Assembly (NCBI GenBank): GCA_037447435.1 | Contig: JBBIGR010000001.1 | Location: 96,001 to 160,000 of the forward strand | Length of the DNA stretch: 64,000 bases | Direction of reading: 5' to 3' | Source of the DNA: Fibrobacteria bacterium | GTDB taxonomy: Bacteria > Fibrobacterota > Chitinivibrionia > Chitinivibrionales > FEN-1185 | Part shown: one piece after another, positions 1 to 64,000 of the stretch | Layout of the letters: each line of letters opens with the position of its first letter | Numbering within the stretch: position 1 is the first letter of the stretch | Position numbers and translations under genes: made by a program | Notes under the pieces: generated by a model | Told to the model about the DNA's origin: nothing | What the model saw: the letters and a program-made list of their open reading frames with translations, nothing else | Database searches by the model: none

Positions 1-181
1 TTACCTCACTGTCGACGGTACCCGCCAGCCGGGCCAGATGAGCGCAATACCCGAGTCCTTTCAATTGATGGATCATAACATCCAAAAGTGCCGCCACGTC
101 GGGGTGTTTTCCGCATACGCCCATCGTCGTGCATCCTTTTCCGCCAACAGTTTGCTCACATTGATAACAAAACATTCCCAT
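1..181 (-). CDS. hcp: Hydroxylamine reductase / hybrid cluster protein, 5' part (runs off window edge)
   Basis: Manual translation from ATG at 181: MGMFCYQCEQTVGGKGCTTMGVCGKHPDVAALLD, the MFCxQCEQT...GC...GVCGK N-terminal Fe-S signature of Hcp; not in ORF track because truncated. Confidence 0.93.
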   Translation of the reverse strand, partial: MGMFCYQCEQTVGGKGCTTMGVCGKHPDVAALLDVMIHQLKGLGYCAHLARLAGTVDSEV

Positions 182-253
182 TTTATACGCCTTTCATAGA
201 AGTGAAATAATTTTTAATAATTCTATCGTTACCTAACGTCGAAATCCTCTTTT

Positions 254-1090
254 TTAAACCCATTCTTCGCTTTGTTTATTGCCCTTGATGCCGATCACGA
301 CCGACTTGATGGGTATTTTGCGTTTGGCAATCGAAGCCGCCTTTTGCGCTATAGCAAGTAATCCCCGGCAGCACGGCACTTCCATCGTTAAAACCGTGAG
401 CGTGTTTATTTTCGCTTCGTCGATAAGGGCCGTGACTTTTTCCAGGTACGACTCCTGCCCGTCGTCGAGTTTGGGGCATGCTATTGCCAGCGATTTTCCT
501 TTGAGCCAGTCTTTATGAAAATCGGCATAGGTGTATGCCACGCAGTCGGCAGACAACACCACATCGGCGGCTGCGTAGGACGGCGACATCGGCGACATCA
601 AATGCAATTGTACCGGCCAATGGGTAAGGTGGGACGGACGAGCTTGGCTATCGTCAACGGTCTGTGTTTCTGTTTTAGCAAGCGACCGGAATGCGGCCCC
701 CGGACAACCTTGATGATCATGCATATGTTCCTCCTTGTTTTCTGGTAACGTGATATTTTTCTCGCTTAATACGGAAACGGCTTCATTGTAAAATTGCGTT
801 TGATTATGGCTTTTTAAATGATCGAGATGCGCTGCAATAACAGTGGCACCTTGCAAAACGATATTTTCCATGACCCGTTTTTCATCGTATGCTTCGGCTT
901 CGCGTTCTTCGGTCGTTATTGCATCCACCGGGCAATGGCCGATGCATGCGCCCAAGCCGTCGCAAAACAAATCGCTGATCAGTCGGGCTTTGCCGTCTAT
1001 GAGTTGCAATGCACCTTCCGGGCAATTCGGCATACACTGGCCGCAGCCGTTGCATTTTTGATCATCGATTTTTATTATAGTTCGTTTCAT
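254..1090 (-). CDS. 4Fe-4S dicluster protein (Hcp-associated iron-sulfur protein)
   Basis: CNGCGQCMPNCP and CDGLGACIGHCP ferredoxin motifs; C-terminal WPVQLHL, ADC, CPKLD, MEVPCC motifs; directly upstream of hcp. Confidence 0.85.
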   Translation of the reverse strand: MKRTIIKIDDQKCNGCGQCMPNCPEGALQLIDGKARLISDLFCDGLGACIGHCPVDAITTEEREAEAYDEKRVMENIVLQGATVIAAHLDHLKSHNQTQFYNEAVSVLSEKNITLPENKEEHMHDHQGCPGAAFRSLAKTETQTVDDSQARPSHLTHWPVQLHLMSPMSPSYAAADVVLSADCVAYTYADFHKDWLKGKSLAIACPKLDDGQESYLEKVTALIDEAKINTLTVLTMEVPCCRGLLAIAQKAASIAKRKIPIKSVVIGIKGNKQSEEWV

Positions 1091-1156
1091 AAGGCCCCTT
1101 TTTAATGTGAACTTTTTTGTCCTGATATAAATATCGCTTTAACGGTAGGCTGCATC

Positions 1157-1172
1157 CTTGATGCAGATCAAG
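1157..1172. promoter_or_regulatory. CRP/FNR-family (FNR/Dnr/HcpR-type) operator
   Basis: CTTGAT-GCAG-ATCAAG is a perfect TTGAT-N4-ATCAA palindrome about 70 bp upstream of the Fe-S protein-hcp operon. Confidence 0.8.
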
Positions 1173-1186
1173 AAATGCTATCTTTT

Positions 1187-4100
1187 TTATTTAACGAAGT
1201 GCGACAGCAGGCTGTCGAGGCGATGGGAAAGCTTTTGAGCTCCTGCGAAACCAAGGTGATTGGCATCCATGGCGTCGGAGTCGGCGTAATCGTGGTTTCC
1301 GTAATTATTGGCATCATAAAAATGGAAATAAGGATTTCTGTTTTCTATTGAGTGAAGATATGCCGCGATTTTTGCATACGTTGTTTGGGACGGGCCGTAT
1401 CTGCCGACCGAATTCGTCGTCTGGTATGCGGGATTTTCGGGATATTCCACGACACACAGCAGCTTGCCCAAAGACGCAAGGGAATCTCCCAACGCCGAAA
1501 TACCTGCCAAGTTGACCTGCACGAACGTATCGGTAAATGCATAATCGGGTTTTTCGATAAGCGGCGTACCCCACGATCCGGCTATGTTCTGTTTTGGAAA
1601 TCCCGTCGAATCGAAATCCGGCCATGAAGAAGCGCCGAATGCGGCAATTTTATTGGCGACGCCCGCCGGAATTCCCGTTTTCCAAAAACCGTTTTTCATG
1701 TCGAATTGATAGCCTTCACTTTCGTAAAGCCCGTTTAAAAACGGGCTGTTGGGATAATAATCCGTGTTTAAAAACCCCGGATCAAGTCCCATTATCACTG
1801 CTTTGAGTTTCGGCGCTTGCGTCAGTAAATAATTGAACGACAGCGTTTCGCTCAGCAAATGTTCGCCCATGAGCGTCGCCATATTGATGCCCCGAAACGA
1901 CGGCATATTCTTTGGATCGACCCCGTATACTGTGGGCGAGCTGCCGACTATCCCGAGCGTTATGTCCGAATGATTTGCCCAAAACGCCTTCATTTTCTCG
2001 GTTAAAATGGTCTGGGTATATGCCCGGACAATGACATCGTATTTGGCAAAGCTGTGATACGGATCGGGAGCTTCGGAATTTTCGCCAGGATCTATCCATA
2101 AACAAGGCGCAGACAGGCCTTCTCCTACCGCAATCTCCAAATACGTCGAATCCTTCAAGTTGATGCAGAGTATCGATGCAAGCGCGCCGTTTGAACTGTT
2201 CTTTGCGATGGCAACGGCAAAATCGGGATGATTGGACCAGCGAACATCGTCCCACTCGGTAAATTCCTTGGGCACTTCATACCACTGTAAAACCTTTCCG
2301 GCCCCCTGCATCACCGAATTCTGACGGAACAAAATTGAATGAAAGCCGTACGGTTTGCCCACCAGCGTGCTCGTTTTATTATAGCCAAAATCAAGAAACA
2401 GCAATTCGTCGGGCCGTTGTTGCCCCGGTGAAATCGATACGTTACATACCTGCGCCGTATCGTCGCGACCGGAAAACGGAGGAATGAAAAACCGTATCAG
2501 GTCGTTGAATTTGCGATCGTATAAGTAGGCATTCGGATAGCCGCTGGCAAGGTATTCGGCGTTCCTCGACATTCCGGCCGGAAACGATCCCGAGTCCGCA
2601 AGTGTTATGGAATTTGACAAAAAGGAAAGTGCCGATACTTTACGCATTTGGGTTTTTTCATGTTTCCACGCGGGCAGGTTATTCATCGATGCCGCCGAAG
2701 TATAAACGATAAAAGTATCGGGAGCCAACGTATCTACCCACCACGTGGGCAAATAGGCCGCGTCACCCAGCGTGCAAAGACGCTGATGCGACGAATCGTC
2801 AAGAGGCCGAACCGTCGTTGTGGACGGTCCTCTAAAGCCGATGCTTTGCGATCCGTATGCGACATATGATCCGTTCGGAGAAATCGACGGCGAATAGGCC
2901 GGTATTGAATCCTGCAAAACCCTGACCGATACGGATGGCTGGGTAAAATCGACAAAACACAATTTTCGAGAATACCCGTTATCTTTGACAAACGCAATTT
3001 TGATGCGCGATGTCTTGGCAAACGAAATAAGCCCGGATTTTTCGCCCCTTACCGTTATGCCGAGGAAATCCGACTGTGCCGTTGCCCCCTTCGCGGTACT
3101 ATCGGGGAAGAATACACCCATGGCGATTCTGAAACCGACGTGTCTATTCACGGTCCGAGAAGGCATGGGATACGGCTCACTACGGCTGCTGCTCCGCAAA
3201 TACGATTCCCCAAGTTCAAAGCACCCTCCTCGGATCGGTCTTTGCCAGCTTGCTTCGTACGTTTCCGTGGCAAGTGCAACCGGCCCGATAGGATTAGTTT
3301 GCGGCGCGGTACCGTAAACATCGAGCCAATCGTTCACAAATTCCGATACATTGCCGGCCATGTCCCAAAGTCCGAAGGCATTCGGGCTTAGTTGACCTAC
3401 CGGATGACTTTTTGCGCCGGAATTCTGTCCGTACCAGGCATTTTTATTTACAACCGATGACGGCGCATCGGCGTTTCCCCATAAAAAATCCGTTGAACTG
3501 CCTGCGCGGGCGGCGAATTCCCATTCTGCCTCTGTCGGCAGGCGATACCCCATTCTCTCATAATGGGTTGCTATATTTTCCAGGACATACGGACAATTTT
3601 GGGTTGCACCGCATAATGCGCTAAAAGAATATACGGTGTCGTAGCCCTCTGCCTTGCTTTTTGCATTGCAAAAAAGAACCGCATCGTACCAGGAAACGTA
3701 TGTAACCGGAAAACTGTCTCCGATACCCACGGTCCCCTGCAATGCATTGTCGACCGATGGATTTTTGCCCATAAGACGGCGAAACTCGCCCTGTGTGGCT
3801 TCGCAAGCGGCCATGAAATAATTATAATCGAAACCTACGGTGTGAACGTTGCGCTCATTGCTTTGCGACAATGATGATGTGGAGCCCATAAGGAATTTTT
3901 TCCCTGCCGAAAGGATCGGAACCATTGAGGAATTCGGTTTCTTTGCAAATCGTGCGGTTACGGTCTGGTTGGCAAGTACAACCATATCGAACGGATTTTC
4001 GGTACTATTGACGTCTCCGAAGAACCCGATGAAAACATACCCCGAATCGGGTTGTGCAATCAGGGTAACTTTTGCGCCTGCAGGAATTTTGGTCCATGCA

Positions 4101-4255
4101 GAAATCACATAGGCTTTTCCATTCCCGCCGGATTCAAGATTCACCGAATACTTTGCGGTATGCGGATCAAACGGATTGTAGGAGCAGAAAACGACAAGCC
4201 ACAGCAACGCAGCAGTTATCACCTTTATAGAAGTCTGTATTCCGGCATTTTTCAT
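1187..4255 (-). CDS. TIGR02171-like Fibrobacterota lipoprotein with FGE-sulfatase (SUMF1/EgtB) domain
   Basis: Signal/lipobox-like N-terminus; RLPTEAEWEFAAR and PNAFGLWDMAGNVSE FGE motifs; propeller-like middle region (WSNHP); SGNH-like C-terminus (DANHL). Confidence 0.75.
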   Translation of the reverse strand: MKNAGIQTSIKVITAALLWLVVFCSYNPFDPHTAKYSVNLESGGNGKAYVISAWTKIPAGAKVTLIAQPDSGYVFIGFFGDVNSTENPFDMVVLANQTVTARFAKKPNSSMVPILSAGKKFLMGSTSSLSQSNERNVHTVGFDYNYFMAACEATQGEFRRLMGKNPSVDNALQGTVGIGDSFPVTYVSWYDAVLFCNAKSKAEGYDTVYSFSALCGATQNCPYVLENIATHYERMGYRLPTEAEWEFAARAGSSTDFLWGNADAPSSVVNKNAWYGQNSGAKSHPVGQLSPNAFGLWDMAGNVSEFVNDWLDVYGTAPQTNPIGPVALATETYEASWQRPIRGGCFELGESYLRSSSRSEPYPMPSRTVNRHVGFRIAMGVFFPDSTAKGATAQSDFLGITVRGEKSGLISFAKTSRIKIAFVKDNGYSRKLCFVDFTQPSVSVRVLQDSIPAYSPSISPNGSYVAYGSQSIGFRGPSTTTVRPLDDSSHQRLCTLGDAAYLPTWWVDTLAPDTFIVYTSAASMNNLPAWKHEKTQMRKVSALSFLSNSITLADSGSFPAGMSRNAEYLASGYPNAYLYDRKFNDLIRFFIPPFSGRDDTAQVCNVSISPGQQRPDELLFLDFGYNKTSTLVGKPYGFHSILFRQNSVMQGAGKVLQWYEVPKEFTEWDDVRWSNHPDFAVAIAKNSSNGALASILCINLKDSTYLEIAVGEGLSAPCLWIDPGENSEAPDPYHSFAKYDVIVRAYTQTILTEKMKAFWANHSDITLGIVGSSPTVYGVDPKNMPSFRGINMATLMGEHLLSETLSFNYLLTQAPKLKAVIMGLDPGFLNTDYYPNSPFLNGLYESEGYQFDMKNGFWKTGIPAGVANKIAAFGASSWPDFDSTGFPKQNIAGSWGTPLIEKPDYAFTDTFVQVNLAGISALGDSLASLGKLLCVVEYPENPAYQTTNSVGRYGPSQTTYAKIAAYLHSIENRNPYFHFYDANNYGNHDYADSDAMDANHLGFAGAQKLSHRLDSLLSHFVK

Positions 4256-4416
4256 ATAATACGTTTTATATTACCTGTCTCGTTGAAACACCGATCACAT
4301 AAAATAATACGGAATACTCTCTTAAATAGTTCTTTTGGCCGAATGCTCCGGGCTGTTGTTATTTTATTCGGTAACGATATCGATGCTGTCAAAACTTTTT
4401 ACGGGATTTTCTTCGC

Positions 4417-5841
4417 ATGCAGGAAGCTCTTATTCCTCGGTTCAGCCATGTTATAAAAGGCAGTGTCCTTTACGGATCTGCAGATATCGTTGTCGCGCTC
4501 GTCCGATTCTCTCTTATGGCTCTTTATACAAGAATTTTATCGCCTGCCGAATTCGGGTTTTACGCTGTTTTGACCACATCGCTTATGCTTGCAAATGTTT
4601 TTATTCCTCTTGGAATTCCGTCGGCAATCATGATAAAACTCGGGGAGAAAAAAACCGAGAATAGGCTCCCTGAAAAAGATTCCGCGTTCTTTTTTCTTGT
4701 TTTCACCTGTATTTTTTGCGGCATGGTTTTTAATGGAATAGCGCAATTCGGGTCTTTAAAATCCTCATTGAGCGGGCTGACATATTGGCTTATTCTGTAC
4801 ATTTCATCGGATATTTTAAGCGCAATTCCTAAGGTTTCTCTCCGGCTTCATGGAAACATAACCGGATTCAATACTGCGAAAATCATTAGGGTTTCGGCAA
4901 TGGCCGTGATTTTAATTATCGTTGTCAAGGGGGGCAAGAACGGCATTTCGGCAATAATTATTGCAGAATCCGCGGCCACTTTTCTCGAATTCATCGTCTG
5001 TATGATTTTTGACAAATTTTTACCGTATCGCTTCTCTTTTTCTCATCTTAAGCCGCTCCTTCATACGGGTGTACCATTAACCATAGTCGCCTTCGGCGTT
5101 GTAAGCATCGACGTATCGGACCGATATGTCATTTCATCGATTCTGGGAAATGGTGCGAACGGTTTTTATGCCGCTGCGGCAAAAATCGTTGTAGCTGCTT
5201 CATTTTTTGCCGAGGCATTCAACGGCATGTGGTTCCCCTATTTTTTGAAGATTACATCGAAAAGCAACTTTAAAATCGATGAGGATATGCGTCGTTTCGG
5301 CAAACGATTGATCGTTGCCTTTGCCGTTGCAATTTCGTTTTTAATAATTGCCCTCCCGATGTTGGTTTCCCTGAAAATTGCCGGAAAAGAATTTGTGGCA
5401 AAACAATACCATGAGGTCGCCGTGCTCATTGGCCCGCTGACGCTCGCGTATTTCTTTAAAATTGTTTTTTACCTATCAAGCGCAGCGCTGATTGCCCAAA
5501 AAAGAAGTTGGACCCTTTGTGCAATAATTTATGTTGCCGCAGCGGTCAATATCGGTGGAAATATTTTGACGGCAAACGCAAGGGGTTCGCACGACATTTT
5601 TTTAACTTTGTCAATTATTGCCCTGATGACTTCCGTTGCCTATGCCATCGGCATGATCGGCGCCGCAAAGGCTTCGGGTATGTTTGCATTCCGCTTTTGG
5701 TTCATCTCTCCGACGATATGGCTGTCGATCGGTTGCCTGACGCTCGCATTTCTTCCTATTCCCGTTTTTGCCAAAATTGCATGCCTGGCAGTCTTTTCTA
5801 TCCTTTTCGGCTTAAAAATCCTATCGGTAAAAAAAGCTTGA
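4417..5841 (+). CDS. Oligosaccharide flippase (Wzx/MOP family)
   Basis: Many TM segments; YTRILSPAEFG and SDRYVI...GFYAAA motifs typical of Wzx-like exporters. Confidence 0.8.
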   Translation: MQEALIPRFSHVIKGSVLYGSADIVVALVRFSLMALYTRILSPAEFGFYAVLTTSLMLANVFIPLGIPSAIMIKLGEKKTENRLPEKDSAFFFLVFTCIFCGMVFNGIAQFGSLKSSLSGLTYWLILYISSDILSAIPKVSLRLHGNITGFNTAKIIRVSAMAVILIIVVKGGKNGISAIIIAESAATFLEFIVCMIFDKFLPYRFSFSHLKPLLHTGVPLTIVAFGVVSIDVSDRYVISSILGNGANGFYAAAAKIVVAASFFAEAFNGMWFPYFLKITSKSNFKIDEDMRRFGKRLIVAFAVAISFLIIALPMLVSLKIAGKEFVAKQYHEVAVLIGPLTLAYFFKIVFYLSSAALIAQKRSWTLCAIIYVAAAVNIGGNILTANARGSHDIFLTLSIIALMTSVAYAIGMIGAAKASGMFAFRFWFISPTIWLSIGCLTLAFLPIPVFAKIACLAVFSILFGLKILSVKKA

Positions 5842-8316
5842 AGCAGCCCGCATGGTTTTAAGGAGTTCCTTTCCCATAAGCTCGTAGCCCGACTGGTTCG
5901 GATGGATAAAATCTGAAAAGTAAATCTGATTATAGGTCGAGTCCGACGGCAAATTCGACATCGGTTTGAAAACATCGACAAGCCATACGCCGGCCTGTCC
6001 CTTGCCTGTCCAGTCGGACCGCCGTGAAGTAACCACGGAATCCATCATCCGGTTGAAGGAATGCAGGTTTCGACGGAATGTTGCGTTTATGACATAACCG
6101 TTTCCGGCGGTATCTTTGGGAAGCGGTAAACCGTTAAGCACGTAAATCTCACTTTTTGGATTTCGCGCATGTATCGAATCTATCGAGGCCACGGCAAAAT
6201 TGCCGAACCCGTATTTCGCATTATACGTCGGTACCGCATATTCTTCGTTTGTACCGAGCATGTGCACCCAGATATCGGCAATGGCATTAGGATGCATCAT
6301 CAACGAATCGTACATATCTGCCGACGTCCTTCCATTTTCAGCCAAAGTGGAATCGTCTTCGGGCGGATACAAAGCATTGGTTTTAATCGGTCCATCGCAC
6401 CCGATCCGTTTTGCCGAACCTGCATATCGGCGAAGAGAATCGATAACCGACCGTCTGAAGCCGCCTCTGCCGGTTTCCCCGAAAAGCCCGGTAATAATTG
6501 AATGTCCAATGAAGCAAATCCTGTTTTGCATGAGTACGGTCTTTTGAACGAGCGGCGACATCACCGAATCGTTATGCGTGTCGAATGCCGTTACTTTTAT
6601 GAAATACGTCCCGGTGTCGGCAGTTTGCAAAGTACAAACCGGCGTACGGCCGCGATATACCTCGCCAAGCGATTGCCGGGAGAACCCTTTCATAAGAACA
6701 TAGGTAAAGGTGTCTTGAACAGTATCGGACCGCTTGGCCGAAAATGACAATTGCGTTTTTAAGATCTTTGGGGCTTGGGTTCTAACCACAACAGTGTCGA
6801 AATCGCTTTGCCCGGTCAGCGTAATTGTGCACGGAACCTGTTTAAACGTCACCGTCATCGTATCGAATGCAAACAAACCGTCATTGTCTTTTGCCCCGAA
6901 CACGACAGTGTTTGTCAATGGAAATTGGCTTGTCAATGAAAATTCGCCGACAAGGCTGCTGTCTGAAAAACCTGACGTATCAACTGTTTTCAGATAATAA
7001 TTCCGGATGGTCCCATTGGTGTCGCTGGCACGTAATTTTATTCGCAATGTGTCTGTTCGTACCAATGAGGTGTCGTTTGTCTTGACAATTTTGGGTAACC
7101 CTAAAGAAACATGAACAGTCAATGAATCGGACAACGATTCGATGGTGTCGCGGTCGACTGCCTTGACAAATATTTTATGGGTACCCGTATCCGATTTGCC
7201 GAAACGTATCGAAATCAAATTGCTGATAGTCGTATCGGAAAATGTTTTCCCGTTTTGCGACCAAAGAAAAAACAGAATCGGGGTTTTGGTACGTGCATTT
7301 GGTTTTCCAGTCGCCGTAATAGTACACGAATTATTAATAAAAACGGATGTGTCGTTACCTAAAAGAACCGAAGGCCGCTCAATTGAAACGGAGACGAGCA
7401 TGGAATCGGGTTGCGATATAAGTTTGTGAACATTTAAAGCCCTGGCGTATAGTTTCTGTAAACCGACATCGGATTTTCGATACACGGCACAATAACGGCC
7501 TGTTTGGGTCGTGTCCCGATAAATGCCGTCTGTTCGTGCCCATATATATCGAAGCGTATTTGAAAATGTATCAATCCGCCGGGCCGTAACCCAGAGGGAA
7601 TCGCGTATAGAAACTGAGGTGTCCGCAGGAAGGGAAATCATCGGAACATCGGCAATGGTATGCACCGTAGTCGTTTCCGGTTCGGAAAGGATACTGTCAT
7701 TGTCTATGGCTGTCATTATAATCGTGTGGGCGCCTGGTAAGCTTCCAAACACCCAAACGCTGGAAAAGCCATCGGTTTCCACAATTGTTTTTCCTGAATC
7801 CAAACTCCAGACAATTGATCTTACAGAACCGTTTTGATCCGAAGCATTTACCGAAAGAAATAAGGAATCATTGACAAATACCGTCGTATCGCGTCGCCAT
7901 CGAACGATACTGGGAGGATCCAAAACGACGTGAACAACGGTCGTTTCAACATCTGAAGCAATATTGTTTTTTGTAATAGCTTGCAAACAAATTATTTGCT
8001 TTCCCGTGTCCGAAACTTGAAAATAGAAAGTACAAATACTGTCGTGAATATTTTCCAATGCCACCTTTTTCCCATTTAGCCACCAATTGAATTTTGATGA
8101 AAGACCGCCGGTTTCGCTCGAATGCGCAACCAAGAAAATCGAATCCCTTACCCGTACCGTCGTATCGACAATACTCGTAATAACGGGTTTCAAATCATTT
8201 CTATCAACCGGATTTGTGCATGAGGAATCTAAAAGAATAATTAAAACAAGAGCTATAAATGCGATCGGTAAAATTCCAGTCTTATTCACTGATAAATCGT
8301 CGCCGTTCATTATCAC
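5821..8316 (-). CDS. Lipoprotein with Ig/PKD-like repeats and C-terminal SGNH/GDSL hydrolase domain
   Basis: Hydrophobic leader + SSC; repeated DTTV/DTSV beta-sandwich modules; FIGHSI (block I), LGTNE (block III), DFIHPNQSGY (block V). Confidence 0.7.
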   Translation of the reverse strand: MIMNGDDLSVNKTGILPIAFIALVLIILLDSSCTNPVDRNDLKPVITSIVDTTVRVRDSIFLVAHSSETGGLSSKFNWWLNGKKVALENIHDSICTFYFQVSDTGKQIICLQAITKNNIASDVETTVVHVVLDPPSIVRWRRDTTVFVNDSLFLSVNASDQNGSVRSIVWSLDSGKTIVETDGFSSVWVFGSLPGAHTIIMTAIDNDSILSEPETTTVHTIADVPMISLPADTSVSIRDSLWVTARRIDTFSNTLRYIWARTDGIYRDTTQTGRYCAVYRKSDVGLQKLYARALNVHKLISQPDSMLVSVSIERPSVLLGNDTSVFINNSCTITATGKPNARTKTPILFFLWSQNGKTFSDTTISNLISIRFGKSDTGTHKIFVKAVDRDTIESLSDSLTVHVSLGLPKIVKTNDTSLVRTDTLRIKLRASDTNGTIRNYYLKTVDTSGFSDSSLVGEFSLTSQFPLTNTVVFGAKDNDGLFAFDTMTVTFKQVPCTITLTGQSDFDTVVVRTQAPKILKTQLSFSAKRSDTVQDTFTYVLMKGFSRQSLGEVYRGRTPVCTLQTADTGTYFIKVTAFDTHNDSVMSPLVQKTVLMQNRICFIGHSIITGLFGETGRGGFRRSVIDSLRRYAGSAKRIGCDGPIKTNALYPPEDDSTLAENGRTSADMYDSLMMHPNAIADIWVHMLGTNEEYAVPTYNAKYGFGNFAVASIDSIHARNPKSEIYVLNGLPLPKDTAGNGYVINATFRRNLHSFNRMMDSVVTSRRSDWTGKGQAGVWLVDVFKPMSNLPSDSTYNQIYFSDFIHPNQSGYELMGKELLKTMRAASSFFYR

Positions 8317-8649
8317 GCCTTGATAACACCTTATTATAAGAAGCCCGGGAAAATGCCTTCGTTTAAAAAATTACCTTTTTTAACGATTAGTTTTCCATGT
8401 TAATTCGTATTAATTCGTATAATATGCTATGAATCGTTTGGGAAAAAGTAATTGAATCAATTTTTAGTACTTATGTTTGAATTATATAATCGTTGCCGCG
8501 GTAATGGAAGCATGCGTTTTTTGTGGGGATAATCTATAAAATAAACTTATCTTTCGCGAGCATGGGGCTAGCATTAAACGCAGAAATTAAATTATTCTAA
8601 GGACTTTTCACGGTTTTCAACAGAAATTCAAAAGCGAGACCAAATCTTC

Positions 8650-10899
8650 ATGCGTAAAACGTCATTTTTGATGGTTTTTTTGGGGAGTTTTGTTTTTTCG
8701 TCATTTTTTATAATCCAGCCGGTTCACGCGTCATCGGTGTTCAAGCAATTCAGTTCCGTTCGAACAATTAACGGAATGGAAAAAGTAGGACAATTCCTTT
8801 GGTGCGCAACAACCGGAGGAGTCGTCAAATATGCTATAGACGCCAAAGCAACAACACTGTTTTCGGATTTCGTGGATTTACCGGATTTGAATTTGACTTC
8901 CTGTGTTAAAGACAATTCCGGCAATATGTGGTTCGGCAGTAATGAGGGGTTTCTCATAAAATTAAACTTACAAACTGAAAAATTCTCCTCCTATAACGCG
9001 TTGCAAGCGGTTGGTTGGCCGATAAAAAGCATGCTGTTTTTTAAAGAAAATATTTTTATCGGCACAACTAACGGTTTGAGCATCTTTTCGCCGATCAAAG
9101 AATCAATGCAAAATATCCGTCAATTCGGAACAAGCACTGCAGCCGATGTATCGGTTATACGTTGTTTCGGCGATACGTTGGCCATTCGTACTTCCGACGG
9201 CATCTCTTATTGTGTCGTTTCGGATTTCAATACAACAATGTTTTCAAATCCGGGAATTTGGCATAATGTCAGTTCTGGAGATTTTGTTGATATTGTAGAA
9301 GTCAAAGGAACAATTGCCGGCAGCGCAACTCCGACCGTGCAACGCGACGGAAGTCTTTGGCAGTTCGGTACCACCGATGGAAAGTTGCTCCGCGACAGCA
9401 TCACCTTTGCAACTCTTTCATCCGCAGTCACCTGCTTTATCAGTATCGACAACACGCGATACGCCATCGGAACGGCAAATGACTTTTTTTCCATTTTTAA
9501 TTCGTTGGATAAGTCTTTAACTCAGGTCACCGTCAATTGCCCGACAAACACGGATATTAATTCCTGCGGACTCGATAAAAACGGATTCCTCTGGTATATG
9601 CCTCAGGATCCGAGCAATGGATTCGGCTATTTCGACGGCACATCCTGGATTAAACGGACATATCAAGATGATCCCGGTATCGGAACTCTTGGCATGGGGG
9701 TAATCGGTGCAAGAAATCCGTTGTGTATTACCACGCAAAACGACGTTTTTGTCGGTTCCAATGCTTATGGAGTCAAATGGTTAAATTCACAAACAAAAAC
9801 ATGGACGACATTTTGCGACCGCTTCGGACTAATGCCGTATGTCAATGCCATTAACCTTAACCCGGCACCCTATTACGATTCTCCATTGACGCGATTTTCT
9901 CCGGATTCATTAAACGGATGGTGGACCTTTTCTTCAGGCCTTTGCGAGGATTCGGCTGGAAATATCTGGTTTTCAAATAATAGAGCTTATAATGGAAATA
10001 TTCTTCACGTGAGAAAACCGCGGGAAAACAAATGGCGATCGTTTTCGATTAGCGATGTTTCTTTAAATTTATTATCGCTTTTTGCAGGACCTGTTGCCGC
10101 GAATTCAGACAAAACCCGCAAACGCCATTATATTTATCTCGGTTATAATTTCGCCGAAAACATGTCGGGCGGCGGCGTTTCGGTACTCAGTTATGCTTTT
10201 GGAGACAATCCGATCACCGACTCGATTCAATGCATAAGCAGTACTTCTTCTCATTTATTATCGGTAAGCGACATTGCAATTGCAAATGACACTCTTGCAT
10301 GGCTCGCCGGCGGAGACGGTATTTATTCCATGGTCCAAAACGACCCGAATACGATCAGGAAAATAACGACTATAACTTCACAGGACGGGGTTTATGCCGT
10401 GACGGTCGGCGATAACGGCAACGTCTTGTTTTGCAAGGACAGGGATTTATATTCCTACGACAATACGAGCGGTACTTTGACGCAAATCACGAAAACCGGC
10501 AATCTCGGCACCCACGTGAGCAATATCGTTCTTGATAAGAAATCGAATGTTTATTGGATTGCTAGCCAAAAGGGAATATTCCGTTTCGACAAAGGGGACT
10601 CGACGGCAGCAACCGGCGGCAACGGTTCTATCGATGTTTATCCGAACCCCATGTCCTGTTCAAAATTTAAAAACGGTCACCCCCTTCGCTTTGCAGGACT
10701 ATACGGCGCCAGCCCGAGCGTCCTCATTTATAACGCCGGCGGAGCGCTTGTCGCTTCATTATCCGATCAGAACACGCGAATCCTCTCCTGGAACGGGAAA
10801 AACCGTTCAGGGACTTTTGTGGTACCCGGCGTGTATTATTACAAGGCCGAGGTAGGCAATAATAAATTTGCAAAAGGTAAAATATTCATTACCCAATAA
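8650..10899 (+). CDS. porZ: PorZ-like beta-propeller protein with T9SS C-terminal sorting domain
   Basis: Signal peptide; LWCATTGG, DxxGNxWF two-component-propeller repeats; C-terminal VYPNP...IYN..G...W.G......PGVYYY; PorU-like gene in the same region. Confidence 0.6.
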   Translation: MRKTSFLMVFLGSFVFSSFFIIQPVHASSVFKQFSSVRTINGMEKVGQFLWCATTGGVVKYAIDAKATTLFSDFVDLPDLNLTSCVKDNSGNMWFGSNEGFLIKLNLQTEKFSSYNALQAVGWPIKSMLFFKENIFIGTTNGLSIFSPIKESMQNIRQFGTSTAADVSVIRCFGDTLAIRTSDGISYCVVSDFNTTMFSNPGIWHNVSSGDFVDIVEVKGTIAGSATPTVQRDGSLWQFGTTDGKLLRDSITFATLSSAVTCFISIDNTRYAIGTANDFFSIFNSLDKSLTQVTVNCPTNTDINSCGLDKNGFLWYMPQDPSNGFGYFDGTSWIKRTYQDDPGIGTLGMGVIGARNPLCITTQNDVFVGSNAYGVKWLNSQTKTWTTFCDRFGLMPYVNAINLNPAPYYDSPLTRFSPDSLNGWWTFSSGLCEDSAGNIWFSNNRAYNGNILHVRKPRENKWRSFSISDVSLNLLSLFAGPVAANSDKTRKRHYIYLGYNFAENMSGGGVSVLSYAFGDNPITDSIQCISSTSSHLLSVSDIAIANDTLAWLAGGDGIYSMVQNDPNTIRKITTITSQDGVYAVTVGDNGNVLFCKDRDLYSYDNTSGTLTQITKTGNLGTHVSNIVLDKKSNVYWIASQKGIFRFDKGDSTAATGGNGSIDVYPNPMSCSKFKNGHPLRFAGLYGASPSVLIYNAGGALVASLSDQNTRILSWNGKNRSGTFVVPGVYYYKAEVGNNKFAKGKIFITQ

Positions 10900-10956
10900 C
10901 ACACCGCTGCGAGCCCTATTCAAGAGAAGAATCCGGACCAAACGGATAATTCGTAT

Positions 10957-12063
10957 TTATTGTTTCAAACCGAATTGTTCCACTGTTTGCGGAATAGCTT
11001 CTTCCATATAACCAAGCATCGTTTTCCAGACACTTCGATACGAGTGGTTTTCCACAACCCACGACCTTCCCAACCGGCCGATTTTTTCCCTGTATTCGAT
11101 GTCGTCGATCAATTTTATCAAAGAATCGTAAAGCGTGTCTTTATTGACCAATACGAACGGGTGATCGGTTAAAAAACGAGCGTAGTCCTCGGTAAACTCG
11201 GTGAGGGTCGGCATATTCATTGCCAGGGTTTCAAGGGAATTTACGCCGTAACCTGTTCCCCCGAAATTTCCTATCTGTTCAATCGCAATGTGGGATCGGG
11301 ATTTTTCCTCTATGATTTTCTGATGGCTTTGACCGGTTAGAATGACACATTCAACATCGCGATCCTTCATGATCCGTTTCATAACTGGTTCTATAAGGTG
11401 AGTGCCTTTTGCTTCGGGATTGGAAGGAGTATGTATTATTCGAAGCTTCTTTCCTTGCAACGTACTTTCCGGCAGATGAGAACAGTCGAACGGTATGGGA
11501 AGATATCGAAGACCCTGATGCAGAGACAACAGATCGTACTCACTTGTTAAATTCAACGAACTCAGCCGGTCGACTTCCCGGATTATGCCGCGCGACCGTA
11601 TATCGGGTCCATGATAATGGCAGAGTATGGGTTTTCCCATTTCCGCCAATTTTTTGACCCATCGCGAATCTCTGAAAAAGTCTATGCCCCCGTGAAAATG
11701 ATAAATGTCAAAATCATACAAACCGTATGTTCGAGCGAGTCGGTTGAATTCGATACTCCGATAATTATCTCTGAACTTAAAGAACACGTTTTCCAGCGCA
11801 TTATGGGGCCGAAACGTCCATTCTTGTCCGGTTGCCGCGGCATGTATGAGGGATGTTTCCGCTTTTTTTGCCCGCTTGTACCTGATTTTATTAAGCCATG
11901 AGGGGTCGAACAGCTTTTTGCGCAGGCAAATGTCTTCCTCGATATTTCCGCGATGTTTATATAATGTCAAAAGCCGTCCGTGATGCCCCATTGCGTTGTA
12001 CACTTTACAAAAAGTAAACGGAACATTCACCGTATTAAAATAAGAAAAATGCAGACTATTCAT
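10957..12063 (-). CDS. Glycosyltransferase (GT4-like, GT-B fold)
   Basis: HTPSNPEAKG and YGVNSLETLAM (E-x7-E-like) motifs; co-oriented with two other GTs. Confidence 0.7.
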   Translation of the reverse strand: MNSLHFSYFNTVNVPFTFCKVYNAMGHHGRLLTLYKHRGNIEEDICLRKKLFDPSWLNKIRYKRAKKAETSLIHAAATGQEWTFRPHNALENVFFKFRDNYRSIEFNRLARTYGLYDFDIYHFHGGIDFFRDSRWVKKLAEMGKPILCHYHGPDIRSRGIIREVDRLSSLNLTSEYDLLSLHQGLRYLPIPFDCSHLPESTLQGKKLRIIHTPSNPEAKGTHLIEPVMKRIMKDRDVECVILTGQSHQKIIEEKSRSHIAIEQIGNFGGTGYGVNSLETLAMNMPTLTEFTEDYARFLTDHPFVLVNKDTLYDSLIKLIDDIEYREKIGRLGRSWVVENHSYRSVWKTMLGYMEEAIPQTVEQFGLKQ

Positions 12064-12093
12064 TGTAAGACTGTTCCGATACCGGCGGGGAAA

Positions 12094-13275
12094 TCATCCG
12101 CAAAGCGATTCTTTGATAAATTCCACATATTGTTTTTTTTCTTTTTCCCAACAGAACTGTTTCGCAGCTTTGGCGCAATTATTCTTAATTAGGCTTTGAT
12201 TCCCCAGTGTTTGTAAAAATGACGCAAGGGCTTTTTGAATACTTTCGATACTGGACGGCGATACCAACCAGCCGATATTCCATGTTCTGACTATACGGGA
12301 AATTTCGGGCCCATCGCTGGCAATGACCGGAATTCCCGCATGAATATAATCGAACAATTTGCTCGGAAGAGTGACCATCATGTTCACTCCCTTGTTTTCA
12401 TGTATGACATGACCCAAATCGGCGTCTTTTAAATAATGAACGAAATCTGCGCTCGGTATTTGATCCAGAAAATGGACTCGTTCTTCACAATCGAGCTCCC
12501 GGGCCAAAGCCGACATGGCCGGCTGCATTTCTCCGTTTCCAATACATGCGAAATGTAATTCCCTAAACGGCGACATTGCTTTGATAAAAGGCATGAGTCC
12601 GCGGTTTTCCATGAATTTCCCTTTGTAAACCGCAAGTGGTGCTTTGGGGTCGAGGTTCAGGGTTGTCCGTAAAATATTCTTGCTTTGGCAGGCATATTCC
12701 GAACTTTCGGGAACGTTCAAAATGGTAAATGTTTTGGAAATGCGATATTCCTGTTTTAAAAAAGATTCGGTTGTTTGACAGACAGCGGCAATGCTTTTTG
12801 CTCTCGCAAGACCTATTCTTTCGAGTAAATACCATATGGTCCGAATAGCCGGTTTCCCGACGATTTGTTCGATTCCTTGAAAATATTCCAAGGAAAAATA
12901 GGAATAACGGGACTTGTTGAAAAATGCCGCAATGCGCGAGGGGAATAAAGTCGGCGGATCGACTGCCAGATACAGTTTTGACCGTGTGCGGCACAACACG
13001 AAAAGGCATGCGAACATATATCGGGCAAAAAACCATTTTCCTTGTATCACGCTGCCCGGGATATATATCGGAAACACATCGATTCCGGGCCAACGGGGGT
13101 CTCCTTCGCCTTTTTTGTTTTCCCATGAGACAAGTGCAACTCGGAGGTTTTGTTCGGCAAGTGCAAGGGCCTGGCGGTGGAAAAACGGATAAAACCTCGC
13201 ATCGGCAAGGTGGACGATGCACACATCATATTGTTTGCGTTTGTTCGATGAAAAAACACCCATATTGTACTTCAT
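12094..13275 (-). CDS. Glycosyltransferase family 4
   Basis: LPSKLFDYIHAGIPVIASD and terminal FCWE motifs. Confidence 0.85.
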   Translation of the reverse strand: MKYNMGVFSSNKRKQYDVCIVHLADARFYPFFHRQALALAEQNLRVALVSWENKKGEGDPRWPGIDVFPIYIPGSVIQGKWFFARYMFACLFVLCRTRSKLYLAVDPPTLFPSRIAAFFNKSRYSYFSLEYFQGIEQIVGKPAIRTIWYLLERIGLARAKSIAAVCQTTESFLKQEYRISKTFTILNVPESSEYACQSKNILRTTLNLDPKAPLAVYKGKFMENRGLMPFIKAMSPFRELHFACIGNGEMQPAMSALARELDCEERVHFLDQIPSADFVHYLKDADLGHVIHENKGVNMMVTLPSKLFDYIHAGIPVIASDGPEISRIVRTWNIGWLVSPSSIESIQKALASFLQTLGNQSLIKNNCAKAAKQFCWEKEKKQYVEFIKESLCG

Positions 13276-14471
13276 TGCCTAAGGGAATTATATACCTTTT
13301 CAACTGCCATTAAATGGCCGGATATCGAAAAAACTTTTTTGACATGTTCCGATGCAGCGGTACCCATTTTTTTCCTGAGTTCGGCATCTTCGGCAAGACG
13401 AAGGACACTTTTAGCAACGAGATCGACGGCAAATTGCTTAATTAGAAAACCGTCCACTGTATCTCTAAAACATTCCCGGACTCCGCCGCTATCGAATGCC
13501 ACCACGGGCAAACCCATGGCCATTGCTTCCAGAATCACTCCGCCCAAACCTTCCTGACATCGTGGCAAATGTACGAATATGTCCGCATCGGATAAAATCT
13601 CCGGGATTTTTTCGTGGGGAAGCAATCCAAGTATTTTTAGTGATCGCAACACACCGCTTTTTTCCGCACTCTCAAGGACCTTATCATAATATTGTTCATG
13701 GCCCTTTTCTTTTCCCCCAATAATTATACATTCGAATGTGCCGGGAGAGGCGACTTCAAGTAATTCGGCCATTTTGACAAAATATTCATGGCCTTTTGCC
13801 TCTACGAATTTTGCTATTGCAATTACTTTAATTTTATTATGGGCCGACGCAAAATACTTAGCAGGGTTAAACAAGGAATAATCGGGCCCCGGGTCCAAAA
13901 CAATCACGGCCTTTTTATCGGATAACTTACTAAAACATTTTACAGCTTTCGAAATGCAAATCACCTTATCGGTCAACATATTCATCGCTGCGGCAAAAAC
14001 CGTTCTTCGTGCCGGATTGTCGAGACACATTCTTAAATGCGCCACGACCCTGGCCCCTCCTAATTTTGCTGCCGGATAAAACGGGGCATCTATCAAATCG
14101 GAAAAATGAACAACGGCAATTTTGTTTTTTGCAATATACCGGCGGATTTGAATCGAGACGATAATCCACCCAATGATGAATTCTAAAAACTCTTTGAAAA
14201 ACCTGATTGATCGGAGCCGTTTTAAGGGAATTATTTGACAGCGGATATTTTCCCTGATCAACCTCTCGGAAAACTCTCCTTGGCCGGAAACAATTACATG
14301 AACTTCGTATGCGGGGTTTTTTGCAAAACCAGAAATAAGCGCGTACGTGCAAATAGGCATACCGGTGTCAAATGATTCAACGGATGAAAAAAAACACAAT
14401 TTCACCGGCAAAGAACTATCGTTTTCACTTGTTTTCGTAATCGCACAAGCTCCTTTTCTCGGTTGCTTCAA
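13272..14471 (-). CDS. Glycosyltransferase family 4 (start uncertain)
   Basis: KGHE and EGLGGVILEAMAMGLPVV motifs; 4-bp overlap with downstream GT. Confidence 0.88.
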   Translation of the reverse strand: MKQPRKGACAITKTSENDSSLPVKLCFFSSVESFDTGMPICTYALISGFAKNPAYEVHVIVSGQGEFSERLIRENIRCQIIPLKRLRSIRFFKEFLEFIIGWIIVSIQIRRYIAKNKIAVVHFSDLIDAPFYPAAKLGGARVVAHLRMCLDNPARRTVFAAAMNMLTDKVICISKAVKCFSKLSDKKAVIVLDPGPDYSLFNPAKYFASAHNKIKVIAIAKFVEAKGHEYFVKMAELLEVASPGTFECIIIGGKEKGHEQYYDKVLESAEKSGVLRSLKILGLLPHEKIPEILSDADIFVHLPRCQEGLGGVILEAMAMGLPVVAFDSGGVRECFRDTVDGFLIKQFAVDLVAKSVLRLAEDAELRKKMGTAASEHVKKVFSISGHLMAVEKVYNSLRQ

Positions 14472-14523
14472 TTAAAATAGTTTTTCTACCGGCAGAAGAC
14501 TTCTTCAAACATTATGAGAGAAA

Positions 14524-14557
14524 AAAAAAGCCGAAGAGAATACTCTTCGGCTTTTTT
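14524..14557. terminator. Intrinsic terminator (bidirectional-type)
   Basis: AAAAAAGCCGAAGAG-AATA-CTCTTCGGCTTTTTT perfect hairpin with A/T tails just downstream of the 14579..15574 gene. Confidence 0.85.
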
Positions 14558-14578
14558 AGGATCAATTGGCTAATTATC

Positions 14579-15574
14579 TCAACGTCCAAACGATATGGGT
14601 TGTCCGTCGTTTTCGGGCAAGGATTTCTCCTGCGCCGATTGGGCTGCTTCAGCGGCTTTGACTTCGTTTTCTGGTGAGGATGCCACCTGACCAACGACTT
14701 GCTGAGGCTGCTTTTGTGTGCTCTCTTCCGCGTTTTTCGCAGCTTGTTCTTCAGGAGTGAGAATTCTCCGTCGAACCAAAACCTTGCGACCGTGAAAAAC
14801 TTCGGTATTGTCCGGGACAACCACTACGGGTTCTTTTTCAACAGGAGGCTGTACCGGCGCTGCCGGTTGCGCGACTGGCGCTGCGGCAGCAGGTGCTACG
14901 ACTGGCACTTCGAAAACAGGCGTTGCGACCACCGGCATTACCGGAGTCTCGATGATTGCCTCAATCGGCTTTACCTGTTCAATCGGCGCTTTCTCCTGGT
15001 CAAAAGATCTGGGTGTTTGTTGATTCTGATTGTTTTGATTGTTCTGATTGTTCTGATTATTGCGATAATTGTTGGGTCTGTTGCCACCACGATCCCTTCT
15101 CCTGAAATCGTCGTCTCTTCCCCTGCCACCCTGGCGATTGGGATTATTGTCGGGTCTTCTTTGATTTTGTTGGCCCGATGGGCTGTTTTGATTATCGTCT
15201 TTCAATTTCTTACGAGCATTCTCCTGATCACGTTCTGCATTTTTAAGCCGCAGATTTATGTCCCTGAGGGATTTTTCTACATAATCAACAGCTTGGGGTT
15301 GTGCCGGAGCGGGCGACTTGGGCCGTTGTTCTTGGCCAGGCCTCCGATTGAAACGGTTGTCGTCTCTTTTTTTCCGAAAATCCCGCTGATCCTGCATCGG
15401 TTGCGGGGCCGGCGTTGGCGCAGCCTGGGGCAATACCGTGCTTTTTTTGTTCTTTACAATGAGAACAATGGATATCAGTTGCAAAATAATAATGATGGAT
15501 GACGCTGTAAGTACTATTGATGCTACGTCCATAATAACGAAACTCCATAAAGGTTTAATGATACTTTCATGCAT
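14579..15574 (-). CDS. Hypothetical membrane-anchored low-complexity protein
   Basis: N-terminal TM helix, short coiled coil, R/D/G/N/Q-rich then P/A/V/E-rich disordered tail; followed by a terminator. Confidence 0.7.
   Translation of the reverse strand: MHESIIKPLWSFVIMDVASIVLTASSIIIILQLISIVLIVKNKKSTVLPQAAPTPAPQPMQDQRDFRKKRDDNRFNRRPGQEQRPKSPAPAQPQAVDYVEKSLRDINLRLKNAERDQENARKKLKDDNQNSPSGQQNQRRPDNNPNRQGGRGRDDDFRRRDRGGNRPNNYRNNQNNQNNQNNQNQQTPRSFDQEKAPIEQVKPIEAIIETPVMPVVATPVFEVPVVAPAAAAPVAQPAAPVQPPVEKEPVVVVPDNTEVFHGRKVLVRRRILTPEEQAAKNAEESTQKQPQQVVGQVASSPENEVKAAEAAQSAQEKSLPENDGQPISFGR
15026..15061. repeat. 9-bp tandem repeat (x4) encoding NNQ
   Basis: ctgattgtt ttgattgtt ctgattgtt ctgattatt within the low-complexity CDS. 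Confidence 0.8.
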
Positions 15575-15779
15575 GCCTTGTATTCTCTTTGCTGCTTATT
15601 CGAACCGCTTTTTGTGTGTGTATACAAAAAGCGATGCATGCACTTTTCCAGAAACATGCCTTATTCAGACGGTTTCCACGGGCTTTGCCCGGGGAAAAAT
15701 AAAAATTGTCCGGCATTTCCGTTAACGCCGTATTAATTACCGATGTCAAAGAGCAAACCGATATTCCGCAAAAGGAATT

Positions 15780-15962
15780 TCACGATTTTGAAGATGCAGG
15801 TTTTTCCGGGGCCTCGTCCGTCTTTACTTCATTACTCTGCTTAAGCAATGCGAAAAGCTCGTCGGTCTTTTTAGTGATCATGTACATTTTACTCCACAGG
15901 AAAATGAGCACGAGCAGGAAAAAGAAGAAATTGATTACCCAGAAAATTCTAACAATATCCAT
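15780..15962 (-). CDS. Small hypothetical membrane protein (~60 aa)
   Basis: ATG at 15962 gives MDIVRIFWVINFFFFLLVLIFLW single TM plus charged tail. Confidence 0.5.
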   Translation of the reverse strand: MDIVRIFWVINFFFFLLVLIFLWSKMYMITKKTDELFALLKQSNEVKTDEAPEKPASSKS

Positions 15963-16077
15963 AAACGTAGAGAAGGTGCAAAAATGCCTTCGGGGATTAA
16001 GGGTGTATATGCAAGATACGTTCTGACGGGGAATCAAAGCAAATTTAATAATTTTGTCCAATTACCGCAGGAACGGT

Positions 16078-17235
16078 TTATATAATAAAAGAAAAACCGT
16101 TTGACCAGACAACCATTAGAAAGCCTTGCAACAAGCATGATCCCATTAGAATTGCCGTGTCCGCAAGCGACCCCTGTTTAAATTCCGCGCACGCTATGAA
16201 TAGCGGGAATATAGCAGCCATATACCTCATGATTCCGGGAATCACCATGGATCCTGCCGTAAGGGGCAAAATCAGAAACGAGAGTCCGAGAATGCCGTAG
16301 ACCAAGCCGACACGTTTCCATTGGACCAAAAGAAGAATGCAGCCGGTAAATGCGGCAAGGCCGTTGCCAAGCACTATGTAATTCCTCGACAAAAGGCAAT
16401 GCGCAAGAAGCGACAGCGGATTGCTCCATGCGCTTCCCCATCCCGCTTGCTTGATATGAGAATAATACGACCAGTCACCGGTTACCATATAGGAGAAAAG
16501 TGCGAACACTCCGTATCCTATCGGAATACCGGCGCAACACAGTATGGACATTTTTATTTTTTTACTATCGTACTGTTTGCATGCAAAATACGCCAGGCAT
16601 ACCGCAGGAACTGCAAATACCGCCGTCGGTCTGGATAAACCCAGACATATGCCGCAAATGAATGAGAATAAAAAGAATTCCTTTTTTATGCCGTAAAACA
16701 GGAGGATCGACAAAAGTAGAAACAGGGATTCGGCAAAGACTCCCGAGAGAATAAACGAAGTAGGGAATGCGAACAAAAACAAAACCGCACGACGTGCCGT
16801 TTTGGAATCGCGGTCGATTAATACTAATTTATAAAGAAACCAGGCGGCAAGCAGCGCGCAGAGGTTCGACACGATGATGCCGCATACCAGCAAATGCCCC
16901 CCGACGATTTTTCCAATTCCCCCTATAATCAATGGATATAACGGAAAAAACCCGAAATTGCTTTGATGCGGATCTATTGCCTTTGGAAGATCGGACAGAA
17001 CGGAAAGCGTGTACCCGTTTTTTGCAATATCAAGATACCAACCCGAATCCCAAATCGCCCATATCGACAGCCACGCATGCTTTGAATAATGCCAGGGAAA
17101 ATCCCTTCCTGCAAACCCCTCAAGCAAGCCTTGGGACACGACGCCGATGATAGTCAGAATTATCCGGCTTGTTAAAAAGCAGACTAGGATCAGCACGACA
17201 GGCGAAGATAGTATTGCTTTTTTTACAACTCTCAT
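16078..17235 (-). CDS. PIG-V-like mannosyltransferase (GT-C)
   Basis: WDSGWYLDIAKNGY, FFPLYP, FAESLF motifs; multi-TM; start moved to ATG 17235 to avoid overlap with upstream gene. Confidence 0.8.
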   Translation of the reverse strand: MRVVKKAILSSPVVLILVCFLTSRIILTIIGVVSQGLLEGFAGRDFPWHYSKHAWLSIWAIWDSGWYLDIAKNGYTLSVLSDLPKAIDPHQSNFGFFPLYPLIIGGIGKIVGGHLLVCGIIVSNLCALLAAWFLYKLVLIDRDSKTARRAVLFLFAFPTSFILSGVFAESLFLLLSILLFYGIKKEFFLFSFICGICLGLSRPTAVFAVPAVCLAYFACKQYDSKKIKMSILCCAGIPIGYGVFALFSYMVTGDWSYYSHIKQAGWGSAWSNPLSLLAHCLLSRNYIVLGNGLAAFTGCILLLVQWKRVGLVYGILGLSFLILPLTAGSMVIPGIMRYMAAIFPLFIACAEFKQGSLADTAILMGSCLLQGFLMVVWSNGFSFII

Positions 17236-17248
17236 TGGACGACATCCG

Positions 17249-18490
17249 CTACTTGACAAGAAGTAGTAAGGAATAGGGGAATAAAGCGCAAATACTTGCC
17301 GCAATCGGAGCCGCATATTCCATTGCATACTTTTTGAATATCGCCGCTAATGGAACACAAAAAAATACAGAAATTCCCGCTAAAGCCGGTAATAGAAACC
17401 GCCCATCGGAATTTGTCCAGTAAAGATTATACTTTAAATAGGCAATAACCGTCGACAAAAGCACGGTCCCCAGTATTATTTCGGCCCGATGAATTTTTTT
17501 TCCCTGAATATAATAGTACAGGAACAAGATTATTCCTGCAAGGGTGTACAACGTTTCCAGATGGTAAATCGCGCCCGTAAAATGCGATGGATGAACATGC
17601 TGCATAGGAAACCAAAAAGAATACAAACCCGTATTCAAAAACACGAAAAAAAGTTTCGGCTGCAAGAGGAAAAATTGATGGGAACCATTGCCGATTTCTT
17701 CCGCAAAAAGCGACCCATACAAATGGACATTTCGTATATACCAAAATCCTGCGATGCAAAAACTGATGCCGGCTAAAATTGCAAAAGCCGGTAGCCAGGT
17801 GCGGTTCCTTGTTTCGTGATATCGAATCCAAAAAAATAAAACGACCGCCGGCGCAAAGACCACGATGGAAGCCTTGACAAGCATGCCGATGCCCAGAAGT
17901 ATGCCCAGGACCACACTCATTGGTATAGGTTGCCATGGTTTTGACGCGGCTGAAAATTGCTTTACAAGAACAAGTATGCACAATGCAGAGAAAAGCCAGC
18001 ACAACGAGTCGTTGGACACAACCGAAGAGAAATACGCATGCGTGGGAAGCAACGCGGTAAAACAGGTGGCGGCTTGTCGAGCTGCCCCGACAACCGAAAG
18101 CGCAGTACAAATTTTATAGACGATTGCAATCGTGAGAACGCCGAAAACAAAAGACAATAACCGGCACGCTAAAATCCTGCTCTCTTTTCCAACGACGACA
18201 CTCAACGCGGCACCGGCGACGTAGTATAACGGCGCTTGATAATATTCGAATTCATTGCGAAAGAAGGAATCCGCTTCGCGCGCACTATGGTGTTGAATTG
18301 GAAAATGTTTTTGGCTTGCGAGAAAATCGACATACTTAAGATGGGCGGGTTCGTCGTTCAGCCCTTCGAGGCGGTGCGAAACGGTTTGTCCGACGGGCAG
18401 CATGACGACAAACCACAGTCTGATTCCGATGGCAATTGCGATAAGGGAACAAAACAAAATACGCTGTCTCATTGCAGTCCTTATTTCCAC
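17249..18490 (-). CDS. GT-C glycosyltransferase (GT39/ArnT/PMT-like)
   Basis: NDEPAH, YQAPLYY, SND, WYIRN, GRFLLP motifs; multi-TM. Confidence 0.75.
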   Translation of the reverse strand: MEIRTAMRQRILFCSLIAIAIGIRLWFVVMLPVGQTVSHRLEGLNDEPAHLKYVDFLASQKHFPIQHHSAREADSFFRNEFEYYQAPLYYVAGAALSVVVGKESRILACRLLSFVFGVLTIAIVYKICTALSVVGAARQAATCFTALLPTHAYFSSVVSNDSLCWLFSALCILVLVKQFSAASKPWQPIPMSVVLGILLGIGMLVKASIVVFAPAVVLFFWIRYHETRNRTWLPAFAILAGISFCIAGFWYIRNVHLYGSLFAEEIGNGSHQFFLLQPKLFFVFLNTGLYSFWFPMQHVHPSHFTGAIYHLETLYTLAGIILFLYYYIQGKKIHRAEIILGTVLLSTVIAYLKYNLYWTNSDGRFLLPALAGISVFFCVPLAAIFKKYAMEYAAPIAASICALFPYSLLLLVK

Positions 18491-18504
18491 AACGGTTTTA
18501 AGAC

Positions 18505-20763
18505 CTACCAGGGTACATTAATAACGGGCCGGACAATTTGGGAGCCATTTCCCAATCGGATTCGTAGAAAAAAGCTTCCGGTTTTTACATTCATCGGCAA
18601 CGTCGTGCTTCTGTTGTTTGTAATCATGCCGGCCCATAATTGCTTTCCGGCAATGTCGTATATGCCGGCCGTTGCTTGAGTTTGCACGCCGTTTCTTTGC
18701 TTCCAACAAACCTTTAGCCTGTTCTTTTTCAAAACGATTGCAATATCCGGCAGGAGGTCTGGATTTAAGAGGCGTGGATTCGAAGCTTTGGTCACCACGC
18801 CGAGAGAAGCGAGCGCCCCTTCGGCATTGACCTTTCCCGCTCCCCACCGAATATCAAGATTTGTAAACCGATCTTTTATAGCGCTTTTCTGAAGTGCCTG
18901 AAGAACCGTGGCTGGCGTCAACTTCGAGTCGTATTCCAACATACCCGCAATAATACCGGCGACAATGGGAGAAGAAATCGAGGTTCCGCCGAGAAACGCG
19001 TAGCGGCCGATCATGCTCGGCGGATTGGGCCAGACTGCGGTGCGACCGCCTTTGTCGACGATAAATCGCGTCATTGCACCGGTGACTTCGCGACCGGGCG
19101 CAGATATGTCGGGTTTTATTCGCCCGTCGGCAGTCGGCCCGAGGCTGGTATACGAAAGATAATCATATAATGTCGTATCTCCCGCACCGAATACGGTGCC
19201 GTCGTAACGCAGCGGCGAAACTTTGCTGTTATACCCGCCCACGGAAATAATGCTTTTCGCGGTTCCGCCGACTTCGTTAATCGTCATTAAGGAATCTCCG
19301 TCGATAAACCCCGCGATTCCCAAACTGTTGCAATTCAATTTCTCGGCATTCCAGCCGTTGATTGTCGTTGCCAGAGCGGAATACACTTTGACACCCAGAA
19401 CAAGCGACGCATTGCTTGAATACAGGGCGAGTTCCATATGCGGCTTCCGGTTTGCGGCATTGCTTTTTTCGACAATCGCCTGAAATATCAACGTATCGGG
19501 GCCGGATACGGAATCGGGCCACCGTAACGTGTCGATGAGATATTGATAGACCCTATCGGCAGTCGAAAGCGCATTCCCGCTTTTTTTGTAGGACATATTT
19601 CTCTTGTCAATGATATATACGGTATCGCTGAACGGTTTCCCGCTTTCCCCCCAGATGTCGATAACGCTGAAACCGGTTGTTTGCGTTGCGGAAACTTGGG
19701 ATTGCCCAGCCTCGACCCATGTGCCTTTCGATTCTTTTGCATTAAGGGAAAATCCCACATGCTCCTTCAAACTGCCGTCGTTGCCTGCGGCGCCGACAAT
19801 GATATGGCCTGTTCCCGCCAGCGAATCGATCGTTTTGTCCATAAGCGAAGTACCGTCATGAGGGCCGGAAGCGAGCCCGATGCTCATATTGACAACGCAG
19901 GGTTTTTTCAAGGAATCGGCAATGGAAAAGACCCATGAAAGCCCGTTCATGAAATCGGCAGAAGAATTCCCGTATTTTACCGCAACGATTTGCGAATTTG
20001 ATGCTGCGCCGGCATATTGCGGAAAATTTTTATCGTATCCTGCCCCGCAACTTGCCATATGCGTACCATGATATTCGTTGCTGTCGGACCCGAAAAGCGT
20101 GTCTTTGTCAACATCAATTCCTTTTTTTATTCTTCCATAACCGAATCTGTTAGGTTGAGCATTGGATTTATCGGTTTGGTCCCAAAGAGCAATGAATCGG
20201 GTATGGCCGAGGCTATCGAGAAAAGCAGGCTGATGGGTATCGAATTCATTATCCAGGATGCCGAATATAACGCCTTTTCCCGAAAAGTTCCTCGTAAGCG
20301 ACGACGGAACCGAACCCTGCATTTCGTTGATATGGGTTTCGCGGCGTGCCGAATCCATACACGGATGAAAATCTTTGCCGTATTCCACAGAAAGAAGTCC
20401 CGGTATTGCCCGCAAAAACGGCACACTGGACATTTCTCCTTCCAAAATGACTATACTTTTAATACTGTTTACTATTCGCCAACCTGTTCCTTGTAAAGAG
20501 GTTGTGGAAAACTCGGAATCGACCAGTGCTGCGACACGTACAAGATTTTTTACCTGAGAGGGCATATGCGCCGCTTTTTGCAAGTTTTCCAAAGACACGG
20601 CAACCGGTTTTTTTCCGAGCATAAAATTGCCATTGAATTTTCCCAGTTCTTTCGCGCTTACCGGTGAAATTCTTAGGCAGCATATAATTACTAAGAATAT
20701 TGCGGCTCGAGATATTAAAAAATTACGTCTAAAGACGGTATGGCTTGTTGCATTAAAACTCAT
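18505..20763 (-). CDS. Subtilisin-family (S8) serine peptidase with T9SS-like C-terminal domain
   Basis: Catalytic D (ILDNEFD), H (HGTH), oxyanion N (AAGN), S (GTSISSP); KPDISAPG; C-terminal IYDIAGK. Confidence 0.9.
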   Translation of the reverse strand: MSFNATSHTVFRRNFLISRAAIFLVIICCLRISPVSAKELGKFNGNFMLGKKPVAVSLENLQKAAHMPSQVKNLVRVAALVDSEFSTTSLQGTGWRIVNSIKSIVILEGEMSSVPFLRAIPGLLSVEYGKDFHPCMDSARRETHINEMQGSVPSSLTRNFSGKGVIFGILDNEFDTHQPAFLDSLGHTRFIALWDQTDKSNAQPNRFGYGRIKKGIDVDKDTLFGSDSNEYHGTHMASCGAGYDKNFPQYAGAASNSQIVAVKYGNSSADFMNGLSWVFSIADSLKKPCVVNMSIGLASGPHDGTSLMDKTIDSLAGTGHIIVGAAGNDGSLKEHVGFSLNAKESKGTWVEAGQSQVSATQTTGFSVIDIWGESGKPFSDTVYIIDKRNMSYKKSGNALSTADRVYQYLIDTLRWPDSVSGPDTLIFQAIVEKSNAANRKPHMELALYSSNASLVLGVKVYSALATTINGWNAEKLNCNSLGIAGFIDGDSLMTINEVGGTAKSIISVGGYNSKVSPLRYDGTVFGAGDTTLYDYLSYTSLGPTADGRIKPDISAPGREVTGAMTRFIVDKGGRTAVWPNPPSMIGRYAFLGGTSISSPIVAGIIAGMLEYDSKLTPATVLQALQKSAIKDRFTNLDIRWGAGKVNAEGALASLGVVTKASNPRLLNPDLLPDIAIVLKKNRLKVCWKQRNGVQTQATAGIYDIAGKQLWAGMITNNRSTTLPMNVKTGSFFLRIRLGNGSQIVRPVINVPW

Positions 20764-20839
20764 GCATCCTCCTCAGGGTTGCCTTTATTACTATAATTAT
20801 ACTCCATGATTTGAATCAAAAAGTATCTTTCTTCAAATC

Positions 20840-22600
20840 ATGAATTTTTCAAACCCCAAGACCGTCATCCTCCACGACAATCAAAGCAAAAAATGGCTTT
20901 GTTTCAACTCGCCTCGGCAAATCATTCAAACTTCGGTAATTTCGGAAGTCGTCCCTTTCTTAAAAAAAATTGAGGGAATTGTAAATTCGCAAAACCAATA
21001 TGCCGCAGGCTTTGTAAGTTATGACGCCTCGCCTGCATTTGATAATGCATTATCCGTTCATACTAACAATGAAGATTTTCCCCTTTTATTGTGGTTTGGG
21101 ATTTTCGACAAACCCAAGCTCATGAATTTTTCGCATGAAAAATTAATTACACCAAACAGTATTGAAAATTGGCGTCGTGATTTTGAATTTGACAGCTATA
21201 AAAAGAAAATTGCATCAATTAAAAAAAGTATAGCCGCAGGTACGACTTATCAGGTCAATTATACCTTCCGTTTAAAAACCAGAATGAAAACAGATCCCTG
21301 GAGTTTTTTCAAAAATCTTGTGCATAGTCAAAGTCCATCGTATTCTGCATTTTTAAATATAGGCAGTCATTCGATTTGTTGTGCGTCTCCGGAACTGTTT
21401 TTCGCCTTGAATAAAAATAGACTGCGTTGCAAGCCCATGAAGGGTACGGCAGACCGCGGCCTTTTTTGGGATTCCGATTGCAATCAAAAACTATGGCTTC
21501 AAAATTCGGAAAAAAACAAAGCAGAAAATGTCATGATCGTCGACATGATTCGCAACGATATGGGGAAAATCGCGATCAATGCCTCGGTACAAGTTAAAAA
21601 TTTATTTGCTTGTGAAAAATTCCCGACGCTTTGGCAAATGACCTCGACCGTGGAATGCGATACGCGCTCTTCTATTTTGGATATTTTTTCCGCGCTGTTT
21701 CCTTGCGCTTCCATAACCGGCGCACCGAAAGTATCTACCGTGCGAATTATAAAAGACCTTGAATCGGAACACCGGGGTTTATATACGGGCAGTATCGGGT
21801 TTATTGCACCAAACCGAAAAGCACAGTTCAATGTTGCCATTCGAACCGCTGTTGTCGATAACTTACAAAAGACCGCATTGTACGGCGTCGGCGGCGGCAT
21901 TGTTTGGCAATCGAAAGCAAAAGAAGAATTCGAAGAATGTCGAATCAAGACAAACATACTGGCTAGCCCGCCTGCTGATTTTTCTCTTTTAGAAACAATG
22001 TTGTTTACTAAAAACCGCGGGATATATTTGCTCCCTTTGCATTGCAAACGGCTTGCCGGATCTGCAGCCTATTTTGATTTTTCCTGCAATATACGGGATA
22101 TAGCCAGGCAATTGCGTTTGTATTGTTCGAAACTGGGGCAAAACACGTATCGCATAAGACTGGTTCTTGACAAACAGGGTTCGGTCCGCATTGAAAGTTC
22201 CGTACTGAAACCGTTCGACACATCGATACCGTTCGTACTTTCACCCGCAACAACGCCGACACATTCCGCCAACCGTTTTTTATATCATAAGACGACAATG
22301 CGCGAATCGTACCATTCGGCATGGAAACAAAGGAAGAATTGCGATGACGTCGTTTTTTACAATGAAAAAATGCAAGTCACGGAAACAAGCATTGCAAACA
22401 TAGTGGTCAAAAAGCACGGAGAATATATCACGCCGGCACTCTCCTGCGGCCTATTGCCGGGGACCATGCGCCAGTATTTGTTGTCACGCAAGAAAATCAA
22501 GGAAGGGTCGCTTACCCTCAATGACCTAAAAAAGTCAAAAAAATTATTTATTATCAATTCGGTCCGGAAATGGCATCCCGCTACTATCGCGGAGGATTGA
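20840..22600 (+). CDS. pabB: Aminodeoxychorismate synthase component I fused to ADC lyase-like domain
   Basis: YQVNYT, SPELF, PMKGT, ENVMIVDMIRND, SITGAPK; C-terminal LLETM, HKTT, GLLPGTMR (class IV aminotransferase-like). Confidence 0.9.
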   Translation: MNFSNPKTVILHDNQSKKWLCFNSPRQIIQTSVISEVVPFLKKIEGIVNSQNQYAAGFVSYDASPAFDNALSVHTNNEDFPLLLWFGIFDKPKLMNFSHEKLITPNSIENWRRDFEFDSYKKKIASIKKSIAAGTTYQVNYTFRLKTRMKTDPWSFFKNLVHSQSPSYSAFLNIGSHSICCASPELFFALNKNRLRCKPMKGTADRGLFWDSDCNQKLWLQNSEKNKAENVMIVDMIRNDMGKIAINASVQVKNLFACEKFPTLWQMTSTVECDTRSSILDIFSALFPCASITGAPKVSTVRIIKDLESEHRGLYTGSIGFIAPNRKAQFNVAIRTAVVDNLQKTALYGVGGGIVWQSKAKEEFEECRIKTNILASPPADFSLLETMLFTKNRGIYLLPLHCKRLAGSAAYFDFSCNIRDIARQLRLYCSKLGQNTYRIRLVLDKQGSVRIESSVLKPFDTSIPFVLSPATTPTHSANRFLYHKTTMRESYHSAWKQRKNCDDVVFYNEKMQVTETSIANIVVKKHGEYITPALSCGLLPGTMRQYLLSRKKIKEGSLTLNDLKKSKKLFIINSVRKWHPATIAED

Positions 22601-25600
22601 TCGCCAGTTTTTCTATTTTGCTTTTTACCATTTTTTGGTCGTTGGCTGCAACGATTTGATACAAATAAACTCCCGGCGACAAGGAGTTGCCGAACGAGTC
22701 TTTTGCATCGAATTCCTGGCCCCTGTACGCATTGTCGAATACCCGTATCAATCGGCCCGAAAGCGTATAAATCCTGATCATGACCCGTATTGCGGTATTT
22801 CCGGTTTGGGCTGCCGTTTGCGATAAATCAAAATAAAACTTTGAAGTTTCACCCAATCGCATCGGGTTGGGATAATTGAATACATGATAAAGCGTCAATT
22901 CCTTGTCATCGGTTATTTCAAGACCTATTGTCTTATGCGACACATTACCGAGCATGTCTTGTGCGCTCACGGCAATTTTATAGGTTCCCGCCGGCCAGGC
23001 CGGACTTGCCTCAAAAGCAATCGTTGCGCTTCCGCGACGGTAATCACCCTGTAAAAACTGGAATTTCTGATTGATATTGGTACGTGCCTGATTTTTTGGC
23101 CCTGTTATTTCGTAGGTGATTCCTTCATCGGGACCGGTTGATACCGCGTCGATGCCGTTTGAGTCGGATATCGAGATTTCCATGGAAAAGGGACATGACG
23201 CCGAGATATTATCGGTAAACGAAGCACCCTTGGCTGCGACGCCCGGTGCCGATGTTGCCGACACTCCGGTATATATCGGCCGTGCCGCTATGACAGGGCC
23301 GCTGGTGTCGCTCACCGCTAATGTGTCGAACCCGTGAAAAACAAGATTGTTCTTCGTCCCAACCGCAATGTCGAGACCATGCCAGGCAAAGGCCGTCAGT
23401 TTGGCCCCTAACTTGTCGAAAGCAATATTCTTGGGCACCAGAATACGTTGGGTAAAAACTCCGTTCGTGACTTCAGTTTGACCGATGAATATCGGTGAAC
23501 CGGCTTTTTTATACGTAAAATCGACATTCGCGGTTCCGCCGTCTTTTCGTGATGCAAGATACGGCGGATTAAACATGCTGATTTGGACATTCGCCTTCAG
23601 GCTTTGGCTTGAGGAAAATGCCGGGTCAACGTTCGTTTCTCCTTTTTTAACCACGATGCCCTTGACAAGTATATGTTGCAGAGCTTTTACCGTATCGAGA
23701 TTCGCCCCGTTATCGGCAGTCAGAGTAAGCTTTATTTCATGGTCTCCTTGGCTGTACGCCAATGAAGGATCGCCCAGATACGAATACATTTTCTGGCTAT
23801 TATTGCTCAAGCAGGCGAATTTAGCCGCGGTAAGGGCGGCCCCATATGATTTTACTCCTCCGTTGTTGGATGGATTAAATATGGTCTGATAAAAATTCAA
23901 TGCAAGGTCTTTGTTGTCGGACGCATAAACGGAGCGCGTGGCGGAAATCGTGGCAACGGCACCGCTTTTCAAAGCGAGGATAAGATACTCGGAAAGGCTG
24001 CGGGTGGAACCCGGTTTATCGAACCTGCCTACCGAACAGGAAAACGAATTAACAATCGGATACATTCCGTTATTGGTCATATTGGCGATATTGTCGTACA
24101 TAAGCACGTGTTCGTCTGCCCAGACGTTATCGGCACCGTGACCGAAATAGTTCATAATGGCCACGCCGTTATTGACATTAGACACTATAGACTGTGCTGC
24201 CTCGGGCTTTTCCAGATTTGCATTCCAGGGGTAATCGAACAAATAGGTTTTCCTGATATCGATCCAGGGAGCAAGAGAATCGGTTATGGAATCGACATTT
24301 TCGGACGCCCACATATGTTCCAATTGCAAGGGATCGTGGTTGAGTCCCTGCATGTCGTCGTCGGCAACGAGCAGTATTCTGTTTCGCCATCCATTGACAA
24401 CCGCATACGACGGATCTTCGGTTTGAATGACCTTGTCGACCATTTGCGTCGCTTCGGTCACCGATTTGCAAGGAAAGCGACCTAAAAACACATCCGACGT
24501 CGCCGTCGGCGAAGAAGCATCTTCTCCTGATTGCAAATAGGTGAAGAAATCCTCGATACAGGAATTTCCGATTTCCGCAACCGGAATGTACACGGGATCT
24601 TCTGCAGATTCTATACCGCGGCAATCGTAATGCCCGCTGCCGAAAAAGGCGACATAAGCAAACGAGGAATCGTGGAGTTGGTCTCGCTGATAGGTATAAA
24701 TGTAGGCCAGGCAATTCCGTATGGCACTCGGATCGACCTTGCCTCCTGAGAATTGATTATACAGATCGGTTGTTGACAACACCATCGGGTTTTTGAATGT
24801 TCCGATGTTCTTTTTATGGGTTGCAAGCTTGCGCGCCGGCGTTAAAAAATCGGGATGCGATATGATGAGGTAATCGATCGGCGTGCCGTAGGTTCTTACA
24901 TTATTAATAACGAAACTGTTCGTTACGGGCGATGCCGCCTGTTGAAGGGTCGGCGCGGTGTCGATTCCCGTTTCGGTACATGCATAATATCTGATGCCCG
25001 CATTCGACGTATCGGTCCATTCGTAATTGGCAACATTGCGCACTGTATCGATGAGGGTAATCGAACTGTCCCAATTTGTAATGCGGAAAAGGTACACGAG
25101 ATCGTTGCCGATACCCGAAAGCCGATACCGAGTAAGTCCAGGCGATTCGGCCGAAAAAACCGTCAGTGTTTTCTTGCCCGTCATATCGATTTTTTTGGAA
25201 TAGGCGAATTCGATTCCCATAAGCTCCATGCTGTCGGAACTTTGCCCGCTGGTTTTTATCGTGAACGGTTTGCCGTCGCCGGGATACGGCGTATTTATCC
25301 ATTGATTCCATCCGCATTCGCCGCACACGGTTTGATTTCCGTAGCTAATTGCCGTAGAAATGGAACCCAGGGAATAACCCGGCCATAAAAACAGGCTGCA
25401 CGGTGCCGTCGCATCTATATCCGGAAGCGTCACATCCGGTACCGTGAAGGAAGGATTATACATGGTCAATATAGTCCAGGCAAAGTCCATGCCGCCTTCG
25501 GCTCCGCCGCTATGTGATTTGAAAGACGATCGTTTGAGCAGGTAATGTCCCCTGCCCGACGTCGCAACGTCCGCGGCAACAACGGGACTGGGTTTGCTCG

Positions 25601-26699
25601 GCGCAAGCGACAGGGCCGGCGAGGTCTTGAGCGAAAGCCAGTAATGCCGGTAATCGTCGTATCTGTCCAGCTTGTAGGTAAAGTGATTCGCCGGATTTTC
25701 GCTGCTTGCATTTACCGTTTCGTAATGCCAATCGGACGTTGAGCTGACATAGGCCAGAACATATTCCGACGTATCGAGGGTACCTGTTTTTCCATTGTCA
25801 TGCCGCAGAAGCGGGATTTCGGTAAGCCCGTCGGGGATGGATGAAAAGCCCGGAGTTATGGGGTCCATTTCCCCTTTGCATGACGCATACAGCGCGATGT
25901 TCGATAAGGACACGTTGGTTCCGAAAATCCGTATCAGGTCGGCACCTTTGATTTTTATCACCCTGTTTTCGTTTATGGTTCCTTCGTTAAGGGCGTTATG
26001 GCCGTCGCCGATGTCGAAGCGGGCGGCTTTGTCGCCGGGCAATATCGGTATCTGTCGGATTTTGGCTTGCTTTGCAAGCGTAGATGTCGTTGACCAGGAT
26101 TTTGCTATCGGATAATTCATAATAAGAGTGGAAAGCATTCTTGCGAAATCGGATTTTCCGGGGCCGGCTGTCGCAGTTCGGGATACCGACGTCGGCGGAA
26201 AGGTTATGGTGAAAACTCCTTTGTCGAGCACTTGCAACGTCTTTGTCGCGGGGTCGTATATAAACGGTCGCAATACAAATTGCTTGCAGGATAATCCCGA
26301 AAAGGTTTTTGCCATGCCGGAAGAAAGCCATGCTGCAGGGGAAAATGAAAGACCGGGATAGCGTTTCGCCGTTTGATACGACTTCCGGGTCGTAATCTGC
26401 TTTGTCAAAACCACCGCATGCGTTGCCGATGCCTGAAACGTGGCCGACGACTCGCCCGATTTCGGCACCCCGATTACGAACGAATAACCCGGAATCATCG
26501 GCTCGTTATTTTCTCCCAAATCTATGTTTGAGCCTTCAAACGACAATTGTGTCCGATCGGCGCTTTGCGCCATGGCCACCTTGTCGGTTGTCCATTCAAA
26601 GGTGCACTTTTGCGCCGTGTTTTCGAGAATCCGAATGCCCGCCTGACTAATACACACCATAAAAAGGCTAAAAAACAACGTCGTTTGAAATTTACCCAT
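22584..26699 (-). CDS. porU: Type IX secretion system sortase PorU (peptidase C25 family)
   Basis: DYLIISH, YNQFSGG, GRFP, NYFGHG (catalytic His), SCSVGRFD (catalytic Cys), LGDP; C-terminal NYPNP...IYTLSGRLIR...GVYLY. Confidence 0.85.
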   Translation of the reverse strand: MGKFQTTLFFSLFMVCISQAGIRILENTAQKCTFEWTTDKVAMAQSADRTQLSFEGSNIDLGENNEPMIPGYSFVIGVPKSGESSATFQASATHAVVLTKQITTRKSYQTAKRYPGLSFSPAAWLSSGMAKTFSGLSCKQFVLRPFIYDPATKTLQVLDKGVFTITFPPTSVSRTATAGPGKSDFARMLSTLIMNYPIAKSWSTTSTLAKQAKIRQIPILPGDKAARFDIGDGHNALNEGTINENRVIKIKGADLIRIFGTNVSLSNIALYASCKGEMDPITPGFSSIPDGLTEIPLLRHDNGKTGTLDTSEYVLAYVSSTSDWHYETVNASSENPANHFTYKLDRYDDYRHYWLSLKTSPALSLAPSKPSPVVAADVATSGRGHYLLKRSSFKSHSGGAEGGMDFAWTILTMYNPSFTVPDVTLPDIDATAPCSLFLWPGYSLGSISTAISYGNQTVCGECGWNQWINTPYPGDGKPFTIKTSGQSSDSMELMGIEFAYSKKIDMTGKKTLTVFSAESPGLTRYRLSGIGNDLVYLFRITNWDSSITLIDTVRNVANYEWTDTSNAGIRYYACTETGIDTAPTLQQAASPVTNSFVINNVRTYGTPIDYLIISHPDFLTPARKLATHKKNIGTFKNPMVLSTTDLYNQFSGGKVDPSAIRNCLAYIYTYQRDQLHDSSFAYVAFFGSGHYDCRGIESAEDPVYIPVAEIGNSCIEDFFTYLQSGEDASSPTATSDVFLGRFPCKSVTEATQMVDKVIQTEDPSYAVVNGWRNRILLVADDDMQGLNHDPLQLEHMWASENVDSITDSLAPWIDIRKTYLFDYPWNANLEKPEAAQSIVSNVNNGVAIMNYFGHGADNVWADEHVLMYDNIANMTNNGMYPIVNSFSCSVGRFDKPGSTRSLSEYLILALKSGAVATISATRSVYASDNKDLALNFYQTIFNPSNNGGVKSYGAALTAAKFACLSNNSQKMYSYLGDPSLAYSQGDHEIKLTLTADNGANLDTVKALQHILVKGIVVKKGETNVDPAFSSSQSLKANVQISMFNPPYLASRKDGGTANVDFTYKKAGSPIFIGQTEVTNGVFTQRILVPKNIAFDKLGAKLTAFAWHGLDIAVGTKNNLVFHGFDTLAVSDTSGPVIAARPIYTGVSATSAPGVAAKGASFTDNISASCPFSMEISISDSNGIDAVSTGPDEGITYEITGPKNQARTNINQKFQFLQGDYRRGSATIAFEASPAWPAGTYKIAVSAQDMLGNVSHKTIGLEITDDKELTLYHVFNYPNPMRLGETSKFYFDLSQTAAQTGNTAIRVMIRIYTLSGRLIRVFDNAYRGQEFDAKDSFGNSLSPGVYLYQIVAANDQKMVKSKIEKLAINPPR

Positions 26700-26843
26700 G
26701 AATGATTCGATTCCTTTTTGGGGAAAAAAATTGCTTTATTCATTTATTACGATTCTAAAATACTATTTGATGTCGCAAACTGTTTGATTGTATGAAAATC
26801 ATGAACAAGATATCGATTGAAGTCGTGAAGTAGTTTAGAAGAT

Positions 26844-28025
26844 ATGAAAAAAATACTGGCCATAGAAAAACTGGTCCATGGCGGGTTGGGACTGTGCCGT
26901 GCAGAAAACGGAGTGATTTTTGTCGATGCCGTAGCTCCGGGCGATAGCATAGAAATTGAAACCGACACGATACAAAAAATCCAAAAAACCATGCATGTGC
27001 ATGCTTTTTCGCTCATTACACCGTCGGCAATGAGAAGAAAGCCGTCGTGCCCGTATTTCGGCGTTTGCGGCGGCTGCAATTGGTTGCATTTGACATATGA
27101 AGCCCAACTAGCAATAAAAAAACAAATCATAAGCGAGACGCTTGCCCGTATCGGAAAAATCAAGGATATTCCCGATTTGGCTGTTTTTTCCTCGCCGGAA
27201 TTTTCGTATCGCCGCAGGGTGCAATTTAAAATTGACGCACAAAAGAAAACAATCGGCTTTTACAAAAGAAGATCAAATGACATCGTCGAAATCGATTCCT
27301 GCCCTCTCTTATGCGACCCGATAAACGCCTTGCTTGGAAAAATCCGGGAGAATACAGCATCGATAAAACCCCATATCGATGAAGTAAAAGCAATTGCCGG
27401 CAACAATTCCGACGGACTTTTTTCGACAGTCGCCTCCTATCCATGCTTTACAAACATATCGACGGCAAACACAGAAATCTATTGCGACGGTTATGTTTTT
27501 CCCGTATTGGGCAATGGCTTTTTCCAAGGAAACCGGTTTTGCGCTTCCCAACTTGGTGCTTGGGTTGCCGAACAGTGCTGCGGCAACATGTTTTTAGACC
27601 TTTATGGCGGCAGCGGATTTTTCTCGGTTTATTTGGCAAAGAAATTTAAAACAGGCTTGCTTGCGGAATCGGTCCCATCACACACAAATATGGCAGAAAA
27701 AACTTTTATTAAAAACGGAATATCTTCTGTGCAAATAAGAAACGGTCATACCATGACGATACTTCAGCAAATAATTGCGGAAAAAACTCCAATAGATTGG
27801 TGCATCGTTGATCCGCCCAGAACCGGACTCGAAAAAGGAATGTGCGAAGCATTAAATAAAGCAGAATGCCGGAATATTATTTATGTATCGTGCGATATTG
27901 CGACACAGGCTCGTGATGCGGGTATTTTAATAAATCAAATGGGATATCATATCAAAAAATCCGCATTTTTCGATATGTATCCCCAAACACATCATATGGA
28001 AACCGTTCTGGTTCTATCCCGTTAA
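26844..28025 (+). CDS. rlmD: 23S rRNA (uracil-C5)-methyltransferase, RlmD/TrmA family
   Basis: TRAM N-terminus; CPYFGVCGGC Fe-S motif; FFQGN, DPPRTG, YVSC, DMYPQTHHME. Confidence 0.88.
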   Translation: MKKILAIEKLVHGGLGLCRAENGVIFVDAVAPGDSIEIETDTIQKIQKTMHVHAFSLITPSAMRRKPSCPYFGVCGGCNWLHLTYEAQLAIKKQIISETLARIGKIKDIPDLAVFSSPEFSYRRRVQFKIDAQKKTIGFYKRRSNDIVEIDSCPLLCDPINALLGKIRENTASIKPHIDEVKAIAGNNSDGLFSTVASYPCFTNISTANTEIYCDGYVFPVLGNGFFQGNRFCASQLGAWVAEQCCGNMFLDLYGGSGFFSVYLAKKFKTGLLAESVPSHTNMAEKTFIKNGISSVQIRNGHTMTILQQIIAEKTPIDWCIVDPPRTGLEKGMCEALNKAECRNIIYVSCDIATQARDAGILINQMGYHIKKSAFFDMYPQTHHMETVLVLSR

Positions 28026-28037
28026 AAAGCGACAGTG

Positions 28038-28325
28038 TCAGCGAGCCATTCGCTCAAGCGAAACTGGTTCCAACCACGCTTTTTTAAAAGCCACCTCTCC
28101 TGACTGGCTTTCAAAACCGGACTTCGTTGACACTGCCCTGAAAATACAGGAACCATTAAAACTGTTTCCGTTTTGTTCCAAAGACGCTATTCCTTCAAGA
28201 GGGATTGACTTGTGATTATGAAAATAGGCCTCTATATATGTTTCCCTGCTTACCTTCATCAAACTGAAAGCTCCTACAAAAGTCGCAAAGGTTACAATCA
28301 TGATCAATTTCATACCTACCCCCAA
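28038..28325 (-). CDS. Hypothetical protein
   Basis: 95-aa ORF with hydrophobic N-terminus; no recognised motif. Confidence 0.45.
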   Translation of the reverse strand: MGVGMKLIMIVTFATFVGAFSLMKVSRETYIEAYFHNHKSIPLEGIASLEQNGNSFNGSCIFRAVSTKSGFESQSGEVAFKKAWLEPVSLERMAR

Positions 28326-28427
28326 TTCTATCCGGGAGTCCTTTGATTAAATCCATTTGCAGGGGATTAATCATTAAAAAAACTTTTCGTTTTCAAATAA
28401 TAGGGCATTACTCTATCCATATAATGT

Positions 28428-28443
28428 ATCAAAAGCTATGCCA
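28428..28443 (-). promoter_or_regulatory. Possible sigma54 promoter (variant -12)
   Basis: Minus strand TGGCATAGCTTTTGAT = GG-N10-GA, upstream of 28038..28325. Confidence 0.35.
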
Positions 28444-28489
28444 CTTTTTAAATCTCCATTTCGGTAAAATTCATTTTTCCAATAAAATT

Positions 28490-28525
28490 AAAAAGGCTGC
28501 AATTTTTAAAAAAAGCAGCCTTTTT
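28490..28525 (-). terminator. Intrinsic terminator after dfx
   Basis: AAAAAGGCTGC...GCAGCCTTTTT inverted repeat 30 bp past the dfx stop. Confidence 0.7.
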
Positions 28526-28554
28526 ATAACTACCAGTAATTCAATTGATTAGGC

Positions 28555-28938
28555 TTATTTAGTAGCCCACAAACCATGCAAATTACAAAATTCTCGGGCA
28601 ATAAGTGGCACATTTTCTTCGACAAGAAACTCTGCTTCGGCAACAGTATCACCTTCGGTGAAATCATGACGAAGCACTTTTTTACCAGCAATGAGTTCGA
28701 CATTGAGAATGTAATGCTCTTTAGTCATCGGATGCGCAACAGATCCAACTTTCACTGTGACTTTGTTGCCGTTTCTTTCGATAACCGGAACATGCTTTTC
28801 TTTTGCTGCATCTGTAGTGTTTGCAATAAGTTGCTTCATTTCTTTCCCGCAACAAATTACTGCTTCGCCACCATTCCACAACGATTCGACAATAACGCCG
28901 CAACCATCACACTTATAAATTGCCTTTTTCTCAACCAT
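28555..28938 (-). CDS. dfx: Desulfoferrodoxin (2Fe superoxide reductase)
   Basis: CDGC...CCG centre I; EKHVP, HPM, HYI, CNLHG centre II. Confidence 0.95.
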   Translation of the reverse strand: MVEKKAIYKCDGCGVIVESLWNGGEAVICCGKEMKQLIANTTDAAKEKHVPVIERNGNKVTVKVGSVAHPMTKEHYILNVELIAGKKVLRHDFTEGDTVAEAEFLVEENVPLIAREFCNLHGLWATK

Positions 28939-29025
28939 GAAAAACTCCCTTTAGTTTAAATGAATATTATTGATCTACTAAATTAATTTTGCGATATTAA
29001 ACAGTACTTTTCATCATCTTTTTGA

Positions 29026-29041
29026 AGCAATCTACATGCCG
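29026..29041 (-). promoter_or_regulatory. Sigma54 (-24/-12) promoter of dfx
   Basis: Minus strand CGGCATGTAGATTGCT = GG-N10-GC with TTGC at -12; about 90 bp upstream of dfx. Confidence 0.65.
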
Positions 29042-29169
29042 CACATTAAAAAAGGTACTTTTCGGGTTTTTTGCCTTATTTAGCCTGTTTAAGATATTAT
29101 CTTATTTGGGCGAATTTTTCTACAAATTAATAATTTTTCTCATTTTCTCAAAATGATATTCTCGATTTA

Positions 29170-30987
29170 TTAATTTTGAGAATTCTCATCTTCGGAAGAA
29201 ATTCCCAATTTTTTTAATTTTCGGAATAATGTGGCTTTGTGAATTCCCAACTTTTCCGCTGCCTTGATTTTGCTGCCATGTGTTTCGGCAAGTACGGACA
29301 ATAAAAACAGCTTTTCAAGCTCATCAAAATTTTTTACGGTCGCTAAGGTTTTAATTGCCCGATCTTGATCGACATTTTTTATATGATCCGGTAAATGATG
29401 GGATCCGATAACCGGATCCTTGCAGAAAATAAACGCATGTTCGATAATATTTTCGAGTTCCCTGATATTTCCCGGATATTCATAGGATAGCAAGCAATCT
29501 TGTGCTTCTTTGGACATACCTTCGATGATTTTATTATATCGAACATTGAATTTATTAATAAAATGATCGCACAAAAGCGGTACATCGCCGCGTCGGTCGC
29601 GCAGCGGCGGCAGCTTTATAACCAGTACGTTAATTCGGTACAGCAAATCTTCCCTGAAATCCTGAGTTTTAACAAGGGCATTTAAATCTTTGTTTGTCGC
29701 GGCTATAACCCGGACATCGACCTTGACTTGCTCCATAGCGCCGAGCGGTTCAAAGGTTTTTTCCTGCAGCACGCGCAACAACTTGACCTGCATCGCCGGG
29801 GAAATGTCTCCTATTTCGTCGAGAAATATCGTGCCGCCGTGTGCGCGGGAAAAAATTCCTGCTTTGTCTTTTTTAGCATCGGTAAATGCACCCGCTTTAT
29901 AGCCGAAGAGTTCCGATTCAAGCAGATTGTCGGGCAAGGCCGAACAATTGACTGCGATAAACGGTTTTGATTTACGATCGGACATTTCGTGAAGGGATCG
30001 GGCCACAAGTTCCTTTCCCGTTCCGCTTTCGCCGGTAACGAGCACGGTTGCCGGAGTTGTGGCTACCTGGGATACGATCGTAAATATGCCCTTCATCGCC
30101 GAACTTCGACCTACCATATTGTTGAATGTCGATTGCTCCATCATTTCTTTTCGGAGGTTCGCTACCTGATGCCGGGCATCTTCGGCTTCACGCTTCACAT
30201 TTTGGATACGGTCTTGTTCGGCGAGTTTCTTTTCTGTAATGTCCTGTACCTGAACAAGCAGCAATTCGCCTTTTTCCAGCGGTGTTATATTCCATAACAG
30301 GTCTTTTTGTTTGTCGGCGTTTTGAGCAGAGGGCTCGGGATTTTTATGCAATATCGTTTCCAGTTCGATACTTTGGCCTTGTTCAAGTACCAGCTTGTTT
30401 GCTTCGGAGATATTCACATACGCAAATAGTGAGGGCATATACATGATTTCATCCGCGATTTTCTTCATTCCGAAAATCTTGTGAAACGATTGATTCATTT
30501 CATTGACTTGACCGTTTTTATCGAAAAGTGCAATACCGATTGGCGACCAAGACACAATGCTTTTGAAACGTTTTTCGCTGTCTAAAAGCTTTTTTTGCGC
30601 TTCATATCTATCGGTAATGTCGACGATGCACATGCGAAGGCCGCGCTGGGGCAAAATAGGCGCGGAATTTACAAGAATATGCAACACTCTATTGTCTTTC
30701 CCGTTAACGCAATATTCGACTGCGTTCCCGAAATCGCCGTTGAATATATTTTGTATGTCCTTTTCCGCTTTGGTTTTGTCCTGCGGTGAAATAACGTCGA
30801 ACAGGTAAATCCCTTTTTCAATTTGATCTTTTGTCAAGCTAAACAGTTCCATGCCCTTGGCATTTATGTAGCCCAGCTTGAAATTTTCATCCCATTCGCA
30901 GATTATGGCAGGCAAAAGCATTGCTATGTCTTTAAACCTTTTTTCGCTTTCCCGTAGGACCGTTTCCGTGTTCGATGAATTATGCAT
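29170..30987 (-). CDS. PAS-domain sigma54-dependent transcriptional activator (Fis-type HTH)
   Basis: Two PAS-like domains; GESGTGKE, ESELFG, GAFTDA, LDEIG, PGNIREL; C-terminal HTH (AAEKLGIHKATLFRK). Confidence 0.93.
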   Translation of the reverse strand: MHNSSNTETVLRESEKRFKDIAMLLPAIICEWDENFKLGYINAKGMELFSLTKDQIEKGIYLFDVISPQDKTKAEKDIQNIFNGDFGNAVEYCVNGKDNRVLHILVNSAPILPQRGLRMCIVDITDRYEAQKKLLDSEKRFKSIVSWSPIGIALFDKNGQVNEMNQSFHKIFGMKKIADEIMYMPSLFAYVNISEANKLVLEQGQSIELETILHKNPEPSAQNADKQKDLLWNITPLEKGELLLVQVQDITEKKLAEQDRIQNVKREAEDARHQVANLRKEMMEQSTFNNMVGRSSAMKGIFTIVSQVATTPATVLVTGESGTGKELVARSLHEMSDRKSKPFIAVNCSALPDNLLESELFGYKAGAFTDAKKDKAGIFSRAHGGTIFLDEIGDISPAMQVKLLRVLQEKTFEPLGAMEQVKVDVRVIAATNKDLNALVKTQDFREDLLYRINVLVIKLPPLRDRRGDVPLLCDHFINKFNVRYNKIIEGMSKEAQDCLLSYEYPGNIRELENIIEHAFIFCKDPVIGSHHLPDHIKNVDQDRAIKTLATVKNFDELEKLFLLSVLAETHGSKIKAAEKLGIHKATLFRKLKKLGISSEDENSQN

Positions 30988-31069
30988 GTTTTATCTTTCT
31001 TTAACTATTGTCGCATTAGTAACTAAATAGAAAATCTCTACGCAATATGCGTGAATAAAATCACAGCTA

Positions 31070-31102
31070 GAACTATTCGGTTGCGAAGCAACCGAATAGT
31101 TC
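31070..31102. repeat. Perfect 15-bp inverted repeat with GAA loop
   Basis: GAACTATTCGGTTGC-GAA-GCAACCGAATAGTTC between divergent genes. Confidence 0.85.
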
Positions 31103-31228
31103 CTTTTTAGGAAAATAGCTTGAAAGAATTAAATTTACAAGATTTAACCCGATTGATTCATTTACAGGTTTCTTTGTCCTGTTGCATTTTACTATATTGC
31201 TTTCATTAAAAGGATAGCGGAGGGAATC

Positions 31229-31747
31229 ATGGATAAAAGAATTGTGGATCTTCTCAGTACCATTCATGCCGAAGCTTCATTCCTTTTGCTTTCGGGCAAG
31301 GATTACTGCGGGGGCGATTTTGTGCTGGAAACCTGCGCGGGCTGCAAATGCTTTTTTGCCTGTGAATCTGTGACCAGAGGAAACAAATTACTGACCGATA
31401 TAAGAAAAGAACTGCCTATCAAAGGGAGCGAAATGAACCGGGAAGTGTATGAAGTGAAATGCCAGCTTGTTTTGGATTGGGCGCGTGCCGAAGTGAGGCA
31501 TTTTTCCGATTTTGCAGCAGGACCTGAAGAAGTAACCCGCGCAATGGAATTCATGAAAAGCATTTCGGAAATAGAACCGTATATCAAGTCCTCTTTCGCG
31601 CTCATGGATACCATTAAAAAAATGATCGGCGAATATCATATCATGCTGGAACTTCTCGACCAAAAGGCGCCGAAATGGCGCGACAATTTCTCTTTTGACA
31701 AAACCGGCGCCGAAGCGCAGGCATTGGTGAACCGGATTTTAGGATAA
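31229..31747 (+). CDS. Hypothetical protein with Cys cluster
   Basis: GGAGG RBS; CAGCKCFFAC motif; helical C-terminus. Confidence 0.7.
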   Translation: MDKRIVDLLSTIHAEASFLLLSGKDYCGGDFVLETCAGCKCFFACESVTRGNKLLTDIRKELPIKGSEMNREVYEVKCQLVLDWARAEVRHFSDFAAGPEEVTRAMEFMKSISEIEPYIKSSFALMDTIKKMIGEYHIMLELLDQKAPKWRDNFSFDKTGAEAQALVNRILG

Positions 31748-32120
31748 AATATCCAACCCATGTTCCGCATGGGGTAAGTTTATTTTATAGATTATTTACA
31801 CTTCGAGTACATAGTGCACGCGCAAAATACGTATATAATTCAGATATAGGTACTCAGCGTCCCGCGTTTATATTTATATACTAACCATTTTCTGACAACC
31901 CGCTAGTATTCCTCATATTAATTATTGAATTGAAACTTTTATTTAAACTTCATCTAGGGCAATGATGAAAAACTTGATATTTTTCCTTGTCACTCAAACA
32001 TATAAATCTCACCATCTTTTAATTTGTTCCTAACTTTAATCATTGATTTTATTCAACAAATATTTGAATTGAACATTTGTTATTTATTCTTTTTTCCCTT
32101 TTTCCTGGAGAATAATTACT

Positions 32121-33044
32121 ATGAAACGAACAATGTTTGCTTTTTTAATTGTATTAGGCGCTTTTTTGCAAGGTTGGTGTTTGGACAATGTTGTCATAAG
32201 AGGACGAGTCATCGACAGTACTGCTTCACAACCGGTTTCCGGGCTGCAGGTATCAGCGAATTTTTTTCTGAAAACACCCAAAACAACAGCAACAAATGCT
32301 TCCGGCATGTATGAAATCGGTTTTGCGGGTTCCGAGGTCACTGCCGGTGGGGCGATTACCCTTAAAACAGACCTTGCTTTAGGCAATTTACAATACAGCT
32401 CACAAATAGTTTCAGTTCCTGCAGGCGCAAATCAAAACGATGGCATCAACGACACAGTGAATGTTGCCGATATAGTCGTAAAATCTTCGGTGAAATTTGA
32501 TTCTATTAGTATCAAGGGTAAAGTCATTGACAGTGTATCAAATAATCCTGTCCCGAACGTATCGGTAAATATTTTGTATATGAAGGTTGGCTCCTATGTC
32601 CTAACTACCATTTCACTTAAAACAGGTTCTGATGGAACATTTTCTTGGGATTCGGTCAATTGCTTTTCCATTAAAAAGGTCTCCTTCAGCGTCCCTACGG
32701 TTGCCGGTTTTATAAAGGGTTTTGCAGCAGACGACTCTCTTCCGTCAAATGCCAATATTTCAGACGGCACCAAGGACGTCATATCCCATACGATTATGGT
32801 CAAGTTGCTTTCGGGCGTCAGGCCGGTATTGGCTTCTAATTTTTCAACAACAAAAGCTTTCGGGCCTGTATCTGTTTCCTTTTATGGAATCGACGGTCGC
32901 CTCCTGCTTCACACCATGATATCGGACATTGCAAAGTTTGATGCCGGCCAGGCAAAATCCCTGTTCCGCTCTGCAAGGCCCGTTATAATGGTCTGGAGAC
33001 AGGGTAATCAAACGATTTCGAAAAAATTGTTTGTAACGAAATAA
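32121..33044 (+). CDS. Secreted protein with two carboxypeptidase-regulatory-like domains and sorting-domain-like tail
   Basis: GGAG RBS; signal peptide; IRGRVIDS...QPV and IKGKVIDS...NPV repeats; FYGIDGRLL tail. Confidence 0.7.
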   Translation: MKRTMFAFLIVLGAFLQGWCLDNVVIRGRVIDSTASQPVSGLQVSANFFLKTPKTTATNASGMYEIGFAGSEVTAGGAITLKTDLALGNLQYSSQIVSVPAGANQNDGINDTVNVADIVVKSSVKFDSISIKGKVIDSVSNNPVPNVSVNILYMKVGSYVLTTISLKTGSDGTFSWDSVNCFSIKKVSFSVPTVAGFIKGFAADDSLPSNANISDGTKDVISHTIMVKLLSGVRPVLASNFSTTKAFGPVSVSFYGIDGRLLLHTMISDIAKFDAGQAKSLFRSARPVIMVWRQGNQTISKKLFVTK

Positions 33045-33120
33045 TTTTCGTATCGATGCGTGCATAAATACGGACCTAAATTTACTCCGGCAAAAAGAAA
33101 CGATTTTTTTGAAAGGTACC

Positions 33121-33726
33121 ATGAAACACCGAAATTCACTTTTTATAGGACATGCGAAAACCGCATGCGTATTTCTCTGTGCAGTTTTGTTTTCCGCATC
33201 ATTTGCCGCTAATCCATACGTCGAATTGAAAAGCAGCACGGTCTGGTCGTTTTTCAAAGATGACAAACGGATGATTGTCAAGGTCACCGGTCAAGACACT
33301 ATTGCCGGAAAAAAATGTTATAAAATCGAATGGCATCCTGATAATGGACAAGCAATGCTCCAAACCGAATATTGGTTCGAAAAAAGCGACAGCATTTTCT
33401 GTCAGGGTGTAAAGGCTTTCGGATCCAAAATCGCATATGTGAAGCCGGGACTCGTGGTGGCAAAAAGCACCAAACCCGGTGACCAGTGGAAAATTGTCCT
33501 TGGTGCCGCCCCTTTCGGCGACACTGTTATTTATAAGGCCGAGGGCTTTGATACCGTTTTGGAAGGGTCGGAAAAAACTATTTCCCTCCATATTTCACGT
33601 AAAAGCAGGGGAGCAAATCTTGATCGATGGTTCGGATTGGGAGGCAAAGGGATCATGCGTGAGGAAACGATGCAAAAGAACGAAGGTTTATCATTAATCA
33701 AGTTGAAAGAAAACGCATTAAAATAA
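33121..33726 (+). CDS. Hypothetical secreted protein
   Basis: ATG 33121; signal peptide (ASFAA); beta-rich. Confidence 0.65.
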   Translation: MKHRNSLFIGHAKTACVFLCAVLFSASFAANPYVELKSSTVWSFFKDDKRMIVKVTGQDTIAGKKCYKIEWHPDNGQAMLQTEYWFEKSDSIFCQGVKAFGSKIAYVKPGLVVAKSTKPGDQWKIVLGAAPFGDTVIYKAEGFDTVLEGSEKTISLHISRKSRGANLDRWFGLGGKGIMREETMQKNEGLSLIKLKENALK

Positions 33727-33765
33727 TTGCCGGATTAAAACGCTATTACGGTCAAAGGACAAAAT

Positions 33766-34653
33766 ATGGGTACAAATAGTTCATTTTTAAAACCTCTCAC
33801 CAACTGGTTGTTCTTTTTCAGTTCTTTTGCTTTATTTTTTTGTGACTGCACATCATCGGTAACAGATAATTACGATCCGGGCCTTTCTCCACCTGCCGGT
33901 ATTTTTAGCAAAACCACATGGAATTATTATACGATTTCAGACACCATTCTTTTAATGGGCCAAAAATGCGATTGCGTTAAAGATTCTTCAATTCCAACAG
34001 CAACCATTACAAAGTACAACTTTAAACTTTCCGGTATTCACCTTCAGATTAGAACCCCTTTAGGCGATTCCTTATCCGGTGAATCAAAGGCATACTCGAT
34101 GCTTTATTTTGAAAGGCTTTGGGGAAATAGTTTTGAAGGCGGCTGGACAATTAAATCAGATTCGCTTATTATTCCCGGAGAATTGGCATCCGCGGATTCA
34201 CAAAAGTTTCAGGCTCTTGAAGACAGTCAGCATCTGGCTTTACGTTCATGCTGGCTTAATATTCAAGGAAATCAATTTACATTGAATTCTCTGCCCGATA
34301 CGGGAAAATTCACCGCAGCTTTTATTGCCCAGTATAACGACACTTTTTCAAAATATTACAATGTGACTTTTCAACCAATTAGCGCTGATTCACTGGACCT
34401 GGTTTTCAGCTATCCCGGGTCTGCAGACGCAGAAATTGTAGCAATTGCACGGAATATTATGGGACTTATTATTACTTCAACCGCTCCGGGGACAATTGGT
34501 AATTTAATGGGAGATAATGCACCGACAATGTATAAAAGTCTGAATCTGCATGATTCCAATCCATATATTTTTCGCGGTGGTTGTCCCTCGCGTCAATATC
34601 CCGACTGGCTCCAAAAAGGTTTGCTTTTAAAGTATAAAAAACCGGTTTATTAA
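33766..34653 (+). CDS. Hypothetical (lipo)protein
   Basis: AAGGA RBS; hydrophobic leader followed by Cys; no recognised domain. Confidence 0.6.
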   Translation: MGTNSSFLKPLTNWLFFFSSFALFFCDCTSSVTDNYDPGLSPPAGIFSKTTWNYYTISDTILLMGQKCDCVKDSSIPTATITKYNFKLSGIHLQIRTPLGDSLSGESKAYSMLYFERLWGNSFEGGWTIKSDSLIIPGELASADSQKFQALEDSQHLALRSCWLNIQGNQFTLNSLPDTGKFTAAFIAQYNDTFSKYYNVTFQPISADSLDLVFSYPGSADAEIVAIARNIMGLIITSTAPGTIGNLMGDNAPTMYKSLNLHDSNPYIFRGGCPSRQYPDWLQKGLLLKYKKPVY

Positions 34654-34698
34654 CTAGCTTTCGCATGCGGGTGATTCATTGATGAAATGCCGGGTAGG

Positions 34699-34905
34699 TT
34701 ACGGCTTTTTTTCCAAGGCAGATCCGCAAAACGGACATACGGACAGCATTTTCAATTCGGTTCTTTTCGACAGAAAATCATTGTCATTGGGGATTAAATC
34801 ATCGTTGTCCGTTGTTCCGATTTCGCTGTCCATTACCAATTTCAACTCTTCACAACAGTAAACTTTTTTTATTTGCGTCAATCGTTTCGTAAAAACCTTG
34901 CGCAT
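34699..34905 (-). CDS. Small putative zinc-binding protein
   Basis: AGGAG RBS; YCCEEL...CPFCG. Confidence 0.55.
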   Translation of the reverse strand: MRKVFTKRLTQIKKVYCCEELKLVMDSEIGTTDNDDLIPNDNDFLSKRTELKMLSVCPFCGSALEKKP

Positions 34906-34954
34906 TCTCCTGATAAAAGAACTGACGGTTTTCGGAAATAAAGCGTTGTTAACG

Positions 34955-35653
34955 TTATGAAGACGGAAAAATTCCGTTATCTTTTACGTTAATCAATTTT
35001 CCGTCCGAAAGAGCAAACCTTTTTGTCGCCCGGGCAGCAACATTTTTATCATGCGTCACCAATACAACGGTGCCACCGTCCTTTACAAACTCATCAAAAT
35101 AACCGCAAATTTTTACAGCATTGTCCGGGTCAAGGTTTCCCGTGGGCTCATCGGCAAAAAGGACCTTCGGACCATTGAGAAGCGCGCGGGCAAACGCGAC
35201 CCGTTGTTTTTCTCCAGTGGAAAGCTTCGACGGATAATGTCCGCTCCGCTTCGACATGGCAAACCGGTCGAGTAAACGGTCTGTTTCCGTTTCTGCGTCC
35301 CTGTTTGGTTTTGAGGTTTTGTCCGGTATCGAAGCGGCAAGAATATTTTCACGCACCGTTAAATACGGTAATAATAAAAGTTCCTGAAAAACAAAACCGA
35401 TTTCCGCGCTACGGATACTCGTCAGGTCTTTATCGGAAAAGCCGTATAAATCTTTGCCGTTCAAAGCGACTGTTCCACTATCCGGGCGCATAAGACCGCT
35501 TGCCAAAAGCATAAGTGTCGATTTCCCGCAGCCAGATTCACCGCGAATGGAAATAAAATCATTGGCCTTGATTTCAAATGACAAATTCCGTAGGACTTCA
35601 ATCCGTTTTGTCGGGCCTATAAACGTCTTGGTCACATTTTCAAGCAAAAGCAT
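34955..35653 (-). CDS. ABC transporter ATP-binding protein (LolD/MacB-like)
   Basis: GESGCGKST, LSTGEKQRV, FADEPTGNLD, VTHD. Confidence 0.92.
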   Translation of the reverse strand: MLLLENVTKTFIGPTKRIEVLRNLSFEIKANDFISIRGESGCGKSTLMLLASGLMRPDSGTVALNGKDLYGFSDKDLTSIRSAEIGFVFQELLLLPYLTVRENILAASIPDKTSKPNRDAETETDRLLDRFAMSKRSGHYPSKLSTGEKQRVAFARALLNGPKVLFADEPTGNLDPDNAVKICGYFDEFVKDGGTVVLVTHDKNVAARATKRFALSDGKLINVKDNGIFPSS

Positions 35654-35657
35654 TATT

Positions 35658-36929
35658 CTATTCCCCTTTAACTATTTCAGCCGGGTCTTCGCCTAGTACC
35701 GGCATTGCCCCGAGCCATCCGCAAACCATGGTGCATACGGGAGCAAGGACAATTGCGAAAACAACTTCTGCAATATCGACAAGAGACCAAACACCTACTC
35801 TTGTACGCATTGCAAGGACAATAAGAGCGCAAAAACCGCAGACAGCGCCGGCAATCGACCCTATAACGCCGATGAGCAGCGAACGCACGTTGACAAGAGC
35901 GGCGACCCTGCCTGCCGAAAAACCTATGGCACGGAGAATGCCGAACTCCGTACGGCGCTGCCGGGCATTTACATACGAAAGAACGCCGATGAAAACAACG
36001 CATGTTCCGATAAGCAGGGGCAAAACCAGAAAGAAATATTTTTCCTTTTCATGACGTAACGATGCCCTCGAGGTTTTTTCCGACAACAGTGCGGCTTTGG
36101 CATAATCCGCCGCTTTAGAGCGCGTTTCGGCCCGGGTAAGCGCCTGGGACGCAAATTCCACTATTTGCGTATTTGGAAGTATGGCGCCGATTTCGGCCCT
36201 AACTTGGTCGGGTTTTGCCATTGCGCATTGACATTCAAGAGCAAGGATGCCGTTAAGCAGGCCTTTTTTTCCAAACATCTCCTGTGCCTGTTTCAGGTTT
36301 ATCCACAAAGTAATATCATCTTTCGTGCCTTTCATGGGGTAACATCCTGCAACCGTAAACTGCCTGCCCATGAATTTGACAAAGCTCCCTTTTTTGCAGC
36401 CGATGCTGTTGTGCAATTCATAGCCAAGATATATCGTTCCGGAAGCTACATTGTCCCGCATGGGCTTTTTGGTTTCCGCCGAAGCGATTTTGACCTCCCC
36501 CATTGTTCCGACCGCCAGTACCGTCCGCTTCTGCTCCGGCCATACCACTTTCTGCTGCAGCAGCGGAAGAAGATGCTGGATAGTTGCTATTTTGGAATGA
36601 GCGAGGGTGTCTATGTACCAGTCGGGCATTGTTTTTGTCGCAAAATCATTGGCATATAAATCGGCAAGATCCTGGTCTTTGGGCAAAACGAGAATATTGA
36701 ACCCCATAGACGTGCCTATTTTGCGGTATTCCTCCTGCAATTGCTCGGTCTGGTCGGCAACTTCTTTTTCTTTTTTGGAAATGATGCTTTCGGTCGAAGC
36801 GTCAAACAGCCTGAGAAGTCCCGCTGTTGCAATCAAGGCGGCAACCGCGATAGCAACGGCGGCTATTGCCACGATTGTGATGTGGGACCTGTAGAAAAAC
36901 TCTTTTCGTACGATACTGAATAATGTCAT
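35658..36929 (-). CDS. FtsX/MacB-like ABC exporter permease
   Basis: True start ATG 36929 (MTLFSIVRKE); TM, large periplasmic loop, RRTEFGILRAIGF, C-terminal TMs; LECQC in the loop. Confidence 0.85.
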   Translation of the reverse strand: MTLFSIVRKEFFYRSHITIVAIAAVAIAVAALIATAGLLRLFDASTESIISKKEKEVADQTEQLQEEYRKIGTSMGFNILVLPKDQDLADLYANDFATKTMPDWYIDTLAHSKIATIQHLLPLLQQKVVWPEQKRTVLAVGTMGEVKIASAETKKPMRDNVASGTIYLGYELHNSIGCKKGSFVKFMGRQFTVAGCYPMKGTKDDITLWINLKQAQEMFGKKGLLNGILALECQCAMAKPDQVRAEIGAILPNTQIVEFASQALTRAETRSKAADYAKAALLSEKTSRASLRHEKEKYFFLVLPLLIGTCVVFIGVLSYVNARQRRTEFGILRAIGFSAGRVAALVNVRSLLIGVIGSIAGAVCGFCALIVLAMRTRVGVWSLVDIAEVVFAIVLAPVCTMVCGWLGAMPVLGEDPAEIVKGE

Positions 36930-37006
36930 TGAAAATCTTTTTACCCTTCGAAAATGTTGCTTAAAAACAATGCGGTGCGCATCGTTACAACCCTGGTTCT
37001 CCCCGT

Positions 37007-38440
37007 TTACGACGACGGTATTCCTGCAAACGCGTACAATGTCCCGTCGATGCTGTGGACAACTTTCATGCTGTCGGAAACCAATACCCCGGTGCATGAC
37101 CCGGCAGTACGATAAATTTTTATGATATTTCCGGTTTGTATGTCCACCGAAACAAGAACGCCTTTTTCCGCAGCCTCTGTAAGATAAAGGATGTGGCCGG
37201 CGCAGGTCATGGGTGCGCATCCGTCAAATGTCCGACGCCACTGCAATGCCCCGTTTTGCTGGTCGAAAGACCGCAAATCGCGCGACCGGACAAATACCCG
37301 TCCTTCCGCGGCAAGCATGAGTCGCACATCAACGTCATCGAGGTGCCAAAGCTCAGTGCCGGAAGCGGCATCGAGGCATTGTAAAAACGAATTGCCTAAA
37401 ATTGACCGATGCGATATGAAAACTCTGTTATTGTCCTGGCTTAATTGAGGGGCAACTGAAAGTACCATCGGTTCTTTAAATTGATGCTTCCATACGACAT
37501 TGCCGTTTGTCGCTAAGCAATACACGCCCTCGCCGCTCGCAATTAGGACGGATTCTTGATATATGCATACCCGGCTCGCAACCGCGTTTGCACCCAGGTT
37601 TTTTTTCCATTGCCGCAAGCCGGTTTGTGCGCTTATGGCATACACAGAATTTCCCGCACTCCAATACACTGTTTTGCCAACGATGGCAGGTGCGGAAGGA
37701 TCGAATGCCATACCCGGTTTACTGCTGAATTCCCATGAAAATGTTCCGGTGGAAGAATTAAATGCACGTAAAACTGGCATATCCTGTTGCATCGACACGC
37801 CGTACACCTGGTGCGAATCGGCCGATAGATACCCTGTTGCCGAAAGGGTAGACCGCCATGCGATATTTCCCTTTTTCATATTAACGGCAACGATCCTTCC
37901 GGAAGGCCCGTATTTTTCTATAGTGTAAACATTGCCTCCGCACAAGACCGGTGTGCATGCCCGAGACTCTTTGAATGCGGCAATATTGGGGACTTTCCAA
38001 AGTGTCTGGACCGGTGTGGGGACAATGCCCGCGTATGCCTCGGCCTGCAGGGGAACGCGGTCATTGAAAACAATGAGTGTTATTGCAAAACAGGCTATCA
38101 CGGAACCGTATGCATAGGCACGTATGCGTTTTGCGGCTTTGTACCGCCTGAAATCTTTATCGAGCGAAGCGGCGCATTTATTGGCGAGTGAACCGGCAAA
38201 CCCCTCTGAAGGTTCTTCCCTGAAAATTTCCGACCTGATGTTTTGTACTATCCCGAGGTAATCGTCGTTATACAAACGGCATTCTTCACATACGAGCATA
38301 TGCGCGTGTAATCGCCGGTCTTCAATGTCGGTAAGCGGACCATTTGTGCTTTTGCAAATAAGATCTTTATACCGTGTACAATCCTCGATGTGCAAGGCTC
38401 CTTCGATGATGCAGGACAGATTGTTTTTATTTAATTCCAT
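37007..38440 (-). CDS. Anti-sigma factor: zf-HC2 domain + TM + PQQ-like beta-propeller
   Basis: HMLVCEEC (HxxxCxxC); one TM helix; repeated A.D..TG...W propeller blades; overlaps the ECF sigma stop. Confidence 0.8.
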   Translation of the reverse strand: MELNKNNLSCIIEGALHIEDCTRYKDLICKSTNGPLTDIEDRRLHAHMLVCEECRLYNDDYLGIVQNIRSEIFREEPSEGFAGSLANKCAASLDKDFRRYKAAKRIRAYAYGSVIACFAITLIVFNDRVPLQAEAYAGIVPTPVQTLWKVPNIAAFKESRACTPVLCGGNVYTIEKYGPSGRIVAVNMKKGNIAWRSTLSATGYLSADSHQVYGVSMQQDMPVLRAFNSSTGTFSWEFSSKPGMAFDPSAPAIVGKTVYWSAGNSVYAISAQTGLRQWKKNLGANAVASRVCIYQESVLIASGEGVYCLATNGNVVWKHQFKEPMVLSVAPQLSQDNNRVFISHRSILGNSFLQCLDAASGTELWHLDDVDVRLMLAAEGRVFVRSRDLRSFDQQNGALQWRRTFDGCAPMTCAGHILYLTEAAEKGVLVSVDIQTGNIIKIYRTAGSCTGVLVSDSMKVVHSIDGTLYAFAGIPSS

Positions 38441-39006
38441 GTTCCCGTCTGTTGCAGGCTCATATTGGCTTTTCGGGCCAAAATGCGCAGCCGTTCTATA
38501 CCGCGTTGCGACCGCTTTTTTGCAGCTTCAACCGAACAGCCTACGATTTTTGCGATTTCTTCGAATGAGAGGTCCTGCGCGATTTTCAACATCACCACCT
38601 CACGTTCATTCGACGACAATTTTTCAACAAGTCTGCGGTAATTCGCGGAAATATCCGAAGATTGATCTTCTATGGCAACGTCCCATTCATCGGTGAGACG
38701 GATATCCAACATTGATCCTATTTTTTTTCTTCGGATCATGTCGATACAGATGTTCCGGAGGATACGGTAAAACCATGGTGCAAAAGGTTGACCTGCATGA
38801 AAATGCTCGCTTTTGTTCATAATACGCAGGAAAGCTTCCTGCAAGGCGTCTTCCGCACCTTCTTTTTCCAACATGTAACTTCGCGCAATAGAGAGTGCCG
38901 GCTTTGCATACCGTTCAATCAGCTCGCTGAATAGCCGGAAATCCCGGTTGTCGCGAAACGATATCATCAGCATTTCATCGGTCATTATATCCATAGTAAA
39001 TTCCAT
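38431..39006 (-). CDS. ECF RNA polymerase sigma factor
   Basis: AEDALQEAFL, FAPWFYRILRN.CID (region 2); LSFEEIAKIVG...RG (region 4); start at ATG 39006 or 38994. Confidence 0.92.
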   Translation of the reverse strand: MEFTMDIMTDEMLMISFRDNRDFRLFSELIERYAKPALSIARSYMLEKEGAEDALQEAFLRIMNKSEHFHAGQPFAPWFYRILRNICIDMIRRKKIGSMLDIRLTDEWDVAIEDQSSDISANYRRLVEKLSSNEREVVMLKIAQDLSFEEIAKIVGCSVEAAKKRSQRGIERLRILARKANMSLQQTGTWN

Positions 39007-39022
39007 TCGGGATTTTGTTCCG

Positions 39023-40054
39023 TTATTGGTTTCTCGGGCCGTTTGTTTTTGCGGAAACCGAGTCTTTTTTGGCAAGACATTGACCGGACGACAAACTGCC
39101 CAATTGCGGCAGGTCGTTGTCGTTGGCATCGACCGAGGTCTTCACGATCGGGCCCCAGTCGTACGTCATGAGCACGTCCTTGCCCGGGTTTTGCTCCTTT
39201 ATCGTGCAGGAGCATGAACCAGTCAGAAAGGCATTTGCCTGCATTATGTTTTTGGTGTTGATTCCTTTACCGACAAGTGCATACAAAAGGCGGCCGCGGC
39301 CGAAAATCGGGAATGCCATGGGCTCCTTTTCAAATGCGCCGAGACCGCGTTCGGAACTGATCAGAACTTTCACGAGGGTCTGTTCCTGCGGGTCGGTCCG
39401 TGAGACCTTCACCACAGAAAAAGTAACGCCGAGTCCTTCGGCAATTTTCCCCATCTGGGCCCGGTCTATCTTGGTTATTTCCGGAAGTTTGAGAGAATCT
39501 TTGCAGACCTTAAGACTGTTTTCCAGAGTTTTTTCAGCTGTTTTGTCTTTACTTTTGTCCCCGCTTTCAAGAAGAATCCACACCGCTGTCGTTCCTTTGG
39601 TGAGCCGGTCGTATATGGTTTTGCGGGCCGGTGAAGTGGAAAGGTATTTGACAGGCATGGAGTCGAGCGCGCCCATCCACAAAGGCACCGGTATCTTACT
39701 TTCATTTGGAAACATTACCGCAACCCAGGGAAACGGAAGCGAGGCGCCTGCGGCCATGAGCTGTTTGTTGGACTTTGCGACAGAATCGTCCGGTGAATGT
39801 ACACTCACCTTGTAAAACGAACCAACGGAGGTATTTTTTACTTTTGCTTTTTCCGCAACGGCAGTTTTTGACCCGGCTTCTGTCATTTCGGCAATTGTTT
39901 TTTTCTGCGCAGGGCTCAAATCACCTTTAGCGAATATCAATACTTCATAAGGATCAGTGGCCCACTGGGCGATCGCATAACGGTAAACCGGAATCGAACA
40001 AGCCCAAACAACGCCGACAAAGAAAAGGACCGGGAGAAAAACTTGAAAACGCAT
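39023..40054 (-). CDS. Exported hypothetical protein with CSIPVYRY and CSC motifs
   Basis: GAGG RBS; signal peptide ending VWAC; PIFGRGR; GSCSCTIKEQNPG. Confidence 0.75.
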   Translation of the reverse strand: MRFQVFLPVLFFVGVVWACSIPVYRYAIAQWATDPYEVLIFAKGDLSPAQKKTIAEMTEAGSKTAVAEKAKVKNTSVGSFYKVSVHSPDDSVAKSNKQLMAAGASLPFPWVAVMFPNESKIPVPLWMGALDSMPVKYLSTSPARKTIYDRLTKGTTAVWILLESGDKSKDKTAEKTLENSLKVCKDSLKLPEITKIDRAQMGKIAEGLGVTFSVVKVSRTDPQEQTLVKVLISSERGLGAFEKEPMAFPIFGRGRLLYALVGKGINTKNIMQANAFLTGSCSCTIKEQNPGKDVLMTYDWGPIVKTSVDANDNDLPQLGSLSSGQCLAKKDSVSAKTNGPRNQ

Positions 40055-40077
40055 GAATACCTCTTGATTTAAGTTAA

Positions 40078-40112
40078 GATTTCCCCCTCTCCCTCAGGGA
40101 GAGGGGGAAATC
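40078..40112. repeat. Perfect 17-bp inverted repeat (intra-operon hairpin, terminator- or REP-like)
   Basis: GATTTCCCCCTCTCCCT-C-AGGGAGAGGGGGAAATC between the propeller gene and the next gene. Confidence 0.85.
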
Positions 40113-40132
40113 ATTTTCAAATAACTATCGAA

Positions 40133-43100
40133 TTACATCTTGATCGCGCTGAAACCCGATAACATGGGTTTGCCGACATGCGGGGTCAAGGTGACCGTGA
40201 GCATATCGGTAATGCTGACATTCGGAACTTCAACTATGTACGCCTGGTTGTAATGCCCGGTCGTCGCAAGGACGTCGAGACCGCTTGCGACCGGTATGCC
40301 GTTGACGGAAACGTCAAAGACGCGCTGACCGGCGGCAACGCTGAAATCGGTTTCGGCAAATACAAGTTTGACTTTGTAGTTGTCTGTCGTGATCGGCGTC
40401 GGAATGACGGTCGAACCAGACAATGAATCGTAAATCATTTTCAGAGCGATGCTCGACGCGCCAACAACGCCTGATGCTGCAACGAACTTGAGTTCGGGAG
40501 CGGTGATTTCAGATGGATGATGACGGTAATAGCTCACACTGTCGCCGGTGACCGTAATGGTCAACGGGAGATCGACACCGGAGAAACCTGCAGCAACAGC
40601 ACCATATGGATATTCTGTCCACAAAGCACCGGTTGTGTCACGACGGTTACCCGGTGCGCCTAAAGCAACACCAACTTTGGAGAGTTTGCCACCCTGCGTC
40701 GCGAACTTTGTTGCAAGACCCTGGTTCATTGCCCAGTTTTCGATGTTTGGATCATAGACCATGGCGCAGGACGTCTGCACCTGGTAATTGCATGAGCAGG
40801 TACGCGTGTATTCGGAGTTGATGACAAGGCCGTTTGCAGGCACCAAGCTTGGCGTGCAACCGGTTTTGAATCCACCCCAGTTAACAAGACCGCTATTGTT
40901 CTGGAGATCGATATAGCTGCCTGATCCGGACCGCACACAAATGACGTTTGTTGCGCCCAGACCATAGTTGCAACCATAATGACGATACTGGTAATAGTCG
41001 GTCAACTTATCGGTCAAGCCATAACTGATCCGATGCCACTTTCCTGTGTTAAGTTCAAGACAACCGAAAGCATTGCTGCTTTGCGTGTAAATGAGTGTGT
41101 CATTCAGGATATACGGGCCGCCGTAATACGAAGGACTCGGCGTATTGTAAATCCAGTTGACCGCACCTGTTGTCCCGTTGAATGCAATCATTTTACTTGC
41201 ACTGGGTTCACCGGTCATGGCATCGCTGCCGGTCCGGGAACCTTCAAGGAGAACATCATGATCCGGGTTATAGGCGAGGTAACGTGCAAACGCATTGACA
41301 GAATCGATCCAAATGACATTCCCTGTGTGAATGTCAAAGCATTTTACCTTTGGAGTTCCTGCGACCGTGTCGACCAAACCCATGCGGTTGATATAACCGA
41401 TGGCTGCTTTCGACAGTTTATCAATGGCAAAGACTTTTCCATTGCCCGAAGCGATACCAAGGTTAAAAAAGCCTTTTTCAGCCTTTTTGTCCCAGAGTTT
41501 CTCCCCGGTAAACCGATTGAAGGCAACGATATGCTGCGTGAACGCACCGTTCATCGTGCTGATGCCGCCAACGCCTATCGGTACACCTGTTGCATACCAG
41601 GAGACCCAGCCATTGCCGCCGGGAGGAACAATGGTGTCCTTGTCAAATTTCAAAGGTTCTGACGTTGCAATGATCACGCTGTCGCAAATCGAAAGCAGTC
41701 CCCATGCGCCCAATGAATCGGGCATGGTGATGGTCGATTTTGTTGCGCCGGTGGCGGGATCAAGAACATAACAGACTTTGGGGAACTGATTGATGTCGTG
41801 TTCGCCAAGCGCATAGACTGCGTCGGGAAGCGACACGAAATTGTCTCCAAGCCATGTATACCCGGCTTCATGTTCGGTATAATCGGAGAACGATCCGAAA
41901 TTCTGGATCTGATGTTCCCATTGAACTCGACCGGTATATGCGTCAACGCAACGAAGTTTGTTAATACCCTGCATATAGTAATGGCCGCCGCAAACCTGCT
42001 CGACGGAACCATGACCATGACGATCGGCCATTCCGTTATTGATATTGTCTGCGCTGCCGCCGAACCACAGAACTCCCATGGGGCCTTTAACAAGAGAGTC
42101 TTTCACGAAGTTCGTGTGCGACGAGTTAGCATATTGGCTGTTCCAGTCGGCTGTGCCGGGAAGGGCCCCGACTTTCTGGACAAGCGTATACGTTCCCATT
42201 CCGTTGACGGAAGCATTTTTAAGGTTCTTTGCCGCGATCGCCCTTGTGAAGAACGTTTTATCTGCTTCCAAAATTATCTGCCCGCCGAATGGACGAAGCG
42301 AATTGTACATGGTCGCGACATAATTGTTGATGTTTTCTTCAGTATTTGCAAGTGCGAATCCTGAAGGGACATTTTCGGAAATGATCAGGGAAGCGAAATA
42401 CGGGGGCAGACCTGCGGACAGCATGTCGCCGCAGATCAAATGCACTTTGCGTCCGTAATTTCCTTCGGCGTCAAGACGTGCGCGGATCAAGTCGATTTTG
42501 CTCTGGTCCGGATCGATTGCAATTACGGTCAGGTCGGACTGCAATGTCATTTCTTCGGCAAGGCGTCCGTTTGTCAAACCAACCACGAGGCAGATGCCTT
42601 TGGAACCCTGTTTGTACGCACAATTGTTCAGGATTTGTCCGGCAAAGCTGGTCGCGCCGTCAACTTGCGGCGGGACAGTTTCGTATTGATAAACCGTCGG
42701 CGTCTGGACCGGTGTGCCGCCGTAGCAATAAATCGTACCGTCTTTCGTGGTCACGAAAAGACGGCCGTTCGCTGCGACAAGTGCAGTCGGCATCGAGTTA
42801 TACGTTACCGAAAAAGATCCGCCGGTTACGGTATATGAGGGAAACGTGTCGAACGTGCTGCTCGAAGCATACACGGTTGTTCCGGCTGTTATCTGCAGGT
42901 TCCTGCCATTGTATTGGGCAGGGGTCGAACCCGACGAAGCGCCTGTTGACAAATTGCAACTGGTCGAGAAATTGTAAAAGTAGTTGCCTTTTGAAGAAAC
43001 AAAATACCCGCCGCCGCCTGTTTGGCCGAGTTTATTGTACAACATTTTTCCGCTCAAACGGTCGAAGCATGCAGGAACTGCACGGCCGTTTGGAACAAGG

Positions 43101-43900
43101 AGTTTGTTGCTGTCGGCAAGGCAAAGATATCCTTGAGGTGCGATACCGTTTAGACCGTCCGCAGTGCTATGCGGGTTGATCGTGTAATAAATGCTGGAAC
43201 CGTCGTTGATCCATTTGCGGTCTCCGGTAACGGCGTTGTAGCAGAAAACGCCCGAACCTTCGAATGCATACAAGCCGCATGCAAAGTAAATCCAGTTTGA
43301 ATCCGCTCCGCTGGACGACATGACTGCTCCGCCGCGTACGGGCCATATGGAAACGAGACGGTCGTTGCCCATGACTTTACGAGGACTGGCAGAACAGGAG
43401 ATCTTAGTAATCAAGGTCAGATTCGTCGCATCGAGGCAATAAATATAGCCGTCGTCTGCTCCAAAAAATACTTTGCCGTTTTTAACGATGGGAGCAAAAC
43501 GAATGGGACCTGCAGCATAAAATTTGTGCACGATTTGGCCAGTAGTGATGTCAACTTGAGTCATGCAATCGTTGTTCGGTGAACCGAAATACATGTAATT
43601 ACCTGCGACAACCGGTTGATAGCCGACATCGTAGGAAACCATTTGCGGTTGGCGCAAACCGGGACCGCCGTAATTATACTCTTCCTTCTGGTTGTCCCAG
43701 GCTGCTGCGGGAGAAGGTAATTGCCTTGTCCACTGCAAATAAAGCGGGTCAGGAAGTTGTTCCGAAGTTATACCGCTGCGATGATCGTCGCAGCGCCACA
43801 TAGGCCAGTCGTTTGCAAATAAGGTATTCACGCCGGCTGTAAGCGTCATCACTCCGGCGACGATATACGAACACACTTGTTTTGTCCTTAACATTACCAA
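40133..43900 (-). CDS. Large secreted PQQ-like beta-propeller protein with central SAM-methyltransferase-like domain and C-terminal malectin-like domain
   Basis: Signal peptide, DWPMWRCD..RSG; propeller blades; GICLVVG...GRLA...VIAID...LRPFGG; second propeller (W...Y.NSSHTN); RHYGC, KTGC, CSC; FAE...GQRVFDVSVNG; AAGGAG RBS. Confidence 0.8.
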   Translation of the reverse strand: MVMLRTKQVCSYIVAGVMTLTAGVNTLFANDWPMWRCDDHRSGITSEQLPDPLYLQWTRQLPSPAAAWDNQKEEYNYGGPGLRQPQMVSYDVGYQPVVAGNYMYFGSPNNDCMTQVDITTGQIVHKFYAAGPIRFAPIVKNGKVFFGADDGYIYCLDATNLTLITKISCSASPRKVMGNDRLVSIWPVRGGAVMSSSGADSNWIYFACGLYAFEGSGVFCYNAVTGDRKWINDGSSIYYTINPHSTADGLNGIAPQGYLCLADSNKLLVPNGRAVPACFDRLSGKMLYNKLGQTGGGGYFVSSKGNYFYNFSTSCNLSTGASSGSTPAQYNGRNLQITAGTTVYASSSTFDTFPSYTVTGGSFSVTYNSMPTALVAANGRLFVTTKDGTIYCYGGTPVQTPTVYQYETVPPQVDGATSFAGQILNNCAYKQGSKGICLVVGLTNGRLAEEMTLQSDLTVIAIDPDQSKIDLIRARLDAEGNYGRKVHLICGDMLSAGLPPYFASLIISENVPSGFALANTEENINNYVATMYNSLRPFGGQIILEADKTFFTRAIAAKNLKNASVNGMGTYTLVQKVGALPGTADWNSQYANSSHTNFVKDSLVKGPMGVLWFGGSADNINNGMADRHGHGSVEQVCGGHYYMQGINKLRCVDAYTGRVQWEHQIQNFGSFSDYTEHEAGYTWLGDNFVSLPDAVYALGEHDINQFPKVCYVLDPATGATKSTITMPDSLGAWGLLSICDSVIIATSEPLKFDKDTIVPPGGNGWVSWYATGVPIGVGGISTMNGAFTQHIVAFNRFTGEKLWDKKAEKGFFNLGIASGNGKVFAIDKLSKAAIGYINRMGLVDTVAGTPKVKCFDIHTGNVIWIDSVNAFARYLAYNPDHDVLLEGSRTGSDAMTGEPSASKMIAFNGTTGAVNWIYNTPSPSYYGGPYILNDTLIYTQSSNAFGCLELNTGKWHRISYGLTDKLTDYYQYRHYGCNYGLGATNVICVRSGSGSYIDLQNNSGLVNWGGFKTGCTPSLVPANGLVINSEYTRTCSCNYQVQTSCAMVYDPNIENWAMNQGLATKFATQGGKLSKVGVALGAPGNRRDTTGALWTEYPYGAVAAGFSGVDLPLTITVTGDSVSYYRHHPSEITAPELKFVAASGVVGASSIALKMIYDSLSGSTVIPTPITTDNYKVKLVFAETDFSVAAGQRVFDVSVNGIPVASGLDVLATTGHYNQAYIVEVPNVSITDMLTVTLTPHVGKPMLSGFSAIKM

Positions 43901-43906
43901 ACTCCT

Positions 43907-43940
43907 TAGGTTGAATACAACACCCCTCTCACAGGATGAT
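43907..43940. repeat. Copy C of the shared CACCCCTCTCAC element, in the 5' leader of the propeller operon
   Basis: TAGGTTGAATACAACACCCCTCTCACAGGATGAT; the 21-mer ACACCCCTCTCACAGGATGAT is identical to 44238-44258. Confidence 0.85.
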
Positions 43941-44194
43941 TTTGATCTTGCTTTTCTCCTTCTCCTTTGCAGTCCTGCACCTCCATTTTGTTTATTTTTA
44001 TAGAAACTTTAATTATGTGTGCCTTTTATTTTTTCCAGCAGGCACTCTTCAATTGAATTTTGCTAACTAAATTATCCCGAGAATGTTTGTTTAGGATATT
44101 ATCTTTATTTGTTTTGTGTTAAAAACCTTTGAAATAATGAATGTTATGGTTATAATTATTGAATCAAAGCTATCGGGCAAAATTTAAATAAAAC

Positions 44195-44229
44195 ATGTCC
44201 CGAAACGAATTTTAATTTCGTTATATAGG
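44195..44229 (+). promoter_or_regulatory. Putative ECF promoter A: ATGTCCC-N17-CGTTATATAGG
   Basis: Both boxes and the 17-nt spacer are identical at 56298-56332; spacer sequences differ. Confidence 0.65.
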
Positions 44230-44298
44230 CAGGATACACACCCCTCTCACAGGATGATCGCCCGTTAAACGGCGGTTATGTGTACTCCTGCTTTTTTT
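44229..44298 (+). ncRNA. Candidate structured sRNA / attenuator leader A
   Basis: GCAGGATACACA (44229-40) pairs with TGTGTACTCCTGC (44279-91); inner hairpin TGATCGCC/GGCGGTTA; unpaired CCCCTCTCACAGGA; ends in T7. Confidence 0.5.
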
Positions 44299-44393
44299 AT
44301 CCCCTATTGCCTTTTTGTTAAATCTCCTTGCAGTTTCATTTTTAAAAATTTTCATTGTTGCACTTTATTTTTGAAAAAGAATAGGATTGCGTT

Positions 44394-46505
44394 ATGATAA
44401 TTTCCACTGGTGTTCTTGGATGTTTTCTTCTCTGCGCCGCTCCTGCCGATTCCCAGCAGGATACCTATAAATTCGATACACTGATTGTTACTGCCAAGCG
44501 GAAGATCGCGGCGGATGCTCAAAGCGAACAAATCGTGCCAAGTCTCGGCGCGACAAAACGCACCATGAACAGAGAACAGATCGCTGATCAGTCGCAGGGA
44601 GACAATGCCTCGTTCGATCAAACACTGTACCGCTTTCCCGGGGTAGTGCAGGATGAGCTTGACAAAAGGTTGCATGTCCGCGGTGAAGAGGCGAACCTGC
44701 AATACCGGATCAACGGTGTGCTGTTGCCCGACGGACTACTGGGTTTTGGCCAAGAGCTCGGCACTCGATTTATCGATCAATTGTCGCTCATTGTGGGCAC
44801 ACTTCCTGCCCAATTCGGCGGGCGTACGGCCGGAATCGTCGATATTCGCACAAAGAGCGGTGCCGACATGAACGGTGGCGATCTATCGCTGTACGGCGGG
44901 AGCTTTGGCACCGTGAATCCGTCGGTAGAATACGGCGGAGCAAGCGGTAACTGGACCTACTATGCAACCGGAAATTTTTTATACGACGGCATCGGTATGG
45001 CCAATCCGACAAACAGCGTCACGCCACTCCACGACAACACCTATCAGTACAAGGGATTGACTTCTTTATCCTGGTTCATCGACAATTCGAGCAGACTCAG
45101 CATCATCGTAAGCGGCGCCTACAGCCGTTTCCAGCTACCGAATATTCCCGGCCAAACGACCAATTACACCGACGATTCACTTGCCTCATTCAACTCTTCG
45201 TTGCTCGACGAGAACCAGACTGAACAGAGTTACTACGACATCGTTTCGTATCAGAAAAAAAGCGGCGACCTAAGTTATCAAATTTCGCAGACCGAACGCT
45301 ACAGCGATGTGCTGTATATGCCGGACAAAATCGGCGATATGATGTTCAATGGTGTTGCGGCCCGCGCCGAGCACAGCCTGAGCGCTTTCGGGCTGACAAT
45401 TGATGCAAGCGACGAACTGGACGACAGCCACACACTCCGCGCCGGCGCAAGTTTAACTATCGACAATGCCGATGTCGCGACATCGAATTCGGTCTTTCCT
45501 GCAACCTGGAACGACACGATATGGGCACAGACCGGCTCGACGCCCTACACCATAGACGACGACAACAAGAAAACGGCCTGGCTTTACAGTTGTTACCTCC
45601 AGGACGAATGGAAACTTGCGAAGGAACTGACGGTCAATTACGGCTTGCGGTTCGAGGGGCTCAACGCATATCTTGACGAATATCAGCTCAGTCCCCGGAT
45701 CAACATAGTGTACCAGCCGTTTAAGCCCACGACCCTTCACCTTGGCTATGGCATGTATTTCACGCCGCCGCCCATCGAATTCGTGCCGCCTTCAAGCATC
45801 AGAAAATTTGACAATACCACGTACGGTGCGGACCCGAACAACAACACGAGTTCGCAGGTGAAATCGGAACGCTACCATTATTTCGACGCAGGCGCTACGC
45901 AGGAAATCACCACAGGCCTGGAGATGGGCATTGACGGATATTATAAGCTCAAGAAATACACCCTTGACGAAGGCCAATTCGGTCCGGCTATGATTTTTTC
46001 GCCCAATAACGCGGACCAGGGCTATGTGCGTGGCGTTGAAGTAACGCTCAACTACAACGGTAAAACTGTTTCGGCCTATGGAAACGTCGCGTTCAGCCGG
46101 GCCATGGCCTATGGCCTGGTGTCGGGCGAATTTCAATTCGCGCCCGACGAGATCGACTACATGCGTTCGCATTGGTATCACCTCGATCACGATCAGGATA
46201 TCACCGCCTCGCTCGGCGCAGCATACAAGTTTGCGGGCGCCCGGGTCTATGGCGATCTTCTGTACGGCAGCGGTTTGTACGGCGGTCAATACAACACGCA
46301 GGAGGCGCCGCAGTATGTGACGGTCAATGCGGGTATCGAGTACATGCTAACGCTTTTGGGTAAAAACAAATTGAAGGCCCGATTCGACGTTGTCAACGTG
46401 TTTGACCTAGTGTATGAAATCCGGGACGGTGACGGTATCGGTGTTTTCGCACCTCAATATCTTCCACGGCGTGGGTTTTATGGAGGTTTGGTATGGGAAT
46501 TTTAA
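44394..46505 (+). CDS. TonB-dependent outer membrane receptor
   Basis: Signal peptide; TonB box (DTLIVTA); plug (PGV...LHVRG); YLQDEW, NYGLRF; C-terminal NVFD...WEF. Confidence 0.92.
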   Translation: MIISTGVLGCFLLCAAPADSQQDTYKFDTLIVTAKRKIAADAQSEQIVPSLGATKRTMNREQIADQSQGDNASFDQTLYRFPGVVQDELDKRLHVRGEEANLQYRINGVLLPDGLLGFGQELGTRFIDQLSLIVGTLPAQFGGRTAGIVDIRTKSGADMNGGDLSLYGGSFGTVNPSVEYGGASGNWTYYATGNFLYDGIGMANPTNSVTPLHDNTYQYKGLTSLSWFIDNSSRLSIIVSGAYSRFQLPNIPGQTTNYTDDSLASFNSSLLDENQTEQSYYDIVSYQKKSGDLSYQISQTERYSDVLYMPDKIGDMMFNGVAARAEHSLSAFGLTIDASDELDDSHTLRAGASLTIDNADVATSNSVFPATWNDTIWAQTGSTPYTIDDDNKKTAWLYSCYLQDEWKLAKELTVNYGLRFEGLNAYLDEYQLSPRINIVYQPFKPTTLHLGYGMYFTPPPIEFVPPSSIRKFDNTTYGADPNNNTSSQVKSERYHYFDAGATQEITTGLEMGIDGYYKLKKYTLDEGQFGPAMIFSPNNADQGYVRGVEVTLNYNGKTVSAYGNVAFSRAMAYGLVSGEFQFAPDEIDYMRSHWYHLDHDQDITASLGAAYKFAGARVYGDLLYGSGLYGGQYNTQEAPQYVTVNAGIEYMLTLLGKNKLKARFDVVNVFDLVYEIRDGDGIGVFAPQYLPRRGFYGGLVWEF

Positions 46506-46514
46506 TAGGCAATA

Positions 46515-46952
46515 ATGGAGGTTCGCATGGCTTGGCTTAAAGCTGTTGTCGACTACGGAATAATTGGGCTGCTTGTCCTCATGAGCATTACCGCGGTCGC
46601 TATCACGCTTGAACGATGGAGCGTCTTACGTCGGGTTCGCGTTTCCGAGTATACGGACAAACGCGAACTTGAGTTGATTATCACCCGCAAGTTGCATTTG
46701 ATCGCGACCATCGGCAGCAATGCGCCGTATATCGGGCTTCTGGGAACCGTGCTCGGCATCATGCTGACGTTTTATACCATGGGCGAACACGGGTTAATGG
46801 ACTCCACTAAAATCATGACCGGACTTGCCCTGGCACTCAAGGCGACCGCAATGGGACTGGTCGTGGCCATCCCGTCCATCGTATTCTATAACGTGCTCCT
46901 CCGTAAAGTCAAGGTCATTTTATTGCAATGGGACATCCGCCATGGAAGATAA
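46515..46952 (+). CDS. exbB: ExbB (short type) TonB-system energizer
   Basis: IATIGSNAPYIGLLGTVLGI, ALKATAMGL..AIP. Confidence 0.92.
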   Translation: MEVRMAWLKAVVDYGIIGLLVLMSITAVAITLERWSVLRRVRVSEYTDKRELELIITRKLHLIATIGSNAPYIGLLGTVLGIMLTFYTMGEHGLMDSTKIMTGLALALKATAMGLVVAIPSIVFYNVLLRKVKVILLQWDIRHGR

Positions 46953-47319
46953 GCAATTCGATTATATCAATATCATCCCGTTCGTGGACATCATGCTCGT
47001 TTTGCTCACGATCGTGCTTACCACTTCCACCCTCATTGCCACCGGTGTTATCCCGCTGTCTTTGCCGCAGGCCTCGAAGCAGCTCGGCGAAAAACAGGTA
47101 CTGCGCGTCATCGCGATCGACAAAAACGGCACGGTGTATCTCGACGCCGTGCCGATGTGCATGAACAAACTGAGAGACGAACTCGGTCTTGTTGACAAAA
47201 GCAATCCGCTGATGATCCGTGCCGATAAGACCCTTGCATTGCAGCAGTTTGTCGACGTTCTGGACGCCGTCAAGCAACTCGGATTCGGCAAGGTCAGCTT
47301 GCAAACGGAGTCGCTGTGA
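46942..47319 (+). CDS. exbD: ExbD biopolymer transporter
   Basis: ATG 46942; INIIPFVDIMLVLL, LPQA, IRADK. Confidence 0.92.
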   Translation: MEDKQFDYINIIPFVDIMLVLLTIVLTTSTLIATGVIPLSLPQASKQLGEKQVLRVIAIDKNGTVYLDAVPMCMNKLRDELGLVDKSNPLMIRADKTLALQQFVDVLDAVKQLGFGKVSLQTESL

Positions 47320-47969
47320 AACGCCAGGTTGGTTGTTTCGGTGTATCGGTGCTGGTGCACGCTGCCATTGCAATTGCAGCAATCGCGTTTTGCAGTTTTT
47401 TTTATGCTGAACCGAAAACCACGGTCATAGATTTATCGTATATCAATAACTCCCCGGTAATTGCTGCGGCGGTCCCGAAAAAAGTTCCAAAAAAATATCC
47501 GGCAACGCCACAGCTTTTGCCAGCGTCAGAGATCGCGCAGGAAGTTTTTCCCGACACGACCGGGCCCGACACTTCCGAAAACGTACCTCGCATCCCGTCA
47601 CTTATTGCCACAAGTAAGGACATCGCATCCTCATTGTCAACGCCTGCACTTGTTGCGGATAATGAACGGGATTCGGCCAATGGGCAGAAAAACGCCTATC
47701 TTCTTGCTAATTACGGCGCCATACGGGACAGAATTTATAATAGAGTATCGTTTCCGTCTGAGGCAATAGACATGGGGTGGCAGGGCAAGGTGCAGCTCGC
47801 GTTCCTGGTGCAAATGGACGGCCGGGTGGATAGCATCCGCGTTTTGGCAAGTTCCGGATATCATGTTCTGGACCAGAGCGCAATTGATGCAGTGAAACGA
47901 GCGGGCCCGTTCCCGAAATCCTCCCAAAAGGTCGAAATACGATTGCCGATTTCATACAGATTCGAATAG
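47316..47969 (+). CDS. tonB: Energy transducer TonB
   Basis: SVLVH TM motif; FP..A...GWQGKV, SSG..VLD.SA..AV, PISYRF. Confidence 0.88.
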   Translation: MKRQVGCFGVSVLVHAAIAIAAIAFCSFFYAEPKTTVIDLSYINNSPVIAAAVPKKVPKKYPATPQLLPASEIAQEVFPDTTGPDTSENVPRIPSLIATSKDIASSLSTPALVADNERDSANGQKNAYLLANYGAIRDRIYNRVSFPSEAIDMGWQGKVQLAFLVQMDGRVDSIRVLASSGYHVLDQSAIDAVKRAGPFPKSSQKVEIRLPISYRFE

Positions 47970-47974
47970 AAACT

Positions 47975-48691
47975 TTATTCTTTGCGTGCAATCGAAACGA
48001 TTTCATTTTTAAGCAAATTGCCGATGCGAACACGGAGATCGTCCTGAATCGCGCTTACCGGCTGGTCGGCATTGATAACGTCGAATTTGTATTTTTTTTG
48101 CAGGCTTTCGAAGACCTGATTAATTAGGCGTTGATATTTATCGAAACAATCGAACCAATCACGCGAAAGCGACATGTCCATGCCCGATTCCCAATAATCA
48201 AGTTTCTGATGCGATTTCAGCGTACGTAACGCAAGCTGCTCCGGCGAAACCTTGAGAAAGTAAACCGCATCCGGTGAAATTGCGCGGGAATACAGGGATT
48301 CGACCCATTGCGGTTCTGCGCCCCGAACCAGGTCGCGGGCCATGAGCGTGAATATATACCGGTCGGCAATGACGATTGACCCGGCACACAGCGCCGGCAC
48401 AATGTCGTTTTCCATCTGATCGTAAAAATCCGCTGCATAAAAAAGGCTCCGCGTGCGCGGACTGAGCACATTCCCCTGTTTTGCTTTTTCGAGTTCATTG
48501 CCCACAAGTGCCGACCGTTTGAGTCCTACCTGGACAACCGAGCAGCCGGCCTGTTCTATCCAGCGCGACAGATGAGCAATTTGCGTTGAGCGGCCCGAGG
48601 CATCCGGACCTTCGATGACAATGAGTTTTCCTATGAGACGGGAAAGTTCCACCCCCGGCGGCGGCATGGCCAGGCATTTCGCAGTACTCAT
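47975..48691 (-). CDS. Thymidylate kinase-like protein (paralog 2)
   Basis: IVIEGPDASGRST P-loop, DRYIFT, PDAVYFL. Confidence 0.8.
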   Translation of the reverse strand: MSTAKCLAMPPPGVELSRLIGKLIVIEGPDASGRSTQIAHLSRWIEQAGCSVVQVGLKRSALVGNELEKAKQGNVLSPRTRSLFYAADFYDQMENDIVPALCAGSIVIADRYIFTLMARDLVRGAEPQWVESLYSRAISPDAVYFLKVSPEQLALRTLKSHQKLDYWESGMDMSLSRDWFDCFDKYQRLINQVFESLQKKYKFDVINADQPVSAIQDDLRVRIGNLLKNEIVSIARKE

Positions 48692-48692
48692 A

Positions 48693-49382
48693 TCAGTCTT
48701 TTCTTTCTTTGAAACGTTTCAGGTCTATGACCTTTTGAATCTTTTGTCGAATCAAATGCTGCTGCTGGGAAATCGTCAGAGTTGCATCTGTCAAATTAAA
48801 ACCGTGTTCATTTGCCATTTGAAGATATTCATTGTGCAGCCGGCCCTGGAAAAGGCGATAACTTTCCAAAAGGTCCTGGGAAAGCTTGAGGTCCATGCCG
48901 GCATCGAAATACGAGGGTTCTATTCGCGCGTCGTGAAGCCGTTCCATTGTGAGATGGATAGGCAAATCAAGATAAAAAACCAAATCCGCAGGGATTGCAA
49001 ATTGATAAAGTCCGTGCAGCCAGGCTTCATCGCAACCGCGGACGCGGTCTACCGCATAGGGAGTATAAATATAACGGTCGCATAAAACAATAAACCCGCC
49101 CTTGAGCATGGGCAGGATTTGCCTGTCGTAGCGATCGGCAAAATCCGTTGCATTGATAAGGCTGAATGTTGTCGGGGTGAGCATTTTGGATTTTTTTCCA
49201 CGCCGATACACCTCGTTGACGATTTCGCTGGTGTTCCATTCGCTGTAAAACACGCGGCATTTGAGGCCGGTTAGCCATTCGTACAATAAATGCGCCTGTG
49301 TTGACTTTCCTGACCCGTTAAGGCCCTCGATGGCAATGAGTGCACCCGGATATTTATGTTCCTTGCTATTTCCTTTCATCAC
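48693..49382 (-). CDS. Thymidylate kinase-like protein (paralog 1)
   Basis: IAIEGLNGSGKST, CDRYIYT, ADLVFYL. Confidence 0.82.
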   Translation of the reverse strand: MMKGNSKEHKYPGALIAIEGLNGSGKSTQAHLLYEWLTGLKCRVFYSEWNTSEIVNEVYRRGKKSKMLTPTTFSLINATDFADRYDRQILPMLKGGFIVLCDRYIYTPYAVDRVRGCDEAWLHGLYQFAIPADLVFYLDLPIHLTMERLHDARIEPSYFDAGMDLKLSQDLLESYRLFQGRLHNEYLQMANEHGFNLTDATLTISQQQHLIRQKIQKVIDLKRFKERKD

Positions 49383-51276
49383 TCAATCCTCCTATGAAAC
49401 AGCGGTCCTGGACACGGAGTTTTTTATGATCGTATTTATCGAGCGACCGTTGTTCCATTCGCTTAAGTATGGAATCAAGCATAGTAACGGCGCTGTCTAT
49501 GTATTCTCCTTTATTGAGCATGACGCATTCGGCCCGGACGCTCATGGCCGCATCGCTTATTTCCGCACGCGACGGCATGCCGGTTTTTGCAAGATTTTCA
49601 AGCACCTGCGTTGCCCAAATGACCGGCACGTGGGCTGCTTCACAACAAAGAAGAATCTCGTCTTGCGCTTCGGCGAGATTGTCGAAACCAAGCTCTACGG
49701 CCAGATCTCCGCGTGCAATCATGACGCCGATGGGATGAGACGCCATTGCAGACAAAAGAAGCGACGGCAGCCGTTTGATTGCCAGCCTGGTTTCTATTTT
49801 AAGTACGACACCGAGGCTTGCGCTTCCTAAACGGCTCAAATGCCGTTGCAAAGAAACAATATCGGATGGTGAACTGACAAATGAGAGCGCCACAATGTCG
49901 GCATGCCGCGCGATGAAAGCGAGGTCGATAACGTCTTTTTCGGTTAGGCCCGATGTGGAAAGTTCGCTGTCGGGCAGATTGATGCCTTTATCGGCTCGCA
50001 GCCTGCTTCCCTGGGGTTTTGCTGCAGTAATCGTAATGCAAACTTTTTGAGCAGAAACCGATTCAACGACGCCCGTGATTTTACCATCGTCTAGGCAAAT
50101 CCTTTCGCCGGGTTCGATATCGGCAAACACCTCCGGCAAGGTGCATGAAATGGTTGCGGGTGAAAGAAGTCTGCCGTTTTTGGCCCGACGGGCTGTTTTG
50201 CCGGGTTTAATTTGAGCAGAAAGAACAAGCGTATCGCCTGGTTTGAGCAGGATGAATTCCTCGGTGCATGGAAGAGTCGCGACTTTACCGGTGGAAACAA
50301 GCGATTTGGTCCTTCGGAAAATATGGAATTCGGTATCGGGTACGATATAGCCGGTCATTTCCGACTTGGCAAGGCATCCCATGCTGTGCTTTTGGGTGAC
50401 ATCCATACGCCGCAGGCGTTTGCGCGCATCGCGATACATCAGGACATCACCGGTTTTCAGATTTTTATGCCATCCGCTTCGCACAGGGATGGCTGTTGCT
50501 GCTTTTTCCGGAGAAGTTGAAATGGCCGTTTCATCACAGAGCCAGACCGTGCACGGCTTGACAATTGCGCCGAGAGCGTTTCTTGTTGGCCTGATTTTTA
50601 TTACCTGAGGGCCGGGAGAAAGCGGCCCGGTACGCAACTTCGGGCCGCCCAGGTCCATTAAAATCCTGCAGTGTTTGCCGACGTCCTGTGCGGCGCGCCG
50701 AACATTATCGCACATGCGTCTCCATACGGTTTCGTCGTCATGGGCACAGTTGATACGTGCGCAATCCATGCCGTTTTCAATAAGTTTTTTAACTTTTGCA
50801 TAGTCAGTTGCGGCGTCGCTTGCCAATGTAACCATGATGCGGCCCCGACGGTTTTTGGGCGGCGGTCCAAAAAGTGCCTCGGTATGCGCATCCAATAACG
50901 AATGCCCCTGTTCATAGGTTACCTGACGGGAATACGACCCCGTGAGCAGGCCTGGACGGTCTAAAAGGGTATTAAGCAGACGCATCACCGATAATATGCT
51001 GGCCAAAACATGCGATTCGCTTCTGCCAAGCGATGAAAAACCGAATGATGAAAGTGCGTTTCTCATGGGAAAAAGGTCGTGTCGTAAAAGCGCGAGATAA
51101 TGAAGAAAATTGCGGGCGCTGGTTTCATACGCGCGATGGAGCTTATTGATGCGGGCGGTATGTGTGGCTTCATAGTCAAGCAGGTCCTGCATGATCGCCT
51201 GTAGCTTTTGTGCTAAATCTGCGGCTTTATCCGGGTCAAAATCGTGAAAACGATGGTTTTTCTTTTTAATGGTCAT
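49366..51276 (-). CDS. pyk: Atypical long-form pyruvate kinase
   Basis: ARINCAHD, DLGGPKLRTG, KGINLP, LKIET, ARGDLAVE, ATQVLE, RAE.SD, VMLNKG; N-terminal SARNFLHYLAL extension; start taken at ATG 51276. Confidence 0.85.
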   Translation of the reverse strand: MTIKKKNHRFHDFDPDKAADLAQKLQAIMQDLLDYEATHTARINKLHRAYETSARNFLHYLALLRHDLFPMRNALSSFGFSSLGRSESHVLASILSVMRLLNTLLDRPGLLTGSYSRQVTYEQGHSLLDAHTEALFGPPPKNRRGRIMVTLASDAATDYAKVKKLIENGMDCARINCAHDDETVWRRMCDNVRRAAQDVGKHCRILMDLGGPKLRTGPLSPGPQVIKIRPTRNALGAIVKPCTVWLCDETAISTSPEKAATAIPVRSGWHKNLKTGDVLMYRDARKRLRRMDVTQKHSMGCLAKSEMTGYIVPDTEFHIFRRTKSLVSTGKVATLPCTEEFILLKPGDTLVLSAQIKPGKTARRAKNGRLLSPATISCTLPEVFADIEPGERICLDDGKITGVVESVSAQKVCITITAAKPQGSRLRADKGINLPDSELSTSGLTEKDVIDLAFIARHADIVALSFVSSPSDIVSLQRHLSRLGSASLGVVLKIETRLAIKRLPSLLLSAMASHPIGVMIARGDLAVELGFDNLAEAQDEILLCCEAAHVPVIWATQVLENLAKTGMPSRAEISDAAMSVRAECVMLNKGEYIDSAVTMLDSILKRMEQRSLDKYDHKKLRVQDRCFIGGLSDERK

Positions 51277-51844
51277 AAAAATTAAAAATATATTGTCATC
51301 GTAAGGCAACAAAGCGCTAACACAATACTAACAATCGGCTCGTTAAAAGCTATGCAGATAATAAGCTCCGGGAAAGTAGTTTCTACAGGTAATTTGTTGC
51401 TCTGATTTTCACTTGGTTACAGGCAATTATCAGCGAGATAGATAGGAATCTGCGCCAAGGGGAATGCCGTTTCCGGACGGAAGTTGCTCAAGTGCAAATT
51501 CAAGCAATGATCCTTTTGCAATCACATGAATTTCGGGTATTCGTTCATGAAAATATCGCAGCGATTGGATTGCTCGTTGAGCAAGTTATTAATCTATTAT
51601 TTGTTCTTTATTCAAGCCGTATTCCATAACGTCGTATTTCCCGAATTAAAACCCGGTTTATTTTCACGGAAAATTGAGAAAAAAAATAAAAGGAACTACA
51701 GCAATAAGGCTAACAACCACCCGACGGTGTGTTTGAGCGCTAACCAAATTCTAACTACGCCGAAATAATCAACGCATGGCCAAGGTTCATATTATTAAAA
51801 ATTCAATTTATCCTGCTTACAAACCCTTTGTCAAAGAGTGTTTT

Positions 51845-54556
51845 ATGATTAGGTTTCGTCCGCTCATTGCGGCAATTACTGTTTTTACCAGTATATTTTG
51901 TTTATCTAACATCAACGCTCAAGCTGTGCTTTGGAATCAAATTTACACTGGTTTAGACGCTTCGACAGCTCATTCAATTTGTCAAACGCCAGATAATGGT
52001 TTCTTTGTAGTAGGATCAATATGTGATTCAGGCGGGATATCAAAAGCCATTTTCCTGAAAACCAACTATTCGGGAAACTTGATGGGTCAAAAATCCGTTT
52101 CACAAGGAAACACCGTTGCATACGATTGCAAACCTACTTTTGACCGGTGTTTTGTTGTCACAGGATATGTAACCGATTCCTTGGAAAACGAGAGTATAGG
52201 CATTGCAAAATACGATTCTATGGGCAGTCAGTTGTTTTTCACTTATTTGAAAGGCATTGGAAGCAATCGCGCATATTCCATTTCACAAACACCGGATTCC
52301 GGGTTTCTTGTTGGCGGGTACACAACGATGGTTCAAGCGGCAGATACCGATATTATAATTGCCAAAATTGACAAGAACGGAGAAGTTCAATTCACAAAAA
52401 CTTTTGGTGGTATAGGCTGGGACTGTTGCTATGCGTTGATGGCAATGGGTGACGGTGGGTGTATGGTAACTGGAGGAACAACCTCCTACGGCCAGAATGG
52501 CGGCAAAGATTCTTTTCTTGCAAAGCTTGACGTATCAGGATCAGTAATCTGGTACAAAGTATATGGAGGTACGGGAGATGACATCGCCTATAACTTGACA
52601 TCCGCAAATGACGGCGGCTATGCGTTGGTCGGCAGCACAACTTCCTTCGGCCCAGGTCAGAAAGCATTCCTGCTCAAGACCGACTCCAATGCAAACTATC
52701 AATGGCACAAGACCATCGGCGGCAGCTCTTCTGACGCAGCCTATGGCGTTGTACAATTGCCGGATAGCGGATTCATGGTTGCGGCAAATTTGCCGTCGAT
52801 TTCGACTGACAGCGCGGCTATGGCTATCACAACAAATGCGAATGGCGACAGCAAATGGTCTGCAAAATTCAATGGATTTGTGACAGTTGGAGGATCACCG
52901 TTGACCAAATGCCCAGAACAACGAATTGGCTTTTTATACACCCGTTTTCAAGCAGGAGACACTGCAATCGGGTTAGCCACCATTTCCTCAAACGTGAGCA
53001 TGCCGGGAGTTATCAAAGTTTCGGCGGGGTACAATTTCAGCCTGTTTCTTAGAAACGATGGGAGTCTTTTTTCCTGCGGATATAACTATTCCGGTCAACT
53101 TGGGGATGGAACAACAACCGACCGTTCCACTCCAATCTTGATGATGAACGATGTCATTGATATGGCTGCCGGTGGTAATCATGTTCTTGTTCTCAAGAAG
53201 GATCAAACCCTTTGGTCATGCGGTAGTAATAGCTCGGGACAACTTGGTGACGGATCAACATTCGACAGGCATATTCCTTTACAAGTAATGACCAATGTGA
53301 AAACAATGGCAGCTGGTAACAGTCATAGTCTCATATTGAAAACCGATGGAACGCTCTTAAGTTGCGGTTTCAATGGCTATGGCCAATTGGGTGATGGTAC
53401 GACATCAGATAAGGCTATTCCTAAATTAGTTTTTAGTGGCGTTCAAGATATTGCTGCCGGTGAGCATCATAGCCTAATTTTAAAGACTGATGGAACCCTT
53501 TGGTCATGCGGCTATAATTATTATGGACAACTCGGAAATGGTACGACGGAAAACATCTTATCGCCAGTTGAAATTCTATCTAATGTCCAGAGCGTCTCAT
53601 CCGGATGGGATTATAGCATGATTTTGAAAAAGGACAATACTCTTTGGGCATGTGGAATGAACAACTCTTATCAATTGGGTGATGGTTCAACAACTAACCG
53701 ATCAACTCCTATGATGGTATTGTCAAACGTTTCCAATGTTGTTGCCGGATACTGGAATACTATGGCGTTCTTGACCAACGGAGACCTTTGGGCTTGCGGA
53801 AGCAACTATTCCGGTCAAATCGGAGATGGCACAACGGCAAGCCGAGCTACCTTCACAATGAATATGAGCGGCATTCAAAGTGTTGCTGTAAATTACGGCC
53901 AAAGCCTATTTCTCAAATCAGATGGAACATGTTGGGCCGCGGGTGATAATTACTATGGTGAATTAGGCGATGGGACTAATATTGACCATTTGTCCCCCGT
54001 ACAGCTTCAAGTTGGCAATTTGCAACCATCGGGACCTTCAATAACTATGCAACCTCAAGACCAATCCGATACCGAAGGGCAGACTGCAAGATTCTGCATC
54101 ACCGCGACCGGAACTAATCTTAATTATCAATGGCAGAAAAACGGAACCAATATTCCTGGTGCTACTTCCGCGTGTTATGTCGGTTCGGCCTTATCGCTTA
54201 CTGATGATGGCAGCATATTCCTGTGCGTCGTGAACAATGTTGTTGGGAGTGTAACAAGTAGTGGCGCCACACTCAGAGTATTTCCTTCAACGCCTGTTGC
54301 ACCTCATTTTATTTTACAGCCTTATTCACAAATTGTAACAGCTGGTTCCATGGTGTCTATGACAGCTATTGCATCTGGCAATCCTTCCCCAACGTATCAA
54401 TGGAAAAAAAATGGGAAAAATATCTCTGGCCTAAACTCTCCTCGACTTACGATTCACGACGTAGACACGTCGGATGCCGGATCTTATACTTGTGTAGCCA
54501 CCAATTCTTTGGGAAGCGTTGAAAGTAGGCCGGCTGTGTTGATAGTAAATCCATAA
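51845..54556 (+). CDS. Secreted protein: N-terminal propeller + RCC1 repeats + two Ig domains
   Basis: Signal peptide from ATG 51845; W.KT.GG...D....DGG repeats; seven G.N..GQLGDG repeats; YQW.KNG..I.G Ig motifs. Confidence 0.85.
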   Translation: MIRFRPLIAAITVFTSIFCLSNINAQAVLWNQIYTGLDASTAHSICQTPDNGFFVVGSICDSGGISKAIFLKTNYSGNLMGQKSVSQGNTVAYDCKPTFDRCFVVTGYVTDSLENESIGIAKYDSMGSQLFFTYLKGIGSNRAYSISQTPDSGFLVGGYTTMVQAADTDIIIAKIDKNGEVQFTKTFGGIGWDCCYALMAMGDGGCMVTGGTTSYGQNGGKDSFLAKLDVSGSVIWYKVYGGTGDDIAYNLTSANDGGYALVGSTTSFGPGQKAFLLKTDSNANYQWHKTIGGSSSDAAYGVVQLPDSGFMVAANLPSISTDSAAMAITTNANGDSKWSAKFNGFVTVGGSPLTKCPEQRIGFLYTRFQAGDTAIGLATISSNVSMPGVIKVSAGYNFSLFLRNDGSLFSCGYNYSGQLGDGTTTDRSTPILMMNDVIDMAAGGNHVLVLKKDQTLWSCGSNSSGQLGDGSTFDRHIPLQVMTNVKTMAAGNSHSLILKTDGTLLSCGFNGYGQLGDGTTSDKAIPKLVFSGVQDIAAGEHHSLILKTDGTLWSCGYNYYGQLGNGTTENILSPVEILSNVQSVSSGWDYSMILKKDNTLWACGMNNSYQLGDGSTTNRSTPMMVLSNVSNVVAGYWNTMAFLTNGDLWACGSNYSGQIGDGTTASRATFTMNMSGIQSVAVNYGQSLFLKSDGTCWAAGDNYYGELGDGTNIDHLSPVQLQVGNLQPSGPSITMQPQDQSDTEGQTARFCITATGTNLNYQWQKNGTNIPGATSACYVGSALSLTDDGSIFLCVVNNVVGSVTSSGATLRVFPSTPVAPHFILQPYSQIVTAGSMVSMTAIASGNPSPTYQWKKNGKNISGLNSPRLTIHDVDTSDAGSYTCVATNSLGSVESRPAVLIVNP

Positions 54557-54736
54557 TCATTAGTCTTTTACGAGGGTTTTAATCAATTCCTAACTTTATC
54601 TGTACTTAAACCTAACTTCTACAGCCTTATTTTAAAATCTTGCCGAATTTTTAACATCACGAATCTTACCATATAAGATGATGACTTATTGCATAAAAGT
54701 AAACACAAAAAATCATGGATGAATTAAGGAAAAAAA

Positions 54737-56236
54737 ATGAATAAAACACAACGATTTCTTCTTGGGGCTGCTCTGCCACTTTTGTTTGCAATAGCGGCAA
54801 ATGCCGCTATAAATGCCAGGATAACCGTGACGCAGGCAAAGCTCGACAGTGCCTGCGGTACGCATAACATTAAGGTCGCTTTTATATGTCAAAACCAGGC
54901 ATATATTCTCGACTTTTCCCAGACTACGCCCCAAATACAAGCAATGGCTGGTGTTACAAATGCATATTATCCTGTTATTTCTCCGGAAGGGCAATTAGTA
55001 ACCTATCAAACCGGAGTTGAGTCCGACGGAGCTTCAACAAGTCTTATAAAGGGAAAAGTTTGGATGAGAGAAGCTGCTGCAACCGGAACACCTGTTCTTG
55101 TTGCAGACTCGGCATTTGTGCCGCGATTTGTTTTAAATACGCCGGTAAGCGCTCCGGAAATTGTTTATGTGACAAGCATCACCTGTCCTCAGCAGATTTG
55201 CTACACGGAGGGAAAGACGCTTAAAAGAAAAATTGTAAATATGGTTCCGCAAGCTGCGGAAGTCATATGTGGTTCAGGTAGTTATTATGGTGGAATTTCC
55301 TGGGACAACCGCTATCTGTGCACAGGCTGGGACGGCGGTCCGAACGCGTTCTTATTGGATTTACAAAACAGTAATGGTACGCCCCGCGGTATCCATTTCT
55401 TGCATGTGAAGAAAATCGGCACAAATGCCGACACTATTGTGCGGATAGGCGTATGCAATATTTCGCGTTCTGCAAGCAGAGTATTTACCAATGCAATGCT
55501 TTATTTTGATTTCGGATCCTATGCCGTCAAAGATGCGGGTTGTTATAATCCGTTGCTCGGATCATGGGATTTGCATCAGAAACTTTTTATTTCACGGTAC
55601 GATTCCGAAGATTTGAAGGTTTTTGAGACTCCTGCGGATAAAAAAATCATTTCCTCGGATTCATCGCAAGGCTTGGGCGAGGCGATTGGAAAAGAATGGG
55701 ACTTTCCCGAGTGGTCGAATCATCCTTATTATGCCGTTGCCAGCCTCTTGGTTGACAGATTGTTCCAGGTTTCGGGCGATTGGCAGCACGTTCAAAACAG
55801 GGAGGCAATATATCTTGTAAATCTGAAAGACTCCAGTTATATCAAACTTCTTGAAACAACAGACACGTCATATACTTCAAAAACATCTTTTTTTTATCCC
55901 GGTTTAAATGTCCAGTTGCCTACAAATTTTGTTGAAGACAGTACCTGGCTTTCAAAAACAATCTGGGAACGCGCGAGCCAGGGCATTGCGCACCCTATCC
56001 CGATTAATTATGCTAGAAGAAACAAGACGGCTCTTGGTATTAACGCGAAGCACGATCCTGTGAACGTGACCATTTATTCGGTGCTTGGCCAAAAGCTTTT
56101 GTCGATGACTCAATCAACTGACTTGGCCTTGAATGTAGACGATATGGCAAAGTCCTTTCGATCAGGCATTTATTTTATTGGCGTTTCGGCTGAAGGCAAA
56201 AAACAGCAAATTGTTCGTTGGGTAAAATGCCACTAA
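54737..56236 (+). CDS. Secreted protein with TIGR02171-like propeller domain and T9SS-like tail
   Basis: Signal peptide; ISPEG, VCNIS, YFDFG, EWSNHP, NLKDSSY motifs shared with 1187..4255; IYSVLGQ...SGIYFI tail. Confidence 0.7.
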   Translation: MNKTQRFLLGAALPLLFAIAANAAINARITVTQAKLDSACGTHNIKVAFICQNQAYILDFSQTTPQIQAMAGVTNAYYPVISPEGQLVTYQTGVESDGASTSLIKGKVWMREAAATGTPVLVADSAFVPRFVLNTPVSAPEIVYVTSITCPQQICYTEGKTLKRKIVNMVPQAAEVICGSGSYYGGISWDNRYLCTGWDGGPNAFLLDLQNSNGTPRGIHFLHVKKIGTNADTIVRIGVCNISRSASRVFTNAMLYFDFGSYAVKDAGCYNPLLGSWDLHQKLFISRYDSEDLKVFETPADKKIISSDSSQGLGEAIGKEWDFPEWSNHPYYAVASLLVDRLFQVSGDWQHVQNREAIYLVNLKDSSYIKLLETTDTSYTSKTSFFYPGLNVQLPTNFVEDSTWLSKTIWERASQGIAHPIPINYARRNKTALGINAKHDPVNVTIYSVLGQKLLSMTQSTDLALNVDDMAKSFRSGIYFIGVSAEGKKQQIVRWVKCH

Positions 56237-56297
56237 AAAGTAAAACCTGGTTGTCCTTATCTGAGGAAACCATTTTCCTGAGTTGAGCATAAAATAA

Positions 56298-56332
56298 ATG
56301 TCCCCAATCCGTTTTCTTGCCCGTTATATAGG
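56298..56332 (+). promoter_or_regulatory. Putative ECF promoter B: ATGTCCC-N17-CGTTATATAGG
   Basis: Same boxes and spacing as 44195-44229; upstream of the mod operon. Confidence 0.65.
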
Positions 56333-56392
56333 TGAATATGCACCCCTCTCACCGGATCTTAGTTTTACGATGATCCAAGCCCTTATTTTTTT
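56331..56392 (+). ncRNA. Candidate structured sRNA / attenuator leader B
   Basis: GGTGA/TCACC stem exposing CACCCCTC; GGATC/GATCC stem; T-tract 56386-92. Confidence 0.4.
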
Positions 56393-56560
56393 ATTTTGCC
56401 GTTTTATCCCGTAATAATCGTATGTAAATATTTATCATAGGCAAAATTGGTATGACTGATCAAATCAAAGCAAAATCCTAATGAATTATTAACAATGTCC
56501 CGGTAATTTAATGACCATGTTTAATTGGAGGCTGCATTTCTTATTTATGGGAGCCCAATT

Positions 56561-57346
56561 GTGTGTAGATTTTTTCGTCGTGGCATCAAATTGTTCGTTT
56601 CGTTTTGTCTGGTGTTCTTTTATGTTGTTGGTATTTCTGCAGAGGAAAAGAAACCGCAAAGTTCCATTCTGGTCCATTGTGCAGCGGGAATGCGTAAGCC
56701 CATAGAACTGTGTGCGAAAAAATTCGGGGATTCGATGGATATCGCCGTACAGCTTTCCTATGACGGTTCGAACCGACTGCTCGGACAAATAGAACTCACT
56801 CATAAAGGTGATGTTTACATTTGCGGAGACGCCGAGTATGCGGACAGCGCAAAAGTCAAGGGGCTTGTAGGCCAAATGGGGACGATATGTTGGTTTTCAC
56901 CGGTAATACTTGTTAAAAAAGGAAATCCTAAAAAAATCCTCTCAATGGCCGACCTTACAAAGCCGGGTTTAAAAATCGGTCAGGGTGATGAAAAATCCGC
57001 AGCAGTCGGAAAAATCGTTCCGAAATTGCTTTCTTTAAATACTGTCGATACGGATCTGTGGAAAAAAAATGTCGTTCTCGTAACTCCAACGGTTACTGAA
57101 CTGGGAAACGCAATGAAACTGGGTACCGTTGATGCGGTTATTATTTGGAACAGCATTGCCCAAGGGTATAAAGACGTTGGAGAAATAATTCCGATCACTA
57201 AAAAAGTTGTTTGCTCGGTCGAGGCCGTCGCGCTTTCGACAAGTACAAATAAGAACGTTGCGCTTCAATTCCTTGATTTCCTTACAAGACCTTCAGGCAG
57301 GAAAATCCTCTCTGATGCCGGATATTCTGTTGACAATAGCGATTAA
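56561..57346 (+). CDS. modA: Molybdate/tungstate ABC substrate-binding protein (ModA-like 1)
   Basis: GTG 56561 with GGGAG RBS; CAAGMRKP, YDGS..L..QI, GDVY, KGNPKKI, GTVDA. Confidence 0.75.
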   Translation: MCRFFRRGIKLFVSFCLVFFYVVGISAEEKKPQSSILVHCAAGMRKPIELCAKKFGDSMDIAVQLSYDGSNRLLGQIELTHKGDVYICGDAEYADSAKVKGLVGQMGTICWFSPVILVKKGNPKKILSMADLTKPGLKIGQGDEKSAAVGKIVPKLLSLNTVDTDLWKKNVVLVTPTVTELGNAMKLGTVDAVIIWNSIAQGYKDVGEIIPITKKVVCSVEAVALSTSTNKNVALQFLDFLTRPSGRKILSDAGYSVDNSD

Positions 57347-57349
57347 CAC

Positions 57350-58189
57350 ATGAAAATCAAAGCATTCCCAATTCTTTTTTCCATACCGCTTGCAATTCTG
57401 ACCGGCGCCATAACCCTTATCATCATAGCCGATATTTCATACGTGCATAAAAGCGATATTATATCGACATTGCTTTCCAAGGATATCGTCTCGTCCATGA
57501 TTCTCACATTGGAAACTTCAATACTGACGACAGTCATTTCGGTCATCATTGCGGTGCCAAGCTCCTATGCCCTGAGCCGTTTCAAGTTTCCCGGCGCTTT
57601 TGTTCTGGATACACTGATAGACCTATTGATTGTTGTGCCGGTTCTGGTCGTCGGCGTCAGCATCTTGGTTTTTTTCCGCATGGGCTTTTTATTGGAATCC
57701 AGCCCGTTTCCGCCTGCCGTACTCGTAGGTAAAGTGATTCAATGGCTTGGGGATGTCTTTATTTATCAACGTGCAGGCATAGTGCTCGCCCAATTTTTCT
57801 GTTCGGTCCCTTTTGCAGTGCGCGTTATAAAAAGTACCTTCGATGATATGAGTCCACGAACCGAACATGTTGCGCAGACTCTGGGATGCAGTCGTCGTCA
57901 GGCTTTTTTCAAAGTAAGCCTCCCCCTTGCCAGTCAGGGGATATTTGCCGGTGCCGTACTTGCATGGGCCCGGGCATTTGGGCTGTTCGGTCCCATTTCC
58001 ATTGTTGCCGGTGCGGTGCGGCAAAAAACAGAAGTCCTATCCACCTCTATTTTCCTGGAAATTTCTATTGGTCAGCTAGAAACAGGGATTGCACTTTCGC
58101 TATTGATGGTGGTTATCGCAAGCGCAATTCTGATGCTGTTAAGAATTGCTTCGGGAAAAACGCTTTTCGGAGGAAAGGTGCAGGTATGA
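57350..58189 (+). CDS. Molybdate/tungstate ABC permease (ModB/WtpB-like)
   Basis: YALSRFKFPG, EHVAQTLG EAA-like loop, WARAFGLFG. Confidence 0.82.
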   Translation: MKIKAFPILFSIPLAILTGAITLIIIADISYVHKSDIISTLLSKDIVSSMILTLETSILTTVISVIIAVPSSYALSRFKFPGAFVLDTLIDLLIVVPVLVVGVSILVFFRMGFLLESSPFPPAVLVGKVIQWLGDVFIYQRAGIVLAQFFCSVPFAVRVIKSTFDDMSPRTEHVAQTLGCSRRQAFFKVSLPLASQGIFAGAVLAWARAFGLFGPISIVAGAVRQKTEVLSTSIFLEISIGQLETGIALSLLMVVIASAILMLLRIASGKTLFGGKVQV

Positions 58190-59229
58190 TTGAAATTTCG
58201 AATCTGCGCCACAAAGCCGGCGAATTTCAGCTTGGAGTAAATCTCATTATTGCTGCAGATGAATATTTTGTCCTTCTGGGAAAAACCGGATGCGGTAAAA
58301 CATTACTGTTGGAATGTTTGAGCGGTTTGCGAGAATGCGAAAACGGTTCATCAATCAAAATTAACGGACGCACAATTACATTTGCGGAACCCCGTGAGCG
58401 GTCGATCGGGTATGTTCCTCAGGAAGGCGCACTTTTTACCCATCTCAACGTATTTGAGAACATCGCATTTTCACTCAGGGTCACTCGTATTGAAAAATAC
58501 GATATCGTAAGGCGTGTCGGACAAATTGCCGAGCTTTTAGGTATTTCATATCTTCTTACGCGGACTATAAAAGGGTTATCGGGCGGCGAGCGACAGCGGG
58601 TGGCTCTTGCCCGGGCTCTCATCCGAAAACCGTCGGTGCTGCTTCTCGACGAACCGGTGAGCGCCCTTGACGAAGGCACACGCGACGCCGTATGCGCAGA
58701 ACTTCTTACCATTCAACGGGAAATGAAAATTCCGGTTATCCATGTGTGCCACAGTTTCGATGAGGCATCCATCCTTGCCGATCGTGTGGGCATAATGCGT
58801 AACGGCTCAATTGCACAGCAAGGTACCTTGGAAGAGGTATACCGATTTCCGCTCGATGCTTATGTGGCAAGGATGATGCGACTCGAAAACATTTTTACCG
58901 CAAGTCTTACGCCGGAAGGAAAATTGTCCGCCAACGGCTTTGTCCTGTCTGCCGAACCAATCAACGGTTTCAGGAAATTCATCATACATCCGCACCTCGT
59001 TCGAATTGCGAAAAGCAATAATCATAACCCGGATATGCCGAACAGGATGAGCGGTATTGTAAAGGAACTGCATCGACGGGGAGCAATAACGGGCATTGTT
59101 CTGGACGGCCCTCTTTTATTGACCCTGTATGCAATGCCCGATGAGATCGAAGAAACAGGGATAGTGCGGGGAAAAGAAATCTCAGTGACTTTTCCCGCAC
59201 AAGCAATACATATGCTTACCGATGAATAG
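58186..59229 (+). CDS. ABC ATP-binding protein (ModC/WtpC-like) with TOBE-like tail
   Basis: ATG 58186 overlapping the permease stop; GKTGCGKT, LSGGERQRV, LLDEP. Confidence 0.88.
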   Translation: MIEISNLRHKAGEFQLGVNLIIAADEYFVLLGKTGCGKTLLLECLSGLRECENGSSIKINGRTITFAEPRERSIGYVPQEGALFTHLNVFENIAFSLRVTRIEKYDIVRRVGQIAELLGISYLLTRTIKGLSGGERQRVALARALIRKPSVLLLDEPVSALDEGTRDAVCAELLTIQREMKIPVIHVCHSFDEASILADRVGIMRNGSIAQQGTLEEVYRFPLDAYVARMMRLENIFTASLTPEGKLSANGFVLSAEPINGFRKFIIHPHLVRIAKSNNHNPDMPNRMSGIVKELHRRGAITGIVLDGPLLLTLYAMPDEIEETGIVRGKEISVTFPAQAIHMLTDE

Positions 59230-59232
59230 CCA

Positions 59233-60090
59233 ATGACAAGGAGCAAATTGATGAAACTATCGTCGCGGAAAACGATTTCGCTTTTATTAGTCGCAACAGC
59301 AATTATAGCCACGTTTATTTCTTGCTCCCCAGACAAAGGCGATAAGCCTTTGTTATGCTTTGTTGGCGGAACAATGCGCCCGGCCATGGAGGAACTTGTC
59401 AGACAATATCAGACAAAGCATCCTCTCAAGGTTGACATCGACTATGCCGAAAGCGGCGAGCTTTACGTCCGTATAGACCAGACGCATAAAGGCGACATTT
59501 TTGTTTGTCATGATCCTTTCGGCGGTGCGGCAAAAAGGAAAGGTCTGGTCGTTACGTCTTTGCCGGTTGCCACTTTGGACCCGGTCATTGTCGTTGCAAA
59601 AGGAAACCCTAAAAATATACACGGCATTATGGACATGGCAAAACCCGGTATCAAAGTCATATTTACCCATGAAATGTACAACGAAATGAACCTTGTCCCC
59701 CGCATGGCGGAACGCGCCGGCGTGCGCAAACAACTTGATTCGAATTGCGCCTCGTTTTCCTGGGGCGGCGGCGAGTCGGCCAATGAGCTTTCGCTTGGTG
59801 CGGCGGACGTTTCTATTGTTTGGAATGCCGTGGCGGCGCTCCGCACCGATATCGTCGATATGGTTCCCATTGAAAAAGGCCTTCATTTGCAAAGCAATAC
59901 CGATGCAATCACCTGTGCGACCTACGGTACGGTCGATTTATCTACAATCAAGGTAACCGCTAATGTTTTGAAATGGTCGAAAAATGCGAAAGCGGCTACC
60001 GCATTTGCCGAGTTTTGCGCTTCAGACGAGGCACAGAAGGTTTGGACAAAGTTCGGATTTTCTCCGCGTCGAGAAAAGTTTCTTGAATAA
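59233..60090 (+). CDS. Molybdate/tungstate substrate-binding lipoprotein (ModA-like 2)
   Basis: Lipobox-like FISC; GGTMRP, YAESGEL, KGNPKNI, ADVSIVWN. Confidence 0.75.
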   Translation: MTRSKLMKLSSRKTISLLLVATAIIATFISCSPDKGDKPLLCFVGGTMRPAMEELVRQYQTKHPLKVDIDYAESGELYVRIDQTHKGDIFVCHDPFGGAAKRKGLVVTSLPVATLDPVIVVAKGNPKNIHGIMDMAKPGIKVIFTHEMYNEMNLVPRMAERAGVRKQLDSNCASFSWGGGESANELSLGAADVSIVWNAVAALRTDIVDMVPIEKGLHLQSNTDAITCATYGTVDLSTIKVTANVLKWSKNAKAATAFAEFCASDEAQKVWTKFGFSPRREKFLE

Positions 60091-60114
60091 ATATTCTTTA
60101 ATAGGATACCCTAA

Positions 60115-60858
60115 ATGAAACTGTTTCTGTTTATTGCACTCTTATGTATTGCCCCTGTTAGGTCTCAGATAATCATTGCCGCAGCATCTTCAATGCAGAA
60201 TGCTTTAAACCAGGCTTTGCCTGTATTTGAAAAAGCAACCGGGAATACGGCAACGGTCGTGTACGGATCTTCGGGAAAACTTTTGGCCCAAATAAAAAGC
60301 AATGCGCCTTATGACGTTTTCTTGTCTGCCGACATGGCGTTACCCGAAAGTCTGGCCGTGGCAAAATTGACCGACGGCAAACCCGTCGTCTATGCCCGCG
60401 GGACGCTCGTACTTTGGACGCTTAAAACCATCGACTTGTCGAATGGCAAAAAAGCGCTTCTCGATTCGAATTGCTATAAAATAGCCGTAGCAGACCCGCG
60501 GACCGCGCCCTACGGAAAAGCTGCAATCGCGTTTTTACAAAGCGAAAAAATATTCGCTTTGATCGAGAAAAAACTCGTTTATGGAGACAATGTTTCCCAG
60601 GCAGCCCAATACATATTGACCGGTTCGGCCGATTTGGGCATAATGGCCAAATCCCTTGTCGTTACTCCGGAAACGCTCAATAAAGGACATTGGGTTGAAA
60701 TCCCCGCAAGCTCCTACCCCGCAATCGATCATGGCATGGTGCGTTTATTGCAAGGAATGAAAAAAAATCCCGAAGCAAGCAAATCATTTTACGATTTTAT
60801 TCTCTCGGATAAAGGGCAGGAAATCCTCGTGAATTGCGGTTTCACATCGATCAAATGA
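60115..60858 (+). CDS. modA: Molybdate ABC substrate-binding protein (canonical)
   Basis: AAASSM, YGSSGKL..QI...APYDVFLSAD, P..APYG.AA, GDNVSQA. Confidence 0.92.
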   Translation: MKLFLFIALLCIAPVRSQIIIAAASSMQNALNQALPVFEKATGNTATVVYGSSGKLLAQIKSNAPYDVFLSADMALPESLAVAKLTDGKPVVYARGTLVLWTLKTIDLSNGKKALLDSNCYKIAVADPRTAPYGKAAIAFLQSEKIFALIEKKLVYGDNVSQAAQYILTGSADLGIMAKSLVVTPETLNKGHWVEIPASSYPAIDHGMVRLLQGMKKNPEASKSFYDFILSDKGQEILVNCGFTSIK

Positions 60859-61544
60859 TTGCAGGGAACACCATGATGCAGCTTCTAAATCCTCTTTTTC
60901 TCACTTTTAAACTTGCCTTATGTACGGCGACGGCACTTCTTCTCATAGGCACACCCATTGCATATGCAATCGCCCATAGCCGCGGGTTTGTCAAATCGGT
61001 ATCTTGTTCTATTGTCAGTATGCCTCTTGTGCTGCCGCCCACGGTTCTCGGTTTTTATCTGCTGCTGCTTTTTGGACCGGCCACGCAATCAGGCAAGTTT
61101 CTCATCGACGTCGTTCACCTCAGGCTTCTCTTTACTTTTTGGGGGCTTGTAGTCGGGTCAATAATCTGCAGTTTTCCATTTATGGTTAATCCGCTCATCG
61201 GCGGGTTCGAGTCCATACCTCATTCGCTTACCGAAGCGGCTTCCACTCTTGGTAAAACACGGTTGCAAACGCTTGTCCATGTTTTGCTTCCAAATATGAA
61301 AGGCGCTATTCTAACCGGTACGATTCTCGCTTTTTCGCACGCTATCGGCGAATTCGGCGTTGTGCTCATGATCGGCGGCAAAATACCCCAAGTCACCCGT
61401 GTGGCTTCAATAGCAATATACGACGAAGTCGAATCCTTTCATTATCAAACCGCCCATTTTTATGCGGGAATTTTATTTGTTGTTTCATTTTTAGTTTTAT
61501 TTATTGTAAATTCGGCTAACAGACGTATTATTAAGCCGATTTAG
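60855..61544 (+). CDS. modB: Molybdate ABC permease
   Basis: PLVLPPTVLGFYLL, EAA.TLG, GEFGVVLMIGG.IP. Confidence 0.93.
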   Translation: MIAGNTMMQLLNPLFLTFKLALCTATALLLIGTPIAYAIAHSRGFVKSVSCSIVSMPLVLPPTVLGFYLLLLFGPATQSGKFLIDVVHLRLLFTFWGLVVGSIICSFPFMVNPLIGGFESIPHSLTEAASTLGKTRLQTLVHVLLPNMKGAILTGTILAFSHAIGEFGVVLMIGGKIPQVTRVASIAIYDEVESFHYQTAHFYAGILFVVSFLVLFIVNSANRRIIKPI

Positions 61545-61551
61545 GAGTACC

Positions 61552-62316
61552 ATGTTGCAGGCATCGATAAAAAAACGGATAGGGAATAAAAACAGCGGCA
61601 TCGACATAAACCTTAACTTTAATATGAGTCAAGGAGAGAGGCTCGGTCTTATGGGTTCTTCGGGGTCCGGTAAAACCTCCTTATTGCGCATACTTGCCGG
61701 ACTGGAAAAGGTCGATTCCGGGAAAATTGTAATGAATGGGAATCCGTGGGTCGACACCGATGCCAAGACATTCGTCCCTCCGTCGCACCGTAATATCGGG
61801 TTTGTCTTTCAGGATTATGCTTTGTTTCCGAATATGACATTGCGGCAAAATCTCGCATTTGCTTCAAGAAACGGAAGTGCCGACCCGAAGGTGGAGGAAC
61901 TGCTTGATGTCATGGCTCTCGCGCTTCATGCGGATAAAAAACCCTGCGAACTTTCCGGCGGACAAAAGCAGCGTGCGGCACTGGCACGTGCGCTTGTCCG
62001 CAGCCCCCAGCTTTTGCTTATGGACGAGCCGCTGTCGGCACTCGACAGACATACGAGGACCATGCTGTGGTCCGAACTCAATCGCCTTTACAATCGCTAT
62101 CCCGTCTCGATTATTTTGGTTTCGCACGATCCTGAAGAAATCGAAGCGCTCACCGACCGGGCAATCACTATCGACCGCGGGAAAATAATTTCCGTTCCAA
62201 AGAGGATAATTCCGGTTCTTTCAAATCGACTTCCGATTGAAACTTCTCGGTATCACAACAACGGGCTTAATTTAACGGCCGTCACTTCCGTCGACTTTAC
62301 ACACATGCTTAATTAA
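61552..62316 (+). CDS. modC: Molybdate ABC ATP-binding protein (no TOBE tail evident)
   Basis: GSSGSGKT, VFQDYALFPNM, LSGGQKQR, LMDEP; follows modAB. Confidence 0.85.
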   Translation: MLQASIKKRIGNKNSGIDINLNFNMSQGERLGLMGSSGSGKTSLLRILAGLEKVDSGKIVMNGNPWVDTDAKTFVPPSHRNIGFVFQDYALFPNMTLRQNLAFASRNGSADPKVEELLDVMALALHADKKPCELSGGQKQRAALARALVRSPQLLLMDEPLSALDRHTRTMLWSELNRLYNRYPVSIILVSHDPEEIEALTDRAITIDRGKIISVPKRIIPVLSNRLPIETSRYHNNGLNLTAVTSVDFTHMLN

Positions 62317-62335
62317 TTACCGGGGAAGGTAATCG

Positions 62336-62713
62336 ATGCGTTTACAAGCAAACGTGCATTGGATTCTGATCGGCGGTATCGGGCTTATCGGCGGTTTACT
62401 CAATGGTATGCTCGGCGTTGGAGCTGCTATTTTTCTCGTTCCTTGCTTGACAGTGGTTTTGGGGTTGCCGCAACTTACCGCGCAAGGAACCGTTTTATGG
62501 ATTATGGTTCCGATGTCTCTTACGAGTGCAATACGTTATTCGATGAAACCGGACATCGGGTTGGATTTTCCCCTTATAATCGTCATGTCGGTTTTGGCTA
62601 TTGTCGGCGCCAATTTCGGCAGTTCGATGGCTTTTACGTTACCGGTTGACATTTTAAAAAAATCATTCGGCGTGTTCATCGTTGCCGTCGGCGTATTCAT
62701 GTTTTTTAAATAG
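62336..62713 (+). CDS. TauE/SafE (TSUP) family membrane protein, half-size
   Basis: GLIGGLLNGMLGVGAAIFLVP...AQGT; about 4 TM; LKKSFG. Confidence 0.8.
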   Translation: MRLQANVHWILIGGIGLIGGLLNGMLGVGAAIFLVPCLTVVLGLPQLTAQGTVLWIMVPMSLTSAIRYSMKPDIGLDFPLIIVMSVLAIVGANFGSSMAFTLPVDILKKSFGVFIVAVGVFMFFK

Positions 62714-62728
62714 ATAGAAAGGTTTATC

Positions 62729-63001
62729 ATGAAAATCCATTTGGAATATTTTTCCCAAGTCCGTACGATAACGGAAACCGATGAAGAGACATTACATGTC
62801 TCCGACAATAGTACGGTCGGCGAGGTATTGGAGTTATTGGCCGATCGGTTCGGTTCCGCATTTAGCGATCTTATTTTCCCGGAAGGTAAACTGGCCCGCT
62901 CCATTCTTTTGGCCGCCAACGACACGGCAATCACCGATACGTATGTCAAGCTCGCTCATGGAGACAGGATTTCGATTCTCACCCCAATGTCGGGAGGTTG
63001 A
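62729..63001 (+). CDS. moaD: MoaD/ThiS-family ubiquitin-like sulfur carrier
   Basis: 90 aa beta-grasp pattern, GD.I.I..P.SGG C-terminus. Confidence 0.85.
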   Translation: MKIHLEYFSQVRTITETDEETLHVSDNSTVGEVLELLADRFGSAFSDLIFPEGKLARSILLAANDTAITDTYVKLAHGDRISILTPMSGG

Positions 63002-63002
63002 T

Positions 63003-63815
63003 ATGAACATGCAAACCGGAATGGTTTTCCCATCCAATACAGGCCGAGGGACTAAAGAATTATCGGACACCGAACTTGCCAGGTACGAATGGCAGTTGCC
63101 GGTGCCCGGTTTTGGGGAAGCCGGCCAAAAACGATTGCGCAATGCTACCGTACTCATATCTCGATGCGGCGGACTGGGCGGTATGGTCGCCTACGAACTT
63201 GCCGCAGCAGGGATTGGAAAGCTCGTGCTCTGTCATGGCGGAAACCTGCAAATGTCTGATCTTAACCGTCAATTACTCATGACTACCGATTGGGTCGGGA
63301 AACCGCGCATGGAGTCCATTATCTGGCGATTAAAGGAACTCAATCCCGAAATTAATTATGTTGGCATCGGTGAAAACATCTCCCCTCAAAATGCGGAATC
63401 GCTGATAGGCGGAGTAGATGTCGTTGTTGATTGCGCGCCGCTTTTTGAGGAGCGATATGCAATGAACGACGCCTGTGTCAAACTCGGCGTGCCGCTTGTC
63501 GAATGCGCAATGTACTCGACCGAGGCGCAATTGACCGTTTTTGTTCCCGGCCAAACGCCATGCCTTCGTTGCTTGTACCCGGAAACGCCTTTGGCATGGA
63601 AACGCCGGTTTCCCGTTTTCGGCGCAGTTTCCGGCACTATAGGATGCATGGCTGCGTTCGAGGTCATCAAAATAGTATCTGGTATCGGTGAAGTAACAAT
63701 GAACTCAATGCTTATCATGGATCTTTTGTCAATGAAATTCAGGAAAATAGCCATTTCCCCAAACGGAGATTGCCCGGTTTGCAAAACTGTACAAACTGAG
63801 GCAATCGGGGTATAA
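63003..63815 (+). CDS. HesA/MoeB/ThiF-family adenylyltransferase (HesA-like)
   Basis: ATG 63003 with GGAGG RBS; RYEWQ..GFGEAGQKRL, GGLGG, DLNRQLLMTTDWVGKPR, CLRC and CPVC. Confidence 0.85.
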   Translation: MNMQTGMVFPSNTGRGTKELSDTELARYEWQLPVPGFGEAGQKRLRNATVLISRCGGLGGMVAYELAAAGIGKLVLCHGGNLQMSDLNRQLLMTTDWVGKPRMESIIWRLKELNPEINYVGIGENISPQNAESLIGGVDVVVDCAPLFEERYAMNDACVKLGVPLVECAMYSTEAQLTVFVPGQTPCLRCLYPETPLAWKRRFPVFGAVSGTIGCMAAFEVIKIVSGIGEVTMNSMLIMDLLSMKFRKIAISPNGDCPVCKTVQTEAIGV

Positions 63816-63830
63816 AAGGTAGGTTCAACA

Positions 63831-64000
63831 GTGACAACTAAATCATCGGTCCTTTCTCAAGAAGAATTGCAACGATTTGCACGCCAGATTTCCATGGAAG
63901 CCATCGGTGAGAAAGGACAACGGAAAATTCTGGACAGTAGCGTTTTGGTAATCGGTGCCGGAGGCCTTGGATCGCCGATTTGCCTTTACCTTGCGGCTTC
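63831..64000 (+). CDS. moeB: Second MoeB/ThiF-family protein, 5' part (runs off window edge)
   Basis: Manual translation from GTG 63831: ...LSQEELQRFARQI...IGEKGQRKI...VLVIGAGGLGSPICLYLAA. Confidence 0.8.
   Translation, partial: MTTKSSVLSQEELQRFARQISMEAIGEKGQRKILDSSVLVIGAGGLGSPICLYLAA

Follow-up and report, generated by a model that had tools for sequence, protein, structure and literature searches.

To our knowledge, nearly all the Mo and W described in biology belongs to molybdopterin cofactors and FeMo-co. ModABC is an importer of molybdate or tungstate, and E1 enzymes (MoeB/ThiF) adenylate Gly-Gly carriers (MoaD/ThiS) for sulfur transfer. The Orange protein of Desulfovibrio is a small cytoplasmic protein with a thiomolybdate-based, pterin-free Mo-Cu-S cluster. 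In the maturation of NosZ by NosDFY(L), an ABC system and a periplasmic partner put a metal-sulfur cluster into an exported β-propeller. The HesA of nif clusters (Paenibacillus, cyanobacteria, Frankia) is implicated in the delivery of Mo and S to FeMo-co, a non-pterin cluster, while Moco does not need HesA (PMC6361004). Deletion of hesA nearly abolishes nitrogenase, which is partly restored by molybdate or cystine and not by moeB; nitrate reductase remains intact (PMC6361004).

The locus described here lies in a 64,000-nt stretch of contig JBBIGR010000001.1 of a Fibrobacteria bacterium, referred to below as the window. Its HesA falls into the same E1 clade as nif HesA, but the HesA of this system travels with exported propeller proteins and its own MoaD-like carrier, in genomes mostly lacking nitrogenase (61 of 64). 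ModABC, a MoaD with a Gly-Gly end and MoeB-like genes are common to the locus and to Moco biosynthesis (MoaA-E, MoeA/B, ModABC), whereas the host genome has no match to MoaC, MoaE, MoeA or MogA-type proteins and encodes a second, atypical ModABC. The likeness to NosDFY(L)-NosZ is one of logic only: here the ABC system is of the FtsX/MacB type, the partner has a different predicted fold, the ligands would be Cys instead of His and the uptake genes are of the Mo and not the Cu type. The Orange protein is a precedent for a pterin-free thiomolybdate cluster; no component in common was found.

The module of propeller, partner, exporter and ModABC is a real, conserved and apparently undescribed system. 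No paper on it was found in the open full text of PMC and bioRxiv. A sequence-only reading of this DNA had proposed a Mo/W-sulfur-linked envelope metalloprotein system, and this interpretation is partly supported overall.

Gene content and genomic setting

Every ORF of the earlier inventory of three units is recovered at its place (Table 1). The minus-strand unit (34955-43894) encodes the ABC ATPase, the FtsX/MacB permease, an anti-sigma factor with zf-HC2 and propeller parts, an ECF sigma factor, the CSIPVYRY protein (the partner) and the 1253-aa propeller protein. The first plus-strand unit (44394-47969) is TonB receptor-exbB-exbD-tonB. The second starts at 56525, extends past 64000 and comprises genes for three ModA-like proteins, two ModB, two ModC, a half-length TauE, MoaD, a HesA-like E1 enzyme and MoeB. 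In the contig beyond the window, moeB ends at window-equivalent position 64601. The mod/hesA operon terminates there, with no canonical Moco pathway to account for the mod genes.

Table 1. Features of the locus with their positions in the window.
Feature	Position	Strand	Basis and remarks
ABC ATPase, LolD/MacB/FtsE type	34955..35653	-	PF00005; homologue in 38/80 related loci
FtsX/MacB-type permease with periplasmic LECxC motif	35658..36929	-	PF02687 and PF12704; in 42/80 loci
Anti-sigma factor: zf-HC2 zinc motif, single membrane segment, periplasmic propeller	37007..38440	-	domain matches
ECF sigma factor	38431..39006	-	domain/family matches; recurs with the system in L056, L171, L181, L182
Exported CSIPVYRY protein	39023..40054	-	Cys at predicted first mature position; CxC motif
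Exported 1253-aa double-propeller protein	40133..43894	-	domain matches, alignment, structure model
Propeller 5' leader with element copy 1 and upstream GGAGGTGC motif	43915..43984	-	copy 1 just upstream of ribosome-binding site
ECF-like promoter candidate (TGTCCC-N17-CGTTA), then element copy 2 within U-tailed structured RNA of ~70 nt	44196..44297	+	fold z -3.36
TonB-dependent receptor	44394..46505	+	domain match; 86% identical in L100; paralogue on contig C48
exbB, exbD (group 2), tonB	46527..47969	+	TIGR02805 above cut-off, TIGR02804 below, TIGR01352 above
Same promoter candidate and element copy 3	56299..56357	+	folding no better than shuffles, z -0.47
Atypical ModA-like binding protein 1	56525..57346	+	PF13531; TIGR01256 47.1 bits vs cut-off 62.5
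NifC-like ModB permease	57350..58189	+	top match TIGR01581, 182.6 bits vs cut-off 210.3
WtpC/ModC-like ATPase	58186..59229	+	top match NF040840, below cut-off
Atypical ModA-like binding protein 2	59233..60090	+	domain/family matches
Canonical modA, modB, modC	60115..62316	+	TIGR01256 178.3 vs 62.5; TIGR02141 209.8 vs 182.6; TIGR02142 below cut-off
Half-length TauE/SafE membrane protein	62336..62713	+	PF01925; in 1/80 loci and L165
MoaD/ThiS-type sulfur carrier with Gly-Gly end	62729..63001	+	TIGR01687 above cut-off; in 6/80 loci
HesA-type E1 enzyme	63003..63815	+	tree with nif-cluster HesA; 44.6% to nif-cluster HesA
MoeB-like E1 enzyme, 256 aa, extends past the window	63831..64000	+	sequence comparison, tree

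The host genome (5.05 Mb) is 99.57% complete. MoaC, MoaE and MoeA have 0 matches in it, in searches for these families in which controls matched in 11 of 14 cases, and MoCF_biosynth (PF00994) has none; nifD/K/E/N have no match by profile search, and the HesA of the window lies outside any nif cluster. The absence of moa, moe and nif genes noted for the window thus extends to the genome for these families, but a separate contig carries nifH. This contig (C86, 6.8 kb) also encodes P-II proteins, a nifA-like regulator and another modABC. Its composition is host-like (55th percentile), and one P-II gene is cut short by the end of the contig, at which run X1 has a loose end. Because the nifH and nifA-like genes lie on a short contig, an unassembled nitrogenase of this genome could use the Mo cassette. 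None of five close relatives carries nifD/K.

The 8 kb between the plus-strand units (47975-56236) hold two dTMP-kinase-like genes, a pyruvate-kinase-like gene and genes for an RCC1/Ig protein and a 499-aa protein. This stretch looks unrelated to the system, because modA comes directly after tonB in a close relative (L100).

Envelope proteins and the molybdate-type cassette

The 1253-aa protein consists of a propeller, a methyltransferase-like Rossmann domain, a second propeller and a malectin-like tail. A predicted model of residues 28-1075 (pLDDT 84.2, pTM 0.89) has the two propellers around the Rossmann-like domain. The alignment reveals invariant Cys975, Arg988, Cys1013, Cys1033 and Cys1035 in the second propeller, and an RH motif is located at 625-626. 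Judging from the blade and secondary-structure pattern of the model, the invariant residues are in loops that should face one side of the second propeller. The four Cys may simply form two disulfides, which counts against a metal site. Model and structure searches place the propellers in the PQQ/BamB-type fold, shared with tetrathionate hydrolase, BamB and PQQ dehydrogenases at 12-14% identity; here, in contrast, two propellers are combined with Rossmann-like and malectin-like domains, and the Cys4/RH set lies outside the matches to those families. No DMSO-reductase, xanthine-oxidase, sulfite-oxidase or AOR fold was found in the propeller proteins by the domain and structure searches run. Carrier genomes have 1 to 12 copies of the propeller gene.

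The CSIPVYRY protein has 1090 homologues, and profile searches assign it to no Pfam or NCBIfam family. Cys19 and Cys283 are invariant and Cys281 is almost invariant in 37 aligned sequences. A tandem thioredoxin-like fold is predicted (model pLDDT 80.4); Foldseek returns weak matches only, to PDI-like tandem thioredoxin domains (E 1.3e-3 or worse). In place of the CxxC motif of thioredoxin and PDI, the protein has CxC and an N-terminal Cys.

The ABC system belongs to the same superfamily as LolCDE, MacB and FtsEX, yet the LolD, FtsE, MacB and LolC/E scores are all below cut-off; the top NCBIfam match of the ATPase is LolD (188.6 bits). In the permease Cys233, Cys235 and His119 are almost invariant (30 sequences). 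The periplasmic propeller of the anti-sigma factor has two Cys that are invariant in 6/6 aligned homologues, and the anti-sigma factor recurs next to the system in L056, L148, L171, L181 and L182.

Two types of Mod transporter are encoded. In the canonical set, ModA and ModB exceed the curated cut-offs. The first atypical ModA corresponds to the first half of a tandem binding protein found in other phyla. Some canonical oxyanion residues are absent from the atypical pair (13 aligned sequences): Ser12 is replaced by Gly in 11/13 and Tyr170 by Trp in 10/13 first domains, and Ser39 by Cys in 13/13 second domains (positions which we take to be in E. coli ModA numbering).

The MoaD with its C-terminal Gly-Gly and a MoeB-type E1 enzyme are both encoded at the locus. 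The enzyme described earlier as HesA-like is indeed of the nif HesA type. It groups with nif-cluster HesA and apart from MoeB (100/100 split, 19 HesA-type against 4 MoeB-type rows) in a midpoint-rooted tree with a small outgroup, and it is 44.6% identical to a HesA sited between nifW and a hesB-like gene of a nif cluster. HesA-type genes are also found alongside mod and TOBE genes.

Co-occurrence and possible function

The proposal of a single system made up of the propeller and mod/hesA operons is borne out by shared operons and genomes across phyla, and no Moco pathway in the host explains them. Propeller and mod/hesA genes stand in common operons in Planctomycetota, Verrucomicrobiota and Fibrobacterota, and in several lineages ModA/B/C genes are located inside the operons of the propeller or of the sigma factor. 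The 80 loci of the CSIPVYRY protein include the propeller in 46 cases and the permease in 42; atypical ModA, ModB, HesA or MoaD is present within 10 kb in 21, and many contigs end early. Complete operons are found in L010, L020, L063, L073, L126, L127, L130 and L167.

Propeller carriers make up about one in six of 150 sampled Planctomycetota. The marker with the tightest co-occurrence, NifC-like ModB, is present in 20 of the 24 genomes with the four-Cys propeller versus 4/126 without it, and in 12/16 versus 3/125 after removal of the 9 genomes used for building the profile; the respective numbers for HesA-type enzymes are 13/24 and 4/126. These counts overstate independence because the genomes are related. 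All four ModB-positive genomes without a propeller have HesA. Three of them contain the CSIPVYRY gene, and in the fourth the cassette (hesA-moaD-moeZ and the same atypical modABC) lies within a nif cluster, which ties it to a known Mo-S cluster. Known Mo consumers, nitrogenase and Moco, do not account for the cassette: nifD/K is present in 3/64 carriers and absent from 61/64, and MoaC occurs in 58/64 carriers compared with a baseline of 127/151 (p 0.28).

HesA and MoaD are frequent in the system and not obligatory. HesA is absent from 11/24 propeller genomes and from 11/50 carriers, 7 of these 11 also lacking the atypical ModA pair, and one genome (G042) has the system core without HesA, ModA, TupA or MoeA. 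The recurrent neighbour genes include no clear candidate for a HesA substitute. Six loci share a gene for an exported 885-aa methyltransferase-like protein, and four of these loci belong to HesA-negative genomes.

The best reading, in which our confidence is about evenly balanced, is that this conserved module builds a pterin-free Mo/W-sulfur cofactor and loads it on the four-Cys site of the secreted double-propeller proteins. It draws on the co-occurrence, the shared operons, the invariant Cys of propeller, exporter, partner and anti-sigma factor, the HesA clade and the genome's lack of a Moco pathway. The oxyanion would be taken up by the canonical ModABC, here aided by the TonB unit, and by the dedicated pair of atypical ModA proteins together with NifC-like ModB. 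MoeB/HesA and MoaD would convert it to a sulfur-ligated metal species. The FtsX-type ABC, by way of its periplasmic LECxC motif, and the three-Cys thioredoxin-like partner may both maintain the Cys of the propeller in the reduced state and deliver the cofactor to it. Many ABC systems of the FtsX/MacB family work without transporting any solute through the membrane, and the export step is weak for this reason. The propellers would be the client enzymes, probably with redox or sulfur-transfer functions on extracellular substrates, and the ECF/anti-sigma pair may sense the state of the pathway through the anti-sigma factor's own two-Cys propeller.

More tentatively, and somewhat short of probable, the system may represent a third class of Mo/W cofactor: HesA/MoaD would produce a thio-metal centre that contains no pterin and is not that of nitrogenase, and the ABC system and the thioredoxin-like protein would relay it to the periplasm, where four-Cys propeller enzymes bind it. 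In nif HesA, this Mo-S chemistry would then have been taken over for nitrogenase. Such a class, if true, would span a large expanded propeller family of Planctomycetota, Verrucomicrobiota, Fibrobacterota and other phyla. If HesA-type Mo-S chemistry serves exported proteins, the known cofactor classes would grow by one and a large new metalloenzyme family, now mis-annotated as BamB/PQQ, would be added. The product of HesA also becomes testable, with HesA found here beside a dedicated transporter and the MoaD-like carrier cognate to it, away from nitrogenase and in cultured aerobic genera. Were the metal assignment wrong, the module would still be a real undescribed envelope system.

The structure searches bear on a different reading, in which the module handles sulfur and not Mo/W. 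The atypical pair would import a sulfur oxyanion or organic anion, HesA/MoaD would give sulfur and the propellers would be tetrathionate-hydrolase-like with disulfide or persulfide sites. Tetrathionate hydrolase is the nearest solved fold to the propeller (Z 24.8, 14% identity) and is top-ranked by Foldseek, VIA-align and profile search, but what is matched is the generic propeller part, with 13-14% identity, and BamB and WD40 proteins score almost as well. The changed binding-site residues of the atypical ModA pair fit the sulfur reading, as does a single-sequence search with the first atypical ModA, where matches are divided between AcfC/PEB3 and ModA and AcfC is slightly ahead. The tandem-ModA profile, on the other hand, ranks molybdate-binding proteins first (E 6e-22, versus 3e-4 for a sulfate-binding protein), and its nearest solved relatives are ModA proteins. 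TauE and sulfur-carrier genes in the operon and carriers without any Mo importer agree with sulfur handling, whereas the identical cassette type inside a nif cluster does not. Overall, this role for the module is unlikely.

It is more doubtful still that propeller, partner and exporter serve another metal site (Fe-S, Zn, Cu) or disulfide formation, with a Mo cassette that only co-travels for nitrogenase or Moco enzymes. The orphan nifH contig of host-like composition would be compatible with this, but nifD/K is missing from 61/64 carriers and from all five close relatives. The partner has a predicted thioredoxin-like fold, a plasmid homologue of the TonB receptor lies among zinc-uptake genes and in G042 the core occurs in the absence of Mo genes; against this, the dedicated second ModABC type follows the propeller far above chance or MoaC, and several lineages encode ModA/B/C within propeller or sigma operons.

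That the system exports molybdopterin, or Moco in a modified form, to the propellers in the periplasm is very unlikely. The operon contains MoaD and MoeB-like genes and MoaC is present in 58/64 carriers, but this frequency is no higher than the baseline, the nearly complete host genome has no match to MoaC, MoeA, MoaE or MoCF_biosynth, its sole PF00384 protein sits in a hydrogenase-like operon and nif HesA is dispensable for Moco (PMC6361004). A role of the propellers as PQQ-dependent dehydrogenases or as scaffolds like BamB, which PF13360 matches and the BamB/PQQ annotation implied by Atlas cluster names suggest, is hardly credible given BamB and PQQ-enzyme NCBIfam scores far below cut-off (TIGR03300 28.5 versus 285; TIGR03075 no match), the additional Rossmann-like domain and Cys4 set and a Mo/HesA link left without explanation. 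A pqqC match is found in 0/33 carriers, and control genomes likewise have none.

TonB unit and shared non-coding element

The TonB unit had been counted as part of the system; it is not conserved, and 0/80 loci of the CSIPVYRY protein carry a homologue. Both this unit and the shared element are lineage-specific. With up to 2 mismatches, the 17-nt core of the element is found three times in the 5.05-Mb genome, and every copy is inside the window. The element said to be common to the three units therefore stands as regards its copies, but all are on the plus strand and the copy at 43920 is thus reversed relative to the propeller transcript.

As a general feature of the system the element was rejected: the 2-mismatch pattern has 11 scattered matches in five related genomes versus 5 for the reversed control, none placed at the locus. 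Its core is located upstream of 1/39 other propeller genes. One stretch, CGTTATATA, presumably resembles a ModE half-site; control by ModE was discarded, as ModE (TIGR00637) was not found in the genome. An Rfam RNA, including the Moco/Tuco riboswitch, was likewise discarded (no match at gathering score in the window, chance-level matches only in 43800-44450), and so was a leader peptide in the propeller leader, whose reading frame is lost in L100.

The TGTCCC-N17-CGTTA pattern has 9 matches in the genome compared with ~4.5 expected, so that weight is given only to its recurrence ahead of copies 2 and 3 and in L100. In L100 and L056, too, the propeller gene is preceded by both the copy-1 element and the GGAGGTGC motif. 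Furthermore, the promoter candidate, stem and U-tail of the copy-2 region are preserved in L100, where both element copies share two identical substitutions.

Gene neighbourhood and co-occurrence

The module is real and conserved. Re-annotation of the window returned the reading frames and family assignments described earlier. The CSIPVYRY protein, the exported cysteine partner of the propeller protein, has 1090 homologues and belongs to no known family according to family profile searches. Its neighbourhood (±10 kb) was compared in the best 80 of 574 genome loci, mostly from Planctomycetota and Verrucomicrobiota. Within 10 kb these 80 loci encode the propeller (46), an FtsX-type permease (42), an ATPase (38), atypical ModA (19), NifC-like ModB (14), a HesA-type enzyme (11, 45–65% identity) and MoaD (6); at least one Mo/sulfur gene is present in 21. 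Both halves form whole operons in L010, L063, L073, L126, L127, L130 and L167, and L171 contains an ECF–anti-sigma–modABC operon. Outside the phylum of the window, ModA1 and ModA2 are usually fused to one tandem protein of 500–580 aa. The sequence-only reading had proposed a system of three units. Its propeller and mod/hesA halves are indeed joined in other loci, whereas receptor or TonB genes were found within 10 kb in 0 of the best 80 of 574 loci.

An exported methyltransferase-like family lies beside the system in six loci (L017, L062, L072, L077 and two in the table), four of them from genomes without HesA. Two tandem FtsX-type permeases occur in some lineages (L056, L062, L182, L184, L189). 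The first permease of L056 lacks the LECxC motif, which suggests a heterodimer.

Co-occurrence was profiled across 150 evenly sampled Planctomycetota genomes (completeness ≥90%, seed genome left out), a set that may overlap with the 30 of 80 locus genomes outside the HesA-profile set; a limited number of candidates was scored per genome. CSIPVYRY was detected in 19 genomes, HesA-type enzymes in 17 (E < 1e-100), tandem ModA in 16, the four-cysteine propeller in 24 (1–12 copies each) and NifC-like ModB in 24 (E < 1e-85, placed at the score gap). NifC-like ModB is present in 20/24 propeller carriers vs 4/126 other genomes, or 12/16 vs 3/125 without the nine profile-building genomes. HesA accompanies 13/24 propeller carriers vs 4/126 others, and 13/19 CSIPVYRY carriers vs 4/131. 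Tandem ModA is found in 15/17 HesA carriers vs 1/133 others. Fisher's p is ≤1e-8 for these counts, related genomes not being independent. Profiling and shared operons thus bear out the expected co-occurrence of propeller and mod/hesA genes, which very probably constitute one functional system. The system marker is patchy in the host's own phylum (10/201; 0/5 within the same genus), suggesting transfer or loss.

The HesA profile, run on 50 of the 80 locus genomes, matched 39 (all E < 1e-110), or 28/39 without the 11 genomes that supplied it. Among the 11 HesA-negative carriers, four keep the atypical ModA pair (G004, G026, G039, G044), three have canonical ModA only and one has a TupA-like protein. 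Neither ModA nor TupA was found in G011, G042 and G049 (completeness unstated). G049 and G011 have MoeA, which implies Mo import by an undetected route; in G042, of likewise unstated completeness, HesA and MoeA were not found either. Thus, the core comprises the propeller with its partner and exporter, as a rule together with atypical ModABC; HesA/MoaD occur often without being obligatory.

Coordinates of features in the window and in compared loci
Locus	Coordinates	Feature
Window	28555-28938	desulfoferrodoxin (superoxide reductase) gene
Window	44204-44222	inverted repeat AACGAA-N7-TTCGTT
L100 (close relative)	4187-4205	same repeat, perfect 7-bp arms
Window	47975-51312	648-aa pyruvate-kinase-like gene (PRK14725 type) followed by a tandem pair of dTMP-kinase-like genes
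Window	51776-56236	exported 926-aa protein (RCC1 repeats, two Ig domains); 499-aa protein with weak secretion-tail match
L081 (contig C86)	1-6835	nifH, two P-II genes, nifA-like regulator, modABC, double-TOBE gene
L082 (contig C48)	8414-10648	73%-identical TonB receptor paralogue without element or exb/tonB, behind metallophosphoesterase-like gene
L083 (contig C25)	9706-19793	formate-dehydrogenase-like PF00384 subunit, membrane hydrogenase operon
L124 (G198)	14850-19837	planctomycete nif cluster
L125 (G198)	3-794	planctomycete nif cluster
L048	1428-4082	exported methyltransferase-like gene
L061	17146-19812	exported methyltransferase-like gene
L056 (distant locus)	9612-12229	two tandem FtsX-type permeases

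The mod genes and HesA

Beyond position 64000 the mod/hesA operon stops at MoeB, barely outside the window, and the contig stretch read downstream contains no moa/moe/AOR-like genes. Searches of the 99.57%-complete genome for MoaC, MoeA, MoaE, MoCF_biosynth and for nitrogenase component 1 found nothing, while controls matched, so that the absence of these genes from the window extends genome-wide. The sole PF00384 protein lies within the hydrogenase-like operon of C25, in a genome without Moco pathway, and is probably an electron-transfer subunit without cofactor. A full nif cluster searched against the assembly matched nifH alone; nifDKENB have no match outside C86, and nifD/K are found in 0/5 close relatives. 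C86, which ends inside its second P-II gene, may represent a remnant, contamination or a nif cluster that failed to assemble. Among carriers, nifD/K occur in 3/64 and MoaC in 58/64 (127/151 in the Planctomycetota sample). System genes are single-copy genome-wide apart from MoeB-like genes, the receptor, which has a paralogue on C48, and canonical modABC, of which C86 carries another set. The desulfoferrodoxin gene points to an anaerobic host.

ModA ranked first when the tandem ModA profile was compared with solved structures, and the closest models of the atypical permease and ATPase are NifC-like and WtpC. Key pocket columns deviate from ModA, and ModA1 by itself is equally close to AcfC/PEB3. 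The ligand could be an anion of larger size or one with sulfur substitution.

In a 23-row tree, the window HesA clusters with propeller-linked enzymes, planctomycete nif-cluster HesA and Nostoc HesA, separated from a small outgroup of four MoeB-type rows by a 100/100 split. Among plasmid proteins it matches cyanobacterial HesA best (45–47%; MoeB ≤38%); one of these adjoins modAB and TOBE genes and another lies within a nif cluster. The nif cluster of G198 combines hesA, a MoaD-like carrier, moeZ and the same atypical modABC, which suggests that nif HesA partners with a Gly-Gly sulfur carrier. According to one report, hesA loss nearly abolishes nitrogenase, molybdate or cystine partly suppress the defect, neither moeB nor nifQ complements it and nitrate reductase is spared (PMC6361004). 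These HesA results are the strongest functional anchor and tie the cassette to Mo–S delivery for a non-pterin cluster.

The propeller protein and the cysteine chain

The model of residues 28–1075 (pLDDT 84.2, pTM 0.89, 43 sequences) contains a propeller, a Rossmann-like domain with a weak methyltransferase match below cut-off, and a second propeller; a malectin-like tail follows. The few positions invariant among 43 divergent rows include four cysteines and one arginine late in the second propeller, which starts with a nearly invariant RH motif. Going by the strand pattern, these residues would sit in D-A and B-C loops of adjacent blades, on the side that holds the cofactor in quinoproteins. 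The nearest solved structure is tetrathionate hydrolase (Z 24.8, r.m.s. deviation 3.2, 288 aligned residues, 14%), followed by BamB and WD40 proteins (Z 22–23). Atlas neighbours form unnamed or BamB-labelled clusters from the same phyla.

A near-invariant LECxC motif lies in the periplasmic part of the permease, and the CSIPVYRY partner, likely a tandem thioredoxin-like fold by modelling, has three conserved cysteines. The anti-sigma propeller has two invariant cysteines positioned as C975 and C1013 of the client. Metal–sulfur hand-over would need such a chain from exporter via partner and client to sensor; a disulfide relay fits these motifs too. The module belongs to none of the Moco, nif, PQQ, BamB and Lol systems, and no description of it was found in open PMC/bioRxiv full text. 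Most likely, by analogy, it acts like a NosDFY-style maturation line supplied by nif-type HesA chemistry. Involvement of Mo or W is fairly likely; the chances of a pterin-free Mo/W–sulfur centre on the propeller are about even.

Shared element and TonB unit

An identical promoter-like pair, TGTCCC-N17-CGTTA, precedes copies 2 and 3 of the shared element, those of the TonB and mod/hesA units. Copy 2 lies inside a U-tailed structured RNA (z −3.36) retained in L100, whose propeller is 79% identical. Copies 1 and 2 of L100 carry the same two substitutions, leaving the copy-2 RNA complementary over ~27 nt to the propeller leader beside the ribosome-binding site. The co-folding gain is ~−28 kcal/mol for cognate and −21 to −23 for crossed pairs, and the leader motif recurs in distant L056. 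The best reading, based on two genomes and lineage-specific, is that propeller mRNA is targeted in trans by a terminated leader RNA; the rival is a DNA operator, its copies kept alike by concerted change.

The inverted repeat occupies the spacer between the two promoter-like boxes ahead of the TonB receptor gene and is a possible repressor site. The kinase-like genes overlap as a single operon, an insertion that separates tonB from the mod operon. A receptor homologue in Paraburkholderia lies among zinc genes. Canonical modA directly follows tonB in L100, which links the TonB unit locally to Mo uptake.

Follow-up and report, generated by a model that had tools for sequence, protein, structure and literature searches.

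Operons and repeat copies at the locus

The window, that is the whole stretch of 64,000 nucleotides analysed here, belongs to the 5-Mb genome of a Fibrobacteria bacterium (G000). It carries a minus-strand operon headed by a beta-propeller gene and encoding an ECF sigma factor, together with two plus-strand groups of uptake genes:

34955..37220, minus strand: FtsX/MacB permease and ABC ATPase, operon end
37007..38440, minus strand: predicted anti-sigma factor, with an N-terminal zinc-finger-like region and a beta-propeller
38431..39006, minus strand: ECF sigma factor, 191 aa, sole member of its family in the genome
39023..40054, minus strand: conserved hypothetical protein, 343 aa, no Pfam domain, nearest Atlas clusters mostly Planctomycetota
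40133..43894, minus strand: beta-propeller (PQQ_2) protein of 1253 aa with a malectin domain at its C terminus, encoded by the leading gene of the target operon
44394..47969, plus strand: TonB-dependent receptor, exbB, exbD-like gene and tonB, downstream of promoter A
56525..63815, plus strand: modA/modB/modC-like ABC transporters, TauE, MoaD-like and MoeB/ThiF-like genes, downstream of promoter B

Within the target operon the ECF gene comes third, some 4.9 kb beyond the target site described below. A strong hairpin separates the first gene from the second, so that co-transcription of the ECF gene with the target is assumed. No PDB relative was found for the propeller protein. RNase III and CsrA are present in the genome; Hfq and ProQ were searched for and neither was found.

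The repeat CACCCCTCTCAC(A/C)GGAT is confirmed in triplicate, at 43921 (copy C), 44239 (copy A) and 56341 (copy B), each time on the plus strand, copy C lying 318 nt from A and 12.4 kb from B. With up to 3 mismatches allowed, shuffled sequence yields a mean of 0.06 matches. The whole genome holds 14 matches; the 11 non-exact ones each have 3 mismatches, and the only three exact copies of the 17-mer are A, B and C, all of them local. The seed 8-mer itself occurs 31 times in G000, which corresponds to about 0.006 copies expected per such intergenic gap. Among 61 genomes, the 17-mer with 1 mismatch has three non-self matches, all inside ORFs, and among 296 genomes an 18-mer search returned, outside G000 and two relatives (G017 and G023), scattered singletons only, 3 of which were inspected. 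Viral contigs gave no match in one search and one in another, within an ORF and judged to be due to chance. An apparent depletion of the seed in a further relative, G079, was rejected as a signal, CTCAC words being generally rare in G000 too.

Candidate RNAs, their promoters and their relatives

Copies A and B are each preceded by a promoter-like motif and lie within a candidate RNA:

44129..44156, plus strand: sigma-70-like promoter match (11/12) ahead of promoter A, from which RNA A might also be transcribed
44196..44225, plus strand: ECF-type promoter A (-35 TGTCCC, 17 nt, -10 CGTTATA), motif enriched at homologous ECF loci
44228..44298, plus strand: candidate RNA A, about 70 nt, with closing stem P1, seed, inner hairpin P2 and U7 tail
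44242..44249, plus strand: seed CCUCUCAC of RNA A, largely unpaired
56299..56328, plus strand: ECF-type promoter B
56330..56392, plus strand: candidate RNA B, about 63 nt, a degenerate sibling with seed, one hairpin and U-run, and no P1

The motif ATGTCCC-N17-CGTTATATAGG stands, as had been proposed, upstream of A (TGTCCC at 44196) and B (56299), and the seed follows 9 and 8 nt later. At homologous ECF loci, TGTCCC-N17-CGT precedes anti-sigma and uptake genes, with 11 matches vs. 0.6 expected (7 once 4 biased ones are removed) and 0-3 matches for alternative spacer lengths. As it is found repeatedly ahead of such genes, it is likely the promoter of the propeller-locus ECF family; the pattern is in no excess over control genome-wide and is informative by position only. 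Upstream of the propeller-ECF operon, the minus strand does not contain it. Sigma-70-like sites (3 vs. 1.9 in shuffles) are not above chance.

The promoter resembles that of class ECF250 (-35 TGTCCC, -10 GTTATATA; PMC7826278): the TGTCAC/TGTCCCTTT and GTTATATA elements are found here, as are a solute-binding protein and a BPD_transp_1 permease nearby. ECF250 is however 100% Firmicutes, with DUF4367/DUF4179 anti-sigma factors and two conserved cysteines in sigma-2 (PMC7826278), whereas the anti-sigma factor here is zf-HC2 plus PQQ_2, one invariant Cys is seen in a 17-sequence alignment, and the host genome, with its TonB receptors and T9SS-type tails, does not fit a Firmicutes-only class.

The TonB-dependent receptor operon has RNA A in its leader, and the modA-like operon has RNA B. 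Both had been described as hairpins leaving a C-rich stretch free and ending in a T-run. This holds for RNA A, which has both a predicted promoter and a predicted terminator, ends in U7 and folds at -27.5 kcal/mol (z -5.5, 0/200 shuffles as good; z -4.95 in a second computation). RNA B fits less well: its fold is weak (z -2.25, 4/200 shuffles as good; z -2.1 in the second computation), half of its seed is paired in the MFE structure (mean unpaired 0.56 vs. 0.69 for RNA A), and its terminator is poor, the U-run being present but beginning 9 nt past the hairpin.

Two genomes of another family, G017 and G023, whose loci were fetched by the ECF gene or the promoter motif and not by the seed, show the same three-copy layout beside homologous operons, with two RNA-like elements and, in the propeller-gene leader, a single complementary site. 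Their elements comprise a closing stem, an unpaired CCUCUCAC, an inner hairpin and a U-rich tail; of the two siblings, one is found at the 3' end of an anti-sigma gene that the promoter precedes, and the other stands alone as a divergently oriented gene. The minus-strand RNAs, which pair strongly, have no recognised TGTCCC promoter. G017 and G023 belong to the same genus, and the family thus represents two independent lineages.

Across the six siblings, two in each of the three genomes, CCUCUCAC is invariant (mean unpaired 0.56-1.0) and the folding z-score ranges from -3.9 to -5.0 in five. The stems covary, one of the checks initially suggested: 82.7% of cells are paired and 9 of 14 pairs have changed on both sides, a level reached in 0/500 shuffles. 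In the RNA model derived from them, these six real members match by construction, with 60-150 candidates scored per genome; weak matches in G050, G245 and G079 lie inside ORFs and were dropped. No known RNA family had been recognised, and Rfam 15, including the Moco riboswitch and C-rich sRNAs, indeed gives no match in the window at gathering threshold, E-value scans returning eukaryotic or snoRNA noise only (E 1.6-4.7).

The RNA is found in 3 of the 8 ECF-bearing genomes of the order, and a model search of 3 further ECF-bearing genomes found none. A scan of genome contigs with the ECF protein retrieved distant ECFs only, two largely overlapping 151-genome samples centred on G297 and G298 contained no member of the ECF family, and in a metagenome scan of 80 loci the element was absent from the 8 checked by script and the 4 checked by the RNA model. 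The ECF-driven divergent transcripts of G009 and G028 show a complementarity to their own propeller leaders that is not above shuffles. RNA-guided transcription was also considered: dCas12f-sigmaE systems have a dCas12f/TnpB gene in the sigma-factor operon and a guide at the RNA 3' end (PMC13472631); PF07282 is found in 0/7 genomes and the seed lies in the 5' half of the RNA, and this candidate was rejected.

A and B could also be cis-acting attenuators or riboswitches (for molybdate, tungstate or Moco) of the two uptake operons, copy C being a by-product. Both are indeed placed between a promoter and uptake genes, with a U-run at the end of A. The elements of G017 and G023 have, however, no uptake gene downstream, while the receptor-modABC leader of G017 has the promoter without the element. 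The only invariant columns of the alignment are the seed plus one other, which leaves no aptamer-like core, and neither the lack of an Rfam match nor the conserved antisense site fits such a role. This explanation, raised from the outset, is thus weakened and appears very improbable. Termination at A belongs to an sRNA model too, and RNA A may have a dual sRNA and attenuator role.

Leader hairpin, predicted uORF and pairing

The complement of copy C falls in the leader of the propeller operon:

43906..43920, minus strand: predicted mini-uORF TTG TAT TCA ACC TAA (translation predicted only)
43913..43941, minus strand: leader stretch with predicted pairing to RNA A, positions -47 to -19 relative to the ATG at 43894
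43921..43938, minus strand: target hairpin CAUCCU-GUGAGA-GGGGUG in the propeller-operon leader, loop 43932-43927, 3' strand SD-like

The pairing between RNA A and this leader was correctly anticipated, 27 bp being possible, of which 21 are contiguous. Copy C had also been placed just upstream of the RBS; its complement is indeed in the leader, but the RNA A duplex leaves the main SD, TAAGGAG (43908-43902), uncovered. The predicted pairing partner is rather the start of a uORF hidden in a hairpin: the stem below the GUGAGA loop hides the ribosome site of a candidate uORF that abuts the main gene and has a stop overlapping the main SD. That the target would itself be a hairpin with a uORF, and that the modelled duplex would end before the main RBS, is new with respect to the original prediction. 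An in-frame ATG at 43986 would extend the leader ORF to 26 codons. All three propeller leaders carrying the target site have an SD, a start codon and a short predicted uORF, of 4-15 codons across propeller leaders, which adjoins or overlaps the main RBS in each; in G079, the equivalent site serves as RBS for a PEP-CTERM gene directly before the ECF gene. A type I toxin-antitoxin was rejected, as the leader ORFs in the window (4-26 codons) are hydrophilic and not conserved, and no small hydrophobic toxin ORF is found.

When 3704 predicted leaders are ranked as targets, the propeller leader comes first for both RNAs, at -49.6 vs. -30.6 kcal/mol for the next one with RNA A, and -40.3 vs. -33.1 kcal/mol with RNA B. 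Net binding is significant in 4 of the 6 RNA members: it amounts to -29.7 kcal/mol for RNA A and to -24.7 and -19.6 kcal/mol for two others, with 0/100 shuffled targets as good, and to -23.8 kcal/mol for RNA B (1/100). The remaining two members, both plus-strand siblings, show no significant net binding (-2.6 kcal/mol, 11/100 shuffles, and -3.2 kcal/mol, 47/100). Opening the target loop costs 0.8 kcal/mol or less; the uORF is already held in the stem, with 6.7-10.5 kcal/mol needed to open it. Three G-U-compatible differences from copy C are real; the argument drawn from their orientation stands for bare duplex energy, which favours the proposed direction in 6/6 pairs, but not for net energy after folding costs.

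RNA and target also change in step by lineage: contiguous pairing reaches 21-23 within a lineage vs. 12-16 across lineages. RNA A forms 21 contiguous pairs with the target of its own genome and 14 and 16 with the others, and the minus-strand RNAs of G017 and G023 form 22-23 with the targets of their genus vs. 12 with that of G000.

These data bear on the possibility, also raised initially, that the repeat is a DNA operator for a transcription factor, the folds being incidental terminators. Two window copies directly follow promoters, additional partial CTCACAA copies lie upstream of the minus-strand elements in G017 and G023, and TGTGAGG or GTGAGAGG adjoins an ECF -35 box in G009 and G013. The site is nevertheless non-palindromic, every copy of the seed falls in a loop within a covarying fold and every copy of its complement in a hexaloop, and the flanks of RNA and target co-vary by lineage. 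Moreover, the seed occurs in 0/9 other ECF-promoter leaders, which weakens the operator reading further, and ModE (TIGR00637) has no match in G000 (among 5 genomes, a single sub-cutoff match, in G017). We consider an operator improbable.

The hairpin is paired in 24/24 cells over 4 genomes, with double changes in 2 pairs, although this covariation is marginal (22/500 shuffles). A search with the target pattern retrieved the 4 training genomes and 2 ECF-less genomes, vs. about 10 control matches. The fourth genome, G079 (87% complete, with a contig break in the locus), has the hairpin, and the RNA was not found there. The GUGAGA hairpin could be a self-contained translational control, protein-binding or thermometer-like, with antisense copies being local duplications under little selection. 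The stems are G-U-rich, CsrA is present, and local duplication would likewise yield lineage-matched sequences. Yet each of the three genomes retains two structured siblings, whose positions differ and whose stems covary, while the propeller proteins are just 42-53% identical between the lineages. We give this explanation the least credence of those considered.

Proposed mechanism and closest known systems

We lean towards A and B being ECF-driven, trans-acting sibling sRNAs, with a seed complementary to the leader hairpin loop of the ECF-encoding operon, which they would likely repress. Each of the three genomes has two homologous intergenic candidate RNAs with a conserved single-stranded seed, and a complementary site lies near the translation start of a separately encoded mRNA. 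The ECF would read TGTCCC-N17-CGT, with which its gene is co-located, and transcripts from promoters A and B would either continue into the uptake operons or terminate at the U-run, freeing an RNA of 60-70 nt. The unpaired seed is predicted to nucleate on the exposed GUGAGA loop and to extend along the observed complementarity to 21-23 contiguous bp. The duplex would blanket the SD and start codon of the mini-uORF that ends on the main RBS; uORF-coupled translation would be lost, and RNase III might cut the long duplex. In the weakest step, polarity or mRNA decay would lower ECF levels, giving a negative feedback beside the anti-sigma factor. The feedback circuit originally predicted is thus retained for its ECF-type promoter, its sibling RNAs with a conserved unpaired seed, its first-ranked target and its conservation, and is revised as to pairing at the main RBS. 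The degenerate state of RNA B and the TTG start of the window's uORF count against it.

The RNAs could alternatively be real and pair with the leader, yet activate it or tune the first gene only, without ECF feedback, for instance by removing a uORF ribosome that occludes the RBS. The overlap of the uORF stop with the main SD in the window and the position of the ECF gene, which follows the target at a distance of two to five genes, would suit this. Nearby upstream RBSs can repress by occlusion (PMC13285730), and GsrN, an ECF-driven sRNA, activates its target (PMC5869019). Binding, on the other hand, hardly alters the cost of opening the main RBS (6.4 to 5.8, 4.7 to 6.1 and 8.1 to 8.6 kcal/mol from free to RNA-bound), so that no structural activation is expected. 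Near-perfect long duplexes across a start site are usually repressive, and the predicted ECF promoter of G079, directed antisense across the propeller leader, also points to repression. Such activation or tuning is unlikely, though still to be reckoned with.

The repressing sibling sRNAs that we favour recall several known systems. OmrA/OmrB of E. coli are siblings with a common 5' seed that repress the ompR mRNA of their own regulator and are linked to outer-membrane uptake genes; the number of RNAs, the single seed, the predicted target and the uptake link are alike here (PMC4211561). Unlike OmrA/OmrB, which are under two-component control and Hfq-dependent, the RNAs here are predicted to be under ECF control, Hfq was not found, there is one long near-perfect target with a uORF, and Rfam gives no match (PMC4211561). 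GsrN of Caulobacter is ECF-activated, its C-rich unpaired 5' loop pairs with a G-rich leader and its homologs are typically near ECF genes, features shared by the predicted RNAs; GsrN differs in that it activates katG, is Hfq-stabilised and does not feed back on its sigma factor (PMC5869019). DonS-type RNAs of Bacteroides PULs, from a lineage without obvious Hfq or ProQ, are divergent from a nutrient-uptake locus and repress it; DonS is cis-antisense to susC, whereas pairing here would occur in trans via a duplicated site with the propeller-ECF operon as target, the arrangement of G079 being more DonS-like than that of the window (PMC7366714). In plasmid R1, the antisense RNA CopA binds the CopT leader and blocks a leader peptide (tap) translationally coupled to repA (PMC12361487). 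CopA is cis-encoded and controls plasmid replication (PMC12361487); A and B are chromosomal, come as a pair, are predicted to be driven by a sigma factor and do not lie opposite their target, being 318 nt and 12.4 kb away from copy C.

Two other likenesses concern how pairing begins and how the site is arranged. CopA-CopT pairing begins loop-first, by kissing. In the IstR-1/tisB type, a divergent antitoxin sRNA gene carries a duplicated, perfect complement of about 20 nt to a neighbouring leader; unlike there, the leaders here lack a conserved small hydrophobic toxin ORF.

More speculatively, and with considerable doubt, we suggest that an unclassified ECF/propeller-anti-sigma system for Mo/W-type uptake might limit itself via a chaperone-free sRNA pair cut from transcripts of its own regulon, namely from 5' leaders in the window and from the 3' end of the anti-sigma gene in relatives. 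The pair would make a kissing contact with a dedicated GUGAGA hairpin and close off a 4-5-codon uORF that permits translation of the sigma operon. Such a system could be a chromosomal, trans-encoded counterpart of CopA/tap, whose place in one relative would be taken by a genuine cis-antisense RNA made from a promoter of the same type.

No characterised sRNA was met for Fibrobacterota in the literature searched; if our reading is true, this phylum would gain at once an sRNA family along with the target, promoter and sigma factor belonging to it. It would also provide a direct sRNA feedback on the ECF's own operon, which GsrN, the best-studied ECF-driven C-rich sRNA, does not exert, and a plasmid-style uORF control acting in trans on the chromosome without Hfq or ProQ. 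The lineage-matched pairs of 21-23 bp would be natural orthogonal parts, and the regulon would give the first functional lead, oxyanion or metal uptake, for the large propeller-malectin family of unknown function.

Repeat copies, RNA folds and neighbouring genes

The 17-mer seed lies on the plus strand at 43921, 44239 and 56341 (shuffles yield 0.06 matches), in agreement with the original observation of three copies in the same orientation. As these are its only exact copies in the 5.05-Mb genome, it is not a scattered, generic repeat. TGTCCC-N17-CGTTATATAGG precedes copies A and B, as expected of the promoter-like motif proposed to be shared by both. Hairpins leaving a C-rich stretch open had been proposed for both RNAs: this holds for RNA A, whose fold is strong (z -5.5) and combines a closing stem and an inner hairpin with a mostly open CCUCUCAC and a terminal U7, and less well for RNA B, whose fold is weak and devoid of the closing stem. 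No known RNA family had been recognised, and an Rfam search indeed gives no match for the element; no description of it was found in the literature searched, most subscription journals being outside its reach.

43921, plus strand: copy C, antisense site in the propeller-operon leader
44239, plus strand: copy A (predicted RNA A)
56341, plus strand: copy B (predicted RNA B)
Propeller operon, minus strand: 1253-aa propeller-malectin protein, 343-aa hypothetical, ECF sigma factor, zinc-finger/propeller anti-sigma candidate, FtsX permease, ABC ATPase
Downstream of promoter A: TonB-dependent receptor, exbB, exbD-like gene, tonB
Downstream of promoter B: modABC-like transporters, MoaD-like and MoeB-like genes

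A TIGR02171 hit and the gene content point to Fibrobacterota. Between the propeller and 343-aa genes, a strong C/G-rich palindrome of REP-like appearance (window 40075-40110) ranks second among the duplex partners of RNA A, and G294 has comparable palindromes (L174:2613-2745). A tandem pair of dTMP-kinase-like ORFs adjoins a long, 648-aa pyruvate kinase-like gene (window 47975-51312). Past the mod transporters come one MoaD-like gene and two genes of ThiF/MoeB type (window 62729-63815 and G000:C1:159894-160601); three ModA-like binding proteins are encoded in one cluster. On a metagenome contig (L070:406-8092), a gene of the same ECF family is directly followed by two ModA-like and modB/modC-like genes, a layout that strengthens, from a separate sample, the connection with oxyanion uptake. 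In the genome G013, ten matches to the propeller protein N-terminus (loci L153-L168) indicate an expanded family, several of them near large regulator-like ORFs.

The predicted RNA family and the ECF-type promoter in relatives

G017 and G023, of one genus and of a different family from the window's genome (G000), were retrieved on the basis of ECF gene and promoter motif. In each, the region ahead of the propeller gene contains three copies of CCTCTCAC, so that the anticipated conservation beside homologous operons is found; the propeller protein of G017 shares 42-53% identity with that of the window. The copies lie on the plus strand after the anti-sigma gene, in a free-standing divergent element that starts with GGCAGG, as RNA A does, and, in the leader, as the complement. 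Each of the four elements (a plus and a minus RNA per genome) has an A-like fold (z -3.9 to -5.0). Over the six members, 82.7% of stem cells are paired and 9 of 14 pairs are changed on both sides, with none of 500 shuffles as high; the covariation sought in related genomes is thus present, and over six related sequences it is suggestive rather than a probability.

The six-member model finds no further intergenic member in 81 genomes of the order or five others. The RNA is found in 3/8 ECF-bearing and 0/73 ECF-less genomes of the order, which amount to just two independent lineages, and the locus has a patchy distribution (missing from 7/7 family members). Ahead of the minus RNA lie additional CTCACAA copies (L061:7807-7826, L054:2972-2981; an 11-bp direct repeat in G023), which could pair with target or seed, or be a protein site.

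Of 296 genomes examined in the phylum, 12 carry the ECF family, with a single member in G000. Across 191.5 kb of loci linked to an ECF or propeller gene, TGTCCC-N17-CGT(A/T) is found 11 times (0.6 expected) and other spacer lengths 0-3 times; these 11 include the window's own two and two loci chosen for the motif, and the remaining seven precede anti-sigma genes, TonB receptors or the hypothetical gene, or are divergent from the propeller gene. Genome-wide, the pattern shows no excess over its control. The window's ECF operon has no TGTCCC-N17-CGT promoter of its own; that of G013 has one. Among the ECF groups compared, the motif matches the published ECF250 promoter prediction (PMC7826278), but ECF250 membership is ruled out by host range and anti-sigma type.

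That A and B act as riboswitches is unlikely, since the relatives' elements stand away from uptake genes and the element is present in 0/9 other ECF-promoter leaders. If the repeat were instead a DNA operator, its loop placement on both strands would be left unexplained, and ModE was not found when searched for in the genome.

Predicted pairing with the propeller leader

A base-pairing RNA is the reading we favour. The propeller leader ranks first of 3704 predicted leaders for RNA A and RNA B alike. RNA A forms 21 contiguous pairs with its own leader versus 14-16 with the relatives' leaders, and the relatives' minus RNAs form 22-23 inside the genus versus 12 with G000; predicted contiguous pairing is lineage-matched. 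Predicted net binding reaches significance for RNA A, RNA B and the two minus RNAs, and not for the two plus RNAs. The relatives' best-pairing RNAs lack an ECF promoter, and the ECF-linked plus RNAs pair weakly. The argument from G-U pairs for strand orientation stands for bare duplexes (6/6 favour it) but not for net energies. Upstream of the G017 enolase gene, TTGTGAGAGG with target-like flanks (L188:1481-1515, G017:C14) is a possible second target.

The target is a GUGAGA-loop hairpin in G000, G017, G023 and G079 (24/24 cells paired; 22/500 shuffles as high), whose 3' strand resembles an SD and leads into a start codon. The predicted uORF has four codons in G000 (TTG start, stop within the main SD), five in G023 and 15 in G017, where it overlaps the main ATG; in G079, this site is the RBS of a PEP-CTERM gene that immediately precedes the ECF gene, and the RNA is not detected. 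The duplexes end at -19, -29 and -27 relative to the main ATG and leave the energy needed to open the main RBS almost unchanged, so that, in these models, neither direct occlusion nor activation through structure is likely.

Further upstream by 50-80 nt, three leaders carry a strong SD-like GGAGG(T/A), similarly placed in G079, without a consistent start codon (the G017 site opens a chain of tiny ORFs); it is a possible standby or CsrA site.

SD-like sites: window 43979-43985 (minus); L054:3185-3200; L061:8055-8065; L156:1373-1385

CCAAAC repeats in the same sense in the propeller and divergent ECF-driven leaders of G009 and G028 (L154:2130-2430; L155:2170-2470) suggest possible protein-binding mimicry.

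Proposed regulation and known systems

The repeats, the conserved folds, the complementarity and the layout of the uORFs are shown by the sequence analysis. Building on them, we propose that the ECF sigma factor would transcribe the RNAs, whose seed would contact the GUGAGA loop and then zip up; the blocked uORF start would lower coupled translation, the duplex may be a substrate of RNase III (present), and polarity would then lower the ECF. Neither Hfq nor ProQ was found when searched for, which fits long, chaperone-free pairing; CsrA is present. Several points count against the model: a strong hairpin between genes 1 and 2 of the propeller operon, the degenerate state of RNA B, the limited and patchy distribution, the ECF promoter missing from the best-pairing RNAs of the relatives, the weak pairing of their plus RNAs, the G-U argument's failure for net energies, and the G079 target for which no RNA was detected. 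Short uORFs are documented both to couple and to occlude (PMC13285730), so regulation may be of either sign. In G079 (L156:1300-1442, G079:C69), an opposite-strand ECF-type promoter just upstream of the propeller ATG is aimed across the leader, with a predicted cis-antisense transcript of ~115 nt ending in a T-run, possibly another way of doing the same job.

RNA-guided transcription requires dCas12f, found in 0/7 genomes, and a toxin ORF is absent from the leaders. OmrA/B, acting on ompR, resemble the system in logic, CopA, acting on tap, in the proposed block, and GsrN in its ECF control and C-rich loop; DonS is the nearest uptake-locus analogue; the predicted system belongs to none of them. 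We consider a base-pairing sRNA system probable, its repression of the leader under ECF control somewhat favoured, and the full uORF-feedback model a tentative proposal. What the sequences themselves reveal is a real, conserved and previously unlisted RNA-target pair.
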